A stretch of 64,000 nucleotides of DNA from Candidatus Omnitrophica bacterium UBA6253 (lineage in GTDB: Bacteria; Omnitrophota; Gorgyraeia; Gygaellales; Profunditerraquicolaceae): positions 170,540 to 234,539 of the forward strand of contig DJVP01000008.1 in NCBI GenBank assembly GCA_002441245.1, read 5' to 3'. Of the stretch, positions 1-64,000 are shown in pieces (position 1 is the stretch's first letter; the number at the start of each line of letters is the position of its first letter). The position numbers and the translations under genes were made by a program. The notes beneath the pieces were generated by a model. It made no database searches. It had not been told where the DNA came from and saw nothing but the letters and a program-made list of their open reading frames with translations.

Positions 1-57
1 TTATAAATTTCTCTGTTTTGATAATGCTGATTTTGGGTAAAACCAGCCTCTAATGTC

Positions 58-85
58 TTGATATTTTACTCATATAATGTATAAT
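58..85 (+). promoter_or_regulatory. putative sigma70-type promoter upstream of tRNA-Leu
   Basis: TTGATA at 58-63, a 16-nt spacer, then TATAAT at 80-85. It lies about 70 nt upstream of the tRNA 5' end. Sequence match only. Confidence 0.3.
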
Positions 86-152
86 TACCTTACCCATATT
101 TTATGCGATGGTGTAATCTATATCGATAAAGTATTTTATTTAATAGGTTTAT

Positions 153-233
153 GCGCGGGTGGTGAAATGGCAGACACGCAAGCATGAGGGGCTTGTGCCG
201 CAAGGCTTGGGGGTTCAACTCCCCCCTCGCGCA
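153..233 (+). tRNA. tRNA-Leu (anticodon GAG), class II tRNA with long variable arm; CCA not encoded
   Basis: Hand-folded cloverleaf. Acceptor stem GCGCGGG/CTCGCGC with a G-U pair and discriminator A. D-stem GTG/CAC. Anticodon stem CAAGC/GCTTG with loop A-T-GAG-G-G. 13-nt variable arm TGCCGCAAGGCTT. T-stem GGGGG/CCCCC with loop TTCAACT. Confidence 0.8.
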
Positions 234-448
234 TTAAATTCTAACAACTGCTTGTAATAAAATCATACCTGTAGAGTTTTTTCTGTCTTTTGCGCCCCCT
301 GAGTTAAAATTTATCTTCTACATTTTATAGTTGCGGTGTATAATCAAAACAGTTGTATTTTTAAGGAAATAAAACTCTAAAACCCCGTTAATTCAGCCTA
401 ATATACAACTACAGGCAAATAGGGGCCCAGTTTAAAACAACTTAAGAA

Positions 449-1339
449 ATGTCAGATAAATATCTTTATATAATTCCGTTTTTTTCTTTTTTTCTGGGCA
501 TTATTATAATTTTCCTTGGAAGAACGATCTTCAGGCATCAAGGTTTAACTTCTAAGGGTATCTCTATTGTTGGCGGATTTAGCATAGGATTGCCTTGTCT
601 TTTTACCGGGGCATTAGTTTTATGTTTTTCCGGGTGTCCGGAAAAAGGAACAATCGGCATACTTACTGCATCATTGCTGATGTTTATTTTTGGAGTGATT
701 GATGATTGGCATGAATTATCAATAGGGGCTAAGATTGCTACTCAGGCCATAGCCATATGTTTATTGGTACTTCAAGGCATGCAAACGCACATTATTTATA
801 TAGGAAATATTCCTAATATTGCGATAACTTTTATTTGGATTATAGGGATTACTAATGCTTTTAACCATCTGGATATAATGGATGGATTAGCTGGTTTAGT
901 CGCCTTTGTCATAAACCTGGCTTTTTTTGTTACCGGTTATGTTAACGGGAATATGCATGTCGTGGTTTTAACTTTAGCTTTGGGAGGGGCCCTAGCCAGT
1001 TTTTTAATCTTTAATTTACCTCCGGCAAAAATTTATATGGGAAACTCCGGTAGCCATTTTCTGGGTTTTCTGTTGGCATCCATGGCTCTGATGGATAGCT
1101 ACGCCCCGCTGGAAAGACCTATAGCGCTTTTGGCGCCTTTATTTATATTGGGGCTTCCAATACTTGATACCTGTTTTTTGATTATTATTCGTATCAGACA
1201 AAGGCGGTCTCCCTTTAGGAAAAGTGATGATAATTTAGCCATCCGTTTCTTAAACTCAGGTTATTCCAAGAAGAAAACTTTGCTAATAATGTTTTCAATG
1301 GCCGCTGTTTTTTCTTTGTTGGGTTTATTCTTTAGGTAG
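449..1339 (+). CDS. polyprenyl-phosphate N-acetylhexosamine-1-phosphate transferase (GT4 MraY/WecA family), polytopic membrane protein
   Basis: 296 aa, very hydrophobic. Carries the DDxxD motif (IDDWHE) and the family signature NAFNHLDIMDGLAGL (NxxNxxDGxDGL). This is the expected initiating enzyme of an undecaprenyl-linked glycan pathway. Confidence 0.85.
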   Translation: MSDKYLYIIPFFSFFLGIIIIFLGRTIFRHQGLTSKGISIVGGFSIGLPCLFTGALVLCFSGCPEKGTIGILTASLLMFIFGVIDDWHELSIGAKIATQAIAICLLVLQGMQTHIIYIGNIPNIAITFIWIIGITNAFNHLDIMDGLAGLVAFVINLAFFVTGYVNGNMHVVVLTLALGGALASFLIFNLPPAKIYMGNSGSHFLGFLLASMALMDSYAPLERPIALLAPLFILGLPILDTCFLIIIRIRQRRSPFRKSDDNLAIRFLNSGYSKKKTLLIMFSMAAVFSLLGLFFR

Positions 1340-1550
1340 ACTGCTTAATTCTCCAGGGGCGCTGTTTATTTTAATAGTTTATTTATGACTGTAATTTAAT
1401 CGAAGAAAATAGGTTGCAAGGTTTATCATTCCTTTAATCTAAACATATCTTGTTAGAACGCACCAAAAGTCATGTCCCGCAAAAGGTTTCCGTATCTGGC
1501 GTAATTACGGATCAGATAACATTTGGTAATTGAGCCTTATGCGTATCTTC

Positions 1551-1579
1551 TTGCCTAAGGGTACAGCTTTTGCTATAAT
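1551..1579 (+). promoter_or_regulatory. putative sigma70 promoter (extended -10) for the exporter/rSAM operon
   Basis: -35 TTGCCT (1551-1556), a 17-nt spacer, then TGcTATAAT (1571-1579). It sits in the 440-nt intergenic gap before the GTG start at 1780 and implies a 5' leader of about 190 nt. Confidence 0.45.
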
Positions 1580-1779
1580 TACCCAAGAATAGCCAAAACG
1601 GGCCAAAAATCTTATTAAAGATTATCTTCGCAAGTGTCCTAGTTTACAAAGCTTAAAATGAGGACTTCGCATCAATTGTCGCGTTTTCCTGTTGAGCGGG
1701 TTAAGTTAATGTAGTTATCCTATTTATGATATTAGTTGCGAAACAGCCTGCAAAGTAATTTTAGCTAAGGAGTAATTGA

Positions 1780-2559
1780 GTGTTTAAAGAAAGAATAAAA
1801 AAAATAAACAATAGCTGGCCAGTGATAAAAAGCATGGTTTTGCGAAACCAAAAAGATAAGTATGGAGGTACTGGTTTGGGCATTTTGTGGTCGGTTATTA
1901 ATCCAGTTTTGATTGCTCTAGTAATTACCTTCGTTTTTACTTTTGTGATGAAAACGGACATTAAGAATTATCCTTTATTCGTATTAAGCGGGCTCCTGCC
2001 GTGGTTTTTTTTCGTTAACTCCATTACCGAATCTACTAATTCTATGCGCCAGAATCTGGATGTTTTAAATCGGTTTTCTATGCCCAAAGAAGCTGTTCCC
2101 CTCAGCCTGGTATTATCAAACTTTATAAACTTTGCTATAGGTTTTATAATTATATTACCTGTTTTTATTTTGTTCAAACCTGAAATCATTTTCCAGCTTT
2201 TGCTTTTGCCTATCCTTATGCTTTTATTCCTTGTTTTTACCTTGGGTGTTTCTTTGGGGTTTAGTGTACTTACTTTCTATTGTAGAGACCTGTCGCAGCT
2301 TGTTAGCGTTGGTACAATGTTTCTGTTTTGGGTTACGCCGATATTTTATGATTTAAAAGCCGTCCCTATTAAATACCACTGGATTATCTACATAAACCCA
2401 GTTTTTAATTATGCAGCAATTTATCAATCGTTATTATATAAAGGGACAGCTGGTTCTTTCCAGCTGTGGCTGGGGGGTGTGTTGTTTGCTGTTATTGGGT
2501 TGTTTTTTGGGTATGCCCTTTTCCTTAATAAGGAAAATGAGATATTGAAAAACATTTAA
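1780..2559 (+). CDS. ABC-2 type polysaccharide exporter permease (Wzm/TagG/KpsM-like)
   Basis: 259 aa with 6 predicted TM segments. GTG start preceded by SD AAGGAG (1767-1772). Typical size and hydropathy for this family. The stop overlaps the start of the downstream ATPase gene. Confidence 0.8.
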   Translation: MFKERIKKINNSWPVIKSMVLRNQKDKYGGTGLGILWSVINPVLIALVITFVFTFVMKTDIKNYPLFVLSGLLPWFFFVNSITESTNSMRQNLDVLNRFSMPKEAVPLSLVLSNFINFAIGFIIILPVFILFKPEIIFQLLLLPILMLLFLVFTLGVSLGFSVLTFYCRDLSQLVSVGTMFLFWVTPIFYDLKAVPIKYHWIIYINPVFNYAAIYQSLLYKGTAGSFQLWLGGVLFAVIGLFFGYALFLNKENEILKNI

Positions 2560-2560
2560 G

Positions 2561-5395
2561 ATGGTATCGATAAAACTTCAGAGTACTTGGTTAAAATATA
2601 GAATTGAATTTAAAGAAAACGGCAGGTTTATGCCCGAAGATTTCTGGAGCCTTAAGAATATAAATTTAGAGGTTAAACAGGGTGAGGTTGTCGGTATTAT
2701 CGGAGAGAATGGTGCGGGAAAAAGCACCCTGCTTCGGGTTATCGGTGGGATGCTCAAGCCGGATAAGGGTTCATTTGAAGTTAACGGCAGAGTTGCAGGT
2801 CTGATAGATTTGGGGGGCGGTTTTCAAAAAGACTTAACCGGGAAAGAAAATGTATATTTAATTTCTTCCCTGTTTGGACTTTCCAGAAAACAGGCGGAAG
2901 CTCGTTACAATGACATAGTAAAATTCGCCGCGATAGGCAGATTTATTAATGCCCCCGTCAAATGTTACTCTCAAGGCATGCTGATGCGCCTGGGTTTTGC
3001 CATCGCCATATACGTAGACCCCGATATATTGCTCTTAGATGACTCTTTTGTTGTAGGAGATATGTATGCGCAAAATAAATGTATTAACAAGCTATTTGAA
3101 TTGAGAGACCAAGGCAAGACAATTATACTTGTCAGTCATGATTTATCGATCGCCAAGCGCATGTGTTCCCGCGGTATTTTCTTAAGAGAAGGCAGGATCA
3201 TTAAAGATGATTTGATAAACAGGGTCTGTGATTATTATACCGAAACAGTCGGAGACAAGAAGGGGATAGCTATCCTGGAAGAGGGGCAATCTGGCATAGT
3301 ATTTAATAACGGTAGGTTAATTATAAGGTGCAAAGAAGGGGCAATTACTGCCCGCAATGGCGGTTTTTCCACGGTAACGCTATCCGGCCGGGAATACCTC
3401 TCTACCTCTGCTGATTGGCAAGTTGATAGGATTGATGGCACTGATGGTAAAGGGATTATAGCTACAGGTTCGTGGCCGGATATGCCGGTGTTAGAGCGCT
3501 GGAGGTTATTATTCCTAAACGAAAGGGAACTGATTTGGGAGATAACCATAGAATCTATAATAGAGGGTTTGTTGCCTGAGCGCTGCCAGACTAGTGTTAT
3601 TTTTCAGGAAGGGTATAAGGATTGGTTTACAACCAAAGAGGAAAAGGCATTTTCAAAAGCCTTTCTTCAGGGAGGAGACTGGCAGTGTGAGCTGGTAGAT
3701 GATTCGTTGAATGCAATAATCGGTTTAAAGGGCGAAGACGCCAGTAGTATAGCCTTACCTGTAGTGATCTTGGATCGGATTAGTAATAACCAACAGGCTA
3801 GATGCCGCATTGGCAATACCGGTTCCATTGACGCAGGAAGAATATTGGATTATGCAGTTTTTCCTGAAGAACCTGATCCGGGGGGCTCTGCTTTCAAGTG
3901 GACTGTTTTTTACAGCAAGCTGATATTTTTTGATCCCTCCCGCACAGAGGCAATATTGGAATTTTTGGGTAATGCCAGGAAATTAATGCGTGATTCAATC
4001 TTTATCAGTAGCGGAGCGCTTGGTGTTTCCTGCAGAGAGCGCGAAATCGGGATTTATTGGAATGAAATATTAGTAACTCGCGATGCAGGGTTGAATACGC
4101 AATTCATATATCAGGATAAGAGCTATAGCGCAATAGAAGGAAATTGGTCTATTACTAGGGAGAGCAGCCGACAAATACGTGTTGTTATTTCCTGGGATGC
4201 GTTAAGAGGTTTAAGGCAGATCTGGCGCATAATTATCGATAATGATGAAAATAATACAGTGAAATGGGAAATAACTTTAGAGACGGATGAAGAACATAGG
4301 ATAATAAACAGGCAGACGGAATTATTGTTAAATAAAGAGTACTCTGGATGGTTTACCGCTGAAGAAAATGGGCAATTTGACAGGATGGAGAAAAAAGGCG
4401 GAGCAGTTGTTTTGAATAAATACGCGAATAATTACGCCGGAGTTGAGGCCTTAGGCAAAAAAGAAGCATTGCTTTTGCCCGAAGCATCCCTTTCTTGCGA
4501 TAGTGATATACCCATGGTATCTTATATCTCTAAGAATAACGGGGAGTCATCTCCAGGGGTAAAATTACAATTCTTAGAAATTGACTCAATAGAACGGGTA
4601 CGCGCCTATCCTGGTAAGAACAAATATTTTAATGGCTCTATACGCATAGCAACGCCTTTTATCCGGCCAGACGGGAAATCCGAGAGAAAACAGATTTCTG
4701 TGTTTACTGGCGATATCCCCTGTTTGATACGCCATGGAAGGTTAAGTTTTATTTTTGATCATGGAAAAGGCAGGATTCTTTGGGATGGTTTAGAGTTGAC
4801 TAAAGGATTAAGTCTGTATTCATCGGGGTTAATACAGGAGCGTTGGCATGATTCATCACAAGCACGTTGGCAGGTATCAAAAGCTGATGCCACAAGCATG
4901 GTTGTTGTAGGTCAGTGGCCCTGGGTGCCAATGAAGCAAATTTGGGAAATTTCTGTAGCAGAGGCGAGAACCATTATGATAAAGATTTCAAAACAGATAT
5001 GGGATGATAAAGCTATTATTTTTGAGCGGGAACAGGTCGGGCTTATGGTCTCTGATTATTATAAGGAGTGGTTTTTCCCGCGGCAGTTCAAAGCTAAATT
5101 CCCAGTTGATTTTATTGGGCATACTGGTATTTTTTGGGAGAGATTATGGTGTGGCGCCGGCAGCAGCATCATTGGAGTAGAAAAAAGTTTGATGAAAAAA
5201 GGCTTGTTTAAGAGAAAGCTTATACCCTCCTTATCTTTTGAATCTTTTCCTGATTCTCAGGCGCGTCAAGCCATAGTTGAAAACACGGATGATCTTTTTC
5301 AGGCAAGGGTAATGCAATACGAAATCTCCCCCCGTTCCGGAAGCGGCGGTGGAACAAGTATTTATTTTCACGGTAAAATAAAGGTCATAACTTAG
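2561..5395 (+). CDS. ABC transporter ATP-binding protein (Wzt/TagH/KpsT-like) with ~700-aa C-terminal extension
   Basis: Walker A GENGAGKST, signature YSQGMLMRLGFA, Walker B ILLLDD (DD rather than DE), H-loop VSHD. Residues ~250-944 are non-ABC and contain repeated FDHGKGRILWDGLELTKG / KWEITLE modules. Confidence 0.85.
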   Translation: MVSIKLQSTWLKYRIEFKENGRFMPEDFWSLKNINLEVKQGEVVGIIGENGAGKSTLLRVIGGMLKPDKGSFEVNGRVAGLIDLGGGFQKDLTGKENVYLISSLFGLSRKQAEARYNDIVKFAAIGRFINAPVKCYSQGMLMRLGFAIAIYVDPDILLLDDSFVVGDMYAQNKCINKLFELRDQGKTIILVSHDLSIAKRMCSRGIFLREGRIIKDDLINRVCDYYTETVGDKKGIAILEEGQSGIVFNNGRLIIRCKEGAITARNGGFSTVTLSGREYLSTSADWQVDRIDGTDGKGIIATGSWPDMPVLERWRLLFLNERELIWEITIESIIEGLLPERCQTSVIFQEGYKDWFTTKEEKAFSKAFLQGGDWQCELVDDSLNAIIGLKGEDASSIALPVVILDRISNNQQARCRIGNTGSIDAGRILDYAVFPEEPDPGGSAFKWTVFYSKLIFFDPSRTEAILEFLGNARKLMRDSIFISSGALGVSCREREIGIYWNEILVTRDAGLNTQFIYQDKSYSAIEGNWSITRESSRQIRVVISWDALRGLRQIWRIIIDNDENNTVKWEITLETDEEHRIINRQTELLLNKEYSGWFTAEENGQFDRMEKKGGAVVLNKYANNYAGVEALGKKEALLLPEASLSCDSDIPMVSYISKNNGESSPGVKLQFLEIDSIERVRAYPGKNKYFNGSIRIATPFIRPDGKSERKQISVFTGDIPCLIRHGRLSFIFDHGKGRILWDGLELTKGLSLYSSGLIQERWHDSSQARWQVSKADATSMVVVGQWPWVPMKQIWEISVAEARTIMIKISKQIWDDKAIIFEREQVGLMVSDYYKEWFFPRQFKAKFPVDFIGHTGIFWERLWCGAGSSIIGVEKSLMKKGLFKRKLIPSLSFESFPDSQARQAIVENTDDLFQARVMQYEISPRSGSGGGTSIYFHGKIKVIT

Positions 5396-5403
5396 GAATT
5401 GCT

Positions 5404-7743
5404 ATGAATGGATTATTTGTAATATTCAGGAAAAAGCTAGAAGAGACACACATTCGCAAGGAATTAAGAAGAATAAAAATGCGGATGATCTCTAATGGCG
5501 ATTTGAAGATTTGGCTTGATGATGCCAGTAGATTAAGGTTATTTTATAAAAATGTTGAATTAACCAAAGGTTATGGCTTAAGCTCTAGTATTTTATCCGA
5601 AGGGGTTTGGCACCATTCACATGAAACAGTTTTTGAAGCAGAGAAAATCTCCGAAAACCAGATGCGTATCTTTGTGTTTTTCCCGGGCATACCTATACAC
5701 CAGGAATGGTTGATAAAGATCGATTCTCGGGAGTCAATTAGTTATGAGGTTAACACAGAATTAATAGATAATATGCGGATAGATAATTTGAAAGCGGATT
5801 TTTTTATTTCAAAATCATATTTCCGTCGGGTATATAAATTAGAGGATGTAGTATTTCCACAGGAGTTCAATGCCTCTTGGAATATATTAAGCAATATGCC
5901 CAAAGATAACTTTATTGGCTGTACATCATTAAAGCCGGAGTACCCCAGTATATGTTTAGAATCTAGCAGTGGCGTTAAAAATTTATTTAGTGCAGGCAAT
6001 ACCGATTTCGTCTTGTCTTCCCGCGTACTTGAAGCCCAGATTGAAGAAATCGATGAATATCTCAAACCAGGGGTATATGAACATTTTAAAATCCATATAC
6101 AATTCTATCCGGATAAATCCGTGCTTGAAGATATGCTGGCTAAAATAAGAACTCAGAAGCAGCTTGAAGAGGAAAATCGAAAAAAAGGAGTGTTTGAGTA
6201 TTTCAAAAAAGAGCCGGCCGATCTTTTGTCGTGTAAAGAAGGCTGCATATATTTGTATGGAGATTCTGATCTTCTACATGATAAGATTAGCGGCGTACCA
6301 GGTGATTTTAACAAGATTATTGGAAAAATAAAAAAGATTGCGGGTAAGGGCTCATTTTATATCGGTGTATCGAGATATAATTTTTTCTGCCTGCATGTAA
6401 TTGCGCAGTATATTGCGGATATTATTGGCCAGCGCATTGATTTGCGTTCCCTTAATATAACTTTCTTGCCAGGCTGTAATCTTTACGCCAGCTTTGGTAT
6501 TTATTTGAATGAACTCACCCGGCGCTTAAGCCAGCATAAGATATATTTTTATCTAAAAGATACAGGTTTATTGGAGCTATTAGAAACTATATCCTCACAG
6601 GCTGATCAGTACAATGAAAGAGATCTATTGAGGCTGCTGGGGGTTATCGCGGAGCATCCTTTTATAGGCCCGCAGACGATAGTTCTGGATACGTATCATC
6701 AATGCAATACTGATTGTGTCCATTGCTGGATTCATACTCCTAGGCGTAAGAACCCCGGCCAGATAAGGGAGCTGGAAATGGATATCAATTTGTATAAACA
6801 GATCATAGATGATGCGGCAAAGATATTATGCGACGAGATTATCATCCAGGGCGATGGAGAACCTATGCTTGATGATAGGTTTATGGAGATGATCACTTAC
6901 GCCAGGAACAAAGGATTAAAAGTGCTCTTTTTTACAAACGGGATACTTTTAGATAAAAAGAAGGCGGCCGAGATAATCAATTTGGAGATAAATGAAATAT
7001 TCTGTAGCTTGCCCGCGGGTACGGCAAAGACATACGCCTTAATTAATTCAAAACAGTCTGAAAATTCATTTAGTCTAATTGAAAAAAATCTCAAGAATCT
7101 TATTGGTATGCGCAATAATGCGGGTAGAAGTAAACCTTTATTACAAATGACGCATGTTATACATAATTTAAACTACCATGAAATAGAAGAGATGGCCAGG
7201 TTTGATGCCTCTATTGGGGCAGATAAGGTAAGGTTCTATTTGGTAAGGCTGGACAATAATATTAAACCCTTGAAATTAAAATCCAGCCATATCAAAAGTA
7301 TCCAGGAATCCTTGGAACGCATAGAACCTTTTCTTAAAGCCAAAGGTATAGAGTTACAAGATAATATTCATTTTCAGCTTCAGCATTATAATCCAGAAAG
7401 CGGGGATTGGTCTGGGGAAACCTTTTCTAATATGGGTTGCCCGGTAGGGTGGTTTTTTTCGTTAGCATTATTCAAAGGAGAAGTAAGTATGTGTTGTCAT
7501 CTGCGCATAGTTGATATTTTAAAAGAAAAAAGTTTTGCGCAAATCTGGGATTCTGTTCGCTACAATGAAGTCCGAATTTATGCGAAATATCTGAATAAAC
7601 ATAAGAATGAACATTTTTTAAACGGAAGGAAGTTATTCGATGACTCTTGTCGGCATTGCGATACGCATCAGGTTATTCTAAGGATTAACCAGCTTATGAA
7701 CAAATATCACCTGGACAAATTTTATCAAGAGAGTTTTTTATGA
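5404..7743 (+). CDS. radical SAM protein with C-terminal Cys-rich (SPASM/twitch-like) region and ~420-aa N-terminal extension
   Basis: 779 aa. rSAM triad CNTDCVHCW at about residue 440. C-terminal cysteine clusters (MGCPVGW, MCCHLR, CRHCDTHQ). The N-terminus carries the ELTKG module (KIWLDDASRLRLFYKNVELTKGYG). Paralogous to the 33568 gene. Confidence 0.8.
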   Translation: MNGLFVIFRKKLEETHIRKELRRIKMRMISNGDLKIWLDDASRLRLFYKNVELTKGYGLSSSILSEGVWHHSHETVFEAEKISENQMRIFVFFPGIPIHQEWLIKIDSRESISYEVNTELIDNMRIDNLKADFFISKSYFRRVYKLEDVVFPQEFNASWNILSNMPKDNFIGCTSLKPEYPSICLESSSGVKNLFSAGNTDFVLSSRVLEAQIEEIDEYLKPGVYEHFKIHIQFYPDKSVLEDMLAKIRTQKQLEEENRKKGVFEYFKKEPADLLSCKEGCIYLYGDSDLLHDKISGVPGDFNKIIGKIKKIAGKGSFYIGVSRYNFFCLHVIAQYIADIIGQRIDLRSLNITFLPGCNLYASFGIYLNELTRRLSQHKIYFYLKDTGLLELLETISSQADQYNERDLLRLLGVIAEHPFIGPQTIVLDTYHQCNTDCVHCWIHTPRRKNPGQIRELEMDINLYKQIIDDAAKILCDEIIIQGDGEPMLDDRFMEMITYARNKGLKVLFFTNGILLDKKKAAEIINLEINEIFCSLPAGTAKTYALINSKQSENSFSLIEKNLKNLIGMRNNAGRSKPLLQMTHVIHNLNYHEIEEMARFDASIGADKVRFYLVRLDNNIKPLKLKSSHIKSIQESLERIEPFLKAKGIELQDNIHFQLQHYNPESGDWSGETFSNMGCPVGWFFSLALFKGEVSMCCHLRIVDILKEKSFAQIWDSVRYNEVRIYAKYLNKHKNEHFLNGRKLFDDSCRHCDTHQVILRINQLMNKYHLDKFYQESFL

Positions 7744-9926
7744 GAATAGCACTTGTTAATCTGCCCTGGTACAATTTATGCAGATCGGGTGTAAGGGCCG
7801 GGTCGCGCTGGCCACATTTGATGGCCCGGCATGAACGGGGTTATCTTCCCTACCCTTTTTTCCTGGCTTATGCAGCGGCATTATTAAAAGAGAATAATTT
7901 TGAAGTGATCTTGATTGATGCCATAGCCGAAGGTCTTTCTTACACCGTCTGCATCAACAGGTTGCGTAGCCTTAAATGCGATCTCTATGTTTTTGAAACA
8001 TCAACTGTAACCCTAAAGCATGATATCGGGCTCATAAAAAAAATAAACAAACATACCCCCGTAGTTATGTGCGGACCGGATGTAAATATACAAAAACCCT
8101 CTTTTATAAAGAATTATCCGTTTATTACTTATGTTATTTCTGGTGAATATGAATTAACTCTTTTGGATTTAGCCCGGCACATAAAGGATAAGAGAGGCTT
8201 AAGCGATGTCCCTGGGCTCATTTACCGTCTTGGAAGCAAAATAACTGTTAACCCATTGCGTGAACTCGCTGATCTAGATAAGCTTCCCTGGCCTTTACGG
8301 GAAGGCCTTCATATGACAAATTATAATGATGCTCCCGGTAATATGCCGCTTCCTTCGGTTCAGATGGTTGCCAGCCGGGGATGTCCTTATAGGTGCAAGT
8401 TTTGTCTTTGGCCGCAGGTGATGTATCAGGGGAACAATTACAGGTCTAGGGATGTTAAGGATGTAATAAAAGAAATGAAGTTTTTGGTGAACAATATGGG
8501 GTTTAAATCCGTATATTTTGATGATGATACATTTAATTGCGGCAAGCCCAGAATGCTTGCTTTTTGCGATGAGATTAAGAAGCAAGATTTGACAGATACC
8601 CCCTGGGCGATCATGGCCCGTCCTGACCTTATGGATGAGGAAATACTAATGAGGATGAAAGAGGCGGGGTTATATGCCGTTAAATATGGGGTTGAGTCGG
8701 CTACCCAGAGTTTACTTGATGGCATCAACAAAAATATGGATCTTAAGAAAACAGAGAAAATGATCCGTTTTACAGAGCAGCTTGGGATTAAAACTCATCT
8801 TACGTTTACATTTGGTCTACCGGGAGAGACAAGAGAGAGCATACGCAGGAGCATTAATTTCGCAATTTACCTTAATCCTGACTCTGTACAATTCTCCATA
8901 GCTACTCCGTTCCCGGGAACGGAATTTTACCGGGAAATTGAGACAAGTGGACTTCTTCTTACAAAGGAATGGTCAGAGTATGATGGTAACAATAAGAGCG
9001 TTATTTGTTCCGACAATTTAAGTAAAAAAGAATTAGAACAAAGTATCCGTGTTGCTTATGGCCGATGGCGCAACCATTATTTAAACAGGCGGTATCTTAA
9101 GGGGCAAAGGCTGAATATTTCTCTGCCCGGACTGGTTTTATTTTCTTTAAAAAGACGCGGAATATTTTTGACAGCAATAAAGCTGTTAAGTTTTTCATGC
9201 CTTCAGATTAAGGCACTTGTTTTAATAAGAATAAATCGGCTTATGGATATTTTTAAAAGAAGCTCTGGGCATCTAAATTCTATAGCTATGGGCAGGGTGG
9301 GGCTATTTTTTGACCACTCAGGAATACGCCTTTTTTGGGAGAATAAAGAACTTACCAGAGAAGATGGTTTTAGAAGTTGTAATGGTTTGCCAGAAGGCAA
9401 GAAAATAAAAAGCGGCGCATTTACGTTTGGGGATTTTAAGAAAGAGGCGGACAACCAGATTTCATTAAGGAAAAGATACGCCGATTCTGATATTGAAGAG
9501 GATTGGAAATTTGAGATCATTGATGAAAAGCAGATTGATTGGAGCGTTAAAGTACATAATAGGCATGGCGGTATAACTTCCGGCGAGTCAAGGCTTGCGC
9601 TTATTTTATCAGATGAATATCAAAAATGGTTAGATTCATGGGGGGAGGGCGGTTTTTATTCTGTTTTTGATAATCTTGAAGTTGAATTAAGAAACCCAAA
9701 AACAAAAATGGTTGGCGTGAGGGGGAGGAAAAAATTGACAAGGGAAATTCCGACTATACTATTAGATGCTGCTTCTAATAACGGTATAACTGCTTGTATA
9801 CGGAATAGCCCTGTTTTAGGGGCACGCATATTAGAGGTTAGACAGGCAGGGGATATTTTCTCCGCCCGGATAAAAATCGTAGAAGAAGGTTTTAATAAGC
9901 GCAAAAGACGCCCCGGGCCATTATAA
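7740..9926 (+). CDS. class B (B12-binding domain) radical SAM protein with ~250-aa C-terminal extension
   Basis: 728 aa. N-terminal Rossmann-like B12-binding region (MRIALVNLPWYN...EVILIDA). rSAM motif SRGCPYRCKFCLWP. The C-terminal extension contains GLFFDHSGIRLFWENKELTRE and DWKFEIIDEK modules. ATGA overlap with the upstream gene. Confidence 0.8.
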   Translation: MRIALVNLPWYNLCRSGVRAGSRWPHLMARHERGYLPYPFFLAYAAALLKENNFEVILIDAIAEGLSYTVCINRLRSLKCDLYVFETSTVTLKHDIGLIKKINKHTPVVMCGPDVNIQKPSFIKNYPFITYVISGEYELTLLDLARHIKDKRGLSDVPGLIYRLGSKITVNPLRELADLDKLPWPLREGLHMTNYNDAPGNMPLPSVQMVASRGCPYRCKFCLWPQVMYQGNNYRSRDVKDVIKEMKFLVNNMGFKSVYFDDDTFNCGKPRMLAFCDEIKKQDLTDTPWAIMARPDLMDEEILMRMKEAGLYAVKYGVESATQSLLDGINKNMDLKKTEKMIRFTEQLGIKTHLTFTFGLPGETRESIRRSINFAIYLNPDSVQFSIATPFPGTEFYREIETSGLLLTKEWSEYDGNNKSVICSDNLSKKELEQSIRVAYGRWRNHYLNRRYLKGQRLNISLPGLVLFSLKRRGIFLTAIKLLSFSCLQIKALVLIRINRLMDIFKRSSGHLNSIAMGRVGLFFDHSGIRLFWENKELTREDGFRSCNGLPEGKKIKSGAFTFGDFKKEADNQISLRKRYADSDIEEDWKFEIIDEKQIDWSVKVHNRHGGITSGESRLALILSDEYQKWLDSWGEGGFYSVFDNLEVELRNPKTKMVGVRGRKKLTREIPTILLDAASNNGITACIRNSPVLGARILEVRQAGDIFSARIKIVEEGFNKRKRRPGPL

Positions 9927-9938
9927 AAACACGATAAG

Positions 9939-11189
9939 ATGCGAAGTATATTTATACATCCTTTTAAAAGAACTTTTTCCAGGTATCTGGACACTCTGGG
10001 TGTTCTAGACGGTTCTTTTGCTTACAAGGGGCCTGGTTCTGTCCAAATAGACCTGACAAATAACTGCAATAATAATTGCATAGGATGTTGGTGTAATTCC
10101 CCTCTTTTGGGTGAAAAAGAGATTTCACCCGACGTAAAAAATCAAACTCTTCCCTATGGGCGGGTGATCGCCCTGATAGATGAATTATATCGTATGGGCA
10201 CGCGCCATATCTATTATGCCGGAGGAGGGGAGCCTTTTATGCACCCGCAGATTATGGAAATAATCAGACACACTAAGAAGCGGGGATTAGAATGCTATAT
10301 TAACACAAATTTTACCTTGATTGATGAAAAGAGGGCCAAGAAGCTCGCGGAAGAAGGAGTAGATTCGTTGACCGTGAGTATTTGGGCCGGAACTGCCGGC
10401 ATGTATGCCTTGACACACCCCAGCAAAAACGAAGGGACTTTCCTGAAGATTAAAGAGACGCTGCAGTATCTTAATGCGGTCAAGAAAAAGCATCCTTTCG
10501 TAAAGATTTATAATGTCATCTTTAATAAGAATTATCATGAGTTAAGGACTATGGTTGAATTTGCATTAAATACTCGTGCGGAAGCCGTGGAATTTACCGT
10601 AATCGATACGATTCCGGGAAAGACAGATTCTTTGCTTTTAAATAATTCGGAAAAACAGGCTTTGCTTGAAAGTTGCTTCGGGATAAATAAGCAATATGAG
10701 AATAATGGACTGGCGGATAAGATAAAGCTGCTTAATTTTGAGCAATTCATGCGCAGGATTTCAAGCAGTGGCTCAAAATCCGCGGAGTATGACTCGGATG
10801 TCATTGGCAAAATCCCCTGTTATGCCGGGTGGGCTTTTGTCAGGATATTAGCGGATGGCAATGTTAATTCCTGCTTAAAATCCCACAGATTTCCGGTAGG
10901 CAATATTTTTAAGGAAGACTTTGGATCTATATGGAATAATAGCCTGCAGAGGCTGTTTAGGGAGAAAACATTTAAGATGGATAAAGATGATCCTTTTTTT
11001 TCCCTGATTGGCAATGATCCTGATTCTAGAATGGGGTGCTTTAAGAGCTGTGATAATATGGGGCATAATATGGACCTGCATGGCAGGTTTGTTTCTTTGA
11101 GCCCGGTAGAGCACAGGATATTAACCGGTATTAGTGGCATGGTAAAACGGGCGCGAGGAACAAAACTTAAGCAGGAAAGGAGCAACTAA
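9939..11189 (+). CDS. radical SAM protein with C-terminal auxiliary Cys cluster region
   Basis: 416 aa. CNNNCIGCW triad, GGGEPF motif, C-terminal cysteines (CYAGW, NSC, CFKSCDN). Core related to the 5404 and 33568 genes. Confidence 0.75.
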   Translation: MRSIFIHPFKRTFSRYLDTLGVLDGSFAYKGPGSVQIDLTNNCNNNCIGCWCNSPLLGEKEISPDVKNQTLPYGRVIALIDELYRMGTRHIYYAGGGEPFMHPQIMEIIRHTKKRGLECYINTNFTLIDEKRAKKLAEEGVDSLTVSIWAGTAGMYALTHPSKNEGTFLKIKETLQYLNAVKKKHPFVKIYNVIFNKNYHELRTMVEFALNTRAEAVEFTVIDTIPGKTDSLLLNNSEKQALLESCFGINKQYENNGLADKIKLLNFEQFMRRISSSGSKSAEYDSDVIGKIPCYAGWAFVRILADGNVNSCLKSHRFPVGNIFKEDFGSIWNNSLQRLFREKTFKMDKDDPFFSLIGNDPDSRMGCFKSCDNMGHNMDLHGRFVSLSPVEHRILTGISGMVKRARGTKLKQERSN

Positions 11190-11310
11190 TGGTGTCAACA
11201 AATTGGCAGAAATTTATAACATGCTGTAAAAACGGCGGATTATTTTATGCCTTCTATAAGGGTTTTAAATATTTAGCATGGCGTAATCAGTGCGCGCGTA
11301 AAAAGATTGA

Positions 11311-12432
11311 TTGGAGGCAATTCAGCAGATAGCTAGTTTTGTTGAATTTTATATGCGTTCATTACAATATATCAAAGAGATTGGAAGTATTGTAAGGGGA
11401 GAAGTAAGGGCGTTATTCCCTGTATTCTCTAGGCCTGCCTGTATGCCTCCTGATTTTGTTTGTATTGGTATTACAGACGCCTGCATGCTTAGATGTAAGA
11501 TGTGCCAGAAATGGAAAGAAGATATTTTTATAAAAGACAAAACAGGTGAGCCTGCAGTTGAAGATTGGAAGCGTGCTATTTCTTCGTTGCATAAGCTTAC
11601 TGTTAAACCATTGCAAATAAATTTCGGCGGAGGAGAACCGCTTTTAAAAAAAGAGATCTTTGAGTTGGTCAGTTTTTGCAAACAAAACGGGTTAAAAACT
11701 AATATTGCTACCAATGGCTATCTTATAAACAAGGAAATGGCTAAACAAATAGCTGATTCCGGTTTGGATAGTATTATTATTTCTCTGGATAGCCTTTGCG
11801 AAGATACCCATGATTACTTGCGGGGTAAAAACGGCACATACAGGCAGGTGATGAATGCTTTGGAGTTGCTTGATAAATCCTGCGAAGGGCTTTATAAGGG
11901 TTTATGTTGTGTTATTTATCAGAAAAATATGGAAGATGTTTTAGGATTAGAGGCTTGGGCAGAAAAGGATCAGCGGATTAACTCGGTCTATTTTATGGCA
12001 GCTATGCAGCCTAATAACACAGCGCCCGATATGCGCTGGTATGAAAAAGAAGAATTCCAGGCACTCTGGCCAAAAGACCCTGTCCGGGTAGGTGCGATTA
12101 TCGATGAACTTATAAAAATAAAAAGAGGCAGGTCGAAGATCACCAACCAGATATCTCAGCTGGAGGCGTTTAAGCATTACTATAAGCAACCTGACCGCTT
12201 TGTTAAGAGTTCCCAATGTAATATGGGTGCGGCGCTGCATTTTAGCTCTTCGGGGGATATTTTTCTCTGTTACCGGTGGCAAGTTTTAGGTAATGTAAAA
12301 ACCGATGACGTTGCCTCTGTCTGGAATTCCCGCTTGGCCAAAGAAGCGCGGTTTGATATAGCAGCCTGTAAGGATAACTGTCATTTTTTGCTTAATTGTT
12401 TTTTTAAAGAAGGATACTCTTTTAAAATATAA
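11311..12432 (+). CDS. radical SAM/SPASM-type protein, tandem paralog 1 of 11
   Basis: CMLRCKMCQKW triad, FGGGEPLL, SLDS, C-terminal NCHFLLNCFF. Start uncertain: TTG at 11311, or ATG at 11353. Confidence 0.8.
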   Translation: MEAIQQIASFVEFYMRSLQYIKEIGSIVRGEVRALFPVFSRPACMPPDFVCIGITDACMLRCKMCQKWKEDIFIKDKTGEPAVEDWKRAISSLHKLTVKPLQINFGGGEPLLKKEIFELVSFCKQNGLKTNIATNGYLINKEMAKQIADSGLDSIIISLDSLCEDTHDYLRGKNGTYRQVMNALELLDKSCEGLYKGLCCVIYQKNMEDVLGLEAWAEKDQRINSVYFMAAMQPNNTAPDMRWYEKEEFQALWPKDPVRVGAIIDELIKIKRGRSKITNQISQLEAFKHYYKQPDRFVKSSQCNMGAALHFSSSGDIFLCYRWQVLGNVKTDDVASVWNSRLAKEARFDIAACKDNCHFLLNCFFKEGYSFKI

Positions 12433-12471
12433 CCGGGACGGATGCGCTATTAGGATAAGAAAGGAATCATT

Positions 12472-13518
12472 ATGCAAAGCAGCTTAGATAAAAGATTTGA
12501 TTTAAAGAATAATCCTGGTTTTTTAAAGCCAGGTTTCTGTTGTATCGGCATTGTTGATACCTGCATGTTAGAGTGTAAGATGTGCCAGAAATGGAAGGAT
12601 GATCCTGGCACAAAGGGCATTTCTCAACCGACAACAGATCAATGGAAGATTTTTATCAGCCAATTGCGTGATTTGGTAGATGAGGGTTTTGAAATTGATT
12701 TTGGCGGCGGAGAAGCATTAATGAGACCGGATCTTTTAGAGCTGGTCTCTTATGCAAAGGGTCTGGGGTTTAGAAACGCGATAGCTTCCAATGGCTACCT
12801 GATTAATGACGAGATGGCCAAAAGGATAGTAGATTCTGGTTTAGACAGCATAGTTTTATCTCTGGATAGTTTAAAACCTGAAATTCATGATAGTATGCGT
12901 GGCAAAAAAGGCGTTACCGAAAGGGTTTTTAAGGCCATTGAATACCTAAGAAAATATTCAAAAGATATACACATAGGGATATGCACAATAATTATGGAGC
13001 AAAGCTTGGACGGTATTATTGATTTGGCGGAATGGGTAAATACAAATAGGGATAAGATGAATTCTATTTTGTTTATGGCTCCCATGCAACAGAATAATAC
13101 ACCTTGCGATCTGGAATGGTTTAAGAAAGCTGAATATAATTTTATCTGGCCAAAAAACAGTAAAAAGGTTCAGGATGTCCTTGATGAACTAATCAGGCGC
13201 AGAAAACTGGGCCACTGGATAGGTGATTCTATCCCGCAGTTAGAGGCCTTTAAATTATATTTTCAGAATCCCGCTAAATTCGTAAAAAATAACCCGTGTA
13301 ATTTAGATAGAGCCGTGCATGCCAGTTCAATTGGAGATATATATTTATGCTACCGCTATGGCGTGCTTGGCAATATTAAGAATGGAGATGATCTCAGGCA
13401 GATATGGAACTCGCAGGTGGCCAGTAAAGTCAGAGGCGAAGTAAGGCAGTGCGATGATAATTGTCATTTTCTACTCAACTGTTTTTTTGAGGGTGATTAC
13501 CCTTTTGGCGTGAAATAA
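12472..13518 (+). CDS. radical SAM/SPASM-type protein, tandem paralog 2
   Basis: CMLECKMCQKW, FGGGEAL, NCHFLLNCFF. SD AAGGAA upstream. Shares an identical 23-nt stretch with paralog 1. Confidence 0.85.
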   Translation: MQSSLDKRFDLKNNPGFLKPGFCCIGIVDTCMLECKMCQKWKDDPGTKGISQPTTDQWKIFISQLRDLVDEGFEIDFGGGEALMRPDLLELVSYAKGLGFRNAIASNGYLINDEMAKRIVDSGLDSIVLSLDSLKPEIHDSMRGKKGVTERVFKAIEYLRKYSKDIHIGICTIIMEQSLDGIIDLAEWVNTNRDKMNSILFMAPMQQNNTPCDLEWFKKAEYNFIWPKNSKKVQDVLDELIRRRKLGHWIGDSIPQLEAFKLYFQNPAKFVKNNPCNLDRAVHASSIGDIYLCYRYGVLGNIKNGDDLRQIWNSQVASKVRGEVRQCDDNCHFLLNCFFEGDYPFGVK

Positions 13519-14522
13519 TGAAGGTAAAAGGGATAAGACATAAGCTTACTGTAGCAATATTGAGCGTAATTTTATTTTTTGGCACATTTGAAGTCGCGCT
13601 AAGAATTATTAAATTCCACGTAAACCAGACAAACCAGTATTTTAAATTTGCAAGTTTTTATTTTGTTCCCGATAAATCTGTACCTATAGAGCTTAAAGAC
13701 CCTTACTTATTCTGGAGTAATTATAAACATGAATATTTTCGAGGGCGGCATCATCCTTTAGTAAAACCAAAAGATACCTTTAGAATTATTTGTATGGGGG
13801 ATTCGATTACTCAGGGTTGGGCACCATATAATATTAAGTTTAACGAGACTTATCCTTATATGTTAGAAGAATTATTCCATAGTAACAAGATGAATAATCT
13901 TGAGGTTATAAATGCGGGAACCGGTGGGTATACTTCTTTTCAAGGATTGCGTTTTTTAAAGAGGGATTTATTAAATTACGATCCGGATTTATTAATTATA
14001 TGGTTTGGCATAAATGATGCAGACAATGCTATTTTATTTATCGATAAAGAACAGAAGATGTGCAATAAAACAATTAAAAGATTGGATGCTTTCTTAAGCC
14101 ACAGTAAATTTTATCAGCTTTATCAGCAGGTACTGTTTCGTCTTGCCTCTTGCAGGTGGTTTGATAAAAAAAGGGTTTCTGGGGAAGACTATTGTAATAA
14201 TCTGAGGGAGATGGCAAATCTAGCCAAGAAAAATAATATTACTCCGGTTTTTATTATTCCTTTCCTGAGATTCGGTTCCGAGGTGTTGTCGTATAAAGAA
14301 ATGAAAGATTACAAGAAATATGCAGAGATCTTCAATGAATTTTCAAATAAAGGTATTATAGTAGTAGATTTAAGCCTCCTTTTTAAAGGCAAGGAAGATC
14401 TTGATTCTTATTTTATTGATAGGTGCCATCTTGCCTTAAAAGGCAATAGGCTGGTATCTGAAGATATTTACGACATATTAACGGGCAGAGGAATTATAAG
14501 TAATACCAAGAAAGGATATTGA
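13518..14522 (+). CDS. SGNH/GDSL-family hydrolase (esterase/acyltransferase-like), N-terminal membrane anchor
   Basis: 334 aa. Block I ICMGDSITQGW, N-terminal TM helix. TAATGA overlap with the upstream gene. Confidence 0.7.
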   Translation: MKVKGIRHKLTVAILSVILFFGTFEVALRIIKFHVNQTNQYFKFASFYFVPDKSVPIELKDPYLFWSNYKHEYFRGRHHPLVKPKDTFRIICMGDSITQGWAPYNIKFNETYPYMLEELFHSNKMNNLEVINAGTGGYTSFQGLRFLKRDLLNYDPDLLIIWFGINDADNAILFIDKEQKMCNKTIKRLDAFLSHSKFYQLYQQVLFRLASCRWFDKKRVSGEDYCNNLREMANLAKKNNITPVFIIPFLRFGSEVLSYKEMKDYKKYAEIFNEFSNKGIIVVDLSLLFKGKEDLDSYFIDRCHLALKGNRLVSEDIYDILTGRGIISNTKKGY

Positions 14523-14523
14523 C

Positions 14524-15570
14524 ATGGTCGACCAACGGGAAGCCGATGAGAAAGTGGATATTTTGGGTAAAGCTAATATTTTAAAACCCGCATTCTGTTG
14601 CGTAGCTGCCACGGATTACTGTATGCTGCGCTGCAAAATGTGTAATAAATGGTCAGAGCCAATACCTAAACCGGAAGAGTTGCCGTCTATAGCAGAATGG
14701 AAGCGTTTTATAACCGGGTTCCGGGAGCTTGTTGATGAACAGTTTGAAATGGATTTTGGGGGAGGAGAAGCGCTTTCAATGCCCGGCATCCTTGAGATGG
14801 TCAGGCATGCAAAGGATTTGGGTTTTAAGACTACTATGGCGTCAAATGGCTATTTGATCAATAAGGAGATGGCTATTAAAATAGCTGATTCAGGCCTTGA
14901 TGCGGTCAGCCTTTCTTTGGATAGCCACCGTGCGCAGTTACACGATAAGATGCGCGGCGTAGAAGGCGTCTATCAGCGGGTAATGGAGGCCATAGATAAT
15001 ATATCAAAGTATTCAAAGCATACCCGTAAAGGGCTATGTTGTATTATTATGGATGAAAATATTGACGATATATTGCCTTTGGTGCAGCTTGCTGATAAGA
15101 ACCCTAAAATCGACTGGATATATTTTATGGTTGTGGTCCAACCCAATTACAGTGGTCCGTTAACCGATGATTGGCGGGATGAATATAAATATCTTTGGCC
15201 CAAGGATAAGGTAAAAACAATTGCCTTGCTTGATGAATTGATCCGGCTAAAGCAAAGTAATTCAAAGGTGAGCAACAGGGTAGAACATCTGAGGGCTTAT
15301 AAAGCCTATTTTAATAATCCGCAAAAACTGGTCAATAAAGCGCGTTGTATTGTTGGTGGCAGGGCGATCAGTATAAACTCTTATGGATTTGTGCAACTGT
15401 GCCTTTTTAAAGATTTTATTGGTAACATCCGGAAACAGGATATCCGGGATATCTGGCGCTCTCAGGATGCAGAGGTGATCAGAAAGCAGGTGGATCAGTG
15501 TAAAACCAATTGTCATTTACTTCTTAACTGTTGCTACATAGAGGATGAACCATCGCTTTATTCTTCATAA
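14524..15570 (+). CDS. radical SAM/SPASM-type protein, tandem paralog 3
   Basis: CMLRCKMCNKW, FGGGEAL, NCHLLLNCCY. Confidence 0.85.
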   Translation: MVDQREADEKVDILGKANILKPAFCCVAATDYCMLRCKMCNKWSEPIPKPEELPSIAEWKRFITGFRELVDEQFEMDFGGGEALSMPGILEMVRHAKDLGFKTTMASNGYLINKEMAIKIADSGLDAVSLSLDSHRAQLHDKMRGVEGVYQRVMEAIDNISKYSKHTRKGLCCIIMDENIDDILPLVQLADKNPKIDWIYFMVVVQPNYSGPLTDDWRDEYKYLWPKDKVKTIALLDELIRLKQSNSKVSNRVEHLRAYKAYFNNPQKLVNKARCIVGGRAISINSYGFVQLCLFKDFIGNIRKQDIRDIWRSQDAEVIRKQVDQCKTNCHLLLNCCYIEDEPSLYSS

Positions 15571-15579
15571 CCAACCATT

Positions 15580-16587
15580 ATGGATAAAGGCCGATTTTTA
15601 GAAAAACCGCGTTACTGTTGTTGGGTGCTTAATTATCGCTGCATGTTCCGGTGTAAAACCTGTTATATCTGGAATGTTAAAGATAATAAGGGTGAGGAGA
15701 CGTCTTTAGAGCAAAAAAAACAGTTTGTAAAATCTTTACGAGGATTTGTTGGGCCGGATTTCGAATTCCACTTATCGGGTGGAGAGCCCTTGTTGACCGA
15801 GGGCATAATTGAATTGATTGATTTTATTTCCTCTGAAGGGTATAAAACTAACCTGGTTACAAATGGTTTTCTTGTCAATGATGCCATGGCCAGGTCAATT
15901 GTTTCCAGCGGGCTGGGAACAATTACTTTTTCGCTTGATGGCAGGAAAGCCTCTACGCATGATTTCCTGCGCGGTGTTGATGGCAGTTATGAAAAAATAA
16001 TGCAGGCGATCGGCTATATAGACAAATGCCGTAAAAATCGGAAACCCGCCATATCCATACTTACAATTATTATGGAGCGCAATCTTAAAGAATTGTTGGA
16101 TTTGGCTGAATGGGCTAATAATGACAAGCGGCTGGAGATGATAAGTTTTCAGGCGATTACCCAGCCGTTTTGTGAGGCCACGAACAGCGATTGGTTTTTT
16201 GAAGAGAAAAACAACTTTCTTTGGCCTCAGGACGCTGCCTCAGCCGTGGCACTTATGGAGAAGTTGCGCGACTTTAAGCTTAAGGGTTATAAAATAGGCA
16301 ATCATCCCAATCACTTCTTGCATTTTAAGGGATATTTCGAGAATCCGCAGCAATTCTTAAAAAAGATAAAATGTAATCTCGGAGATTATGAGTTCCATAT
16401 AGATCCTTATGGCAAGGAATTTTTCTGTTGTTTTATGGAGCCATTCGGTAATATTAAAACCGGGAATCTGCCTGAAATTTGGCATTCTCCAGCAACTCAA
16501 GGTATACGAGAAAACGTGTATTATTGTAAGAAAAATTGCCATATTATGGTTAATTGTTTCTATGAAGATGAAAAAAGTACTACGTAA
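15580..16587 (+). CDS. radical SAM/SPASM-type protein, tandem paralog 4
   Basis: CMFRCKTCYIW, SGGEPLL, NCHIMVNCFY. Confidence 0.85.
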   Translation: MDKGRFLEKPRYCCWVLNYRCMFRCKTCYIWNVKDNKGEETSLEQKKQFVKSLRGFVGPDFEFHLSGGEPLLTEGIIELIDFISSEGYKTNLVTNGFLVNDAMARSIVSSGLGTITFSLDGRKASTHDFLRGVDGSYEKIMQAIGYIDKCRKNRKPAISILTIIMERNLKELLDLAEWANNDKRLEMISFQAITQPFCEATNSDWFFEEKNNFLWPQDAASAVALMEKLRDFKLKGYKIGNHPNHFLHFKGYFENPQQFLKKIKCNLGDYEFHIDPYGKEFFCCFMEPFGNIKTGNLPEIWHSPATQGIRENVYYCKKNCHIMVNCFYEDEKSTT

Positions 16588-17884
16588 CTTGATATTCATA
16601 TCCTTACCAAGCATTTTTATTTTTTTGCTTATATTTGAACTCTTTTTGAGAGTAGGCGGTTGGGTATATCTTTGGCAGCGCCATCCGGAAACGTATAAGA
16701 AGGCAATGAGTTACGGGCAACAAAATAAATTCACTATTTTATGTTTAGGTGATTCGTTTACCGAAGGAGCCGGCACGGACAGAAACAATAGCTATCCTAA
16801 GCAGTTGGAGAAAATATTACTTAAAAATATAACCGGAGTAAATATAAATATAATTAATGGAGGGCGAGGAGGGAATAGTTCGTCCTTACTTTTAAAGTAT
16901 TTGCCGGTCGACCTGCTCCGGTATAACCCTGACATCGTATTAATAATGATAGGTTGTAACAATGTATGGAATTTTCAAGACAGCAGCTATTTTATTATAA
17001 ATAAGAAAGGAGGATATTTAATTCAGAATTTAGATAGTTTATTAACTAATCTGCGCACGTATAAAATGTTAAAGTTAGCCTACTTTAATACTAAAGCTTT
17101 TTTAAACACCGGGCTTAAGAAATCCCATGAAGATTATAATGAATTTTATGAATTTGCAGAAGCTGTTGATAGTATGAATGCAGATAAAAGATCAAAAGCA
17201 CTTACTAAATCTGCTGTCGCCAGTAGCCAGGATGGTAATTTTGATCTGGCCTTAAATCAATTGCAAGATGCGCTGGCTATCGATGGAAACAACTATATTG
17301 CTCATATTTGTATGGGGAATCTGTGGACAGGAAAAAAGGAGTTTGAATTAGCAAGGGCATCAAGGTTGCAGGCAATCCATATGATCCATAGATGGAATCA
17401 ATTTTTGGTTACAAGTATGATTGCGCAAATTGACCGTGAAACAGAAATGGATATGGTTAACAAAAAAGAGGTATTAGACGAGTTGGCAGTAATAAAAAAA
17501 GCGGTAGAGGTTTCTCATAAAACCAATACCGGGGATAACGCTATTGCATTAATAGAAGCAAAAATTAATTCGATAAAAGACAGATCTGTTATTCAGAAAA
17601 TTATAGAGTATGATTTAAGCCGGGCAATAAAGATAGCCAGGAATAGCGGGGCGCAAGTTGTTTTAGAAACCTATCCTTTCCGGAGTTTTATAAATATTTT
17701 CCGTGAGATAAGCGAAAGGTTCAGCGTTCCCTTAGTGGATAACTATGCAGTATTTAAGAAAGAGCAATTGTCGCAGTATCTTTTTGTTCCGGATGGACAT
17801 TGTAACGCGAAAGGTTACGGAATAATAGCCGAAAACACATATAAGACATTAATTAAATATAACCTTTTGCCCGGCAATAGATAA
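16562..17884 (+). CDS. SGNH/GDSL-family hydrolase with TPR-like helical insert
   Basis: LCLGDSFTEGAG block I after an N-terminal TM helix. TPR-like helices in the middle (ALNQLQDALAIDGNNYIAHICMGNLW). Start placed at the ATG for MKMKKVL. The ORF-track start at 16409 would overlap the upstream gene. Confidence 0.65.
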   Translation: MKMKKVLRNLIFISLPSIFIFLLIFELFLRVGGWVYLWQRHPETYKKAMSYGQQNKFTILCLGDSFTEGAGTDRNNSYPKQLEKILLKNITGVNINIINGGRGGNSSSLLLKYLPVDLLRYNPDIVLIMIGCNNVWNFQDSSYFIINKKGGYLIQNLDSLLTNLRTYKMLKLAYFNTKAFLNTGLKKSHEDYNEFYEFAEAVDSMNADKRSKALTKSAVASSQDGNFDLALNQLQDALAIDGNNYIAHICMGNLWTGKKEFELARASRLQAIHMIHRWNQFLVTSMIAQIDRETEMDMVNKKEVLDELAVIKKAVEVSHKTNTGDNAIALIEAKINSIKDRSVIQKIIEYDLSRAIKIARNSGAQVVLETYPFRSFINIFREISERFSVPLVDNYAVFKKEQLSQYLFVPDGHCNAKGYGIIAENTYKTLIKYNLLPGNR

Positions 17885-17901
17885 TTAATTTGCGATTTTA
17901 C

Positions 17902-19179
17902 ATGAACATAAAGAAAACACTGCACAGAATAATATTTATATCTATACCGAGCATTTTGGTTACGCTTGTCGTTCTTGAAATAGGTTTGAGATCAGCGGGG
18001 AATTTGTATTGCAGTAATTATATTGGATCCGTACCGGGCAATCTCAAGGAAAATAAGCTCAGCATACTTTGTCTCGGAGATTCATTTACAGTCGGGGCGG
18101 GGGCATCGACCAGGAATAGTTATCCAAGGCAGTTAGAGCGTTTATTGCGCGAGAATATAGGCAGGGATATAAAAGTGATCAACGCCGGACGCATGGGGAA
18201 CACCTCATCCTTGCTCTTAAAAAATTTTGAGAAAGATATCGCCTTATACAGACCGAAGATAGTAATAGTAATGATAGGATGTAACAACTCCTGGAATTTT
18301 GAGGATAGCAGTTATTTCAAGTTATACAAAGAAAAAGTAGGGTGTTTTGAGAAAATAGATGGAATATTGAGTCGCCTAAGAATATACAAACTGATAAAAA
18401 TAGGTTACCTTGGTTTTAAAAATAGTAAAATTAAAGAACCGGGGATAGTCCGGGATAATATTAGTAATGAATCTTTAAGGCTGTCAGCGCTTGGAGCTGA
18501 GTTATTTATGGAAGGCAGGTTTGATCCGGCCGAGGATAAGCTTAAGGAGGCGTTGATATCGGATAAAAATAATTATATTGCTCATTTGTGGTTGGCGCAT
18601 ATATATAACGCCCGGTCAGAATTTAAGGAAGGCAGGGAAGAATTGTGGAAGGCAATCAGGACTATAGGCGAATGGAACGACGAATTAATTTATGACGTGA
18701 TCTGCCGTATTCCCGAGCAAAATGATTTCAGGATTATTGAAAAAGAGTTGAGCGAAATTAAGCGATATATTGAAGCTAGGTATTCTAAAGATAGTGGTAA
18801 GAGAGCGAGCCTGGTAAGATTAATAGATGCGAAGCTGGATTTCTCAGAAGATAAGCAAATACCTCGGAGGGTATTAGAATATGATTTGGGGCAGATAGTC
18901 AGTCTTGCCAAAAGTAAAGGAATCATCCTTATTTTGCAAACATATCCTCATGATGGGTCATCGCTATATAATGTTTGCCAAAGAATAAGCGGTTTATTCA
19001 ATATGCCACTGGTAGATAATTTTTCTGCATTTAAGGAAATAGAGAAAAACAGTAACATAAATGATTTTTTTGCACCTGATAAGCATTGCAACGATAACGG
19101 CTATAGAATAATAGCTGAAAATACTTATGACACATTATGCGCTCGCAATCTTCTCTCGAATGTAGAGAGGCCTAATTAA
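17902..19179 (+). CDS. SGNH/GDSL-family hydrolase with TPR-like insert (paralog of the 16562 gene)
   Basis: LCLGDSFTVGAG, same architecture as the 16562 gene. Start placed at the ATG for MNIKK; a TTG at 17890 is the alternative. Confidence 0.65.
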   Translation: MNIKKTLHRIIFISIPSILVTLVVLEIGLRSAGNLYCSNYIGSVPGNLKENKLSILCLGDSFTVGAGASTRNSYPRQLERLLRENIGRDIKVINAGRMGNTSSLLLKNFEKDIALYRPKIVIVMIGCNNSWNFEDSSYFKLYKEKVGCFEKIDGILSRLRIYKLIKIGYLGFKNSKIKEPGIVRDNISNESLRLSALGAELFMEGRFDPAEDKLKEALISDKNNYIAHLWLAHIYNARSEFKEGREELWKAIRTIGEWNDELIYDVICRIPEQNDFRIIEKELSEIKRYIEARYSKDSGKRASLVRLIDAKLDFSEDKQIPRRVLEYDLGQIVSLAKSKGIILILQTYPHDGSSLYNVCQRISGLFNMPLVDNFSAFKEIEKNSNINDFFAPDKHCNDNGYRIIAENTYDTLCARNLLSNVERPN

Positions 19180-19250
19180 GGTGGAATAAGCAGTATATTA
19201 TATCCGATTATTTTTATGCAGCTGGTTTTGTAATACGGGAGGAGGATAGG

Positions 19251-20249
19251 ATGTTACAGGGGGCTGATATTGAAAAAAACAAGATAAAGCTAAGTTATAT
19301 CCATGTGGTTTTAACTGTTAATTGTGTATTGCGTTGCAAGATGTGTTTTAATTGGAAGAATAATGAACAAAATGAGATTGAAAGCGAGCATATAAAAGCG
19401 GCAATAATAGCTTTATATGAAAATAACCTTCTTGTGAACGATATGGTAACAATAAATTTCGGGGGCGCCGAAGCGCTTCTAAGGAAGGATACCTTTGATT
19501 TAATTAAAGTTGCTGCGGAAAGAAATTTAAGCACGGCTTTGTGTACAAGCGGCTATTTGTATAACGCGGAGGTATCCAAGAAAATTATAGATTCAGGATT
19601 AAAATGTATCGCCTTGCCTTTGGATAGTTCAGACCCAAAGAAACATAATTATTTAAGAGGGGTTGATGGGGTATTTGAGAAGGCCATGCAGATAATACAA
19701 GAGCATCCTGGTAAAGTGGCTTTAACCTGTACTATTTCCGAGTATAATATTGATGAGGTTTGTAAAATAGCTGAGTGGGTTGAATCTAACGATAATATTG
19801 CGCATCTGGGGTTTCAGGCGATAGTCAGCCCTTTAGGCATAAATTGGGAAGGTGCGCCGAGGAGGGAATGGATTAACCGTTCGGAATTTACTCATCTGTG
19901 GCCTAAGGACATGAAAAAAGTCAAAAACAATATAGATAAGTTGATAAAAATCCGCAATAAATCAAGAAAAATATATACTACTGAAAAACATCTGAATTTC
20001 TTTAAGGGCTATTTTGAAGATCCCTTTAAAATATGCAGAAATGCTAAGTGCAGAGTAGGAGATAATGCGGTTACAATCATGAATAAAGGGGATGTCGTAT
20101 TCTGCCATGATAATGAGCCCCTTGGGAATATCAGAACGGAAGGGATAATCGATATTTTATCCGGCCCAAAAGTCGCTCAAGTAAAGCGAAAGATGCTGGA
20201 TTGCACACAGGTCTGTGAGTTTTTTGTAAATTGTTTCTTTGAGGAATAG
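19251..20249 (+). CDS. radical SAM/SPASM-type protein, tandem paralog 5
   Basis: CVLRCKMCFNW, FGGAEALL, CEFFVNCFF. Confidence 0.8.
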   Translation: MLQGADIEKNKIKLSYIHVVLTVNCVLRCKMCFNWKNNEQNEIESEHIKAAIIALYENNLLVNDMVTINFGGAEALLRKDTFDLIKVAAERNLSTALCTSGYLYNAEVSKKIIDSGLKCIALPLDSSDPKKHNYLRGVDGVFEKAMQIIQEHPGKVALTCTISEYNIDEVCKIAEWVESNDNIAHLGFQAIVSPLGINWEGAPRREWINRSEFTHLWPKDMKKVKNNIDKLIKIRNKSRKIYTTEKHLNFFKGYFEDPFKICRNAKCRVGDNAVTIMNKGDVVFCHDNEPLGNIRTEGIIDILSGPKVAQVKRKMLDCTQVCEFFVNCFFEE

Positions 20250-20312
20250 TCATCCAGGGTTTAATTAATATGGGATTTTATATGCATGATATTTATAACT
20301 TGAGAGGATGGA

Positions 20313-21362
20313 ATGCAGAATAACCTGAACGATAATAATTTACCGGCTTTTTGCCTTTTGGTAGTATCAAAGAATTGTAACTTTCATTGTAAGATGTGTA
20401 ATATGTGGAAAAACAAGAATCGCCAGATAGATAGAAAAGAACTCACAATAGAAGAGATAAAGGGGTTTGTCGATGACCTTAAGAATGTGACTACTGAACC
20501 AATTTTTATACACCTTATTGGCGGAGAGGCGCTGCTGCGCCCTGATCTTACAGAGATTATTGCCTATATCCGCGAACAAGGGTTTAACAGTTCGATTACC
20601 ACTAATGGGTATTATATTGATGAAGGGATGGCTAAAAAGCTGGTTAACTCCCGGCTTACCGGAATTTTTATTTCACTAGATGGATTTAAAGAGGAGACTC
20701 ACGATTATTTACGCGGGGTAAAAGGAAGCTATCAGCATGTCATGGATGCAATAGAGTTCTTGGATAAGCACCGTGGCGCTGATAAGAAAAACAGACTGAG
20801 TATCGGCATTACCATGACTATGATGGAAAAAAACCTGGATGAAATTATAGATCTTGTGGAATGGGCCAATACCAATGAAAAGCTCAATGATGTATTTTTA
20901 AATGCCTGCCTTCAGCCATTTGATTGCGATGATCAGAAAAGAGAATGGTTTAAGGAAAGCAGACACAGTGAGGTATGGCCGCAGGACCCTGGCAAGATTA
21001 AAAACATCCTTGAAAAGCTGGCGGTACTTAAAGAAAAAGGCTATAAAATTTGTAATCCTCCGGAACAATTACGCTTAATAAAAGAATATTTTACTAATCC
21101 TTACCGTTTTATCCATGATCAAAAAGTAAAATGTCCCCGCGGAGACCTGGCGCCTGAAGTAAATGCCTATGGCGATATTAATATGTGTTTCTGCATGGAG
21201 CCGGTAGGCAATATCCGTAAAAACAAATTCTCCGAAGTTTGGTTTTCGGAAGGCATGATTAGAGCGCGGCAGGAAATTAAGAAATGTAAGAAAGACTGCG
21301 ATATAGTCGTTAATTGTTTTTATAAAATAGAAAATATTATAGATCCAGTAAAATCAGAATAA
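20313..21362 (+). CDS. radical SAM/SPASM-type protein, tandem paralog 6
   Basis: CNFHCKMCNMW, IGGEALL, DCDIVVNCFY. Confidence 0.85.
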   Translation: MQNNLNDNNLPAFCLLVVSKNCNFHCKMCNMWKNKNRQIDRKELTIEEIKGFVDDLKNVTTEPIFIHLIGGEALLRPDLTEIIAYIREQGFNSSITTNGYYIDEGMAKKLVNSRLTGIFISLDGFKEETHDYLRGVKGSYQHVMDAIEFLDKHRGADKKNRLSIGITMTMMEKNLDEIIDLVEWANTNEKLNDVFLNACLQPFDCDDQKREWFKESRHSEVWPQDPGKIKNILEKLAVLKEKGYKICNPPEQLRLIKEYFTNPYRFIHDQKVKCPRGDLAPEVNAYGDINMCFCMEPVGNIRKNKFSEVWFSEGMIRARQEIKKCKKDCDIVVNCFYKIENIIDPVKSE

Positions 21363-23017
21363 TGAAAATAAAGCTTATTCGTTTACCAACTTTCTTCCAG
21401 AGCTGGGATATCAATTCATCAGAGCTCAATTCAAGCCTTCTGCCTCCCCTGGGTCCGGCCCTGATCACTGGATATTTATCGAGACGCGGGTTTGAAATCG
21501 AACAGGATGATTTGAATATCAGGATATTCTTCGAACACCGCTATAATGGTTTTTTATTTGACCAGAAACCGTTTTTTGACCAGGCTCGGATAGTTGATTA
21601 CTGTAAGGGCAAGCAGTTTGATCCCGGCCTTGATGCTATTTTCCAGCAACTTGAGGAAAAATGCCCGGTAAAAGGTTATGAAGTTATTCTTTTATCAATA
21701 CAGGAAAGCCTGCGGAATAGATCTAATGTGCTTTTTGCCTGTGCCTACGCGCAATACCTTAAAACTAAATATCAGCCGTTTATTATGCTAGGCGGTTTTG
21801 GGGTAGCAGTGAGGCTGATGTATTTAGAGTATGATTTTCCCTGCATAGACTTTTATGTAATAGGGGCAGGAGAAAAATTACTGGAGACTGTTCTGAAGGC
21901 AAAAAAAGAAGGGCGCTTACTTTTATCGCTTGACGGTGTTTACTATGAACGTAATAACCGGGTCTTAAGCTCCGATTACCGAAAAATAGAAAAACCGGTC
22001 TTTGCCGGTTTGCCTATTGAATATTACCGTTATCGCGGGATATACTCTGAATATTGTTCTGATGTAAAGGATATCATTGATGAATTTCATCATTCGCAAA
22101 CATTAGTGATGCCATTCAGCCTTATCAAGGGCTGTCCCCATAAATGCATTTTTTGTTCAGAGTCAAATGGTAAGCTTGATTTTATTATGGATCATGATGA
22201 GGCTGCGGTCGCTTTGAATGAATTGCAAAAGGCATATAACCCCGCTGGATATTTCTTTCTTGACAATGAAATTAATGTTAACCAGAAATACGCGCTTAAC
22301 TTGTGTAATTCGATTATAAATAAGGGGCTTAAGATCCAATGGAGTGATTGCGCCAGGGCAGATTTTACTACCAAGGATATTTTGTCCAAAATGAAAGAAT
22401 CGGGGTGTATTAGGCTTATCTTTGGCATTGAGACGGGGAGTAGAAAATTACTTGAATATGTTAAAAAAGGAGTTTCTTTGGAGCAGCTGGAGTCTGCTAT
22501 CCGTTGGGCAAATGAATTAGGGATTTGGACCGGAATAGAAATAATATGCGGACTTCCGCATGAGTCAGATCAGGATATCCGGGAAACGACTGATTTTCTA
22601 AAGCGCAATAAAGATTATATCAACCGGTTTTATTACAATACATTTGACCTGCGTGGTGGAAGTCTGTTGTTTCATGAGCCGCGTAAGTATGGGATTGAAA
22701 ATATATTTGATGTCAATGAAGTAGTCTCTTTCGCAGAACGTAAATACAGCAAGAATTTTACGCAGTTTGGGTTTGATGAGATTGGCGGGCTGCGCTGGGA
22801 AGAAAAGAAAAAACAGACCCTTTCCTCTTACGATAAAGTTGTTGGCGCTATGGGAGGGTATGAGGGATTCCCTACTCTTGAAGAGGAACATTTCCTTTTC
22901 TTTCTATATAAGAAGTATGGATATGATCTGGAGAAAATCCAAGTGATATTTCGCAGGGTAGCTCAGGAAAAAGGTAAATACAGGGATAGCTTGCGTAGGA
23001 CAGGAGCTTTGATATAG
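21362..23017 (+). CDS. class B (B12-binding-like N-terminal domain) radical SAM protein
   Basis: 551 aa. The N-terminus has a PPLGPALITGYL...EIEQDD Rossmann-like pattern. rSAM motif IKGCPHKCIFCSES. Confidence 0.7.
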   Translation: MKIKLIRLPTFFQSWDINSSELNSSLLPPLGPALITGYLSRRGFEIEQDDLNIRIFFEHRYNGFLFDQKPFFDQARIVDYCKGKQFDPGLDAIFQQLEEKCPVKGYEVILLSIQESLRNRSNVLFACAYAQYLKTKYQPFIMLGGFGVAVRLMYLEYDFPCIDFYVIGAGEKLLETVLKAKKEGRLLLSLDGVYYERNNRVLSSDYRKIEKPVFAGLPIEYYRYRGIYSEYCSDVKDIIDEFHHSQTLVMPFSLIKGCPHKCIFCSESNGKLDFIMDHDEAAVALNELQKAYNPAGYFFLDNEINVNQKYALNLCNSIINKGLKIQWSDCARADFTTKDILSKMKESGCIRLIFGIETGSRKLLEYVKKGVSLEQLESAIRWANELGIWTGIEIICGLPHESDQDIRETTDFLKRNKDYINRFYYNTFDLRGGSLLFHEPRKYGIENIFDVNEVVSFAERKYSKNFTQFGFDEIGGLRWEEKKKQTLSSYDKVVGAMGGYEGFPTLEEEHFLFFLYKKYGYDLEKIQVIFRRVAQEKGKYRDSLRRTGALI

Positions 23018-23020
23018 CCG

Positions 23021-23992
23021 ATGGGTAAGGATAAGATGGAACTAAGTTTAAGCCTTAATAATACCTGTAATCTTCGCTGCCGGATGTGCCGGATATGGAA
23101 TTCCGGGGAAGAAGAAAATAAATTAACCCTTGAAAAATGCCAGGGCGTTATTGATGAATTAGGGGCATTTGAAGTCAAGGGGGTGCGGCTTAGCGGTGGA
23201 GATCCGCTTTTGGTGCCCTGGGTTTTGGATTTGGCGGGCTATATCAATAAGAAAAAATACCATAGTTGTGCTACGACTAACGGTTCTATGATCAATGAGG
23301 CATATGCCTTGAAAATTGTTTCTTCGGGGCTCTCTAATTTGAATATTTCTTTGGATTCATACACACCCGGTATACATGATACAATACGCGGTTTGCCGGG
23401 CGGCAGGGACCGGATTATGGATGCAATTGGCCACATAGCTAAGAAAGGGTCCGGCCCCGAGATAGGCATTAATACCGTTATCTCAAATTTTAATCTCGAT
23501 GACCTGCTTATTTTGGCGGATGCCATTCAAGATGATAAAAGAATAAATCATCTTTATTTTATGGCGATCATGCAGCCTTTTAATACCCCGCCAGATAAAG
23601 GGTGGTTTTTGAAAGAAGATTTTCGCGGCCTCTGGCCGGAAGATAAAGATAAGGTTAGATACGTAATCAATGAATTAATTGCCCGCAAGAAGTCAGGCTA
23701 TAAAATAAATAACAGTTTTGCGCAATTGCGGGCATTCGTTGACTATTTTCTTGACCCGCTTCACTTTGCCAGGAAAAATACCTGTAATCTCGGCAAGGAA
23801 GTTATGGAGGTCAATCAAATGGGGGATGTTTTTTTGTGCCATTTATACGAAAGCATAGGTAATGTTTTTCAAGATTCACTGTCAAATATCTGGGGCTCAG
23901 AAAAAGCGCGCCTGGTGAGGGACAAAATAAACCGCTGTAGCCAGAACTGCAATCTTTTGATCAATTGTTATTTTGAGGAGGAAGATGTATAG
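23021..23992 (+). CDS. radical SAM/SPASM-type protein, tandem paralog 7
   Basis: CNLRCRMCRIW, SGGDPLL, NCNLLINCYF. Confidence 0.85.
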   Translation: MGKDKMELSLSLNNTCNLRCRMCRIWNSGEEENKLTLEKCQGVIDELGAFEVKGVRLSGGDPLLVPWVLDLAGYINKKKYHSCATTNGSMINEAYALKIVSSGLSNLNISLDSYTPGIHDTIRGLPGGRDRIMDAIGHIAKKGSGPEIGINTVISNFNLDDLLILADAIQDDKRINHLYFMAIMQPFNTPPDKGWFLKEDFRGLWPEDKDKVRYVINELIARKKSGYKINNSFAQLRAFVDYFLDPLHFARKNTCNLGKEVMEVNQMGDVFLCHLYESIGNVFQDSLSNIWGSEKARLVRDKINRCSQNCNLLINCYFEEEDV

Positions 23993-24950
23993 GCCGCGGA
24001 TTTGTTCGATTGAATTGTTCAGGAGATGCTGCCTTCGCTGCCGCATGTGTAATATGTGGAAGGTCAAGGAAGATGATAAGGGCCTTGATAAGGATACGCT
24101 GGAGCATTTAGCTTGCGGGCTTCTCTCAGTTATGAATGGGGAAAAAGAGGTTGTTTTAAGTGGCGGCGAACCATTATTGCATTCAGATATTGTTGAAATT
24201 ATCCGCCAATTCAGCCTTAAGGGTTTTAAGGTGGGGATGGCTTCTAATGGCGTTTTAATTGATCAAGCCAAGGCTGGGGAATTGGCAGGTGCGGGTTTAA
24301 AGAATATCCAGCTTTCATTAGATAGCGTTAATAAGGAAACCCATGATTTCTTAAGGGGGGTGCCCGGCGCATATGAAAAAGTATTGCAGGCAGCTGGATA
24401 CCTGAAAGTCCACAAGGGTAAGGTTTCTGTCTGTGCTCAGACGGTGATCTCAGGAAAGAATTTAGAAGAGCTCGTTGATACTATAGAATTTATTAAGGAT
24501 GATGGCAGGTTTGATGCCATATCATTTATGGCGGTGACCACTCCCTTTTTTGCGACTATCGATAATGACTGGCAGGAGAATAGTGAGTTTTCTTTTTTAT
24601 GGCCGTGCGATTCAAAGCGGGTGGATAAAATTATTGACCAGATTATTGCTTTAAAAGCCAAAGGTTATCCAATCGCAAATCCAGTAGCTCAATTTGAATT
24701 ATTCAGAAGTTATTTTCACCAGCCGCGCAAGCGCAGGCAAATGGCGCGCTGCCAGCTGGGTGATTATGTTGTAAGCATTGACCCGTCTGGTGAAGTAAGG
24801 ATATGTTGTTTTATGGATTCTGTGGGTAATATTTACGTAAACGACATTACTCTTTTACTGGATAACCCGCAAGTAGAGAAAATGCGGCAGGATATGCGTG
24901 CCTGTAGCAAGGTATGCAACACTCTCGTAAACTGTTTTTTTAAAGCATGA
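23985..24950 (+). CDS. radical SAM/SPASM-type protein, tandem paralog 8
   Basis: CLRCRMCNMW, SGGEPLL, VCNTLVNCFF. Start placed at the ATG (MYRPR), which is preceded by SD GAGGAGG; the ORF-track start at 23973 is a TTG. Confidence 0.85.
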   Translation: MYRPRICSIELFRRCCLRCRMCNMWKVKEDDKGLDKDTLEHLACGLLSVMNGEKEVVLSGGEPLLHSDIVEIIRQFSLKGFKVGMASNGVLIDQAKAGELAGAGLKNIQLSLDSVNKETHDFLRGVPGAYEKVLQAAGYLKVHKGKVSVCAQTVISGKNLEELVDTIEFIKDDGRFDAISFMAVTTPFFATIDNDWQENSEFSFLWPCDSKRVDKIIDQIIALKAKGYPIANPVAQFELFRSYFHQPRKRRQMARCQLGDYVVSIDPSGEVRICCFMDSVGNIYVNDITLLLDNPQVEKMRQDMRACSKVCNTLVNCFFKA

Positions 24951-24970
24951 AAATTTAACCGAGAACCTCT

Positions 24971-25966
24971 ATGAATGAAAAAAGCGCCACCATACAGCAT
25001 TGTGATCTTATTGTCACAGAAAACTGCTTTTTGCGTTGTAAAATGTGTCACATCTGGAAACATAGAAAAGATGATGAGACCATCCCTTTTAAAACATATA
25101 TTGAATTCTTAAGCGCACTTAAGGAGCTTTCGGGTAAAAATACGCAAATTCAGTTTGTCGGCGGAGAACCACTGCTTAAAAAGGGGATACTGGATTTAAT
25201 CAGTTGTGCCAGTAGCCATGGATTTCCTACTACCATGACCACTAATGGATGTTTAATCGACCGTGAGATGGCTGATGGGATAATTGCTTCAGGTCTTAAT
25301 GCTATTGGTTTTTCGCTGGAAAGCCTGCATGGGCAAAGGCATGATTTCTTAAGGGGTGTGCCCGGTACCTTTAAAAAAGTCATGGATGCAATTAGCTATT
25401 TTCAGGATACATCTGCTCCAAAAGATATTTTTATCAGTACTATAATCAACGGAACAAACCTGGAAGATATTATTGCTATCGCCGAGTGGGTAAATAAAAA
25501 TCCGCGCTTAAGTTTTGTATACTTTCAATCAGTAATGCAGCCGTTCGCTATGGCCGAGGATGATTCCTGGCATCAAAGGGAAGAGGTAAGATTTCTCTGG
25601 CCCGATACAACTGCGGTGCATAAAGTGCTTGATAAGCTGATTGCCCTCCAGAAGCAGGGATATAAAATCGCCAATCCCCCGGGTCAATTCAACGCCTTTA
25701 AGAATTATTTCAGTGATCCCCGGAAGTTCATAAAAAAAATAAAATGCAATCTTGGACATAATGCCTTTAGTGTGTTGCCTAATGGAGATGTGTTTCTTTG
25801 TTTTTCCTTGCCTCCGATAGGAAATATCATGGTTGATAAGATAGGTGCTATTTGGGTTTCAGAAAAGGCCCGCAAGGCAAGGGAACAAATCTCCAGTTGC
25901 CAGAAAAACTGTAAATTGATGATTAATTGTTTTTTTGAAAACGAAGAAAGCAAAATAATTAAATAA
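24971..25966 (+). CDS. radical SAM/SPASM-type protein, tandem paralog 9
   Basis: CFLRCKMCHIW, VGGEPLL, NCKLMINCFF. Confidence 0.85.
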   Translation: MNEKSATIQHCDLIVTENCFLRCKMCHIWKHRKDDETIPFKTYIEFLSALKELSGKNTQIQFVGGEPLLKKGILDLISCASSHGFPTTMTTNGCLIDREMADGIIASGLNAIGFSLESLHGQRHDFLRGVPGTFKKVMDAISYFQDTSAPKDIFISTIINGTNLEDIIAIAEWVNKNPRLSFVYFQSVMQPFAMAEDDSWHQREEVRFLWPDTTAVHKVLDKLIALQKQGYKIANPPGQFNAFKNYFSDPRKFIKKIKCNLGHNAFSVLPNGDVFLCFSLPPIGNIMVDKIGAIWVSEKARKAREQISSCQKNCKLMINCFFENEESKIIK

Positions 25967-25991
25967 ATTAATGTCCGCAGAAGGAATAAAA

Positions 25992-27362
25992 ATGAAAAAC
26001 CTGAGAGCCTTAAAAGAAGCCAAGCCATTTGACCCCAGCTGGCCACGCTACAGCTGTGCCTTAATAAATAGGAGTTGTGTATTACCGTGCAAGATGTGTT
26101 TGAACTGGAAAAACCAGGTGGATGGCCCGGGTGATAAATTTAAATATTTTAAGAAATACATTGAAAGCCTGGCTGATTTTGTAGAGTACCCCATGGAAAT
26201 CAATATTATGGGCGGAGAGCCGCTGATGGAAGATTGGATATTTGATTTAATAGAAGTGATTGAGGAGAGTGGGTTTACGTCTATTATTTCCACAAACGCC
26301 TATTTAATAGATGATAAAAAGGCAAAACAGATTATGAATTCCTCTCTGCGGGTGCTGGGAATTTCGTTGGATAGCATTGATAGTAAAATCCACAATTTCT
26401 ATAGGGGCAAACCGGACGTTACGCAGCATACTTTTGAAGCCCTGCGCCTATTGGAAAAACATAAGCTTTCAAGCAGGGCCCCGGTTGTGGATATCCTTAC
26501 GCTTTTTATGAAGAAAAATCTCGATGGAATAATCGAGCTTGTTAAATGGGTTGATAAAAACAAGTTTGTAAGCAATGTTGCCTTTGCTGCTTTATTAAAT
26601 TCAATTCTTCCTTCCGGGACAGAAAATTGGTTTAATAGGGATGAGTATAAAGATATTTGGCCTGATGATGCTAAAAAAGTACATGAGGTGATAGATGAAG
26701 TGATTAACATGAAGAAGAATGGCAGCCATATTGTTAATCCGGTTTCGCAGCTTGAGGCCTTCAAAGAATATTATAAAAACCCTATAGAATTTATTTATTC
26801 GACGCCATACAGCATAAGGGATTTTGTTATAGAGATGGAGCCTACCGGAGAGCTTTATCTGAGCGGATACCGCTTGGGTAGCATTAATGATCCTGAGACC
26901 TTGAAAGAAAAATGGCATTCAAAGGAAGCGGATAAAATACGGGAGACAGTGGCTAAATATGGTTCAGAGAGTTCCCGCTCGGCATTAATCAATTTTATTT
27001 GTGTTTTTCAGGAAGCCGGCAACTCTGAGTCAGGTTGTTCTACGACTGAGAAAGATTTTGTTGATTATCAAAGCCGCAAGGGTTTTAATTGTCAGAAGCA
27101 GGGTGATTACCGGCAAGCCGTGGAACATTTTAAAAAGGCTTTAGAAAAAAGACCCGATAGTCCTGATTTGCATATAGGAGTTGCATATAACTCTTTAAAA
27201 TTAGAGGACTATAAGACTGCAACGCAGGAATACGAGAAGGCATTTCAGCTAAATCACAAATTTAGAGAAGAGTTTATTTATAATTATAATGATGCGGTTA
27301 GGGGTTTGTCAGAGATGCTGCCTGATAATGGTAAATTGTTCCGCAAAGAGACGGGAAAATAA
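25992..27362 (+). CDS. radical SAM/SPASM-type protein, tandem paralog 10, with C-terminal TPR-like extension
   Basis: CVLPCKMCLNW and MGGEPL. About 110 C-terminal residues are TPR-like (QKQGDYRQAVEHFKKALEKRPDSPDLHIGVAYNSLKLEDYKTATQEYEKAFQLN). Start placed at the ATG after SD AAGGA; an ATG at 25971 is the alternative. Confidence 0.8.
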   Translation: MKNLRALKEAKPFDPSWPRYSCALINRSCVLPCKMCLNWKNQVDGPGDKFKYFKKYIESLADFVEYPMEINIMGGEPLMEDWIFDLIEVIEESGFTSIISTNAYLIDDKKAKQIMNSSLRVLGISLDSIDSKIHNFYRGKPDVTQHTFEALRLLEKHKLSSRAPVVDILTLFMKKNLDGIIELVKWVDKNKFVSNVAFAALLNSILPSGTENWFNRDEYKDIWPDDAKKVHEVIDEVINMKKNGSHIVNPVSQLEAFKEYYKNPIEFIYSTPYSIRDFVIEMEPTGELYLSGYRLGSINDPETLKEKWHSKEADKIRETVAKYGSESSRSALINFICVFQEAGNSESGCSTTEKDFVDYQSRKGFNCQKQGDYRQAVEHFKKALEKRPDSPDLHIGVAYNSLKLEDYKTATQEYEKAFQLNHKFREEFIYNYNDAVRGLSEMLPDNGKLFRKETGK

Positions 27363-27365
27363 ATA

Positions 27366-28340
27366 ATGGATATCAGGAAGCCGGTATTTTGTTCAATAGA
27401 GGTTTTGTATAGTTGCATATTAAAATGTAAGATGTGCCATATGTGGAAGAATACCCGGACTGCCGAGGAGATGTCTATCGCAGATTGGAAAAAATTTATT
27501 GTTGAGCTAAAAGAATTTATCGATACCGCCACCCCTATAAATATAACAGGAGGGGAGCCTTTGCTTAAAGAAGATGTTTTGGATTTAGTGCGCTTTGGCG
27601 TTAAGAGTGGTTTTGGCTCTGTTTCAATGACTACTAATGGTTTCTTAATTGATACGTCTATAGCTTCTGCCATGGCTGATTCAGGATTGAGCATGGTTTC
27701 TATGTCGTTGGATAGCTTAGATCAGGGCGTACATGATAACATCAGAGGTTTAAAAGGTGCCTGTAAGAAGGTAATGGAGGCTTTTGAGTATTTCAGGAAT
27801 TATCCCGGAAACCTTAAAAAATTAGGCGTACAAACCATTATTATGGGGCCTAATCTGGGAGGAATTTTAGATTTGGTCAAATGGGCGCATAACAGAAACA
27901 TATCTATTTATTTTATGGCTATTGCGCAGCCATTATGTTTGAGTTTGCCGGGCAACTGGCATTTAGAATCAGAATATAGTTTTCTCTGGCCAAATGAGAA
28001 AACAAGGTTATTTGAGGTTATAGACACTCTTGTAAAATTTAAAGAGGATGGTGTTGATATTGGTAATTCAGTAGCTCAGCTAAAAGCTTTTAAGACTTAT
28101 TTTACGGACCCCAATGATTTTGTAAAGAAACACAGGCAATGCAGGATGGGAGATGGAATGCTTAAAGTCGATCCTTGGGGTAATGTGTCGCTATGCGCTG
28201 AAAAAGGGGCTATTGGAAATGTACGCGTTGAAAAAATAGGTGATCTCTGGTTTTCTAAAAAAGCGGCTGATATCAGGGAGTCGATTAAAACCTGTAAGAC
28301 AAACTGCCCTCAACTGGTCAATTGTTTCTTTGAAGATTAA
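27366..28340 (+). CDS. radical SAM/SPASM-type protein, tandem paralog 11
   Basis: CILKCKMCHMW, TGGEPLL, NCPQLVNCFF. Confidence 0.85.
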   Translation: MDIRKPVFCSIEVLYSCILKCKMCHMWKNTRTAEEMSIADWKKFIVELKEFIDTATPINITGGEPLLKEDVLDLVRFGVKSGFGSVSMTTNGFLIDTSIASAMADSGLSMVSMSLDSLDQGVHDNIRGLKGACKKVMEAFEYFRNYPGNLKKLGVQTIIMGPNLGGILDLVKWAHNRNISIYFMAIAQPLCLSLPGNWHLESEYSFLWPNEKTRLFEVIDTLVKFKEDGVDIGNSVAQLKAFKTYFTDPNDFVKKHRQCRMGDGMLKVDPWGNVSLCAEKGAIGNVRVEKIGDLWFSKKAADIRESIKTCKTNCPQLVNCFFED

Positions 28341-28362
28341 GCCTCCTACCTATTTTACTGGA

Positions 28363-30171
28363 ATGATTATAAAACTAATTAAAGATAAAATTAAACGGAA
28401 AAATCGGGTTAATTATTCGCAGGATAAAATGCCGGCCCCTAAAGGTTTATTAGGTTTTTTAAAATCCAGGATAAACATTTCCTATCTAACATTATCGCTG
28501 CTTTTTTTATTCCACGCCATAAATAATATCGTGATTATCTCTAAAGATACCACTCCTCTTATTGGCGATTCTTTAGGGCTTTATGTACAAAGTTGTCGTT
28601 ATTCGAGGTTAATCTTGGATGCTATTGGATCTTTTAATCTGCGGAGCATACTGCTTATTCTTAAAAATATGCCGTTAAACGGGCAACTGTTTGGCTTGGT
28701 GGCTGCGCCCTTCTATTTTCTTATAGGAACTCAGCATGATGTCGCAGTCATTTCGAATCAGATTTTTTTTCTGGTATTAATATTGAGCATATTTGGTCTC
28801 GGCAGGGTCTTATTTAACAATACCGTCGGGCTCCTGGCGGCTTTTGTCATTTCTTTTTATCCTTCAGTGTTTGGTTTTTCCAGGATTTACATGCTCACCT
28901 TTCCAATATTGTCCGTGGCAACGCTATGTGTATATTTATTGATTAAATCAGACGGATTTAATGACCGGAAATATTCTATATTTTTAGGTTTAGCTTCTGG
29001 TTTAGGGGTATTATTAAGGCCGCGTTTTCTGATCTACATTTTTATCCCGGTGCTTTTTTATGTTCTTAAGGGTCTGGCATCTTTATATCAACAAAGAATT
29101 AATTTAGTAAAGATTCCAGCAAAACAGGTTATAATTAATATCCTCCTTTCGGTTATTTCTTTCTGGCTTTTTCTTTACCCCTGGGTTTCGCTGGATGGTC
29201 TTATTAGATACTTCAATTATCAGAAGATGTGGTCAACCCTGCCAAGCCTTTCCAAAATTATTCCTACATTTTTATATTATCTTCGAGTACTATTTAGCAT
29301 GCAATTAAATTGGTTTCTTTCTTTTTTATTTTTAATAGGCTTATTAACTGTTCTTTTTTCCCGGAGTAACAAAACGAAGATTTATTTTCTCTTATCCTGG
29401 TTTATAATTTCCTTAATTATTCTTTCCAGTTTTGGGTTAAAGCAGTATGGCCGCCTGATAATTCCTTTATGTACACCTATTGCACTTGTTACCTCCTCGG
29501 GTTTGGAAAAATTAATAAAATTCAAGGTCTATAGGTATATCCTATCAGTATTACTGCTCTTTACTATAGGGCAATATTTTTTCATTTCATATCATCCCCT
29601 GGTAGATAAGCAGCCTTATGCTTCAATGCTTGCGCCAAACAGGAATAGTGTGCGCTCTTATTTTAATGAAATTTTTTTATCTCGGGGATTATTGTGGATG
29701 AACAATGATGATTGGAAAACGGGCCAGATTTTAGCTGAATTGAAAACGCGTAGAAATTTTAACAATAGATTTAAATGGGAACTTATAAATAGTAATATAA
29801 AATATCTCAGGCGGGGCAGGGATTTTTCTCCCGGCAATACTAGTAATATTGTCAGAGTATTATATTTGGGATATTCCGGCTCACCGGTTAATAATGAGAT
29901 TGAAGATAAAATTTATATGCACAATCTTTATCTGACGATGATTAGTTTCCAATCGGATGATTTTGATTTGAAAGGCTTATTTTCTGAGGAGGATATCCAG
30001 CACATAGTATTGGGGGCGGATTATGTTGTTAAGTTTAAAACAGAGTTATTGCCTGGGACAGTCATTTCCAGAGTGATTAAGAAGTTTACTGCGAATATTG
30101 ATAGTTTTGAGAAATTGAAAGTGGTAAGCTTGCCATGGGGAGAATGTGAGATTTACGGGGCTAAAATTTAA
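28363..30171 (+). CDS. GT-C fold membrane glycosyltransferase (GT39/83, ArnT/PMT-like) with C-terminal soluble domain
   Basis: About 12 TM helices in the N-terminal 400 aa, typical of polyprenyl-P-sugar-dependent glycosyltransferases. The C-terminal soluble domain is about 200 aa. Start placed at an internal ATG so the gene does not overlap the upstream gene; MPAPK at 28423 is an alternative. Confidence 0.65.
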   Translation: MIIKLIKDKIKRKNRVNYSQDKMPAPKGLLGFLKSRINISYLTLSLLFLFHAINNIVIISKDTTPLIGDSLGLYVQSCRYSRLILDAIGSFNLRSILLILKNMPLNGQLFGLVAAPFYFLIGTQHDVAVISNQIFFLVLILSIFGLGRVLFNNTVGLLAAFVISFYPSVFGFSRIYMLTFPILSVATLCVYLLIKSDGFNDRKYSIFLGLASGLGVLLRPRFLIYIFIPVLFYVLKGLASLYQQRINLVKIPAKQVIINILLSVISFWLFLYPWVSLDGLIRYFNYQKMWSTLPSLSKIIPTFLYYLRVLFSMQLNWFLSFLFLIGLLTVLFSRSNKTKIYFLLSWFIISLIILSSFGLKQYGRLIIPLCTPIALVTSSGLEKLIKFKVYRYILSVLLLFTIGQYFFISYHPLVDKQPYASMLAPNRNSVRSYFNEIFLSRGLLWMNNDDWKTGQILAELKTRRNFNNRFKWELINSNIKYLRRGRDFSPGNTSNIVRVLYLGYSGSPVNNEIEDKIYMHNLYLTMISFQSDDFDLKGLFSEEDIQHIVLGADYVVKFKTELLPGTVISRVIKKFTANIDSFEKLKVVSLPWGECEIYGAKI

Positions 30172-30233
30172 TAATCTCTTCGCGTTTTGGTATAATTTTA
30201 TCATTTTGATTTATATCGAGGGCAAGTAGGCTA

Positions 30234-31682
30234 ATGAAAATACTTTTAATTACACCTCCCATTTTTAAAAACAATAGCAGTCAGATTTGGACAAACCGTA
30301 TTAGGCGGGGTTTCCTGCCCCCCTTGGGTATTGGTTACCTTGCTGCAGTCTTGATTCAAGATGGGCATATGGTTAAGATAATAGATTCTCAGGGGATGGG
30401 TTATGACGTAGGCAAGGTTATCTCTGGGGTAAGAAGTTACGGGCCTGATGCCCTGGGAGTCTCTTTTTTAACGCCCCAGGAGGATGATGCATATAAAATA
30501 ATAAGCGAAATAAAGAAATATTTTAAAGATATCCCGGTTATCGTTGGAGGGGCGCATCCAAGTTGTTTCCCCCAGGAAACAATGGAAAGATGTAAGGAGA
30601 TCGATGTCTTGGTTGCCGGCGAAGGTGAATATATTATGCTTGATATAATCCACTGTTTAGAAAAAGGCGGCGCATTAAAAGACGTAAAAGGAATTTATTT
30701 CCGGAACGACAATGGGGGAGTCTTAAAAACCTCGAAAGACTGCCAGGTGGTTGATTTGGATACGTTGCCTTTTCCTGCCCGCCATCTTTATAATTTAGCA
30801 TCTTATGCCCCCGAGCCTTTTGAAAATAAACGTTTGCCATCGACAAGCATGGTTGTTTCCAGGGGCTGCACTTATGCCCAGTGTACATTTTGTTATCGTT
30901 CCGGTATTTTAAAAAAACAATATAGAATCCAAAGCGCCGAGAAAACTATAGATGAGATACGCTACCTGGTTAAGAATTTCGGAGTCAAAGAGTTCATATT
31001 TTATGATGATAGCCTGTTATCAGACAAAAAATGGATAACAAGCTTTCTTAGGTTATTGAAAAAAGAAAGAATTCTGATTTCATGGTCTTTCCGCGGCAGG
31101 TCAGATGCGGTTGAGCTTGATATTTTAGAAGAGGCAAAAGAAACAGGTTGTTTTAGTATCGCTTTTGGATTTGAATCAGGGAATCAGGACCTTCTTGATA
31201 ATATTAAGAAGGGGATTACTTTAGAGCAAAGCAGGCGCGCAGCCAGTTTAGCCAACAGCGTAGGATTGGAGGTTGTAGGCACATTCATGCTGGGGTTACC
31301 CGGGGAGACTCCAAAAAAGGCAGAAAAAACAATAGAATTTGCTATAGATCTCGATTGTACTTATGCCGCTTTTATACCAACACATCCTTTTCCGGGGACT
31401 GAACTATATGATCAATGCCGGGAAAGAGGGGAGATTGTAGAAAGTCCTTATTCGGATGAAGTGCGGCATTCAAGGTATATTCCAAGGATAGCCTATATAC
31501 CGTCCGGATACAAGAATAAAGAAGAGCTTTCAGGAATGGTAATAAATGCTTACAAAAGATTTTATCTTCGCTCAGGCTTCTTTTACAAGCATATTAGAAA
31601 GATTAATAGTCTTGAAGACATAAAAAGATATTGGGATGGAATTACTTTCTTTCTCGGGTTATCTTTAAGCAGGGGATCATGA
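30234..31682 (+). CDS. class B (B12-binding) radical SAM protein
   Basis: N-terminus MKILLITPP...LGIGYLAAVL..VKIIDSQ (B12-binding-like). rSAM motif SRGCTYAQCTFCYRS. Confidence 0.8.
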   Translation: MKILLITPPIFKNNSSQIWTNRIRRGFLPPLGIGYLAAVLIQDGHMVKIIDSQGMGYDVGKVISGVRSYGPDALGVSFLTPQEDDAYKIISEIKKYFKDIPVIVGGAHPSCFPQETMERCKEIDVLVAGEGEYIMLDIIHCLEKGGALKDVKGIYFRNDNGGVLKTSKDCQVVDLDTLPFPARHLYNLASYAPEPFENKRLPSTSMVVSRGCTYAQCTFCYRSGILKKQYRIQSAEKTIDEIRYLVKNFGVKEFIFYDDSLLSDKKWITSFLRLLKKERILISWSFRGRSDAVELDILEEAKETGCFSIAFGFESGNQDLLDNIKKGITLEQSRRAASLANSVGLEVVGTFMLGLPGETPKKAEKTIEFAIDLDCTYAAFIPTHPFPGTELYDQCRERGEIVESPYSDEVRHSRYIPRIAYIPSGYKNKEELSGMVINAYKRFYLRSGFFYKHIRKINSLEDIKRYWDGITFFLGLSLSRGS

Positions 31683-32374
31683 GTCTTATGGTAAATGAAA
31701 TTTCTGTATTTATACCAGCATATAATGACGAAAAGACGATAGGGAGAGTTATTTTAGATGCCATTTATGTTTTGCACCCCCTAAGGATTGACTATGAAAT
31801 AATTATTGTTGACGACGGCAGCAGGGATACTACGGCTGAAATAATTAGGGGCCTTGCTAAAACCTATAAAATGATAAAACTCATACAACATGGAAACAAC
31901 AGAGATTATGGGGCAGCATTAAGAACCGGGTTTAAGGCAGCAACCAAGGAATGGGTGTTCTATACCGATGGAGACGGGCAATATGATATAAAAGAAATAA
32001 CTAAGCTATTACCTTATACAGAAGATTTTATTTTTATAAATGGGTGTATAATAAAAAGAAAAGATCCAGCATACAGGATTATTTTTGGAAAGGCGTATCA
32101 ATTTTTAATTGATACCTGTTTTGGTAAAACACTGGTATATACTAATTGCGATTTCAGGTTAATCAAAAAAGAAACCATTGATCGAATTACCATAAATTCA
32201 AATAGCGGTTTTGCTCCGGCAGAAATGATCGTCAAGCTGACTAGGAACGGGGTGAAGGCCAAAGAAGTTTTGATCAGTCACTTTCCACGGCAATACGGCC
32301 ATTCTCAGTTTTTTAACGTCAGGAAAATTTTCGGTTTGATAAGCGATTTCTTAAAGTTTCTGATATATAAATGA
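31679..32374 (+). CDS. GT2 glycosyltransferase, polyprenyl-phosphate sugar synthase-like (DPM1/ArnC-like)
   Basis: ISVFIPAYNDEKTI, IIVDDGSRDTT and YTDGDGQYD motifs. 232 aa. ATGA overlap with the upstream rSAM gene. Confidence 0.75.
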   Translation: MSLMVNEISVFIPAYNDEKTIGRVILDAIYVLHPLRIDYEIIIVDDGSRDTTAEIIRGLAKTYKMIKLIQHGNNRDYGAALRTGFKAATKEWVFYTDGDGQYDIKEITKLLPYTEDFIFINGCIIKRKDPAYRIIFGKAYQFLIDTCFGKTLVYTNCDFRLIKKETIDRITINSNSGFAPAEMIVKLTRNGVKAKEVLISHFPRQYGHSQFFNVRKIFGLISDFLKFLIYK

Positions 32375-32506
32375 ATAATTTTGTTTATATTATAGCTAGG
32401 GGCAGGATAAAATTGCCCGAAATAACTTAGCTGGTATGGAAGGGGCAATTCAGCCCTATTTAAAATATGCAGAATGTGCCTTTTAAGCTATTAATCAGGA
32501 TAATAA

Positions 32507-33496
32507 ATGGCCAATAATTTATTTGCTGGCAAAAAAGTATTAATTGCAGGAGGAATGGGGTTTATCGGAAGCAACCTAGCGCGTGAATTAGTAAGGTTAA
32601 AAGCCAACGTTTTGATTATAGACTCCATGTTTCCTTCGTGTGGAGGCAATAATTTTAATATAAAAGGTCTTAGAGGCAAGTGTAAAATAGTAATCAAAGA
32701 TATAAGGGAGCAACTTCTTATAAATAATCTGGTAAAGAATCAGGATTTTATTTTTAGTTTGGCAGGGCAAGTTAGCCATGTCAGCAGCCTGGATAATCCG
32801 TTTTGGGACCTGGAGAACAATTGCCGGGCACAACTTTCATTGCTTGAGGCTTGCAAAAAATATAACCCTAAAGCAAAAATAGTTTTTTCTGGAACTAGGG
32901 GGGAATATGGAAAATCCGTGTATTTACCGGTAGACGAAAGCCACCCTATGAAACCAGTTGATATCAACGGGATCAATAAGATGGCGGCAGAATCATATTA
33001 TTTATTGTATCACAGAAACTATGGGTTAAGGACGGTTTCGCTTAGGCTGACTAATACCTATGGGCCAGGGATGCAAATGAAAAACAACACTCAGGGGTTC
33101 TTGAATTTATTTATACGATTAGCAATGGATGGCAGGGATATAAAAATCTTTGGGAAAGGTGCGCAGGTCAGGGATTTCAATTACATAGATGATGTGACCA
33201 GCGCATTTTTAATCTCTGCTGTAAATAACAATTCTGATGGGCAGAGTTTTAATTTAGGAAGCGATGCGCCTATAAGCATTATTGATGTGGCAAAATTGGT
33301 TATCGAGTTGTGCGGCCGCGGGAGAATTAAACACGTGCCTTTTCCCGAAGAATACAAGATGACCGAGGTAGGAGATTACGTTAGTAACAATAAAAAAATT
33401 AAGAGAACCTTAGGTTGGAAACCCAGGGTTGCGTTAAGAAAAGGTCTTGGCGAGACGATAGATTATTATAAAAAGTATAAAGAATACTACTGGTAA
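32507..33496 (+). CDS. NAD-dependent sugar epimerase/dehydratase (extended SDR family)
   Basis: N-terminal GGMGFIGSNL Rossmann motif. 329 aa, the typical size of UDP-sugar 4-epimerase, 4,6-dehydratase or decarboxylase enzymes. Confidence 0.75.
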   Translation: MANNLFAGKKVLIAGGMGFIGSNLARELVRLKANVLIIDSMFPSCGGNNFNIKGLRGKCKIVIKDIREQLLINNLVKNQDFIFSLAGQVSHVSSLDNPFWDLENNCRAQLSLLEACKKYNPKAKIVFSGTRGEYGKSVYLPVDESHPMKPVDINGINKMAAESYYLLYHRNYGLRTVSLRLTNTYGPGMQMKNNTQGFLNLFIRLAMDGRDIKIFGKGAQVRDFNYIDDVTSAFLISAVNNNSDGQSFNLGSDAPISIIDVAKLVIELCGRGRIKHVPFPEEYKMTEVGDYVSNNKKIKRTLGWKPRVALRKGLGETIDYYKKYKEYYW

Positions 33497-33567
33497 CACG
33501 TTAATGGATAAAAACGTAATTTGTTGGGGAGCGTATAAATCAAGATTGCGGGAGGTCATAAATAATT

Positions 33568-35271
33568 ATGAATAGTTACAGGGTAAGATTTTTATTAAGA
33601 AAACTAAATATTTTTTCAATTGAGCTAAGAAGCTCCTCCCTGAAGAGTATGAGGCAGTTATTTGCTAGCCCATTTAAAGCCAATCGTTACCTGCGGGCTT
33701 TTTTAAAATATAATATGGTTTTTGCCCCAAAGGCGCCGATAACAGAAAAAAACCCAAAACTTTCAGTAAACAATTTTAATTTATTTGGCGATTTTGAAGA
33801 GTTGCATAATAGGATAGCGGGAACAGAGGAAGATTTTGCAAAGATTATCGCGCAGATAAAAAAGCTTGCGGTTAAAGGTCGAGAGGTCAAGATAACCATC
33901 GGTCTTTCAAGGTATAATTTTGCGCGGCTGAATAAAATGGCTGAATTCCTTATGTTTCTTTTAGGGGAAAAAATAGACCTTTCTTCAATTGAGCTTAAGC
34001 TTTTTCCGGTAAAAGACCTAGCAGAAAATGTTTTTAGATATATTGAAAGTATTAAAAAGCAAATAGATAACAAAAAAATAGAAATATCGTTTTATGACAA
34101 CCAATTAATGGATATTCTTAATACAGTAAGCCTGCATGCTAAGGTAGACCCCGGCAGGGAAAGGAATCTGCTAAGGCTTTTAGGAATAATTAGCGAGCAG
34201 GTTTTTATCGGTCCGCAAACAATTGTTTTTGATCCGTTCCACCGTTGTAATACAAAATGCCAGCATTGCTGGGTTCATACTCCCGGAGTAAAACATCCGG
34301 AGGAATTCCTCGAGCGTAAATTTGATTTTGAGCTTTTTAAAAAGATAATTGATGATGCCTCTGGAATGATGACTGATGGAATTATCCTCCAGGGCGATGG
34401 TGAACCGCTAATGTATGATAAATTCATGCCTATGCTCAGATACGCGCGCAGCAAGAAATTGGGGGTATTATTTTTTACGAACGGGATCTTGCTCGATGAG
34501 GAAAAATCAAAGGAGGTGATAGAATTAGGGGTCAATGAGATTTACTGTAGTTTTCCTGCCGGCAGCGCTGAAACTTATGCCAAAATCTCCACAGTTCAGC
34601 CCGGAGATACTTTTTATAAAGTGCGCGATAATTTAAAGAGGTTTATGGAGCTTAGGAGAAAATCCGGAAACAGTCAACCTCGACTGATTGTCAGCCATGT
34701 TATTCATACTCTTAATTATCACGAATTGATAGAAATGGCCAAAATGGATGCCCATATTGCTCCGGATGCGGTGCGTTTTTACCTGATCAGACTTGATGTT
34801 ATGAACAAATTCCTGCAATTAAAACCCCATGAAATAGAAATAATCAAAAAACAGGTCCCGGAAATCTCACGGATACTTGAAAAAAATAACATTGAGCTTG
34901 TCAACAATTTTGAATTTCAGCTTGACCATTATGATGAAAAGACCGGCGCCTGGTCGAAAGATTTCTTTTTAAGCCATGGTTGCACAATCGGTTGGTATTT
35001 CAATCTTATCCCCGCTAAATATGATATGAGTTTTTGCTGCCATTTGCGCACCGTCGGATACCTGGACAAAAGATCATTTAAGGATGTATGGAATTCAACT
35101 GAATACTGGCGATGGAGAAGGCAGGCTAAATATCTCAAGGATAATAAATTCGCGCGGTTTGCTAATGGGCAGCTGCTATACGATGAACATTGTGATCACT
35201 GCGATAACCACCAGACAATTATCAAAACAATGAATGAATTGAAAAAATACGATTTATATAAATACTACTAA
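33568..35271 (+). CDS. radical SAM protein with Cys-rich C-terminal region and ~220-aa N-terminal domain (paralog of the 5404 gene)
   Basis: CNTKCQHCWVHTP triad, GPQTIVFDPFHR, C-terminal CCHLR...CDHCDNHQ. The N-terminal domain matches the middle part of the 5404 gene (GLSRYNFARL versus GVSRYNFFCL). Confidence 0.8.
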   Translation: MNSYRVRFLLRKLNIFSIELRSSSLKSMRQLFASPFKANRYLRAFLKYNMVFAPKAPITEKNPKLSVNNFNLFGDFEELHNRIAGTEEDFAKIIAQIKKLAVKGREVKITIGLSRYNFARLNKMAEFLMFLLGEKIDLSSIELKLFPVKDLAENVFRYIESIKKQIDNKKIEISFYDNQLMDILNTVSLHAKVDPGRERNLLRLLGIISEQVFIGPQTIVFDPFHRCNTKCQHCWVHTPGVKHPEEFLERKFDFELFKKIIDDASGMMTDGIILQGDGEPLMYDKFMPMLRYARSKKLGVLFFTNGILLDEEKSKEVIELGVNEIYCSFPAGSAETYAKISTVQPGDTFYKVRDNLKRFMELRRKSGNSQPRLIVSHVIHTLNYHELIEMAKMDAHIAPDAVRFYLIRLDVMNKFLQLKPHEIEIIKKQVPEISRILEKNNIELVNNFEFQLDHYDEKTGAWSKDFFLSHGCTIGWYFNLIPAKYDMSFCCHLRTVGYLDKRSFKDVWNSTEYWRWRRQAKYLKDNKFARFANGQLLYDEHCDHCDNHQTIIKTMNELKKYDLYKYY

Positions 35272-35401
35272 TTTATATCTATGCGCACCCCGATAAAGTT
35301 TTTTCTTGTCTTTTGCCTTTTTTTGCTGTCACTGATCATGGATTCGTGTCTGTATCTTCTTAAGAAATTAAAAAAGATCATTATTTTCCCCGGGGGTTGA
35401 T

Positions 35402-36589
35402 ATGAAAATACTCATGGTGCATCCGCACGACATCTATTCGCTTGCCGAACCCTGGGCGGTACGCATAGTTTATTTTGCCAAAGAGTTTGAGAAAAAAGGG
35501 CATACAGTGGAACTGGCATATTTCCCTTTAGAATGGAACCGCCAAAAGGCCTGGCGATTATCTAAAAATATACGTCTTATCCCTTTACCAAGGAAACACG
35601 GTCCCCATATTTTGATTTCCAATATTTTGGTGTTGTGGCGCCTGGCAGCCCGGGTGGATATCGTACATTTACAGAAATGTTTTTACCATGCTGCTATCCC
35701 TGCAATGTTAGCCGCTCTTTTTAGGGGTAAGCATTTGCATTATGATTGGGATGATTGGGAAGTTAAAATATATGAAGTTTCTACCTATCCAAGCTTACTG
35801 AGGAATGTTATCCGTAAATTTCTCTCTATTTTGGAAAATACCATTCCGCTAGTAGCTGATACTGTTTCCGTGGCAAGCCGGCGGTTAAAAATAGAATGCA
35901 ATAAGATTATCAGGCGCGGCGATATGATTTTTGATGCCCATGTGGGTGCGGATCTTAAGCAGTTCAATCCTCTGGTTTCCGGTTTGGCTGTTAAGGAGAA
36001 ATTCGGCATTACAAGACCGCTTATTTTGTATCTTGGTCAACTCCACGGTGGACAGTATGTTGAACTTTTTATCCGAACTGCTAAAAAGCTAATAAGCGAT
36101 TATCATCAGAATTTATCTTTTATGATAGTGGGCGATGGGTATATGGCTAATGATCTGAAGAAAATGACAAACAATTTGGATTTAAGCAGGGACATAATCT
36201 TTACCGGAGCCGTTTCTCATGAACTTGTTCCGCAGTATGTTGCTGCCGCAGATATATGCGTTGCCTGTTTTGAGGAAAACGAAGTTACTTCGTGTAAGAG
36301 CCCTCTTAAGATAGTCGAATATTTGGCTTCCGGAAAAGCAATTGTTGCTAGCAAAGTAGGGGAGGTTCCGGAGATGCTGCAGGATTCGGGAGTTTTAGTG
36401 GCCCCCGGAGATGTCGAATCTTTGGCATCGGGAGTTATCAGGGTATTATCCGATTCCGAGTTCAAAGATAAAATTCAGAAATCAGCCCGCAAGCGTGCGG
36501 AAGAAAAATATAATTGGGAGGTAACTGCCAGCAACCTCTTGAAGGCCTACGAAAACAGAGTTGTCAAAAATAAAAATTATCGCCTTTAA
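35402..36589 (+). CDS. GT4 family glycosyltransferase (GT-B fold)
   Basis: EX7E motif EYLASGKAIVASKVGEVPEM. 395 aa. Confidence 0.75.
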   Translation: MKILMVHPHDIYSLAEPWAVRIVYFAKEFEKKGHTVELAYFPLEWNRQKAWRLSKNIRLIPLPRKHGPHILISNILVLWRLAARVDIVHLQKCFYHAAIPAMLAALFRGKHLHYDWDDWEVKIYEVSTYPSLLRNVIRKFLSILENTIPLVADTVSVASRRLKIECNKIIRRGDMIFDAHVGADLKQFNPLVSGLAVKEKFGITRPLILYLGQLHGGQYVELFIRTAKKLISDYHQNLSFMIVGDGYMANDLKKMTNNLDLSRDIIFTGAVSHELVPQYVAAADICVACFEENEVTSCKSPLKIVEYLASGKAIVASKVGEVPEMLQDSGVLVAPGDVESLASGVIRVLSDSEFKDKIQKSARKRAEEKYNWEVTASNLLKAYENRVVKNKNYRL

Positions 36590-36614
36590 TATATTCAACG
36601 AATATTAAATAACA

Positions 36615-38933
36615 ATGAATAAAAGATTAGAAAAAGATTGCAGAGGGAAAATTAACTGGGGTATATATTCTTTAGTGGCGATTATTTTGTTTCATTTTAT
36701 AAATAACCTTATCTGGCTTCATTTAGATCAAACATATCTTTTGGATGATGCTCATTGGCACTTTTTATTCAGCTTGAGAGTTTTTGACTTCTTAAGAGAA
36801 CGCATTTTTCCGTCCTTGGCCGAAATTTCCAATAATTATTTTGCTTTTAGGTGGCATGGGATTCTAGTTGGATATTTAACTGCTCCTTTCTATTTTATCT
36901 TTGGCTTAACTCAAGACTCGGCAGTCATAATAAGCAGCTCAATTTTCCTGTCTATCCTTGTGCTTTCTATCTATGGAGTTGGAAAGACTCTTTTTGATAA
37001 AAGGACGGGTCTTTTATCAGCATTTTTGGTATCTATGTATCCTTTGGTATTTAACCATATGAGAACGTACATGCTAGACCTTCCCTTGACTTCTATGGTT
37101 GTTTTAAGCGTTTTCCTGCTTTTAAAAACCGAAGGTTTTACTAGTAGAAAGTACTCTTGCCTTTTTGCTGTTATCTCCGGCCTTGGTTTACTGATAAAAT
37201 TCAATTTTGCCATTTTTATCTTAGGTCCACTGGCTATAATTATTTACAAACTCTTGAGGAAAAATGGCTTTAAACAGACATGGCGAAACATGGCCTTGGT
37301 ACTTTTTATTATAGTTTTAATCTCCTTTAGATTTTATGGACTGAAATTCTGGGAGGTAGCTAATCGTATCTATAGTTGTTCTTGGTTTTATACGATTAAT
37401 TTTTATCCCAGAATTTCTTTTATTTATATTCTGCAGAATTATCTAACGGTGGGCAAGGATTATCTATTCTTTTTCCTGAGGGATTGTTTTAATAATTCTG
37501 TTTCGCCTATGCTGTTTATTTTGTTTTCCTTCGGAATCTTTGCCAATAATAAACACAGGGGGATCTTATTTGCCTGGTTAGGTTTTCCGGTATTTTTATT
37601 AGCCTTTTTATTTTACTATCCCGATCAAAGCAGGTATTTCATGCCGGTTTTGCCGGTTTTAGCCTTGATTTCTAGTGCCGGAATTATGACATTACAAAGC
37701 GTAAAATTAAGGCGAATGTTTATAACCTTGGTTGTTGGCTTAGGCTGCTTCCAGTATTTTGCCATATCTTACAGAATTGATTTTTTGCCTAAACAAATTC
37801 AAATGAAAATCCCGCTAGGGCATAATAGGTCTTTGCCCATTATGGTGTTTAAAAGAGATTTAGATATGGGGTTTAGGAGCGGAGTAGATACTTTTTCTTA
37901 TCCTGCAAGGATAGAGGATAAAAACAAAGAATTGCTTAATGAGATATTAGAAAACTCAAATAACTTGCAAAACAAAATTAATGTATTTTTTATGGGTAGT
38001 AACGTTCGGATTTATCAACCGTTTATATATGAGGCTTTTGTCAGAAAATTGCCTATCGCTATTAATTATGTTCCTCTTAGCGAAGAAGAGAAATATAAGG
38101 ATCAGACATTAGAGGTATATAATATATTAAGGGCGGATTATGTAGTTGTTACAAGGGGGCGGCGCAATCAGGGTGCACCACTTTTTATAAAAAAGAGATT
38201 AGAGGAATCAAGCCTGTTCTTTGAAAGAAATATTGGCAAGTTTAAATTGATAAAGGAATTCAATTTTACTAATGGGGACTCACTTTTATTGTATAAGAAG
38301 AAAAATCAAAACTATTCCAGAATTGTCAAAAATAATTTAGAAGTTTTTTTCAAAGATGGCATTGTAAGGATAGTTTATCATGGCAAAGAGATAACAAGCA
38401 ATGTTGGTTTAGAGGTTTCGTTTACGTTAGAAGGAAAGCATTATTCCAATCCTTATTTTCAGTGGAGCAGCGAATTCGTAAGCCATAAGAGTCTGATAAT
38501 TTATGCCAAAGCTGAAGATTTGCCTTTGTTGATGAAGTGGGAACTTAGCCTTGAGAATAGCCGAAAGATAGACTGGAAAGTAAGTATTGATACATTGCTT
38601 AAAAATAAAATTGATAATTTATATTTAACCCTATTTTTAACACCAAGATATACGGAATGGGAGAGTTTTTTGGGAAAAAAAGAATTTGGTTCAAGGAATA
38701 TACATGTTTTTGAAGAAATTAGGCTGCTTGATTCAAGAACAAAATCAGTTATCTTGTATAGCTCAAAAGAAAAGACTCTTCCAAAGATAATGTTTTCTGC
38801 TGACAATTATTCGGATGTTCTGCCTTTCGTTAAATGGAGAAATGATTTAAGGGGCATCGGATTTTATGTAAAAACAAAAAGCCAGCCTTTGGATAAACAA
38901 AACATTTTTTCTGGAATTATTTCTTTTAAATAG
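36615..38933 (+). CDS. GT-C fold membrane glycosyltransferase (GT39/ArnT/PMT-like) with ~330-aa C-terminal soluble domain carrying ELTKG-type module
   Basis: N-terminal polytopic region with a first-loop DD motif (HLDQTYLLDDAHWHF). The C-terminus contains FFKDGIVRIVYHGKEITSNVG and MKWELSLENSRKIDWKV, both similar to the Wzt C-terminal modules. Confidence 0.7.
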   Translation: MNKRLEKDCRGKINWGIYSLVAIILFHFINNLIWLHLDQTYLLDDAHWHFLFSLRVFDFLRERIFPSLAEISNNYFAFRWHGILVGYLTAPFYFIFGLTQDSAVIISSSIFLSILVLSIYGVGKTLFDKRTGLLSAFLVSMYPLVFNHMRTYMLDLPLTSMVVLSVFLLLKTEGFTSRKYSCLFAVISGLGLLIKFNFAIFILGPLAIIIYKLLRKNGFKQTWRNMALVLFIIVLISFRFYGLKFWEVANRIYSCSWFYTINFYPRISFIYILQNYLTVGKDYLFFFLRDCFNNSVSPMLFILFSFGIFANNKHRGILFAWLGFPVFLLAFLFYYPDQSRYFMPVLPVLALISSAGIMTLQSVKLRRMFITLVVGLGCFQYFAISYRIDFLPKQIQMKIPLGHNRSLPIMVFKRDLDMGFRSGVDTFSYPARIEDKNKELLNEILENSNNLQNKINVFFMGSNVRIYQPFIYEAFVRKLPIAINYVPLSEEEKYKDQTLEVYNILRADYVVVTRGRRNQGAPLFIKKRLEESSLFFERNIGKFKLIKEFNFTNGDSLLLYKKKNQNYSRIVKNNLEVFFKDGIVRIVYHGKEITSNVGLEVSFTLEGKHYSNPYFQWSSEFVSHKSLIIYAKAEDLPLLMKWELSLENSRKIDWKVSIDTLLKNKIDNLYLTLFLTPRYTEWESFLGKKEFGSRNIHVFEEIRLLDSRTKSVILYSSKEKTLPKIMFSADNYSDVLPFVKWRNDLRGIGFYVKTKSQPLDKQNIFSGIISFK

Positions 38934-39000
38934 TCACACAAGGTGCCATTTTTATTTTATAAAACATCGTAAAAAGCATGGCTTTGGAAATTAAAGATAA

Positions 39001-40116
39001 ATGGCTAATTCTAAAAATAAAAGAATTATATTTATAACGCGAGAAGGGTATCATCTTTCTGGAGCCAGAGTAAGGTGCTATAATTTTGCCTGCGAATTAA
39101 AAAAACTCGGCCTGGATACGCAAGTATTCTCATTCGGCGACCATCTTGCGGCGAAATACGGGGAAGAAGAAAGCCAAATGCCCTTCAGGAAGAAAATTTA
39201 CCTTAATATCTCAGCAATAAAGAAACTGGCCCAAGAGAAGGGCTCTGTATTTTTCATACAACGGCTCAATTATCACTCTTTGGCTCCTGTATTTGTTTCT
39301 TTGTTCAGGAGGAATAAGATTATATTTGATTGTGATGACTGGAATATCCGGGAGGACCCCGTTTACTATTTTGGCCTTTATCCCAGTTCAAAAATGGAAT
39401 TTCTTACCCGCGGTATCTGTGGTTATGCCAATGTTTGCACAACGGCGAGCATGTTTCTTAAGGAATATTTTGGTAAATTTTCCCGCAAAATTTATTATCT
39501 GCCGACTGGAGTTGATACTGATCTTTTTAAGCCCCAGCCAGATATCCACAATGATTCAGCGGTCAGGTTTTCCTGGGTAGGGACAATATATCATAGAGAA
39601 ATGTATGAAAATGTGCGATTTATCTTGGATTGCTTTTCTGTTTTAGCCAAACAACATGAGAACATATTTTTGTATCTGGCCGGCTCAGGTTCATATTTTA
39701 AAGATATCTTTGAACAAGCAAAAAGCCTATTTTGTGCAGATCGTATAGCCATAAGCAGCTGGATTCATCCGGATAAGATGCCTGATTACTTGAGCCATAT
39801 GGATATAGGGCTTTTGCCTTTGATCCAGGACAGCAAATTTAACCAGGCGAAAAGTCCCACTAAGCTTTTTGAATATATGGCTTTGGCTAAACCGGTAGTT
39901 GCCAGCAAAATGGGGGAGGCTGAGTTGATCATTAAGGATGGTAAAACCGGATTCCTGGCGTCAAACAAGGAAGATTTTGTATATTATATGAAGCTTTTGA
40001 TAGATGGCGTAAGGTTAAGGAATGATTTGGGATATAAGGCAAGAAAGGAAGTTGAAACGGGATATTCGCTTAAAGTTTTAGGCTGTAGACTTAAGTCGAT
40101 ACTCGATTATATTTAA
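39001..40116 (+). CDS. GT4 family glycosyltransferase
   Basis: EX7E-like motif EYMALAKPVVASKMGEAELII. 371 aa. Confidence 0.7.
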   Translation: MANSKNKRIIFITREGYHLSGARVRCYNFACELKKLGLDTQVFSFGDHLAAKYGEEESQMPFRKKIYLNISAIKKLAQEKGSVFFIQRLNYHSLAPVFVSLFRRNKIIFDCDDWNIREDPVYYFGLYPSSKMEFLTRGICGYANVCTTASMFLKEYFGKFSRKIYYLPTGVDTDLFKPQPDIHNDSAVRFSWVGTIYHREMYENVRFILDCFSVLAKQHENIFLYLAGSGSYFKDIFEQAKSLFCADRIAISSWIHPDKMPDYLSHMDIGLLPLIQDSKFNQAKSPTKLFEYMALAKPVVASKMGEAELIIKDGKTGFLASNKEDFVYYMKLLIDGVRLRNDLGYKARKEVETGYSLKVLGCRLKSILDYI

Positions 40117-40973
40117 TGATTAAGATTTCAGTAGTGATTTTGACTTACAATAGCGCAAGTTACATAAAGCCGTGCCTGGATTCTGTCTATGGACAGAATT
40201 ATCAGGGGGTTGAGATAATAGTGGTGGATAACGGTTCAAAAGATGAAACAGCAGGTCTGGTTAGAGAAAATTATCCCCAGGTAATTTTAATTAAAAATAA
40301 AAATAACCTTGGTGCCTGTAAGGGCAGAAACCAGGGTATTGAAGCTGCACACGGAGAATGGATTGTCACTTTAGATTGTGATATAATACTTACGAATAAT
40401 TTTTTGTGTGAAATTGTAAAAATTATTAAACATGCCTCTAATACGGTAGGTATGATTCAACCGAAAATAATGAATGTGCATAAAAACACTATTTTCTCAA
40501 TGGGAATATACGTGTCCTTTTTGCGCAGATTTCACGATATCGGTAAGAATAAAATAAACTCAACAAAATTCAACAAACAAAAATATATTTTTGGAGTTTG
40601 CTCTGCGGCGGCTGCATATAAGAGAGATATGCTTGAGGCTATCAGGGGTGCGAATGGATATTTCGACGAACGTTTTTTCTTTCTATTTGAAGATGTTGAT
40701 TTATCCTGGAGAGCGCAGAAAAGAGGGGTAAAGGCTTCATTTTGCCCCGGTGCCGTATGTTATCATCATGGTGATAGCTCTCATACTCCTGAAAATATCA
40801 GGCAATATCTTAGTTTGCGCAATCGTTATTTTACCTTACTAAAAAATGATTTTCCGCGCAGGATTATTTTGTCTTTTATATTTTACGATCTTCCGCGTTT
40901 CCTGTATATATTAATAACCAACCCTTATGCCCTAAGGGCACTCAATGACGTTCTTTATTTTAAACGTAGTTAA
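40116..40973 (+). CDS. GT2 family glycosyltransferase
   Basis: ISVVILTYNSASYI, VVDNGSKDET and a DxD motif (TLDCDIIL). TAATG overlap with the upstream gene. Confidence 0.8.
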   Translation: MIKISVVILTYNSASYIKPCLDSVYGQNYQGVEIIVVDNGSKDETAGLVRENYPQVILIKNKNNLGACKGRNQGIEAAHGEWIVTLDCDIILTNNFLCEIVKIIKHASNTVGMIQPKIMNVHKNTIFSMGIYVSFLRRFHDIGKNKINSTKFNKQKYIFGVCSAAAAYKRDMLEAIRGANGYFDERFFFLFEDVDLSWRAQKRGVKASFCPGAVCYHHGDSSHTPENIRQYLSLRNRYFTLLKNDFPRRIILSFIFYDLPRFLYILITNPYALRALNDVLYFKRS

Positions 40974-40975
40974 TA

Positions 40976-42538
40976 ATGGAAATAAATAAGATACTGCTAG
41001 TTAGGCCGCCGCGCTATATGTGGCCTTTTATTAATGAATCGGATAATTTTCTCTTGCCTCTAGGCTTGCCTTGTATTGCCGCTGCCGTACGTAACTCTTT
41101 CCCCGGGATTGAAATAAAGATAATAGATTGTCCGCCGCTTAAAATAGGCTGGAAGAGTTTAGGAAATATCTTAAGAGAAGAGAAGCCGGATATTGTAGGC
41201 GCCGGGGAAGAAGCCCTTTATCAGCATGAGGCAGGCAAGTTATTTGAGCTGGCAAAGGAGATTAATCCGGGAATATTAACTATTGCCGGCGGTCATTTTT
41301 TCTCCTGGATGCTGGAATATAGCCTAGGTAGATATGCGATAGATGTTATTGCTAGGTTTGAAGGGGAGGAGACTATAGTTGAATTAATCAATACGCTTAA
41401 GACAGGAGGCGATTTATCGACGGTAAAAGGAATTTCTTATAAGAAAAATGGGGTTATAGTCAAAACTCCTTGCCGGCCGTTAATTAAAGATTTAGATAAA
41501 TTGCCCTTACCAGCTTACGATCTTATGCCGATGGGTAAATATTCTCCTTTTGGTTATCTTTGGCCCCAGAGCGTTACGCTTGAACATTCACGCGGCTGCA
41601 TCGACAGGTGTAGTTTCTGTTCTTTATGGACATTTTGGGGTAAGCATAATAAGGCGGATATTGATAGGGATGAATTAGACGTAACTCCCAGATACAGGAC
41701 CAAAAGCGTTGAAAGGACGCTTGAGGAGGTTGATATAGTCTATAAAAAATATAACCGGCGTTATATTATTTGGGCTGACCCTACTTTTAATGTTGATCCT
41801 GTTTGGACTGACGCTTTCTGTGAAGGTCTTTTAAGGAGGAGTTATAAGGATTTATATTGGTGGGCATTTATCCGCGCGGATTTTGCCTTGCGGGATGAAC
41901 GTTTAGGCATATTGGAGAAAATGGTGAAGGCAGGCTTGATCCATCCTTTAATCGGCATAGAAAGATGTTGTTCTGAAGATTTAAGAAAAATCAGGAAGTC
42001 GGGTTATACCAGTGAATTAACCAAGGAAATATTTATGATTTTCAAAAAAAAGTATCCTCATGTTTTCAGGCAGGGGACCTTTGTCACCTGCCTTCCTTTT
42101 GATACCCGAAAATCAATGTTGGATTTAGTAAAATATGCCGTTGATATTGATATTGATTATCCGGCTTTTCATCCCGTGGCTCCTGTACCGGGAACATATC
42201 TTTATCAAGAAACAAAGAAGAGTGGATTTATAGATGAAAATGATTTCTCAAAATATGATTGGAGCACTCCGATATTAACTTCGGAAACCGGGATATCCCG
42301 GTCCGAATTCGCCAAATTAAATATCGAGCTTAATAAACGTTACGTACTTTATCGCCCGCATTGGCTGATCCGGGGTTTATTCTCTTCGCATAAACATAAG
42401 CGTGGATTATATTGGTGGTTTTTTATTAATACCCTTAAGGTGATGTCTCTGGAAATATGGGGTATAATTATCGGGAAGAAAAAATATAAGGGCATCACTG
42501 GTTTTATGTATATGAAGAAGCCTAAATGGTATGATTGA
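40976..42538 (+). CDS. class B (B12-binding) radical SAM protein
   Basis: N-terminal B12-binding-like region (LVRPPRYMWP...LGLPCIAAAV..IKIIDCPP). rSAM motif SRGCIDRCSFCSLW. Confidence 0.75.
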   Translation: MEINKILLVRPPRYMWPFINESDNFLLPLGLPCIAAAVRNSFPGIEIKIIDCPPLKIGWKSLGNILREEKPDIVGAGEEALYQHEAGKLFELAKEINPGILTIAGGHFFSWMLEYSLGRYAIDVIARFEGEETIVELINTLKTGGDLSTVKGISYKKNGVIVKTPCRPLIKDLDKLPLPAYDLMPMGKYSPFGYLWPQSVTLEHSRGCIDRCSFCSLWTFWGKHNKADIDRDELDVTPRYRTKSVERTLEEVDIVYKKYNRRYIIWADPTFNVDPVWTDAFCEGLLRRSYKDLYWWAFIRADFALRDERLGILEKMVKAGLIHPLIGIERCCSEDLRKIRKSGYTSELTKEIFMIFKKKYPHVFRQGTFVTCLPFDTRKSMLDLVKYAVDIDIDYPAFHPVAPVPGTYLYQETKKSGFIDENDFSKYDWSTPILTSETGISRSEFAKLNIELNKRYVLYRPHWLIRGLFSSHKHKRGLYWWFFINTLKVMSLEIWGIIIGKKKYKGITGFMYMKKPKWYD

Positions 42539-43701
42539 TGAGAGTATTTAGAAAAGTAATCAACATATTGATTGCAATGTTGCTTATCTTGAGGTCCCCT
42601 AAGGATAAGACTGAAGCTAACAACTTGCCGCTTGAAGAGAATAAATACAGTTCAATTTTGCTGTCACTGGATAAAAAAACAGGTTCAATTATCCCCGCAG
42701 AGAAGAAGGTCATTACTTCTCAGGTAGCAATAGTCAAAGGCAACGATTTATATTCTATTACCAGGAAAGCTATTAATCTTTTGGGAGGGATGGGTACTAT
42801 AGTTAAGAAAGGCGATAAAGTATTTATAAAACCGAATTATGTATCCGGAGGTCTGGATGGGCATGATCCGGTTGCTGCCGGGGAAATAGCCCATCCTGAG
42901 GTAGTGGCTTCGGTGGCTGAAGAATGCATAAAGGCAGGAGCAAAAGAGGTTGTGATAGGCGAGTGGGTTGAACGTCCGGTTAAGATTAATTTTGGAGGTA
43001 AGGAGGGTAAGGAGGGTGCCCAGGTTAAACATTTGATAGACCTTTTAAATAAAAAATACGGGAAGAAGATATTTTTGATCAATCTTATGGAATATACAAC
43101 ACATTTCAGGTATTTTCCATCAAAAACAAAACTAAAATTCCTGGCTATTCCTAACTTGGTGGCCGAGGCGGATGTAGTTATCTCTATACCTTCATTAAAA
43201 ACACATCACAAGCCGTCACCGGTGAGTCTGGGGATGAAGAATTTTATGGGGATTATGCCTTCTGTCTTATACGGCGAACCAAGATATAAACTTCATCAGG
43301 CAGGGTTACATCAGGTGCTTGTAGATATTAATAAGGCTGTGAGTCCGGATCTGGTGGTAGTCAGTGCAGGATTCGGCATGGAAGGAAGAGGGGCTTCTTT
43401 ATTCTTAGGCGGGAAAGCCGTGGATGTGAGCAAAAGAATAGGAGGCGCCTTGGTAATCGCAGGTAGAGACCCGGTAGCGACAGATGCCACGGCAACCCGC
43501 ATGATTACAAAAAACTGGAATCCGCTGCCCGCTGACCAAAATTTAGGAACGCCCTGGTATATTAATCATATTAGGATGGCCTCTGAGCAAGGGTTGGGTA
43601 ATTTAGATAGTTCCAAGATACTGATTTTAGGGGAGCAACTGGATGATGTAAAAATGAATTGGGAATGCTCTGATGATAACGTATACCCGGAATTACCCTG
43701 A
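42535..43701 (+). CDS. DUF362-like protein with N-terminal signal/anchor
   Basis: N-terminal hydrophobic helix, then a DUF362-like pattern KGDKVFIKPNYVSGG ... AHPEVVASVAEECIKAGAKEVVIGE. Family assignment from memory of the motif only. Confidence 0.45.
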   Translation: MMRVFRKVINILIAMLLILRSPKDKTEANNLPLEENKYSSILLSLDKKTGSIIPAEKKVITSQVAIVKGNDLYSITRKAINLLGGMGTIVKKGDKVFIKPNYVSGGLDGHDPVAAGEIAHPEVVASVAEECIKAGAKEVVIGEWVERPVKINFGGKEGKEGAQVKHLIDLLNKKYGKKIFLINLMEYTTHFRYFPSKTKLKFLAIPNLVAEADVVISIPSLKTHHKPSPVSLGMKNFMGIMPSVLYGEPRYKLHQAGLHQVLVDINKAVSPDLVVVSAGFGMEGRGASLFLGGKAVDVSKRIGGALVIAGRDPVATDATATRMITKNWNPLPADQNLGTPWYINHIRMASEQGLGNLDSSKILILGEQLDDVKMNWECSDDNVYPELP

Positions 43702-43702
43702 T

Positions 43703-44635
43703 ATGGATAAGAAAACAATTTTTAGCATAGTTTGTTTTAGTGTCTTCCTATTTAATTTATTGTTAATCCCAGCATACTCCAGCCCTATATTAGTTGTTGA
43801 TGCCAGCAGTTCGAAAGGGAAATGGGGTAAGGGGGTAATTACAAGCAGAGAGGTTTCTTTTACTAACAGTCCATCAATTAAATCTGAAGTTCAAATATAT
43901 ATTGAAAACCCCGGGAAATATCAACTATTTTTGTATGTACATCATAATTACAGGAAAGCGATTCCCTGTATTTATGTAGAGGTTTTAAGCGATGGGGGAA
44001 TTTTATATAATGGTTCTCACCGAATAGAGAATATATGGTATCTCGATAAAGATTCTCCTGGAAGATGGTTTATGGTTTCTTTGACCCAAGAGCCATACTG
44101 GGAATTACCTAAAGGAAAGCTGATTATCCGTTTTTGGGCAGATGCGTTTAAAACAATTTGGGGTAATGGCAAAACTTCAATGGAAGGGAAGATTTCAATT
44201 GATAAGTTTTTTCTTATCCCGGTAGAAGAATCAGGTCCAGGGATGGATTTACCATGGTTTATATCCTCCGGGGCTGGTGATAAAATCCGGGAAATAGTTG
44301 ATTATTATCCGCAGTATGCCTCAGATTCAATCAGGGTGGGTAAAGACAAAAGCGATTTTTTTCTAGAGACCTACATCCCTCAAGCGGGATATTATAAATT
44401 GGGCGGTTCAGTGTTTTCGACAGTAAATAATAATTTAAATATATCGATCAGCGGGGAATCGGACAGGCGGCAGATAAGTATTGCGGTTGCAGGGGCGGAT
44501 ACCTGGTCTTTTATTTATTCAAGCCCCGTATATTTAATAAAAGGCAGGCATGTTTTAGAATTTCTCCCTAGCGGATCAAATGAAATATTAATTGATTTCT
44601 TATTGTTAACCCCCTGCGCTAAAGAAGGGAACTGA
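43703..44635 (+). CDS. secreted hypothetical protein (signal peptide)
   Basis: N-terminal MDKKTIFSIVCFSVFLFNLLLIPAYS signal-like sequence. No recognisable catalytic motif. Start moved to the ATG downstream of the upstream stop. Confidence 0.5.
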   Translation: MDKKTIFSIVCFSVFLFNLLLIPAYSSPILVVDASSSKGKWGKGVITSREVSFTNSPSIKSEVQIYIENPGKYQLFLYVHHNYRKAIPCIYVEVLSDGGILYNGSHRIENIWYLDKDSPGRWFMVSLTQEPYWELPKGKLIIRFWADAFKTIWGNGKTSMEGKISIDKFFLIPVEESGPGMDLPWFISSGAGDKIREIVDYYPQYASDSIRVGKDKSDFFLETYIPQAGYYKLGGSVFSTVNNNLNISISGESDRRQISIAVAGADTWSFIYSSPVYLIKGRHVLEFLPSGSNEILIDFLLLTPCAKEGN

Positions 44636-44639
44636 AAAT

Positions 44640-45812
44640 ATGGAATTAATTCCACCGACTAATTTTGATGATGTTTTAGTAGATGCATTTAAGGCCATGG
44701 GTATTAAAGAGGTTTATGGTAAATTAGCGGTTGATTTTATAGGGGGAGGGAGATTTGCTTCCGGGCTGCCGAATGTAGGCAGAGTAAATTTCTTAAAACA
44801 TATAAAGAAATTAAACGATGCCGGGATAGGTTTTAATTATATCCTTAATGCGCCTTGTTTATCGTCCAGGGAATTTACGCGTACAGGCAGGAGAAGAATC
44901 AAAAAATTGCTCAATTGGCTGGATTTAAACGGAGTAAAGAAAGTCACGGTCGCTATTCCCTATTTACTGCAAGTAATCAAAGATAACTATCCGGATTTTA
45001 AGGTATGCGTATCGACATATGCGCAGGTCGATTCATATCAGAAAGCAAAATATTGGCAGGATATTGGAGCGGATGAAATAACCCTGCTTGATACGTCAGT
45101 GAACAGGAATTTTAAATTATTAAAGGCAATTAGGAGCAAAATTTCTGCGAAATTACGCTTAATCGCCAATACAGGTTGCTTGCATCACTGCCATCTTCTC
45201 CAGTCTCATGCATTATCAGCCTCTCATGGCTCACAGGAATCATATTTTCACAAACCGGGTTTTGCAGTTGATTATTGCGTAATTTGCTGCAGATATTTAA
45301 GGTTGCTTGACCCGGTGAATTTTATACGTTCACAATGGATCAGGCCTGAAGATATCGGCATTTATGAAGCAGAGGGTATTGACGGAATAAAATTAATTGA
45401 CCGGAGATGTTCCGCTGCAACGATAATTGCAATTACGAAAAGTTATTATGAAAGAAAACACCACGGAAACTTATTGGATTTGCTGCCAGCTTTTCACGGA
45501 AAATCACCAAAGAACTTAACCAGCATTTTACTTAAAATAAAATATTGCCTTCATCCGTATGAGAATAACATTTTTAATATATTAAAATTATACAAAACAA
45601 TAGAAGGCATAGATATCTATATCGATAATATTAAACTTGGCGGTTTCCTTTCCGGCTTGAAGTCAAGGGATTGCGACTATTTGGATTGTTCGGAGTGCGG
45701 TTACTGTAATAAAGTTGCGCAAGAAGCTGTCCGTTACGATAAAGATTATATCGATAGAATGTTGAAGGCATATAAAGGCCTGATTAATGATATTGTTAAG
45801 GGTGAACTATAA
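44640..45812 (+). CDS. peptidase U32-family-like protein (UbiU/RlhA-type fold), paralog A of 3
   Basis: Architecture MEL.PP...VYG..GGR...GIGFNYILNA...LLQVIKDNYPDFKV.VSTYAQV parallels U32 (ELL.PAG...GADAVY.G...GVKVYVA.N...FP.LKIH.STQ). Cys-rich segments CLHHC and CVICC replace the canonical PROSITE motif. Confidence 0.5.
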   Translation: MELIPPTNFDDVLVDAFKAMGIKEVYGKLAVDFIGGGRFASGLPNVGRVNFLKHIKKLNDAGIGFNYILNAPCLSSREFTRTGRRRIKKLLNWLDLNGVKKVTVAIPYLLQVIKDNYPDFKVCVSTYAQVDSYQKAKYWQDIGADEITLLDTSVNRNFKLLKAIRSKISAKLRLIANTGCLHHCHLLQSHALSASHGSQESYFHKPGFAVDYCVICCRYLRLLDPVNFIRSQWIRPEDIGIYEAEGIDGIKLIDRRCSAATIIAITKSYYERKHHGNLLDLLPAFHGKSPKNLTSILLKIKYCLHPYENNIFNILKLYKTIEGIDIYIDNIKLGGFLSGLKSRDCDYLDCSECGYCNKVAQEAVRYDKDYIDRMLKAYKGLINDIVKGEL

Positions 45813-45818
45813 TAAAGA

Positions 45819-47000
45819 ATGAAATATTCAGTACCGACAAATTGGCAAGACGAATTAATCGACGGATTAATGCCTGCGGAAGGTTCAGAATTATACGGGA
45901 AGTTAAATAATGATGTTATCGGCGGCGGCAGGGCTTCGGCGCTTTTGCCTTTTGTTTCTGAGAAGACAGCCAGGAGGCATATTAATATTGCGCATCAGAA
46001 GGGGTTCCGGTTTAATTATCTGTTAAACGCAACCTGCCTAGGTAATTCCCGGTATCTTGAATCACATGGAAACAAAATTAAGAGGTTGTTGAATTGGCTG
46101 GTTTCGGCTGGGGTTGACGCAGTCACAGTTTCCTCTTCCTCCATGGTGAATTTAGTACGGAAATATGCCCCGGGATTGGATATCTATGTTTCTGTCCAGG
46201 AAAATATTAATAATGAATTTCAGATAAAACATTGGGATGAAATAGGGGTTGATAAAATTACGCTTTCTGTTTTAGATCTGAACAGGAATTTTGCCTTGCT
46301 CCGTAAGATTAAAGGGAAGACAAGATGTGATTTACAGCTAATTGCTAATTTGAAATGCTTGTTAGGCTGCCATGCCTATCACTGCCATGGTAATTTAAAC
46401 GCGCATAGTTCTCAATCAGGTCATCGGCTGAAAGGATATTTAATCGATTATTACACTTTGAAATGTAACTATATACGCTTTAGGAATCCGGAGGAATTTA
46501 TAAAAAGTCCATGGATACGACCAGAGGATGTCCATTATTACGAAGAAATCGGTATCCATTGGCTTAAATTGGTGGGAAGGGAAATGGAATCGGGAAAAAT
46601 TCAGCAGATATTTAAGGCATATAAAGACAGGCGTTATGACGGGAATTTATTGGATTTGTTCCCGGGCACAGAAAAGAAGTTGGTTGATTTCAAGAAGGTA
46701 GCTCGCCATTTTAGATATTTCTTCCGGCCGCAACATGTCAACATCTTGAAGTTATCCCAGGTGCGTAATATTTTTAAAGAAGATGGGATATATATTGATA
46801 ATAGAAGTTTGGACGGGTTTTTAGAGTATTTCTGGTTTGAAAAGTGTAATTTAATTTGCGGCGCGCAATGCGAATATTGTAAAAAAGTCACGCAAAAGGC
46901 GATAGTCATTAAGCAAGAGTATCTTAAAGAAAGAATCAAAAATAGCGAAACATTCTTAAATAGTCTCATAAACGGATCACTGTTCGATGGCTATTGCTAA
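45819..47000 (+). CDS. peptidase U32-family-like protein, paralog B
   Basis: Same architecture as the 44640 gene, with cysteines CLLGCHAYHCHG. Confidence 0.5.
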   Translation: MKYSVPTNWQDELIDGLMPAEGSELYGKLNNDVIGGGRASALLPFVSEKTARRHINIAHQKGFRFNYLLNATCLGNSRYLESHGNKIKRLLNWLVSAGVDAVTVSSSSMVNLVRKYAPGLDIYVSVQENINNEFQIKHWDEIGVDKITLSVLDLNRNFALLRKIKGKTRCDLQLIANLKCLLGCHAYHCHGNLNAHSSQSGHRLKGYLIDYYTLKCNYIRFRNPEEFIKSPWIRPEDVHYYEEIGIHWLKLVGREMESGKIQQIFKAYKDRRYDGNLLDLFPGTEKKLVDFKKVARHFRYFFRPQHVNILKLSQVRNIFKEDGIYIDNRSLDGFLEYFWFEKCNLICGAQCEYCKKVTQKAIVIKQEYLKERIKNSETFLNSLINGSLFDGYC

Positions 47001-48009
47001 AATTACCCTAACCGTCCCTACTAATTGGCAAGATGATCTGTTGTCGGCCTTCTCGGATAGCAATATCGGCTGCGTTTATGGAAAAATAGGCGGTGATTTT
47101 ATCGGCAGTGGTAGCCTTTTACATGATTTGGGTTTTAAATTATCAAAAAAGGGCATTAGCGACTATATAAAGAAAATACATAAGCAGGAAAAAACTTTTA
47201 GGTATATCATAGATGTCTCCTGTCTCGATAATGCGGAATGGACCCGCGCAGGCCAAAAGCGGATTAGAAATCTATTGGATAGATTATTGTCCTTTGGCGT
47301 TGACTCAGTATCAGTTGCTATGCCGTACCTTGTTGAGTTAATTAAAAGGCAATATCCGAAATTGCTTGTTGAAATCTCTTTGGTTGCCGAAGTGGATAAC
47401 GCCGTGCGCGCAAAGCGCTGGGAGGATTTAGGCGCAGATACAATTACCCTCGCATCTTATAAAATTAACCGCAATTTCCAGTTATTAAAAGAAATTCGTA
47501 ATGCTGTAAAATGCAATTTACAATTAACCGCTAATCAATGCTGCCCTAGTAATTGTATCGATTATGGATTTAATGCTAATTTACTGTCACACATAAAAGA
47601 TAGGGAGCGTCGGGATAATGTAGGCATTCATTGTGCAAGCCAACAGGACCAGCGGGATGCAGGATTTGAAATTATTTCAGCCCAATGGATACGCCCGGAG
47701 GACATTCATTATTATGAAGAAATAGGTATTGATAGTTTGCAATTACTTGATTCCGGTATTGGGAGTAAAGATATATTGAGAATTATTGATGCTTATTCTA
47801 AAAGATTATATCCGGGTAACCTGGCGGAGTTGATCCCTGTTTTTTTGCGCCACACACCTGAGAGGATCTTTATTAACAACTCAGCTTTAGATAAATTTAT
47901 TGGTTATTTTGTCGAAGGAAAGTGCCTTGGTTTATGCGATGAATGTGCATATTGTAAAAATGTTGTAAATAAACTGGTCAGCGCGGATTATTTATACGCT
48001 CGCATCTGA
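46987..48009 (+). CDS. peptidase U32-family-like protein, paralog C
   Basis: Same architecture, with cysteines NQCCPSNC. Overlaps paralog B by 14 nt. Confidence 0.5.
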   Translation: MAIAKITLTVPTNWQDDLLSAFSDSNIGCVYGKIGGDFIGSGSLLHDLGFKLSKKGISDYIKKIHKQEKTFRYIIDVSCLDNAEWTRAGQKRIRNLLDRLLSFGVDSVSVAMPYLVELIKRQYPKLLVEISLVAEVDNAVRAKRWEDLGADTITLASYKINRNFQLLKEIRNAVKCNLQLTANQCCPSNCIDYGFNANLLSHIKDRERRDNVGIHCASQQDQRDAGFEIISAQWIRPEDIHYYEEIGIDSLQLLDSGIGSKDILRIIDAYSKRLYPGNLAELIPVFLRHTPERIFINNSALDKFIGYFVEGKCLGLCDECAYCKNVVNKLVSADYLYARI

Positions 48010-48029
48010 ATTAGCCTTTTCGTGTAATT

Positions 48030-49517
48030 ATGAAGATTTTATTAATCAATCCGATATCCGACGAATATCAGCTCGCCTACTGCTATCAGCGCTTAATGGC
48101 TCCCGTGCCGCCGATGGGCCTATGCTATATAGGTGCTGTACTTGAGCAACAGCATCACCAAGTTTATATAATAGACCAGTATGCCTACAAAATGACTAAT
48201 TCTGCACTAATAAAATCGATACATACTATCCGGCCGGATATAATTGGTTTTTCTTGTTTGACCCCCTGCATTAATAATATTAAAACCCTATCTTCTAAGA
48301 TCAGGTCAATTTATCCTCATATTAAAATCATACTCGGAAATTTACACGCAACAATATTTGCCGAGGATATTTTAAATGAGCGTATTGCCGATATTATTGT
48401 CCGCGGCGAGGGCGAGCTTGCAACAGCCGAAATTGTTTCTGCCGTTGATAAAAATCAAGATATATCTTCTATCCGTGGCATAAGCTATTTTAACCATGGA
48501 TGTATACACCACAATGAAGACCGGACTGATATAGCGGACCTTGATTCTTTGCCTTATCCGTCATGGGATTTGTTGGATTGGAACTATTATAAGAGGTCCC
48601 CAATGCTTGGTTTAAATGAGCCGGCGGTTCCTATACGCGCGTCCCGGGGGTGCTGTTATTCATGTATTTTTTGCGCCCAGGGTAAGATTCATAAAAGTTT
48701 TCGCCGCCGGAACATTGGTAGCGTAATTGATGAAATTGAGTTCGTCTATGAAAAAAACAAAATCAGGAATTTTGTTTTTTGCGACAGTTTTTTCCCTCAT
48801 TCAGACGAAGGTGCTGAGTTATTTTGTGATGGCATCGTATCCCGTGGTTTGCATAAGAAAATTAAATGGTTTACTGAACTTCGTTCCGATGGAATCCGCC
48901 CGGATTTACTTAAAAAAATGAAAGAGTCAGGGTTGTATTTAATAATGTTTGGATTTGAATCCGGGAATCAAAAGATCCTTGATTCTATGAATAAAAGGAC
49001 AAGGATTGAGCAGGCGATTAAAACGATGGGTATTATAAAAAATGAGAAAATATTAACTTTAGGTTTTTTTATGTTAGGTATGCCGGGAGAAACAGTGGAA
49101 AGCTGTAAAGATACAATTGCATTCTCCAAGAAGCTGGATTGCGATTTTGCTAAGTTTAATATTGTTATCCCGTACCCGGGTACAGAACTTTATGATAAAT
49201 ATAAGGATAAAATTAATCCCCGTTGCGGTTTTGATGATTTTACAAGTTGGAATGGGTGGATTTTAGGTAAACGTAACTTGCCATTTATTCCCCAGGGTAT
49301 GACCCAGGAAAAATTATTCAAGATGCAGGCTTTGGGGATGTTCAGCTATTATGTCCGTCCGCGGATTATAATACGATGGATGAAATTAAATACTTTAAAT
49401 ATAGGAGAGATGATTTTTGGCGGTTTTTTCCTTTTTTTTAAAATAGCTCAGATTATGATTAAATCAGGAAGTAGATTAATTAAGCGTATTTTAAGAATTA
49501 CCGCGGTTGATGATTAA
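48030..49517 (+). CDS. class B (B12-binding) radical SAM protein
   Basis: N-terminus MKILLINP...MGLCYIGAVL..VYIIDQ. rSAM motif SRGCCYSCIFCAQG. Confidence 0.8.
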   Translation: MKILLINPISDEYQLAYCYQRLMAPVPPMGLCYIGAVLEQQHHQVYIIDQYAYKMTNSALIKSIHTIRPDIIGFSCLTPCINNIKTLSSKIRSIYPHIKIILGNLHATIFAEDILNERIADIIVRGEGELATAEIVSAVDKNQDISSIRGISYFNHGCIHHNEDRTDIADLDSLPYPSWDLLDWNYYKRSPMLGLNEPAVPIRASRGCCYSCIFCAQGKIHKSFRRRNIGSVIDEIEFVYEKNKIRNFVFCDSFFPHSDEGAELFCDGIVSRGLHKKIKWFTELRSDGIRPDLLKKMKESGLYLIMFGFESGNQKILDSMNKRTRIEQAIKTMGIIKNEKILTLGFFMLGMPGETVESCKDTIAFSKKLDCDFAKFNIVIPYPGTELYDKYKDKINPRCGFDDFTSWNGWILGKRNLPFIPQGMTQEKLFKMQALGMFSYYVRPRIIIRWMKLNTLNIGEMIFGGFFLFFKIAQIMIKSGSRLIKRILRITAVDD

Positions 49518-49572
49518 ATTTTGAGATTGAAGGGCAGCTAAGGTTAACTTGTTTTAAAACGCGGTTTAGTCC

Positions 49573-50424
49573 TCAGTCTTCTAGCAAGTTAGACAATCTG
49601 CCCTTTTTGCCTTTTTCTAAATATTCAGCAATAAGCTTTGTAAAAGTTGCAATCTTATCTTTAAAGAAAATTAATGATAATTCTTTATATTCTTCATAAG
49701 TATGGCTATTAAGGTAATACCAGTGTAACCAAATGTTAAAAAGTATGAATTGAAAACAACGAGGTTGCATCTGCCGGTCTAGTTTTGAACCTTTGACGTT
49801 CTCTGATGGCATCAGGCCGAGCGAATAAAGTTTATATCCGGTTGTTTTTTCCTTCCACCCAGCAGCATGAAGATTGTTTTCTTCACTTTGAAATACAGGA
49901 AGCCTTTCGAGATGCAGTCTGTCTGAGAAGTCAATATCCTGCGGTCCCTCAAACTCGAATACAGGATTAAAATAATTGATTCCAAAATTTAAATACATTT
50001 TCTTAGTCTCATTTATTACACCATCCATTTGATCGGGGAAAAAGTACATTCCCTGGTTTGCTCCGTCACAGGCATAAGTTATATTGTTGCGCAGGCAATA
50101 AATGATGGTGCGGATGTGCATTGTTAATTTGCATAAGCCGCAAGTAGAAAGAAGTGAGAGGCGGTATTTTATCAAATTAGCCAGGAAATTCTCATAAGAT
50201 ACCTTTTTAAATAATTTATCTATCGAAATCGTCGTATGTGTAAATTTATCTTCGCCAAATTTGTCTTTAAGTTTTTTGACATTGATCAGTGGGTTGGTAA
50301 TAGAAAAAAGTCCGAAACGGCGGTAAGTAATTAAGTGTACTTTATCGAATTGTTTTGCCGCGAGGCAGGCAGTGAGTGTTGAGTCTGTGCCTCCGGAGTA
50401 TAGGAGAGCGGTTTCTTTATTCAT
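49573..50424 (-). CDS. PP-loop ATP pyrophosphatase superfamily protein (QueC/ExsB-like)
   Basis: LYSGGTDSTLTACLAA...KVHLITYRRFG matches the SGGxDS PP-loop and the QueC-like pattern. C-terminal cysteines CGLCKL...YCL...ACDG. One of only two minus-strand genes in the window. Confidence 0.55.
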   Translation of the reverse strand: MNKETALLYSGGTDSTLTACLAAKQFDKVHLITYRRFGLFSITNPLINVKKLKDKFGEDKFTHTTISIDKLFKKVSYENFLANLIKYRLSLLSTCGLCKLTMHIRTIIYCLRNNITYACDGANQGMYFFPDQMDGVINETKKMYLNFGINYFNPVFEFEGPQDIDFSDRLHLERLPVFQSEENNLHAAGWKEKTTGYKLYSLGLMPSENVKGSKLDRQMQPRCFQFILFNIWLHWYYLNSHTYEEYKELSLIFFKDKIATFTKLIAEYLEKGKKGRLSNLLED

Positions 50425-50425
50425 C

Positions 50426-50617
50426 TTATTTTTGTTTTTCTGTTCTTGTTTCTTTTAACTCATTGATTATGAATTTCAGGATGATTATATAATTTAGATA
50501 AATGAATTGTGTCATCCAGCCGAGAATCTCGCTGAAAATAATACGCGCACGCCAGGGTAAGATTACGCCAATAGTGCAGATAAGAAAGGCAAGTGATTTT
50601 CTAAAGAAGCGTACCAA
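50426..50617 (-). CDS. small putative membrane protein (63 aa)
   Basis: One TM helix (LAFLICTIGVILPW). Its TAA stop lies 1 nt before the ATG of the PP-loop gene on the same strand, suggesting co-transcription. Weak evidence. Confidence 0.3.
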   Translation of the reverse strand: MVRFFRKSLAFLICTIGVILPWRARIIFSEILGWMTQFIYLNYIIILKFIINELKETRTEKQK

Positions 50618-50864
50618 ATTTTCTCCGTAGCTTGCATTATGATAAACGTTTCATTGGTATTATAAAATACTTACCATTACAAATCAAGCTGTATCAATTT
50701 CTTCATGCAAACTTGAAATTATCAAGAAACTTCTCGATAATTCTGAAGCGATAGCTTATAATAGTAGATACTATTTATACAGTTTGATCGCAAGGTATGT
50801 TTGTATAATGGTGGAAGTTATAGCGTAAATATTAACAATTAATTAGGCGTAACATATTGAAATT

Positions 50865-52475
50865 ATGAAGTTTATGGATAATTACTTATTATTTTTAACG
50901 AAGGAAAAAGTCAGCATAAAAATATTATATTTAACCGTTGTCCTAATAATAGCTTTATTCCTGCGTTTGTACTGCATGGATTCTTTTAGTTTTTCCTATG
51001 ATGAAGCCAGCCATCTCGTAGATAACCGGTCAATATTTAGTATTGCTCCGCTTGATAAGTTTTTTGACGCTGGTTTTACGGTTAAAAACCACGATTTTTT
51101 AAAATTATATGATCATGGTTTCATTTATTACTGGAAAAAGATTGCCGGAGACTCAGAAAGGAATCTAAGGTTTTCTTCCCTGATTTTCTCGTTACTTAGC
51201 ATAATTTTAGTATATAAAATTGGCAAAAAGTATTTTTCCGAAAAGGCAGCCTGCATTGCAGTAGCTTTGATCGCGATATCCCCGTTCCACATCTATTACG
51301 CGCAAGAATTAAGGCCATATGCGGCAATAGGATTTATTTCCCTGGTTGCAATATATAGTTTTATAAAATATTTAAATCAGAGAAAAACGTCTTACCTTTG
51401 CATATATATAATTTCTAGCATTGCAAATATTTACGCTCATTTTGTAACCATTACTTTAACTTGCGCCATGGTTGTATATTTACTTATAGGCCTTAAAAGA
51501 TATAGGAGGCTCATTTCGCGCTTAATTCTGGCCCATGTTTTGATTTTAGCTTTAACATTGCCAGTCTGGATCATCATTGCCAATAACCTAAAATTGTTCT
51601 TATTATGCAATCTGGATAATTTTCGTATCGTTGAATATCCTATATGGTTGGAAAAGGTTCGCCCAGTCCATGTTTTCAATACACTTAAAAATATGAGTAT
51701 TGGTTATAATCTCGATTATAGTTCATTGACTGGGAAAATCGCAGCCATTGTATATTTCTTCCTTTTTTGCTTTGGTATTTTCAAGTATAGAGCAAAAGCG
51801 GAAGCCAGGATATTAGCAATGTGTTTCTTGGTACCGTTATTGCTGTTATTTATGATTTCTCAAATCAAAGCCTGTTATGTTGACAGGTATTTTTTCCCGG
51901 GGGCAATTATATATATATTGGGCGCAGCTATTGGCTTGAGCAAAATCAAAGGGAAGCTTTTGGTTTTTTTATTAGCTGCAATTATAGGCATCAATATAAT
52001 GGCTTTGAAAAATTATTATAATAATCTGTATCCCGACTCATTGGGCATTAACGAGCGTTTCGGAATCAGCGAGAAAACTGATATCAGGCCTTTGGTTAAT
52101 TATCTGGCCTCGAATTACAAGAGCGGCGATATAATTTTGCATACCTGGAAAGGCAATGTCTTTCCGCTGAGATATTATGTGCCGATTGCAGCAAATGATG
52201 CAGCATTGGAAGGTGCATGCAACCGGGGGTTAGTTATTGATTACGACCTGGCGAGTAATGAATTTTTCAGGCTGGAATACAATACCTTGCATCCATACGT
52301 CAACAGAATGGAGAAATTCCATATTGAAGATGTTGGTGGTAAATTAAACAGGGTGTGGGTGATTAAGTTCAATAAAGATGATTGGCTGATTGAATATTTG
52401 AAGAATAATAACTATGAACAAATGGACGATAGAATATTTAACAGGAACAAATTATATTATTTTATTAAAAAATAG
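50865..52475 (+). CDS. GT-C fold membrane glycosyltransferase (GT39/ArnT-like)
   Basis: Polytopic N-terminus with a DE motif in the first loop (SYDEASHLVD). About 150 aa soluble C-terminus. Confidence 0.65.
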   Translation: MKFMDNYLLFLTKEKVSIKILYLTVVLIIALFLRLYCMDSFSFSYDEASHLVDNRSIFSIAPLDKFFDAGFTVKNHDFLKLYDHGFIYYWKKIAGDSERNLRFSSLIFSLLSIILVYKIGKKYFSEKAACIAVALIAISPFHIYYAQELRPYAAIGFISLVAIYSFIKYLNQRKTSYLCIYIISSIANIYAHFVTITLTCAMVVYLLIGLKRYRRLISRLILAHVLILALTLPVWIIIANNLKLFLLCNLDNFRIVEYPIWLEKVRPVHVFNTLKNMSIGYNLDYSSLTGKIAAIVYFFLFCFGIFKYRAKAEARILAMCFLVPLLLLFMISQIKACYVDRYFFPGAIIYILGAAIGLSKIKGKLLVFLLAAIIGINIMALKNYYNNLYPDSLGINERFGISEKTDIRPLVNYLASNYKSGDIILHTWKGNVFPLRYYVPIAANDAALEGACNRGLVIDYDLASNEFFRLEYNTLHPYVNRMEKFHIEDVGGKLNRVWVIKFNKDDWLIEYLKNNNYEQMDDRIFNRNKLYYFIKK

Positions 52476-52497
52476 ACTGATGAAAATTAGGGGATAG

Positions 52498-53847
52498 ATG
52501 TTTAAGATTGATACGCATACCGTTATCCTTGGCGCTGGTTTTACAGGCTTAGTAATTGCGGATTTACTGACCAGAAAAGGGTATGATGTTATCCTGCTGG
52601 AAAAGGAATCCCTGCCGGGTGGGTTAAGCAGGACAATAGATTTTGATGGTTTTAGATTTGATTTGGGGGGGCATTGCCTTTATCTTAATGATAAGGAATA
52701 TTCTGAATATATCAAGTATATTCTTGGCGGCAGCAGTGATATTTTAATTCGCCATGACCGCAAGAGCAGTATATTTTTTGACGGGAAGCTATTAAGGTAC
52801 CCACCCAGTATCTTAGGGCTGTTTTCTTATAAGAAATCAGATATACTTGGTTTTCTGCTTGGATTTTTTGTAAATACAGCTAAAAACGGACCCAGTTTAG
52901 AGGAATGGTTGGTTTCACGAGTGGGGAAAGTTATCCATAATTTATATTTTAGGGATTACACCAAGAAAGTCTGGGGCTTACCGGCTAATCTTATTTCTGC
53001 GGACTGGGCAGAACAAAGGATCGGGAAAATTAATAAAATCAGCTTAGTAAAAAACTTATTTAAAGAAATGCGCAATAACAAGGAAAACTCCCGTACGTTT
53101 TATTATACTAAAAATGGCATAGGTAAAATTTGTGATGGGCTGGTGGATAGGCTATCCGGTAAAGCAAGCATCCTGTTTAACGCTAAAATTAATAAAATAG
53201 AGCATCATCAAAATAAGCTTAAGTATTTGAGATTTACTCAAGGCGAGGAAGAAAAGCATTTATATTTTAAGAATATTGTTTCAACTATACCGCTTATTCC
53301 TCTTTTGGATTATTTGCCACCTTGCAAAAAACCTTCCGTGCTTGATTTAAGAAATACCATACGTTACAGAGACCTGGTATTAGTATTTATGACTTTTAAC
53401 AAAAAAAGTATTTTAAATGAACATTGGGTCTATTTCCCGCAGGCCGATGTCCCATTTGCCAGGCTTAGCGAGCCTAAGAACTGGAGTCTTGGAATGGTTG
53501 AGCAGGATAAGACTTCTTTGTGCGTAGAATTATTCTGTAATTTTAATGATAGTCTTTGGAATAAGCAAGACAGCGAACTTGTTGATATGGTTATTGATTC
53601 GCTAGCCCAAAATTCCATAGTTACTAAAAATGAGCTAAGCAATGCACTTGTAATGCGCCTGCCTTTTGCCTACCCACTTTTATACCTGGGATATAGCGAT
53701 AATTTAAATAAAGTTACTGAATTTTTATCATATTTCAACAATCTTTATTTAGCCGGCAGAAATGGCACCCATTCTTATTATGACCTGAAAGAGTGCGTAG
53801 ATAGCTCTAAAAATACAGTCAACGATTTAATCAATAACGATCATTAA
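52498..53847 (+). CDS. FAD/NAD(P)-binding oxidoreductase (amine oxidase / protoporphyrinogen oxidase-like family)
   Basis: VILGAGFTGLVIADLL...VILLEKESLPGGLSRT, i.e. a dinucleotide-binding GxGxxG motif plus GG..RT. UDP-galactopyranose mutase-like function cannot be excluded. Confidence 0.7.
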   Translation: MFKIDTHTVILGAGFTGLVIADLLTRKGYDVILLEKESLPGGLSRTIDFDGFRFDLGGHCLYLNDKEYSEYIKYILGGSSDILIRHDRKSSIFFDGKLLRYPPSILGLFSYKKSDILGFLLGFFVNTAKNGPSLEEWLVSRVGKVIHNLYFRDYTKKVWGLPANLISADWAEQRIGKINKISLVKNLFKEMRNNKENSRTFYYTKNGIGKICDGLVDRLSGKASILFNAKINKIEHHQNKLKYLRFTQGEEEKHLYFKNIVSTIPLIPLLDYLPPCKKPSVLDLRNTIRYRDLVLVFMTFNKKSILNEHWVYFPQADVPFARLSEPKNWSLGMVEQDKTSLCVELFCNFNDSLWNKQDSELVDMVIDSLAQNSIVTKNELSNALVMRLPFAYPLLYLGYSDNLNKVTEFLSYFNNLYLAGRNGTHSYYDLKECVDSSKNTVNDLINNDH

Positions 53848-53848
53848 A

Positions 53849-55324
53849 ATGAAAATACTTTTCATATATCCCGGATATGAAAATCTGGGAATCGAATACC
53901 TATCATCGGCATTAATTAAAAATGGTCATCAAGCCTTTTTGATTTTTGATCCAGTTCTTTTTAACGAATGCGGAAGCATCAGGATACGTTTCCTGTCTTC
54001 TCTCCTGAATTATACAAAAACAATACTTAAAAGGATTGCACGTATTAATCCGGATCTCATTTGTTTTTCCTGCGTATCGGATAATTTCAAGTGGATGCTG
54101 GATATTGCCGGAAAAATTAAGGCTAATTTTGATATTCCGATTATAGCAGGCGGCATACATCCTACCTCAGTTCCTGACTTGGTAATCAATAACGATTTAA
54201 TAGATTATATTTGTGTCGGCGAAGGCGATGAAGCGATCGTGGAGTTAGCCAATAAAATGCAGATGGATAATGGCTGCCGTATAAAAAATATATGGTCTAA
54301 GAAAGAAGGAGTGGTTATTCCTAATGAAGTCAGGCCGTTGATTGAAAATTTAGACAGCTTGCCATTTCCGGATAAAGACCTGTATTATAAAGAATATAAA
54401 TTTTTCTCCCGAGGTTATCTTATTGCTACCTCAAGAGGGTGTCCTCATTCTTGTACATATTGTTCCAACAGCCTGTTGAGAGAAATCTATCGTGACAAAG
54501 GTAGGTATCTTCGGCGCAGGAGCGTAGGCAATGTGATAGAAGAGTTGGGCCGGGCAATTAAGAAATATAAACCAACCTATGTTCATTTTTGCGATGAAGT
54601 ATTTACGACCGACAAGATATGGTTGCGGGAATTCGTTGATTTATATAAAAAAAATATAAATTTGCCATTTGCCTGTTATTCATCACCCTTGTTTATAGAC
54701 GAACAAACAGCCGGCCTTCTTGAGGAGGGCGGATGCTATAAGCTTCAAATAGGCGTGCAGACTTTAAATGAAAATACGAGAAGAAATTTATTGAATCGAT
54801 GGTATACTAACCAGGAAATTGAGCAAACCATCAAAATCGCCAAGAAAAATAAAATCTATCTGACCTGTGATAATATTTTAGGCTTACCGGGAGAGTCCGA
54901 GCAAGATTTACTCGAAATGGCAAAATTTTATAATTTAAATATGCCGAACCATATAGAAATTTTTTGGCTAAGGTATTACCCTCGGACTGCGATAGCAGAT
55001 AAGATTTTTAATCCCGCTATACTGAAAAATAGCGGTCCGCAGAAGCCGGAACTTGACATCAAGCCCCGCGGTATCGCTACCGGGGGGGACACTTACAGGA
55101 AGGAACTTGCTAAGTTTCACTTTTTATTTGCGATCTTCCCTTTGTTGCCGGAGGGTATTCGCCGAGTTATCCTGAATAAAAGATTATACCGGTTTTTTCC
55201 GTCCCTAAAACCAATTTGGGTAATTTTATTATTTAAGTATTTAAATAAGGCAAGGTTTGATTTATTCACGGACTCGACCATGTCGCGGTATATTTTCTTC
55301 TGTAGAAAATTATTTAAACTCTGA
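53849..55324 (+). CDS. class B (B12-binding) radical SAM protein
   Basis: N-terminus MKILFIYPGYENLGIEYLSSAL. rSAM motif SRGCPHSCTYCSNS. Confidence 0.8.
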   Translation: MKILFIYPGYENLGIEYLSSALIKNGHQAFLIFDPVLFNECGSIRIRFLSSLLNYTKTILKRIARINPDLICFSCVSDNFKWMLDIAGKIKANFDIPIIAGGIHPTSVPDLVINNDLIDYICVGEGDEAIVELANKMQMDNGCRIKNIWSKKEGVVIPNEVRPLIENLDSLPFPDKDLYYKEYKFFSRGYLIATSRGCPHSCTYCSNSLLREIYRDKGRYLRRRSVGNVIEELGRAIKKYKPTYVHFCDEVFTTDKIWLREFVDLYKKNINLPFACYSSPLFIDEQTAGLLEEGGCYKLQIGVQTLNENTRRNLLNRWYTNQEIEQTIKIAKKNKIYLTCDNILGLPGESEQDLLEMAKFYNLNMPNHIEIFWLRYYPRTAIADKIFNPAILKNSGPQKPELDIKPRGIATGGDTYRKELAKFHFLFAIFPLLPEGIRRVILNKRLYRFFPSLKPIWVILLFKYLNKARFDLFTDSTMSRYIFFCRKLFKL

Positions 55325-55353
55325 TGCAATGAAATATTATCGGGCCGCCAGGT

Positions 55354-56235
55354 ATGCATAAAATTAATCTTTTAAATATTAAATGCCCATTGTGCGGGAT
55401 TTCGCAAACAAAGGAATATATTTTTGTGAAGGATATGACTGTTTATAAATGCATCAATTGCAAAATGATGTTTCAGGATGCGTTACACCTGCCTGCCTCG
55501 GGAGATAAATGCAGCGAAACATTCTATAGCTTAGAACAGGCAGCAATTGAGCTTAAAACTGCAATTGAGAATGAGAGGATGCGTATAATACAGGGGCATA
55601 TTAACCGTGATATAAAGGGGATGAGGATACTTGAAATTGGTTCAGGATTAGGGGTTCTTGGTAACATGCTTAAGGGTAGACAGGCTGAATATCTGGGTAT
55701 TGAGCCATCGGTCTCTCTTTATAATGCATCTATCCGGAATTTTCCTTATCTAGAAAGCAATATAAAAAATACCTATTTTGAAGAAGCCCGCATTGATAAA
55801 GATTATTTTGATCTTATTCTAATGGTTGATGTCCTGGAGCATATACCAGACCCGGTTGGCTATATTAAAAATGTCAGGCAGCATCTCAGGAATGGAGGTA
55901 TTTTATATATAGAGATTCCTAATGAAGATCTTCTGCAGTTAAAAGGATGGGTAAGAAGAAAATTGGATTTTTATTTTGGTTATCCCACTCACCCGTTGCA
56001 TGTCAGCCTTTTTACTAAAAATACGCTCAGCATATTATTAAGGAGTTCGGGATTCAGGCCCGTTTTTGTTTCTCAGAATTCAATTCTCGGAAATAAATCG
56101 CGGATGAAGTATTTATTGAAAAAAAGATACTCTTTGTTTGTAGATATTTTATGCAATCTTTTCAATTTCTCAAAGCTAGATTTAATTCTACAGCAGGGCA
56201 ATTTAATAGGCATAGGGTTGAGAGATGGTTTATAA
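55354..56235 (+). CDS. class I SAM-dependent methyltransferase with N-terminal Cys4 zinc-ribbon
   Basis: N-terminal CPLCG...CINCK. Motif I ILEIGSGLGVLG. Motif DVLEHIPDP. Confidence 0.75.
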   Translation: MHKINLLNIKCPLCGISQTKEYIFVKDMTVYKCINCKMMFQDALHLPASGDKCSETFYSLEQAAIELKTAIENERMRIIQGHINRDIKGMRILEIGSGLGVLGNMLKGRQAEYLGIEPSVSLYNASIRNFPYLESNIKNTYFEEARIDKDYFDLILMVDVLEHIPDPVGYIKNVRQHLRNGGILYIEIPNEDLLQLKGWVRRKLDFYFGYPTHPLHVSLFTKNTLSILLRSSGFRPVFVSQNSILGNKSRMKYLLKKRYSLFVDILCNLFNFSKLDLILQQGNLIGIGLRDGL

Positions 56236-58015
56236 ATACAAATTTCTATATAAAACTTGTTTAATCCTGTTGGTTTTGTTCAGCCTGTATATTTGCTTTT
56301 GGAAGTTAGGGGTTTCCAGTTTTTATGATTTGAATGAGGCTTATCTTGTTCAATTAAGCAAAGATTTTTCAGAAAACATAAATTTAGCCAATCCGGCCGG
56401 TAGCGCAACCTTTGCTCGCCTTTACGATCCCCTGCCGGTTTTTTTAACTAACTTATCATTTAAAATATTCGGCGAATCGGAGTCTTCAGCGAGATTCTTC
56501 CCGGCATTCTTTGGCTTCCTAACTATTTTACTAACTTTTATATTTGCAAAATCTATATACAGAAATAAAACCGTTGCCTTATTCTGCGCGTTTATACTTG
56601 TCACAAGCTATCAATTTATTTTTAACCGGGGTATCAGGTCTGCGGATGGGTATGCGATACCTGTTTTCTTTATGTTAACTTTCATATTTTTAATATGGAG
56701 AAGCCGCCAAGATGTGAAGTTTTTTTACTTATCAGCAATTCCTCTGGGGCTTTTAGGCTTATCTATAACCTTTGGTTTAATTTTTATATTAGGCTTGTTT
56801 ATTATTTTATTATTTCAGTCTTTGGATAGGAGATTCTTTGGTTTGAAACAATGGGGGATATGGCTATTGTTATTAATAGTAACTATAAGCCCTTGGATAG
56901 CATATCTGTTAATAAGTAAGCAGTATCTGAATTATTTTAATTTTTATTTCAATTTTATTGTATCCAATATTGCCCGGATAAAGATATTCGGCTTGGGGTT
57001 CCTGCAGGAATTTATTTCATTGGATAAATTTGATTTAGCCGCCTCCGATCATTATAATCCTTTAATACTTTGGAATGTGCTAAAATTCGGATTGTTCCCC
57101 TGGAGTATTATGCTTATACCTTCCTTTGTGTTTTTATTTATACGTTTATTCAAAACAAAAGAATACCCTCCGGCAGACAAATTAATTTTTTCCTGGATAC
57201 TGCCGACAATCATAATGATTATGGCAATTACGATATTTACCAGGTCATGGTGGATAAATATTCTATGTCCCGCTTTGGCAATAGTGGTAGGTAAATTTAT
57301 TTATGATTTTGTTTGGGGTTTTCGTAAAAATACTGCTATTTCATTTCTTTTATCCTCATGGTTTATTGCAATGCTCATAGTAACTCAGCCATTGCAGTTA
57401 CATCAGGTTGGGTATAATCCTGTCCCTTGGATGGAAAGCGGTTTGATATCAGGCAGCCTGCGATACAATGTCAGCAACCCCATATTCTGGATTTTTTGTT
57501 TAACTGTTGTTATATTCCTGATGCAGATAAGTTTTAAAAGATTAAATATGAAGTTCGCTAATAAATATATTTTTGTGCAAATATCAGCTGCGCTTTTTTT
57601 TGTAGTTTCCCTTGTTAATATTATCTATTTAGTTAATAATTCTCAAAATAAATCAGAAATGGATACTATTGGGAGCCTGATAAATAATGAGAAGGCTATA
57701 GCGCCAGGCAAAAAACTTATTTTATATAATATCGCTCTTTTGGGAGGTGCCTCTAGGTTAACTCCAGAGTTAAAAGAGCGTTGGAGTGATTACTATTATT
57801 TGAATAAGATAGGTATGCCCAAAGAGAAGATTAATGAAAATCTCCCGTTGATCCTTGAGTTGTTTAACAGCCACAAAGAAGATATCTGCTTGATGAAAAG
57901 AGAGGATTTCAATAATTTAATAAAGTTGAGGCAAAAAGAAGAAATGAAAATAAGTATTATCTGGATTGGTAATGAGTACGTGCTTTTAAATATGAACAGT
58001 AAATTAGCTATATAA
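56225..58015 (+). CDS. GT-C fold membrane glycosyltransferase (GT39/ArnT-like)
   Basis: Polytopic N-terminal region with an acidic first loop (YDLNEAY). More than 12 TM helices. About 150 aa soluble C-terminus. Confidence 0.65.
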   Translation: MVYKYKFLYKTCLILLVLFSLYICFWKLGVSSFYDLNEAYLVQLSKDFSENINLANPAGSATFARLYDPLPVFLTNLSFKIFGESESSARFFPAFFGFLTILLTFIFAKSIYRNKTVALFCAFILVTSYQFIFNRGIRSADGYAIPVFFMLTFIFLIWRSRQDVKFFYLSAIPLGLLGLSITFGLIFILGLFIILLFQSLDRRFFGLKQWGIWLLLLIVTISPWIAYLLISKQYLNYFNFYFNFIVSNIARIKIFGLGFLQEFISLDKFDLAASDHYNPLILWNVLKFGLFPWSIMLIPSFVFLFIRLFKTKEYPPADKLIFSWILPTIIMIMAITIFTRSWWINILCPALAIVVGKFIYDFVWGFRKNTAISFLLSSWFIAMLIVTQPLQLHQVGYNPVPWMESGLISGSLRYNVSNPIFWIFCLTVVIFLMQISFKRLNMKFANKYIFVQISAALFFVVSLVNIIYLVNNSQNKSEMDTIGSLINNEKAIAPGKKLILYNIALLGGASRLTPELKERWSDYYYLNKIGMPKEKINENLPLILELFNSHKEDICLMKREDFNNLIKLRQKEEMKISIIWIGNEYVLLNMNSKLAI

Positions 58016-59403
58016 TGTTTGTATCTTCGCCGGTTATTTTTATAAACCCTCCGGGGCCAGCTAATCTTTACAGGAGCATGGTATGTGCTTTTGTTTCAAA
58101 GGCTAAATATATCTGGCAGCCTCATGATTTTATTAATCTGAGCGCCCAGATACCCGCAGAATACAAACTTAGATTAATAGATTGCAGTATAAATAATTAT
58201 GAAGCTGATTATGTTTTTGATGAAATAGGCATTTCGCACCCAGGTTTATGTGTAGCTGCTATCTCTAGTATTTTATTTAATGAAGACCTGATTTTTCTTA
58301 AAAAGCTCAAATCAAGATTTCCGGGTCTAAAATTACTGGTAATCGGCAATATCCTGCTGGAGAAATATTTCAGGAAGCAGGTTTTGGAGTATGCCGATGG
58401 TTTGATTTTGAATTCTCTGGATGTAGATCTGTGCTCATATATAAAAAATGGTACGACTAATTCGAAAAACTTGATACTTAAAGACGGATCTCCCGGTGAT
58501 TCCGGCGGATCTAATGACAAGGTTTCGCTAAAGAAGGTCTCTATCGGTATCCCGAGGCATTCCTTATTTTTAAATAAGCGGTATCGTTTCCCGTTTGCAA
58601 AATCATATTTGTATAGCGCGGTTACTACTCAATTCGGATGCCCTTTTCAGTGTGCTTATTGCTCATGGGCAAAGATTCCGGTATCGTACAGGGATTATAC
58701 AGAGGTTCTCGAAGAGTTGAAATTAGCGACAAGCTTAGGCATAAAAAACATTTTTTTTACTGACCCCAGTTTTGGGTTCCCAAAGAAGAATGCCTTTGCG
58801 CTTGCAGAGGGTATTATAAAAATAAAATTGGGTATTAAGTGGTCTTGTTATGCAAATCCGTTATTATTAGATAAAGAGTTCTTAAGTTTAATGAAAAAGG
58901 CAGGGTGTCACACATTAATTACTGGCATAGATGATGGTGATTTTGATATGTTGCGCCAGGAGTTCAATAGGGATGTGCCTGAAGCAAAAATAATAGAGTT
59001 TTGCAATATTTGCCATGATCTAGGCATGCAGGTTTGTGGAGATTTTATTATCGGCCTTAACCAAGCCAATGAATCTTGTCAGCGCATTATTAATATTGCC
59101 AAAAAACTCGATTTAGATTATGCGTCTTTTAATATATTTTCTATCCTGGTTGGTTCTCTGGTAAGGGAAAAGCTGATAAAAGAATGCAAGTTTAGCCCCT
59201 GCGGTGCGAGCCTTGACCCCAGCGGCAATAGCGGGCAAATAGACAAGAGACTGGTCCATTTGAGGAATTTAGCCGTGAGAAAATTCTATATGCGGCCAAG
59301 ATACCTTTTAAAACGTATGATGAAAATAAAAAGTTTTAACGAATTTGTGATACAATTTGAGGAGATGATAGGGCTTTTCAGCAAACTAAGGAATGTTAAA
59401 TGA
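58015..59403 (+). CDS. radical SAM protein with degenerate B12-binding-like N-terminal domain
   Basis: rSAM motif QFGCPFQCAYCSWA. N-terminal Rossmann-like region of about 200 aa. TAATG overlap with the upstream gene. Confidence 0.7.
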   Translation: MFVSSPVIFINPPGPANLYRSMVCAFVSKAKYIWQPHDFINLSAQIPAEYKLRLIDCSINNYEADYVFDEIGISHPGLCVAAISSILFNEDLIFLKKLKSRFPGLKLLVIGNILLEKYFRKQVLEYADGLILNSLDVDLCSYIKNGTTNSKNLILKDGSPGDSGGSNDKVSLKKVSIGIPRHSLFLNKRYRFPFAKSYLYSAVTTQFGCPFQCAYCSWAKIPVSYRDYTEVLEELKLATSLGIKNIFFTDPSFGFPKKNAFALAEGIIKIKLGIKWSCYANPLLLDKEFLSLMKKAGCHTLITGIDDGDFDMLRQEFNRDVPEAKIIEFCNICHDLGMQVCGDFIIGLNQANESCQRIINIAKKLDLDYASFNIFSILVGSLVREKLIKECKFSPCGASLDPSGNSGQIDKRLVHLRNLAVRKFYMRPRYLLKRMMKIKSFNEFVIQFEEMIGLFSKLRNVK

Positions 59404-60455
59404 GGCCTGATAAACAGCTAAAACAATGGATATTTGCCGCTAGGATATTCGGTAAAGGGCTTACTTGGCACGATTATTTAAAAATAACCAGGTATATATT
59501 TTTAAAACGTATTTTGCAAAAAAATATTCCCGTCTCAGCGGTTTTTGCTATTACATACAGATGCCAATGCAACTGCGTGCATTGTTCGGTAGGGGCATAT
59601 AAAAGCAAACCGGATGAGGAATTGACTACCCGGGAAATCAAGAATGCCATTAATGCATTATCCAAATTATGGATATTCAAGATTACGTTTTTTGGAGGGG
59701 AGCCTTTGTTGAGGGAAGACCTGTTTGAATTATTGAATTATGCCGGTTCGCTTAGAATGCGCGTTTCGATAGATACTAATGGTTTAGCCTTAACCCCTGA
59801 GGTTGTTAAGAAGTTAAAATTGGCCAAAATAGCGAATGTGAATATAAGTTTGGATAGTCCTGACCCGGATATTCATGATAAGCTAAGAGGGGTGCCCGGA
59901 TGTTTTGAGCGGGCAATCAGCGGTATTAAGCTTTGCGTAGCAGCAGGCATTCCCTGTCTAGTATCGACTTATGCCTCGAAAAGGGCTATAGCTAACGGTG
60001 ATATGAAGAAGTTAATCAGCCTTTCCCGGTCACTTGGCGCCTCCGGAGTTAAAATCCTTTTGCCTATTATTTCTGGTAAATGGCTTGGGAGCATGGAAGA
60101 GAAACTTTCTTTGCAGGAAGAAGAGGAGGTCAGGAAGTTACTTGATCCTTTGTTCGTCTACATAGAGGATGCCTTGTCAATGCTGCGAAACTCATCAAAG
60201 AGATGCTCAAGTTTAGATAAGAACTTTTTTTATATATCTCCATTCGGAGATATACAGCTCTGCCCTGCCGTACCGTTATCCTTTGGCAATATAAGGCATC
60301 ACGATCTCAGCAGCATTGTAAAAAAAATGTGGGCTCATCCGACAAGCAATATAAAGTGCGAGGGCTGTTTAATCAACAATAAAGTATTCCGGGACAGGTA
60401 CTTTTCTAAAATAACCGAGAAAAATAACCTACCAATTTCCGCATATGAGGCTTAA
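59400..60455 (+). CDS. radical SAM protein with C-terminal auxiliary cluster (SPASM/twitch-like), Cys-rich triad CQCNCVHC
   Basis: ITYRCQCNCVHCSVG, FGGEPLL, C-terminal CPAV...CEGC. Confidence 0.75.
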   Translation: MRPDKQLKQWIFAARIFGKGLTWHDYLKITRYIFLKRILQKNIPVSAVFAITYRCQCNCVHCSVGAYKSKPDEELTTREIKNAINALSKLWIFKITFFGGEPLLREDLFELLNYAGSLRMRVSIDTNGLALTPEVVKKLKLAKIANVNISLDSPDPDIHDKLRGVPGCFERAISGIKLCVAAGIPCLVSTYASKRAIANGDMKKLISLSRSLGASGVKILLPIISGKWLGSMEEKLSLQEEEEVRKLLDPLFVYIEDALSMLRNSSKRCSSLDKNFFYISPFGDIQLCPAVPLSFGNIRHHDLSSIVKKMWAHPTSNIKCEGCLINNKVFRDRYFSKITEKNNLPISAYEA

Positions 60456-61476
60456 AAGTTACATAGAGCATCAATTCCTAATGTTAAAGATCTTTTTATC
60501 GGTATCGCCTCTGTCTTTATATCCCAGAATTATAATCAACGTGATAAAAAACGATATTTTGCGTTTATATTCTCCTTCTTCCGCAGTAATTGGCCTTACC
60601 TATTTATGCCAGTGTCAATGCGTTCATTGCTCGGCATCTTTATACAAGAAAGATACTAGAGGAGAATTGACTTTAGCAGAAATTAAAAAACTTTTAGATG
60701 AAATTAAAAGCCTTGGGGTGCCGCGCATAAATTTAAGCGGGGGAGAGGCTTTATTAAGAAAGGATATCTTCCAGATAATAAAATATGCCCGTAATAAATT
60801 TGTGACTGTCCTGGAAACTAACGGTCAACTTTTAGACGAAGAAAAGGCTGTGGAGCTGAAGGCCGAAGGTATTTCATGCGTAGCCGTGAGCATAGATAGT
60901 CATAAGCCAGAAATTCATGACAAGTTGAGAAACCTGGGAGGCTGTTTTAAAAAAGCCATAAGGGGAATATCTTATTGCTTAAGAAATAAAGTACCATGCT
61001 TGATTTCTACTTATATCACATCCGAGAGAAATAATCCTGACGATATTAATGGCATGATGGCTTTAGCCGGAGAGCTTAAGGTTTTAGCGGTAAGGATTAT
61101 CCCGCCAAGGCCGGTAGGCAGTTTTTCTTGCCATACAAGTTCCTTGTTAAGCAGTGGACAGGAGCAGTGTTTAACAAGAGACATAAACCATAGAATAGCG
61201 TATTTTAAAGGGATCCCCGCGCCCAAAAATTGCGGGATATTTACTAAGTCGACATTTTATATTTCACCTTATGGTGAAGTTCAGCCCTGTGCGTTCCTGC
61301 CTTTATCCTTCGGCAATATTAGAAGACGGCCTTTACGGGTAATATTAAATGAAATGTGGGACCATGAGATATTTAACTTTCCGGATAGAAATTGTCTTAT
61401 ATTGAATAAAGAGTTTCGTAAAAGATATATCCCGGAAGAAAAGAACAGTTTATTTCCCATCGAAATTGTTAAATAA
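60445..61476 (+). CDS. radical SAM protein, paralog of the 59400 gene
   Basis: LTYLCQCQCVHCSAS, SGGEALL, C-terminal CAFLPLSFGNI. Confidence 0.75.
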   Translation: MRLKSYIEHQFLMLKIFLSVSPLSLYPRIIINVIKNDILRLYSPSSAVIGLTYLCQCQCVHCSASLYKKDTRGELTLAEIKKLLDEIKSLGVPRINLSGGEALLRKDIFQIIKYARNKFVTVLETNGQLLDEEKAVELKAEGISCVAVSIDSHKPEIHDKLRNLGGCFKKAIRGISYCLRNKVPCLISTYITSERNNPDDINGMMALAGELKVLAVRIIPPRPVGSFSCHTSSLLSSGQEQCLTRDINHRIAYFKGIPAPKNCGIFTKSTFYISPYGEVQPCAFLPLSFGNIRRRPLRVILNEMWDHEIFNFPDRNCLILNKEFRKRYIPEEKNSLFPIEIVK

Positions 61477-61491
61477 GGGCAAAGTATAATC

Positions 61492-63006
61492 ATGCATATT
61501 TGTTTTGTCCATAGCCATTATGAAAGCCTGGCCATAGAATACCTTTCCTCGATTTTAAGAAAAAACGGACATAAAACCAGCCTGATTTTTGATCCCGCAT
61601 TATTCCACAATTTCTTCTTGGACAAAAACTGCTTATCCAGGATATTTAATTTCAAAAATTATATATTGAGAAAAATTGAAAAGGATAGGCCTGATATGGT
61701 AGCCTTTTCTGTAATTTCGGATAACTACGGCTGGATTTTAGAAATATCAAAACAGATTAAATCCAAAATCAATGCTACCATTGTATTTGGAGGTATCCAC
61801 CCTACAGCTGTACCGGAGTATGTTTTAAATGACAGGGTGGCCGATTACATAGTCATTGGCGAAGGAGAACATGCTTTCTTGGATTTAGTAAATGCCCTTG
61901 ATAGAAAACAGAATGTAACCAATATTCAAAATATAGGCGGCTATAACGGCGGGAATATCTATATCAACCCGGTGCGTAAGCCAATAGCAGATTTAGATGC
62001 GTTGCCGTTTCCGGATAAGGATTTATTTTATGATCAGTGTAAGATGCTGGTTAAGGATAGCTACATGATCATGGGTAGCCGGGGATGTGCGAATAGCTGT
62101 AGTTATTGCTGGAATAGTACGATTCATAAGATTTATGGCGGCAATATTTATTATAGGAGGAGAAGCCCGGTTAATGTAATAGAAGAATTAAAATGGGCAA
62201 TAGACAAATATAAAATTAAAAAAGTAACGTTTTATGATGAAGTTTTTACTTCCGATAAAAAATGGCTTATTGAATTCTTAGGTTTGTATAAAGAAAATGT
62301 CGCCCTTCCTTATTTCTGCTGCGTTCACCCCAGGGATATAGATAAGAAAATAGTTAATCTGCTTTCGGATTCCGGTTGTGCGGCATTGAATATAGGAATC
62401 CAGACTGCCAATGAAATTACCAGGGTTAATATATTGAATAGGCCGGGTCCTAACCAGCAAATAATCGATGCATTGAGAGCTTTAAGGGGGACAAAAATAT
62501 TTGTTTATTCTAATATTATATTAGGTTTACCTAATGAGGCAGAAAGCGATCTTATTGCAACCTTGTCATTCTGTAATTCTTATAAAGCCGATTTGCCGGC
62601 AATTTACTGGTTACGTTATTACCCCGGGACAAGAATAGTCGAGATAGCCAGGAATAAATTGTTTATAACAGAAGATGAAGTTGCAAAGATAAACGAAAGC
62701 AAAGATTATTCCCCCTATGCCATATCAGGAAGCACTTATTGTAAGGATGCCGCGCGTATCGGCAATCTTATATTATTAAGCGGGGTTATACCCAAAACAA
62801 TCATGGATCGCTTAATCAGATCCCGTATCTACAGGTTTATGCCATCGGTAAATTTACTTTTTCCGGTAATCATATTTATGAGTTACCTGAAGGTTATTTT
62901 AGAGGGTAAGCGTTGCCCATTCCATTATTTCGGCCTGTTTACTTATTTAAAATATCACCTCTTTTATATATACAAAAAAATGTTTTGTTATTTGGGTATT
63001 TATTAG
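61492..63006 (+). CDS. class B (B12-binding) radical SAM protein
   Basis: Paralog of the 53849 gene (MHICFVHSHYESLAIEYLSSIL). rSAM motif SRGCANSCSYCWNS. Confidence 0.8.
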   Translation: MHICFVHSHYESLAIEYLSSILRKNGHKTSLIFDPALFHNFFLDKNCLSRIFNFKNYILRKIEKDRPDMVAFSVISDNYGWILEISKQIKSKINATIVFGGIHPTAVPEYVLNDRVADYIVIGEGEHAFLDLVNALDRKQNVTNIQNIGGYNGGNIYINPVRKPIADLDALPFPDKDLFYDQCKMLVKDSYMIMGSRGCANSCSYCWNSTIHKIYGGNIYYRRRSPVNVIEELKWAIDKYKIKKVTFYDEVFTSDKKWLIEFLGLYKENVALPYFCCVHPRDIDKKIVNLLSDSGCAALNIGIQTANEITRVNILNRPGPNQQIIDALRALRGTKIFVYSNIILGLPNEAESDLIATLSFCNSYKADLPAIYWLRYYPGTRIVEIARNKLFITEDEVAKINESKDYSPYAISGSTYCKDAARIGNLILLSGVIPKTIMDRLIRSRIYRFMPSVNLLFPVIIFMSYLKVILEGKRCPFHYFGLFTYLKYHLFYIYKKMFCYLGIY

Positions 63007-63014
63007 GGGCATCC

Positions 63015-64000
63015 ATGGCAAAAATATTATTCATCAGCGATAACTATCTTAATGAAAGCCTGGGCATTATGTGTCTAAGCGCTTATTTAAAAACCAGGAG
63101 CCACCAGGTGGATATCGCTTTGTTATCGGAATATAAAAGAATAGGTGACCTTTTAAGATTTATCCAGGGGGCTGCTTGTGACATTATAGGTTTTTCAGTT
63201 ATGACCCCGCAGGTATCTGCCTTCCGGCACGTATCCAAGATAATTAAAGAGACAACCCATCATAAAATTATCTGGGGTGGTCCGCATTGCACTTTGATGT
63301 CGGATGAAATTTCAGAAGGCGGCTACGTCGATATTATTTGTATCGGAGAGGGGGAGGAGCCGCTATTAGAACTTATGAACCGGATCGATGAGCGCAAAGA
63401 GTTTGATGATATAGCGAATCTTAGGATAAAGAAAAAAAACGGATGGGTAAATAATGAGCTTTGTAACTTGGAATCCGATTTAGATAGGTATCCATTCCCG
63501 GACAGGGCATTATATTATGACAAATATCCGTTTTTGCGCAATTTTGTTTTAAAGAGATTTGTTACTATGCGCGGCTGCCCTTATGATTGTTTTTACTGTT
63601 TTGCGCCTAACTTTAAAGAGATATATAAGGGCAAAGGGGAGTTAGTCCGCCGGCACAGTGCTGAATATATAATTGCCGAGATAAAATCTGTTATTTCTAG
63701 ATACCCAATCAAGATACTTCATTTTTCCGATGATACATTTAATGCGGACAAAGATTGGGTGATGAATTTCCTGGTAAGTTATAAAAAAATATCAGCTTGC
63801 CATTTACCTGTAATATTTCTGTTGTGGGGATTGACGAGGAAATGATAGGCGGCATGAAGGATGCAGGGTGTAGTGGGGTAACCTTTGGTCTGGAAAGCGG
63901 ATTAGAAGATATACGCTTCAACGTTTTGAATAAAAAATTCAAAAATGTTGATTTTATCGAAACATCGCGCCTGCTTCACAAACACAAAATAAGATTTGTA
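63015..64000 (+). CDS. class B (B12-binding) radical SAM protein, 3'-partial, interrupted by apparent frameshift in an A7 tract at 63783-63789
   Basis: MAKILFISDNY...MRGCPYDCFYCFAP. The frame ends at 63845, but homology to the 53849 and 61492 paralogs (..LPFTCNISVVGIDEEMIGGMKDAGCSGVTFGLESG) continues in a different frame, which would be restored by one extra A in the A7 run. Either a pseudogene or a homopolymer sequencing error. Confidence 0.65.

Follow-up and report, generated by a model that had tools for sequence, protein, structure and literature searches.

Eleven tandem radical SAM/SPASM-type paralogues, candidate glycan-tailoring enzymes, in a putative envelope glycan export locus of Omnitrophota

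A stretch of 64,000 nucleotides from Candidatus Omnitrophica bacterium UBA6253 (contig DJVP01000008.1; hereafter the window) holds eleven plus-strand open reading frames (P1 to P11, 323-463 aa each in the window's ORF listing) that lie in an array between positions 11311 and 28340 and, as judged by sequence profiles, make up one discrete family of radical SAM (rSAM)/SPASM-type proteins. They appear to be soluble, cytoplasmic members of a single uncharacterised rSAM subfamily with an abbreviated, five-cysteine SPASM/twitch-like C-terminal domain. We consider it somewhat probable that these paralogues carry out radical tailoring in the cytoplasm on a lipid-linked or nucleotide-linked sugar polymer, as part of a long operon, with all genes in one direction, for an envelope glycan exported by an ABC transporter. 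Enzymes with the rSAM/SPASM architecture are known mainly as peptide maturases, and the few that act on sugars do so singly, in antibiotic pathways; the locus suggests that Omnitrophota use radical chemistry to an unusual extent in reshaping an envelope polysaccharide. A literature search found no published description of the locus or of the family. The array and its neighbours are listed here in order of position.

449-1339, + strand: WecA/MraY-type polyprenyl-phosphate sugar-1-phosphate transferase (GT4); Pfam Glycos_transf_4 106 bits, best NCBIfam name WecA, below its cut-off
1780-2559, + strand: Wzm-type ABC-2 permease (Pfam, NCBIfam)
2561-5395, + strand: Wzt/TagH-type ABC ATPase (aa 31-232), then three copies of module X (about 3272-3946, 3998-4657 and 4721-5392)
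5404-7743, + strand: 779-aa rSAM/SPASM protein with N-terminal module X (about 5464-6123)
7740-9926, + strand: 728-aa rSAM protein with C-terminal module X (about 9252-9899); Radical_SAM 68.7 bits
9939-11189, + strand: 416-aa rSAM/SPASM protein of a family separate from P1-P11 (Pfam, family profile)
11189-11332, + strand: ORF47, a 47-aa basic, aromatic-rich conserved small protein; Shine-Dalgarno sequence GGAAAGGAG, TAATG overlap with the preceding stop codon
11311-12432, + strand: P1, rSAM/SPASM-type paralogue; Pfam Radical_SAM 81 bits, SPASM 26.5 bits
12472-13518, + strand: P2 paralogue; AF2 model with pLDDT 91, top fold match BlsE (TM 0.68)
13518-14522, + strand: SGNH/GDSL protein 1 with N-terminal TM anchor; Pfam Lipase_GDSL_2 71 bits, TM-like segment at aa 10-28
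14524-15570, + strand: P3 paralogue; orthologue identity 66-95%
15580-16587, + strand: P4 paralogue (Pfam domains, orthologues in fetched loci)
16409-17884, + strand: SGNH/GDSL protein 2 with a TM anchor and a helical insert (Pfam match, TM prediction); start probably near 16562
17890-19179, + strand: SGNH/GDSL protein 3 with a TM anchor and a TPR-like insert (Pfam match, TM prediction)
19251-20249, + strand: P5 paralogue (Pfam domains, family profile)
20313-21362, + strand: P6 paralogue (Pfam domains, orthologues in fetched loci)
21362-23017, + strand: 551-aa rSAM protein with N-terminal Rossmann-like extension, interrupting the array; Radical_SAM 67.8 bits
23021-23992, + strand: P7 paralogue (Pfam domains)
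23973-24950, + strand: P8 paralogue (Pfam domains)
24971-25966, + strand: P9 paralogue (Pfam domains)
25971-27362, + strand: P10, paralogue with C-terminal TPR (about 27066-27245) (Pfam domains, Cys alignment)
27366-28340, + strand: P11 paralogue (Pfam domains)
28240-30171, + strand: GT-C (PMT_2) glycosyltransferase directly after the array (Pfam)
36615-38933, + strand: GT-C (PMT_2) glycosyltransferase with C-terminal module X (about 38295-38930)

The array is tightly packed and forms a portion of a bigger block, with rSAM genes accounting for 25 of the 48 ORFs in the window: the eleven paralogues and 14 others, which lie to both sides of the array. Neighbouring genes overlap or lie at most 71 nt apart, in keeping with an earlier note on this DNA that put the gaps at 120 nt or less. 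That note also reported no small ORFs, which holds between the paralogues, where no intergenic ORF of at least 20 aa was found, but it missed ORF47 just upstream. ORF47 overlaps the annotated TTG start of P1; the true start of P1 is probably the ATG at 11353, and its orthologues are 339-359 aa long. As interrupters of the array the note had named three SGNH hydrolases and one class B rSAM enzyme. The SGNH genes are confirmed by Pfam Lipase_GDSL_2 (58.9-71.1 bits against a cut-off of 32.9), whereas the rSAM protein at 21362-23017 matches the B12-binding domain PF02310 at only 13.9 bits (E 0.048; cut-off 32.1); its architecture looks class-B-like, and a B12-binding domain is not supported by the sequence. 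A promoter scan returned promoter-like sites no more commonly than in shuffled sequence, a terminator scan of the array found no intergenic terminators, and a tRNA-Leu at 152-234 is the sole Rfam/tRNA scan match in the window.

Membership of the paralogues in one rSAM family is clear at several levels. All eleven pass Pfam Radical_SAM (PF04055; 53-90 bits, cut-off 29.5) and ten pass SPASM (PF13186; 22.2-35.2 bits, cut-off 21.5), P10 having no match to the latter. The CxxxCxxC-xx-W, GG[EAD] and H[DN]..RG blocks are present as previously described, along with the other blocks that the earlier note listed, and none of the eleven, P10 included, departs from the three cluster cysteines or from GG[EAD]. 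Five cysteines are conserved in the C-terminal domain (C-x11-G-x4-C ... C-x3-C-x5-C), one of which is retained in P10, so the SPASM-type assignment and shared C-terminal Cys motif of the earlier note apply to ten paralogues and fail for P10. The paralogues do not match the full seven-cysteine SPASM motif, CX9-15GX4C...CX2CX5CX3C...C, with its two auxiliary clusters. The AF2 model of P2 has a beta-hairpin/helix C-terminal domain, and this fold together with the five-Cys pattern is compatible with the twitch subclass, exemplified by BtrN and MoaA, in which a truncated SPASM domain binds one auxiliary [4Fe-4S] cluster. The first cluster cysteine falls at residue 16-58, which leaves no space for an N-terminal RRE, and neither a TM segment nor a signal peptide is predicted in any of the eleven. 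When a profile was built solely from foreign orthologues of one paralogue, the other ten scored 220-451 bits and no further rSAM protein of the window exceeded 68 bits, which bears out the reading of these ORFs as eleven tandem paralogues. Among the ten scanned with NCBIfam (all but P10), none reached the cut-off of an equivalog (GeoRSP, AhbD, NirJ1/2, MftC, PqqE, BlsE, Tes and others), the best scores being about 75-101 bits where the cut-offs run from about 170 to about 850 bits, and PDB sequence searches returned generic rSAM-core matches only. Identities as heme/tetrapyrrole (AhbD/NirJ), GeoRSP, MoaA or anSME enzymes were rejected, with scores far under the cut-offs or unlisted and a context that does not suit them.

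The paralogues share 26-46% protein identity, and orthologue pairs give dN/dS values of 0.04-0.15, the check that had been suggested. By these measures they are ancient, and purifying selection acts on every one of them, which makes it plausible that they are substrate-diversified. The same data, together with the finding of one array protein on 13 independently assembled contigs, refute the idea of an assembly or annotation artefact (collapsed or chimeric repeats, pseudogenes), for which we see practically no chance: blastn among the paralogues detects short, motif-sized matches and no DNA similarity beyond them, and orthologues under strong purifying selection occur in many genomes.

Genes typical of polysaccharide synthesis and export surround the array. 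The transferase, ABC-2 permease and ATPase domains (PF00953, PF01061 and PF00005) are all over threshold in one locus; the best NCBIfam names for this trio are WecA, Wzm/KpsM and TagH/Wzt, none of which reaches its equivalog cut-off. The window also has an ArnC-like GT2, and the 728-aa rSAM protein matches the B12-binding domain at 28.2 bits, under the 32.1 cut-off. Related loci were fetched by a search seeded with P2 orthologues. Those from Candidatus Omnitrophota carry 1-14 P-family copies each, usually in the gene order WecA-like GT4, Wzm, Wzt, rSAMs, SGNH and GT-C, and glycan-type neighbours (the same genes apart from the rSAMs) occur at 30 of the 36 fetched loci with at least three family members. 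The fetched loci, and likewise a 1.26-Mb Omnitrophota contig, again show synteny with GT4, Wzm, Wzt, the rSAM genes of the 779-aa and 728-aa types and SGNH, and the distant loci L053 and L055 have GT2 and a CE4 polysaccharide deacetylase. A module of about 210 aa, module X, is common to the exporter ATPase, the two adjacent rSAM proteins and one GT-C of the window, and its mutarotase-like supersandwich is a carbohydrate-binding fold. Pfam found no match, Wzt_C included, in the C-terminal 700 aa of the ATPase or in one isolated module X. Across loci the module is present in 1-9 copies in Wzt, 1-3 in the 779-type rSAM and 1-2 in the 728-type rSAM, and also in GT-C. Since a word-indexed search for its relatives gave 5 proteins, an exhaustive search of representative proteins was used instead; among 51 sampled database proteins with module X, ABC_tran is found in 13, Radical_SAM in 10, PMT_2 in 8 and Sulfatase in 1.

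In the pathway that we propose, chain growth would be initiated on polyprenyl phosphate by a WecA-type enzyme and continued by enzymes of the GT1 and GT2 types, Wzm/Wzt would export the chain, and GT-C glycosyltransferases and membrane-anchored SGNH enzymes would modify it further outside the cytoplasm; a ligase or final acceptor was not identified in the window. Each paralogue would probably use the 5'-deoxyadenosyl radical to take a hydrogen from one particular sugar position, either in the lipid-linked polymer itself or in the nucleotide sugars from which it is built, and might thereby bring about oxidation, epimerisation, deoxygenation or the making of a C-C bond. The B12-type rSAM enzymes of the window might add C-methyl groups, and the mutarotase-fold module in Wzt, two rSAMs and GT-C may hold the same glycan for tailoring and export. 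Counting against a glycan substrate, the eleven paralogues themselves are without module X, so that it is their place in the operon and the synteny that tie them to the glycan. In addition, the RiPP maturases SkfB, CteB and SuiB and anSME score nearly as high as BlsE as fold matches of P2, and most SPASM enzymes modify peptides. More tentatively, we entertain as a possibility a line of radical glycan editing in Omnitrophota, in which a dozen or more rSAM enzymes (P arrays, module-X SPASM and B12-type) would rewrite sugar C-H positions during or after polymerisation on the lipid carrier, guided by the module X shared with Wzt, so that only finished polymer is exported. Such editing might comprise epimerisation, oxidation, deoxygenation and C-methylation.

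ORF47, the precursor-like gene that the earlier note had named as a thing to look for, bears directly on whether the substrate is a peptide. It is intact and stand-alone in 14 other loci, has relatives of 40-57 aa in 31 database clusters, is under purifying selection (dN/dS about 0.1) and always lies directly before the P1 orthologue, regardless of the gene further upstream. With 11 aromatic residues, 10 basic ones and Cys35 conserved, it has the aromatic/basic-rich composition typical of rSAM cross-linking substrates. The ORF47 product, or a precursor encoded elsewhere, might thus be modified by P1 and perhaps then by other paralogues to yield a RiPP or peptide-derived cofactor, maybe glycosylated and exported; that SPASM enzymes are usually peptide maturases, with SkfB and CteB among the top sequence matches, points the same way. 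We nevertheless judge peptide maturation unlikely. ORF47 is missing from 28 of the 36 arrays with at least three paralogues, and in arrays without it the genes are too tightly packed to conceal another peptide gene. Its conservation is even over the full length, with no leader/core split seen. In loci L017, L029, L032 and L033 larger rSAM or module-X proteins begin with a weakly ORF47-like motif, which suits a subunit or domain better than a substrate. No PqqD/RRE, leader peptidase or PCAT exporter is present among the 48 window ORFs. As a general substrate of the P family ORF47 is ruled out by its absence from most arrays; a peptide substrate for P1 alone is still conceivable, given the conserved gene upstream. 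The earlier preference for non-peptide tailoring over a classical RiPP cluster therefore survives as far as a glycan is concerned, on the recurrent GT4/Wzm/Wzt synteny, the lack of an RRE and the shared module X, whereas nothing specific emerged for the lipid that had been offered alongside it.

Tailoring of a lipid, by analogy with Tes and GDGT-MAS, would modify a polyprenyl carrier or the alkyl chain of a membrane lipid or glycolipid. Both enzymes are among the generic matches, and the locus is built on lipid-linked intermediates (GT4, ArnC-like GT2, GT-C), but the matches do not extend beyond the rSAM core, where identity is 17-24%, and lie far under family cut-offs, the module X fold is carbohydrate-binding and not lipid-binding, and genes for fatty-acid, isoprenoid or ether-lipid biosynthesis are absent from the window, which makes this quite unlikely. 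We regard as very unlikely an anSME-like action on secreted, surface or giant proteins, recruited through TPR and later O-glycosylated by PMT_2. The PMT_2 family does include protein O-mannosyltransferases, P10 and P-family members at other loci carry a fused TPR, and anSME is a good fold match; however, the window has no sulfatase or other candidate target protein, no anSME family match is among the NCBIfam matches listed, and the Wzm/Wzt and WecA context indicates a lipid-linked polymer.

If the paralogues do tailor a glycan, radical chemistry on a large scale builds a bacterial cell-surface polymer, and unusual sugars (C-methylated, epimerised, deoxy, keto) are predicted in the envelopes of ultra-small, host-dependent Omnitrophota. 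Enzymologists would gain a big family of small soluble rSAM enzymes, presumably with distinct site specificities, and module X, for which Pfam has no family, would be a glycan-binding module of a new kind, coupling tailoring with export. A caution for genome mining would be that an rSAM/SPASM cluster called as RiPP in a MAG of Omnitrophota, or in a similar MAG, may in truth be a glycan locus.

Among known systems, BlsE, BtrN and DesII have in common with the P family an rSAM core followed by a C-terminal beta-hairpin/helix Fe-S domain, BlsE being the top structural match to P2 and BtrN aligning over the C-terminal domain. All three act on non-peptide carbohydrate substrates without an RRE, and AprD4 and NeoN are further sugar-modifying twitch/SPASM enzymes of antibiotic pathways. 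Identity to BlsE, BtrN and DesII is at most 19%, no family cut-off is reached, and BlsE-type enzymes are single genes in small-molecule clusters, in contrast to eleven in tandem here (up to 14 elsewhere) in an envelope-glycan export locus. The RiPP maturases SkfB, CteB, SuiB, AlbA, PqqE and MftC share the Radical_SAM plus SPASM architecture and are among the best sequence and structure matches, and the pairing of P1 with a small conserved ORF resembles their systems; unlike them, this locus has no RRE, leader/core precursor, peptidase or peptide exporter, the C-terminal domain has 5 rather than 7-8 cysteines, and most arrays are without a peptide gene. Polytheonamide biosynthesis (PoyB/C/D) applies many rSAM steps, epimerisation and B12-dependent C-methylation, to one linear ribosomal peptide. 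The concept of polymer editing by multiple rSAM enzymes is common to both, and with a polysaccharide context here the likeness is an analogy only. Groundwater Elusimicrobia carry rSAM-rich clusters (up to 13) around NifHDK paralogues, with a tetrapyrrole-type cofactor proposed as product (bioRxiv 10.1101/765248); high local rSAM density in an uncultured PVC-related phylum is the likeness, whereas those clusters are Nif-associated and the present locus has a glycan export context and no Nif-like genes. The hyper-variable polysaccharide cassette of Omnitrophota is of the Wzc/ligase type and is a different system. Similar in layout to the export genes are the E. coli O9a and Klebsiella galactan loci, with a WecA-like initiator, a Wzm permease and a Wzt ATPase that has a long C-terminal extension. 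In those loci the extension is a C-terminal carbohydrate-binding domain, Wzt_C, in whose place module X stands here; unlike them, the Omnitrophota locus also has module X fused to rSAM and GT-C proteins, and rSAM genes make up more than half of its genes.

Nearly the whole window is one co-directional gene block, with 47 of its 48 ORFs (at least 150 aa) on the forward strand, and the array of radical SAM (rSAM) genes at 11311-28340 is not isolated within it, as 25 of the 48 ORFs carry the Pfam Radical_SAM domain. Fifteen ORFs lie within the array. Eleven are the paralogues called P1-P11 here (the P family, when homologues are included), and the others are three GDSL/SGNH proteins, in agreement with the earlier note, and a 551-aa rSAM (21362-23017).

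P1-P11: ORF starts 11311, 12472, 14524, 15580, 19251, 20313, 23021, 23973, 24971, 25971 and 27366; forward strand; Pfam Radical_SAM proteins
P10: 25971-27362; forward strand; CxxxCxxC kept, one of five conserved C-terminal Cys, no SPASM match, C-terminal TPR

All eleven paralogues pass Radical_SAM and ten pass SPASM, and the CxxxCxxC-xx-W, GG[EAD][PA]L, SLDS and H[DN]..RG blocks that had been read from the sequence are present in their alignment. P1-P11 are one discrete family: a profile built only from foreign P2 orthologues scored 220-451 bits on the ten other paralogues versus at most 68 bits on the other rSAMs of the window. The C-terminal Cys motif ascribed to every member by the earlier note holds for ten of them, with five conserved Cys (C-x11-G-x4-C ... 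C-x3-C-x5-C) in contrast to seven in the full SPASM motif, so "SPASM/twitch-type" is a fair label, compatible with one or two auxiliary clusters. The exception, P10, could serve as a scaffold or be a variant without redox function. No TM segment was found in any P paralogue. An origin of the array as an assembly artefact, which the earlier note had raised, has negligible probability: protein identity between paralogues is 26-46%, blastn matches between them are of motif length only, and an identical P2 protein is present on 13 independently assembled contigs, all of which points to old copies. Between genomes, P1-P4 and P6 share 60-95% identity with their orthologues, and the proposed dN/dS comparison gave 0.04-0.15 for orthologue pairs; both results argue that every paralogue is an old gene that has been maintained separately.

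None of the ten paralogues scanned against NCBIfam reached a cut-off, the top scores being about 75-101 bits (GeoRSP, AhbD, NirJ) versus cut-offs of 400-650, and sequence matches in the PDB were confined to the rSAM core. The AF2 model of P2 (pLDDT 91) is closest in fold to BlsE, a sugar-nucleoside decarboxylase (TM 0.68), followed by SkfB, MoaA, DesII, anSME and SuiB, all at no more than 19% identity. Together, these profile, structure and model comparisons indicate that the P paralogues are a new subfamily within a known superfamily.

The genes around the array belong to a glycan pathway. The window encodes a WecA/MraY-type GT4, Wzm and a 944-aa Wzt/TagH-type ATPase, together with two GT1, two GT2 (one ArnC-like) and four GT-C (PMT_2) glycosyltransferases, an NDP-sugar epimerase/dehydratase and a SAM methyltransferase. 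Glycan-type neighbours were found in 30 of the 36 loci with at least three P genes. All three SGNH proteins (13518-19179) have an N-terminal TM anchor, and a helical, TPR-like insert of about 200 aa interrupts the SGNH domain of two. A tRNA-Leu(GAG) gene at 152-234 marks the locus's left edge, and the 440-nt gap between the GT4 gene and wzm (1340-1779) has no Rfam match. Farther along, 42535-48009 encodes a DUF362 (Fe-S) protein, a TM-anchored 320-aa protein without a family and, in tandem, three paralogues of the Peptidase_U32 family whose matches are confined to the N-terminal part of that profile. Relatives of U32 proteins are O2-independent hydroxylases, and by analogy these three paralogues may hydroxylate the product anaerobically. 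The sole large minus-strand gene (49573-50424) encodes a PP-loop-like protein with an SGGTDS motif and a weak DUF7411 match; next to it, a 440-nt non-coding gap (50425-50864) divides the block into two transcription units.

Comparison of the window proteins with one another by blastp revealed a module of about 210 aa, module X, that recurs in different proteins:

3272-5392: three copies; C-terminal extension of Wzt
5464-6123: N-terminus of the 779-aa rSAM/SPASM protein (5404-7743)
9252-9899: C-terminus of the 728-aa rSAM (7740-9926)
38295-38930: C-terminus of the GT-C at 36615

The profile of these six copies identified 180 module X domains in the related loci fetched from other genomes, with one to nine copies, arranged in tandem, in Wzt-type proteins, one to three in 779-type rSAMs and one or two in 728-type rSAMs, as well as occurrences in one 416-type rSAM and in the GT-C. 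Against 1.84 billion representative proteins, it gave 590 matches at E ≤0.001; a sample of 51 included 13 proteins with ABC_tran, 10 with Radical_SAM (8 with SPASM), 8 with PMT_2 and 1 with Sulfatase. Pfam has no family for module X, which has an all-beta, galactose-mutarotase-like fold. The exporter ATPase, a GT-C and two of the rSAMs thus share a module with a sugar-binding fold, and of all the evidence its placement on these proteins ties the rSAM block most strongly to the exported glycan. The P family itself lacks module X, and therefore its assignment to the glycan is based on operon membership and conserved synteny.

That synteny was assessed in 56 loci, obtained by scanning GTDB species representatives, whose ORFs were compared with the proteins of the window. 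Most come from Omnitrophota MAGs, with a few labelled Planctomycetota, Margulisiibacteriota, Deltaproteobacteria or archaea, and every named source of a P2 homologue is Candidatus Omnitrophota/Omnitrophica. The recurring order is WecA-like GT4, Glf-like FAD oxidoreductase, Wzm and Wzt, then P genes, 779-type rSAM/SPASM, 728-type rSAM, 416-type rSAM/SPASM, SGNH and GT-C, and the same layout, with at least 10 P genes, is found on a 1.26-Mb Omnitrophota contig. P copies per fetched locus range from 0 to 14, for a total of 267 P-family ORFs, mostly of 325-375 aa. Among these are P-P tandem fusions (about 670-730 aa) as well as TPR-P fusions with the TPR at the N-terminus (L009, L015, L016, L020, L023, L055; L033, L035, L045, L060), which suggests that the paralogues operate as complexes; fusions with a GT or with module X are absent from the 267. 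In L023 (1380-3389), CxxxCxxC is missing from the first half, which resembles a pseudo-rSAM. Two loci from MAGs labelled Methanosarcinales (L055, 88-15254) and archaeon (L053, 21-9344) have 14 and 8 tandem P genes, respectively, with B12-rSAMs, a GT2 and a CE4 polysaccharide deacetylase beside them, and reflect either lateral transfer or mis-binning. The orthologue of P2 (12472-13518) is 75% identical in L028, where its neighbours are 86-95% identical, and 89% identical in L006, where they are 81% identical. This mosaic suggests recombination inside the locus, like that of serotype-variable glycan loci.

The other rSAM genes of the window are varied. Seven pass the Pfam cut-off for B12-binding, including those at 30234, 40976, 48030, 53849, 61492 and 62913, and the 728-aa rSAM (7740) has a sub-threshold match. 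The 551-aa rSAM had been called class B, and its layout is class-B-like, but its B12-binding score is 13.9 bits versus a cut-off of 32.1. The genes at 5404, 9939 and 33568 represent three further SPASM types, and those at 59400 and 60445 form a pair. The 779-aa and 567-aa (33568-35271) rSAM/SPASM proteins have in common a second unannotated domain (41% identity) that adjoins the rSAM core upstream, at aa 284-429 and 72-222, respectively. The 310-aa B12-binding ORF at 62913-63845 contains only the first 60 or so rSAM-domain positions, has a 94-nt overlap with the gene before it and might be frameshifted or truncated.

Small ORFs bear on whether the array modifies a peptide. Intra-array gaps are at most 71 nt, or overlaps, and contain no ORF of at least 20 aa, in line with the absence of small ORFs between the paralogues in the earlier note, but a 47-aa ORF at the array's edge had been missed. 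This ORF47 (11189-11332, forward strand) is translationally coupled to the 416-aa rSAM gene (9939-11189), whose stop codon overlaps its start in TAATG, with a Shine-Dalgarno sequence, GGAAAGGAG, about 7 nt upstream. It is intact and stand-alone in 14 other loci, falls into 31 database clusters (40-57 aa, mostly annotated hypothetical) and has a dN/dS of about 0.1. The peptide is basic and aromatic-rich, with conservation that is even from end to end (consensus MAETNWQKFVKHCKxGGxFYAIxRGxKYIAWRNxCxRxGIDWRKFSR), and a weak ORF47-like motif (E 1e-4 to 5e-3) occurs at the N-terminus of larger proteins, of rSAM or module-X type, in four loci. ORF47 is always directly upstream of a P1 orthologue, also in L047, where the FAD oxidoreductase gene precedes it in place of the 416-aa rSAM gene. 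Because P1 orthologues are 339-359 aa long, the real P1 start is probably the ATG at 11353. These features point to a P1-specific partner, more likely a small subunit than a peptide substrate. ORF47 keeps alive the reading of the array as machinery for a RiPP or a peptide-derived cofactor, which we nevertheless regard as unlikely: ORF47 accompanies just 8 of the 36 arrays, packing in arrays such as L044 is too tight for another hidden peptide gene, the first cluster Cys at residue 16-58 of the paralogues leaves no space for an N-terminal RRE, and neither an RRE nor a peptidase or exporter for such a product is present.

The P family is thus a discrete group of soluble rSAM enzymes under maintaining selection, encoded within an operon that serves an ABC-transporter-dependent, polyprenol-linked glycan, and we lean modestly toward the view that the paralogues tailor this glycan. 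Each would abstract H at a defined sugar position, on a nucleotide sugar or on the lipid-linked polymer. Twitch/SPASM sugar enzymes achieve alcohol oxidation (BtrN), epimerisation (NeoN), dehydration (AprD4) and decarboxylation (BlsE). C-methylation would fall to the B12-type rSAMs. Once Wzm/Wzt had exported the glycan, GT-C enzymes would glycosylate it in the periplasm and the SGNH proteins would mediate acyl chemistry. Tailoring of a lipid, for which generic matches are the sole basis, is quite improbable, as lipid genes are absent from the window, and we give modification of proteins a very small chance. The earlier note, which had favored tailoring of a non-peptide substrate (glycan or lipid), or of a precursor encoded elsewhere, over a classical RiPP cluster, was essentially right in its observation; context and module X support its preference for a non-peptide substrate, while its "no precursor" statement has to be qualified by ORF47, one of four corrections alongside those for P10, the 551-aa rSAM and the wider rSAM block around the array.

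A search of the full-text literature found no account of the P family, the locus or module X. Two recent Omnitrophota preprints deal with giant proteins and with a Wzc/ligase-type hyper-variable cassette, a different system, and not with the locus described here. The rSAM-rich clusters of Elusimicrobia have nitrogenase paralogues at their center (bioRxiv 10.1101/765248), whereas the present locus has glycan export genes. Sugar tailoring by rSAM enzymes and ABC-dependent assembly of glycans are themselves known kinds of system, which the locus extends with a so far unnamed subfamily of rSAMs and with a domain without a Pfam family.
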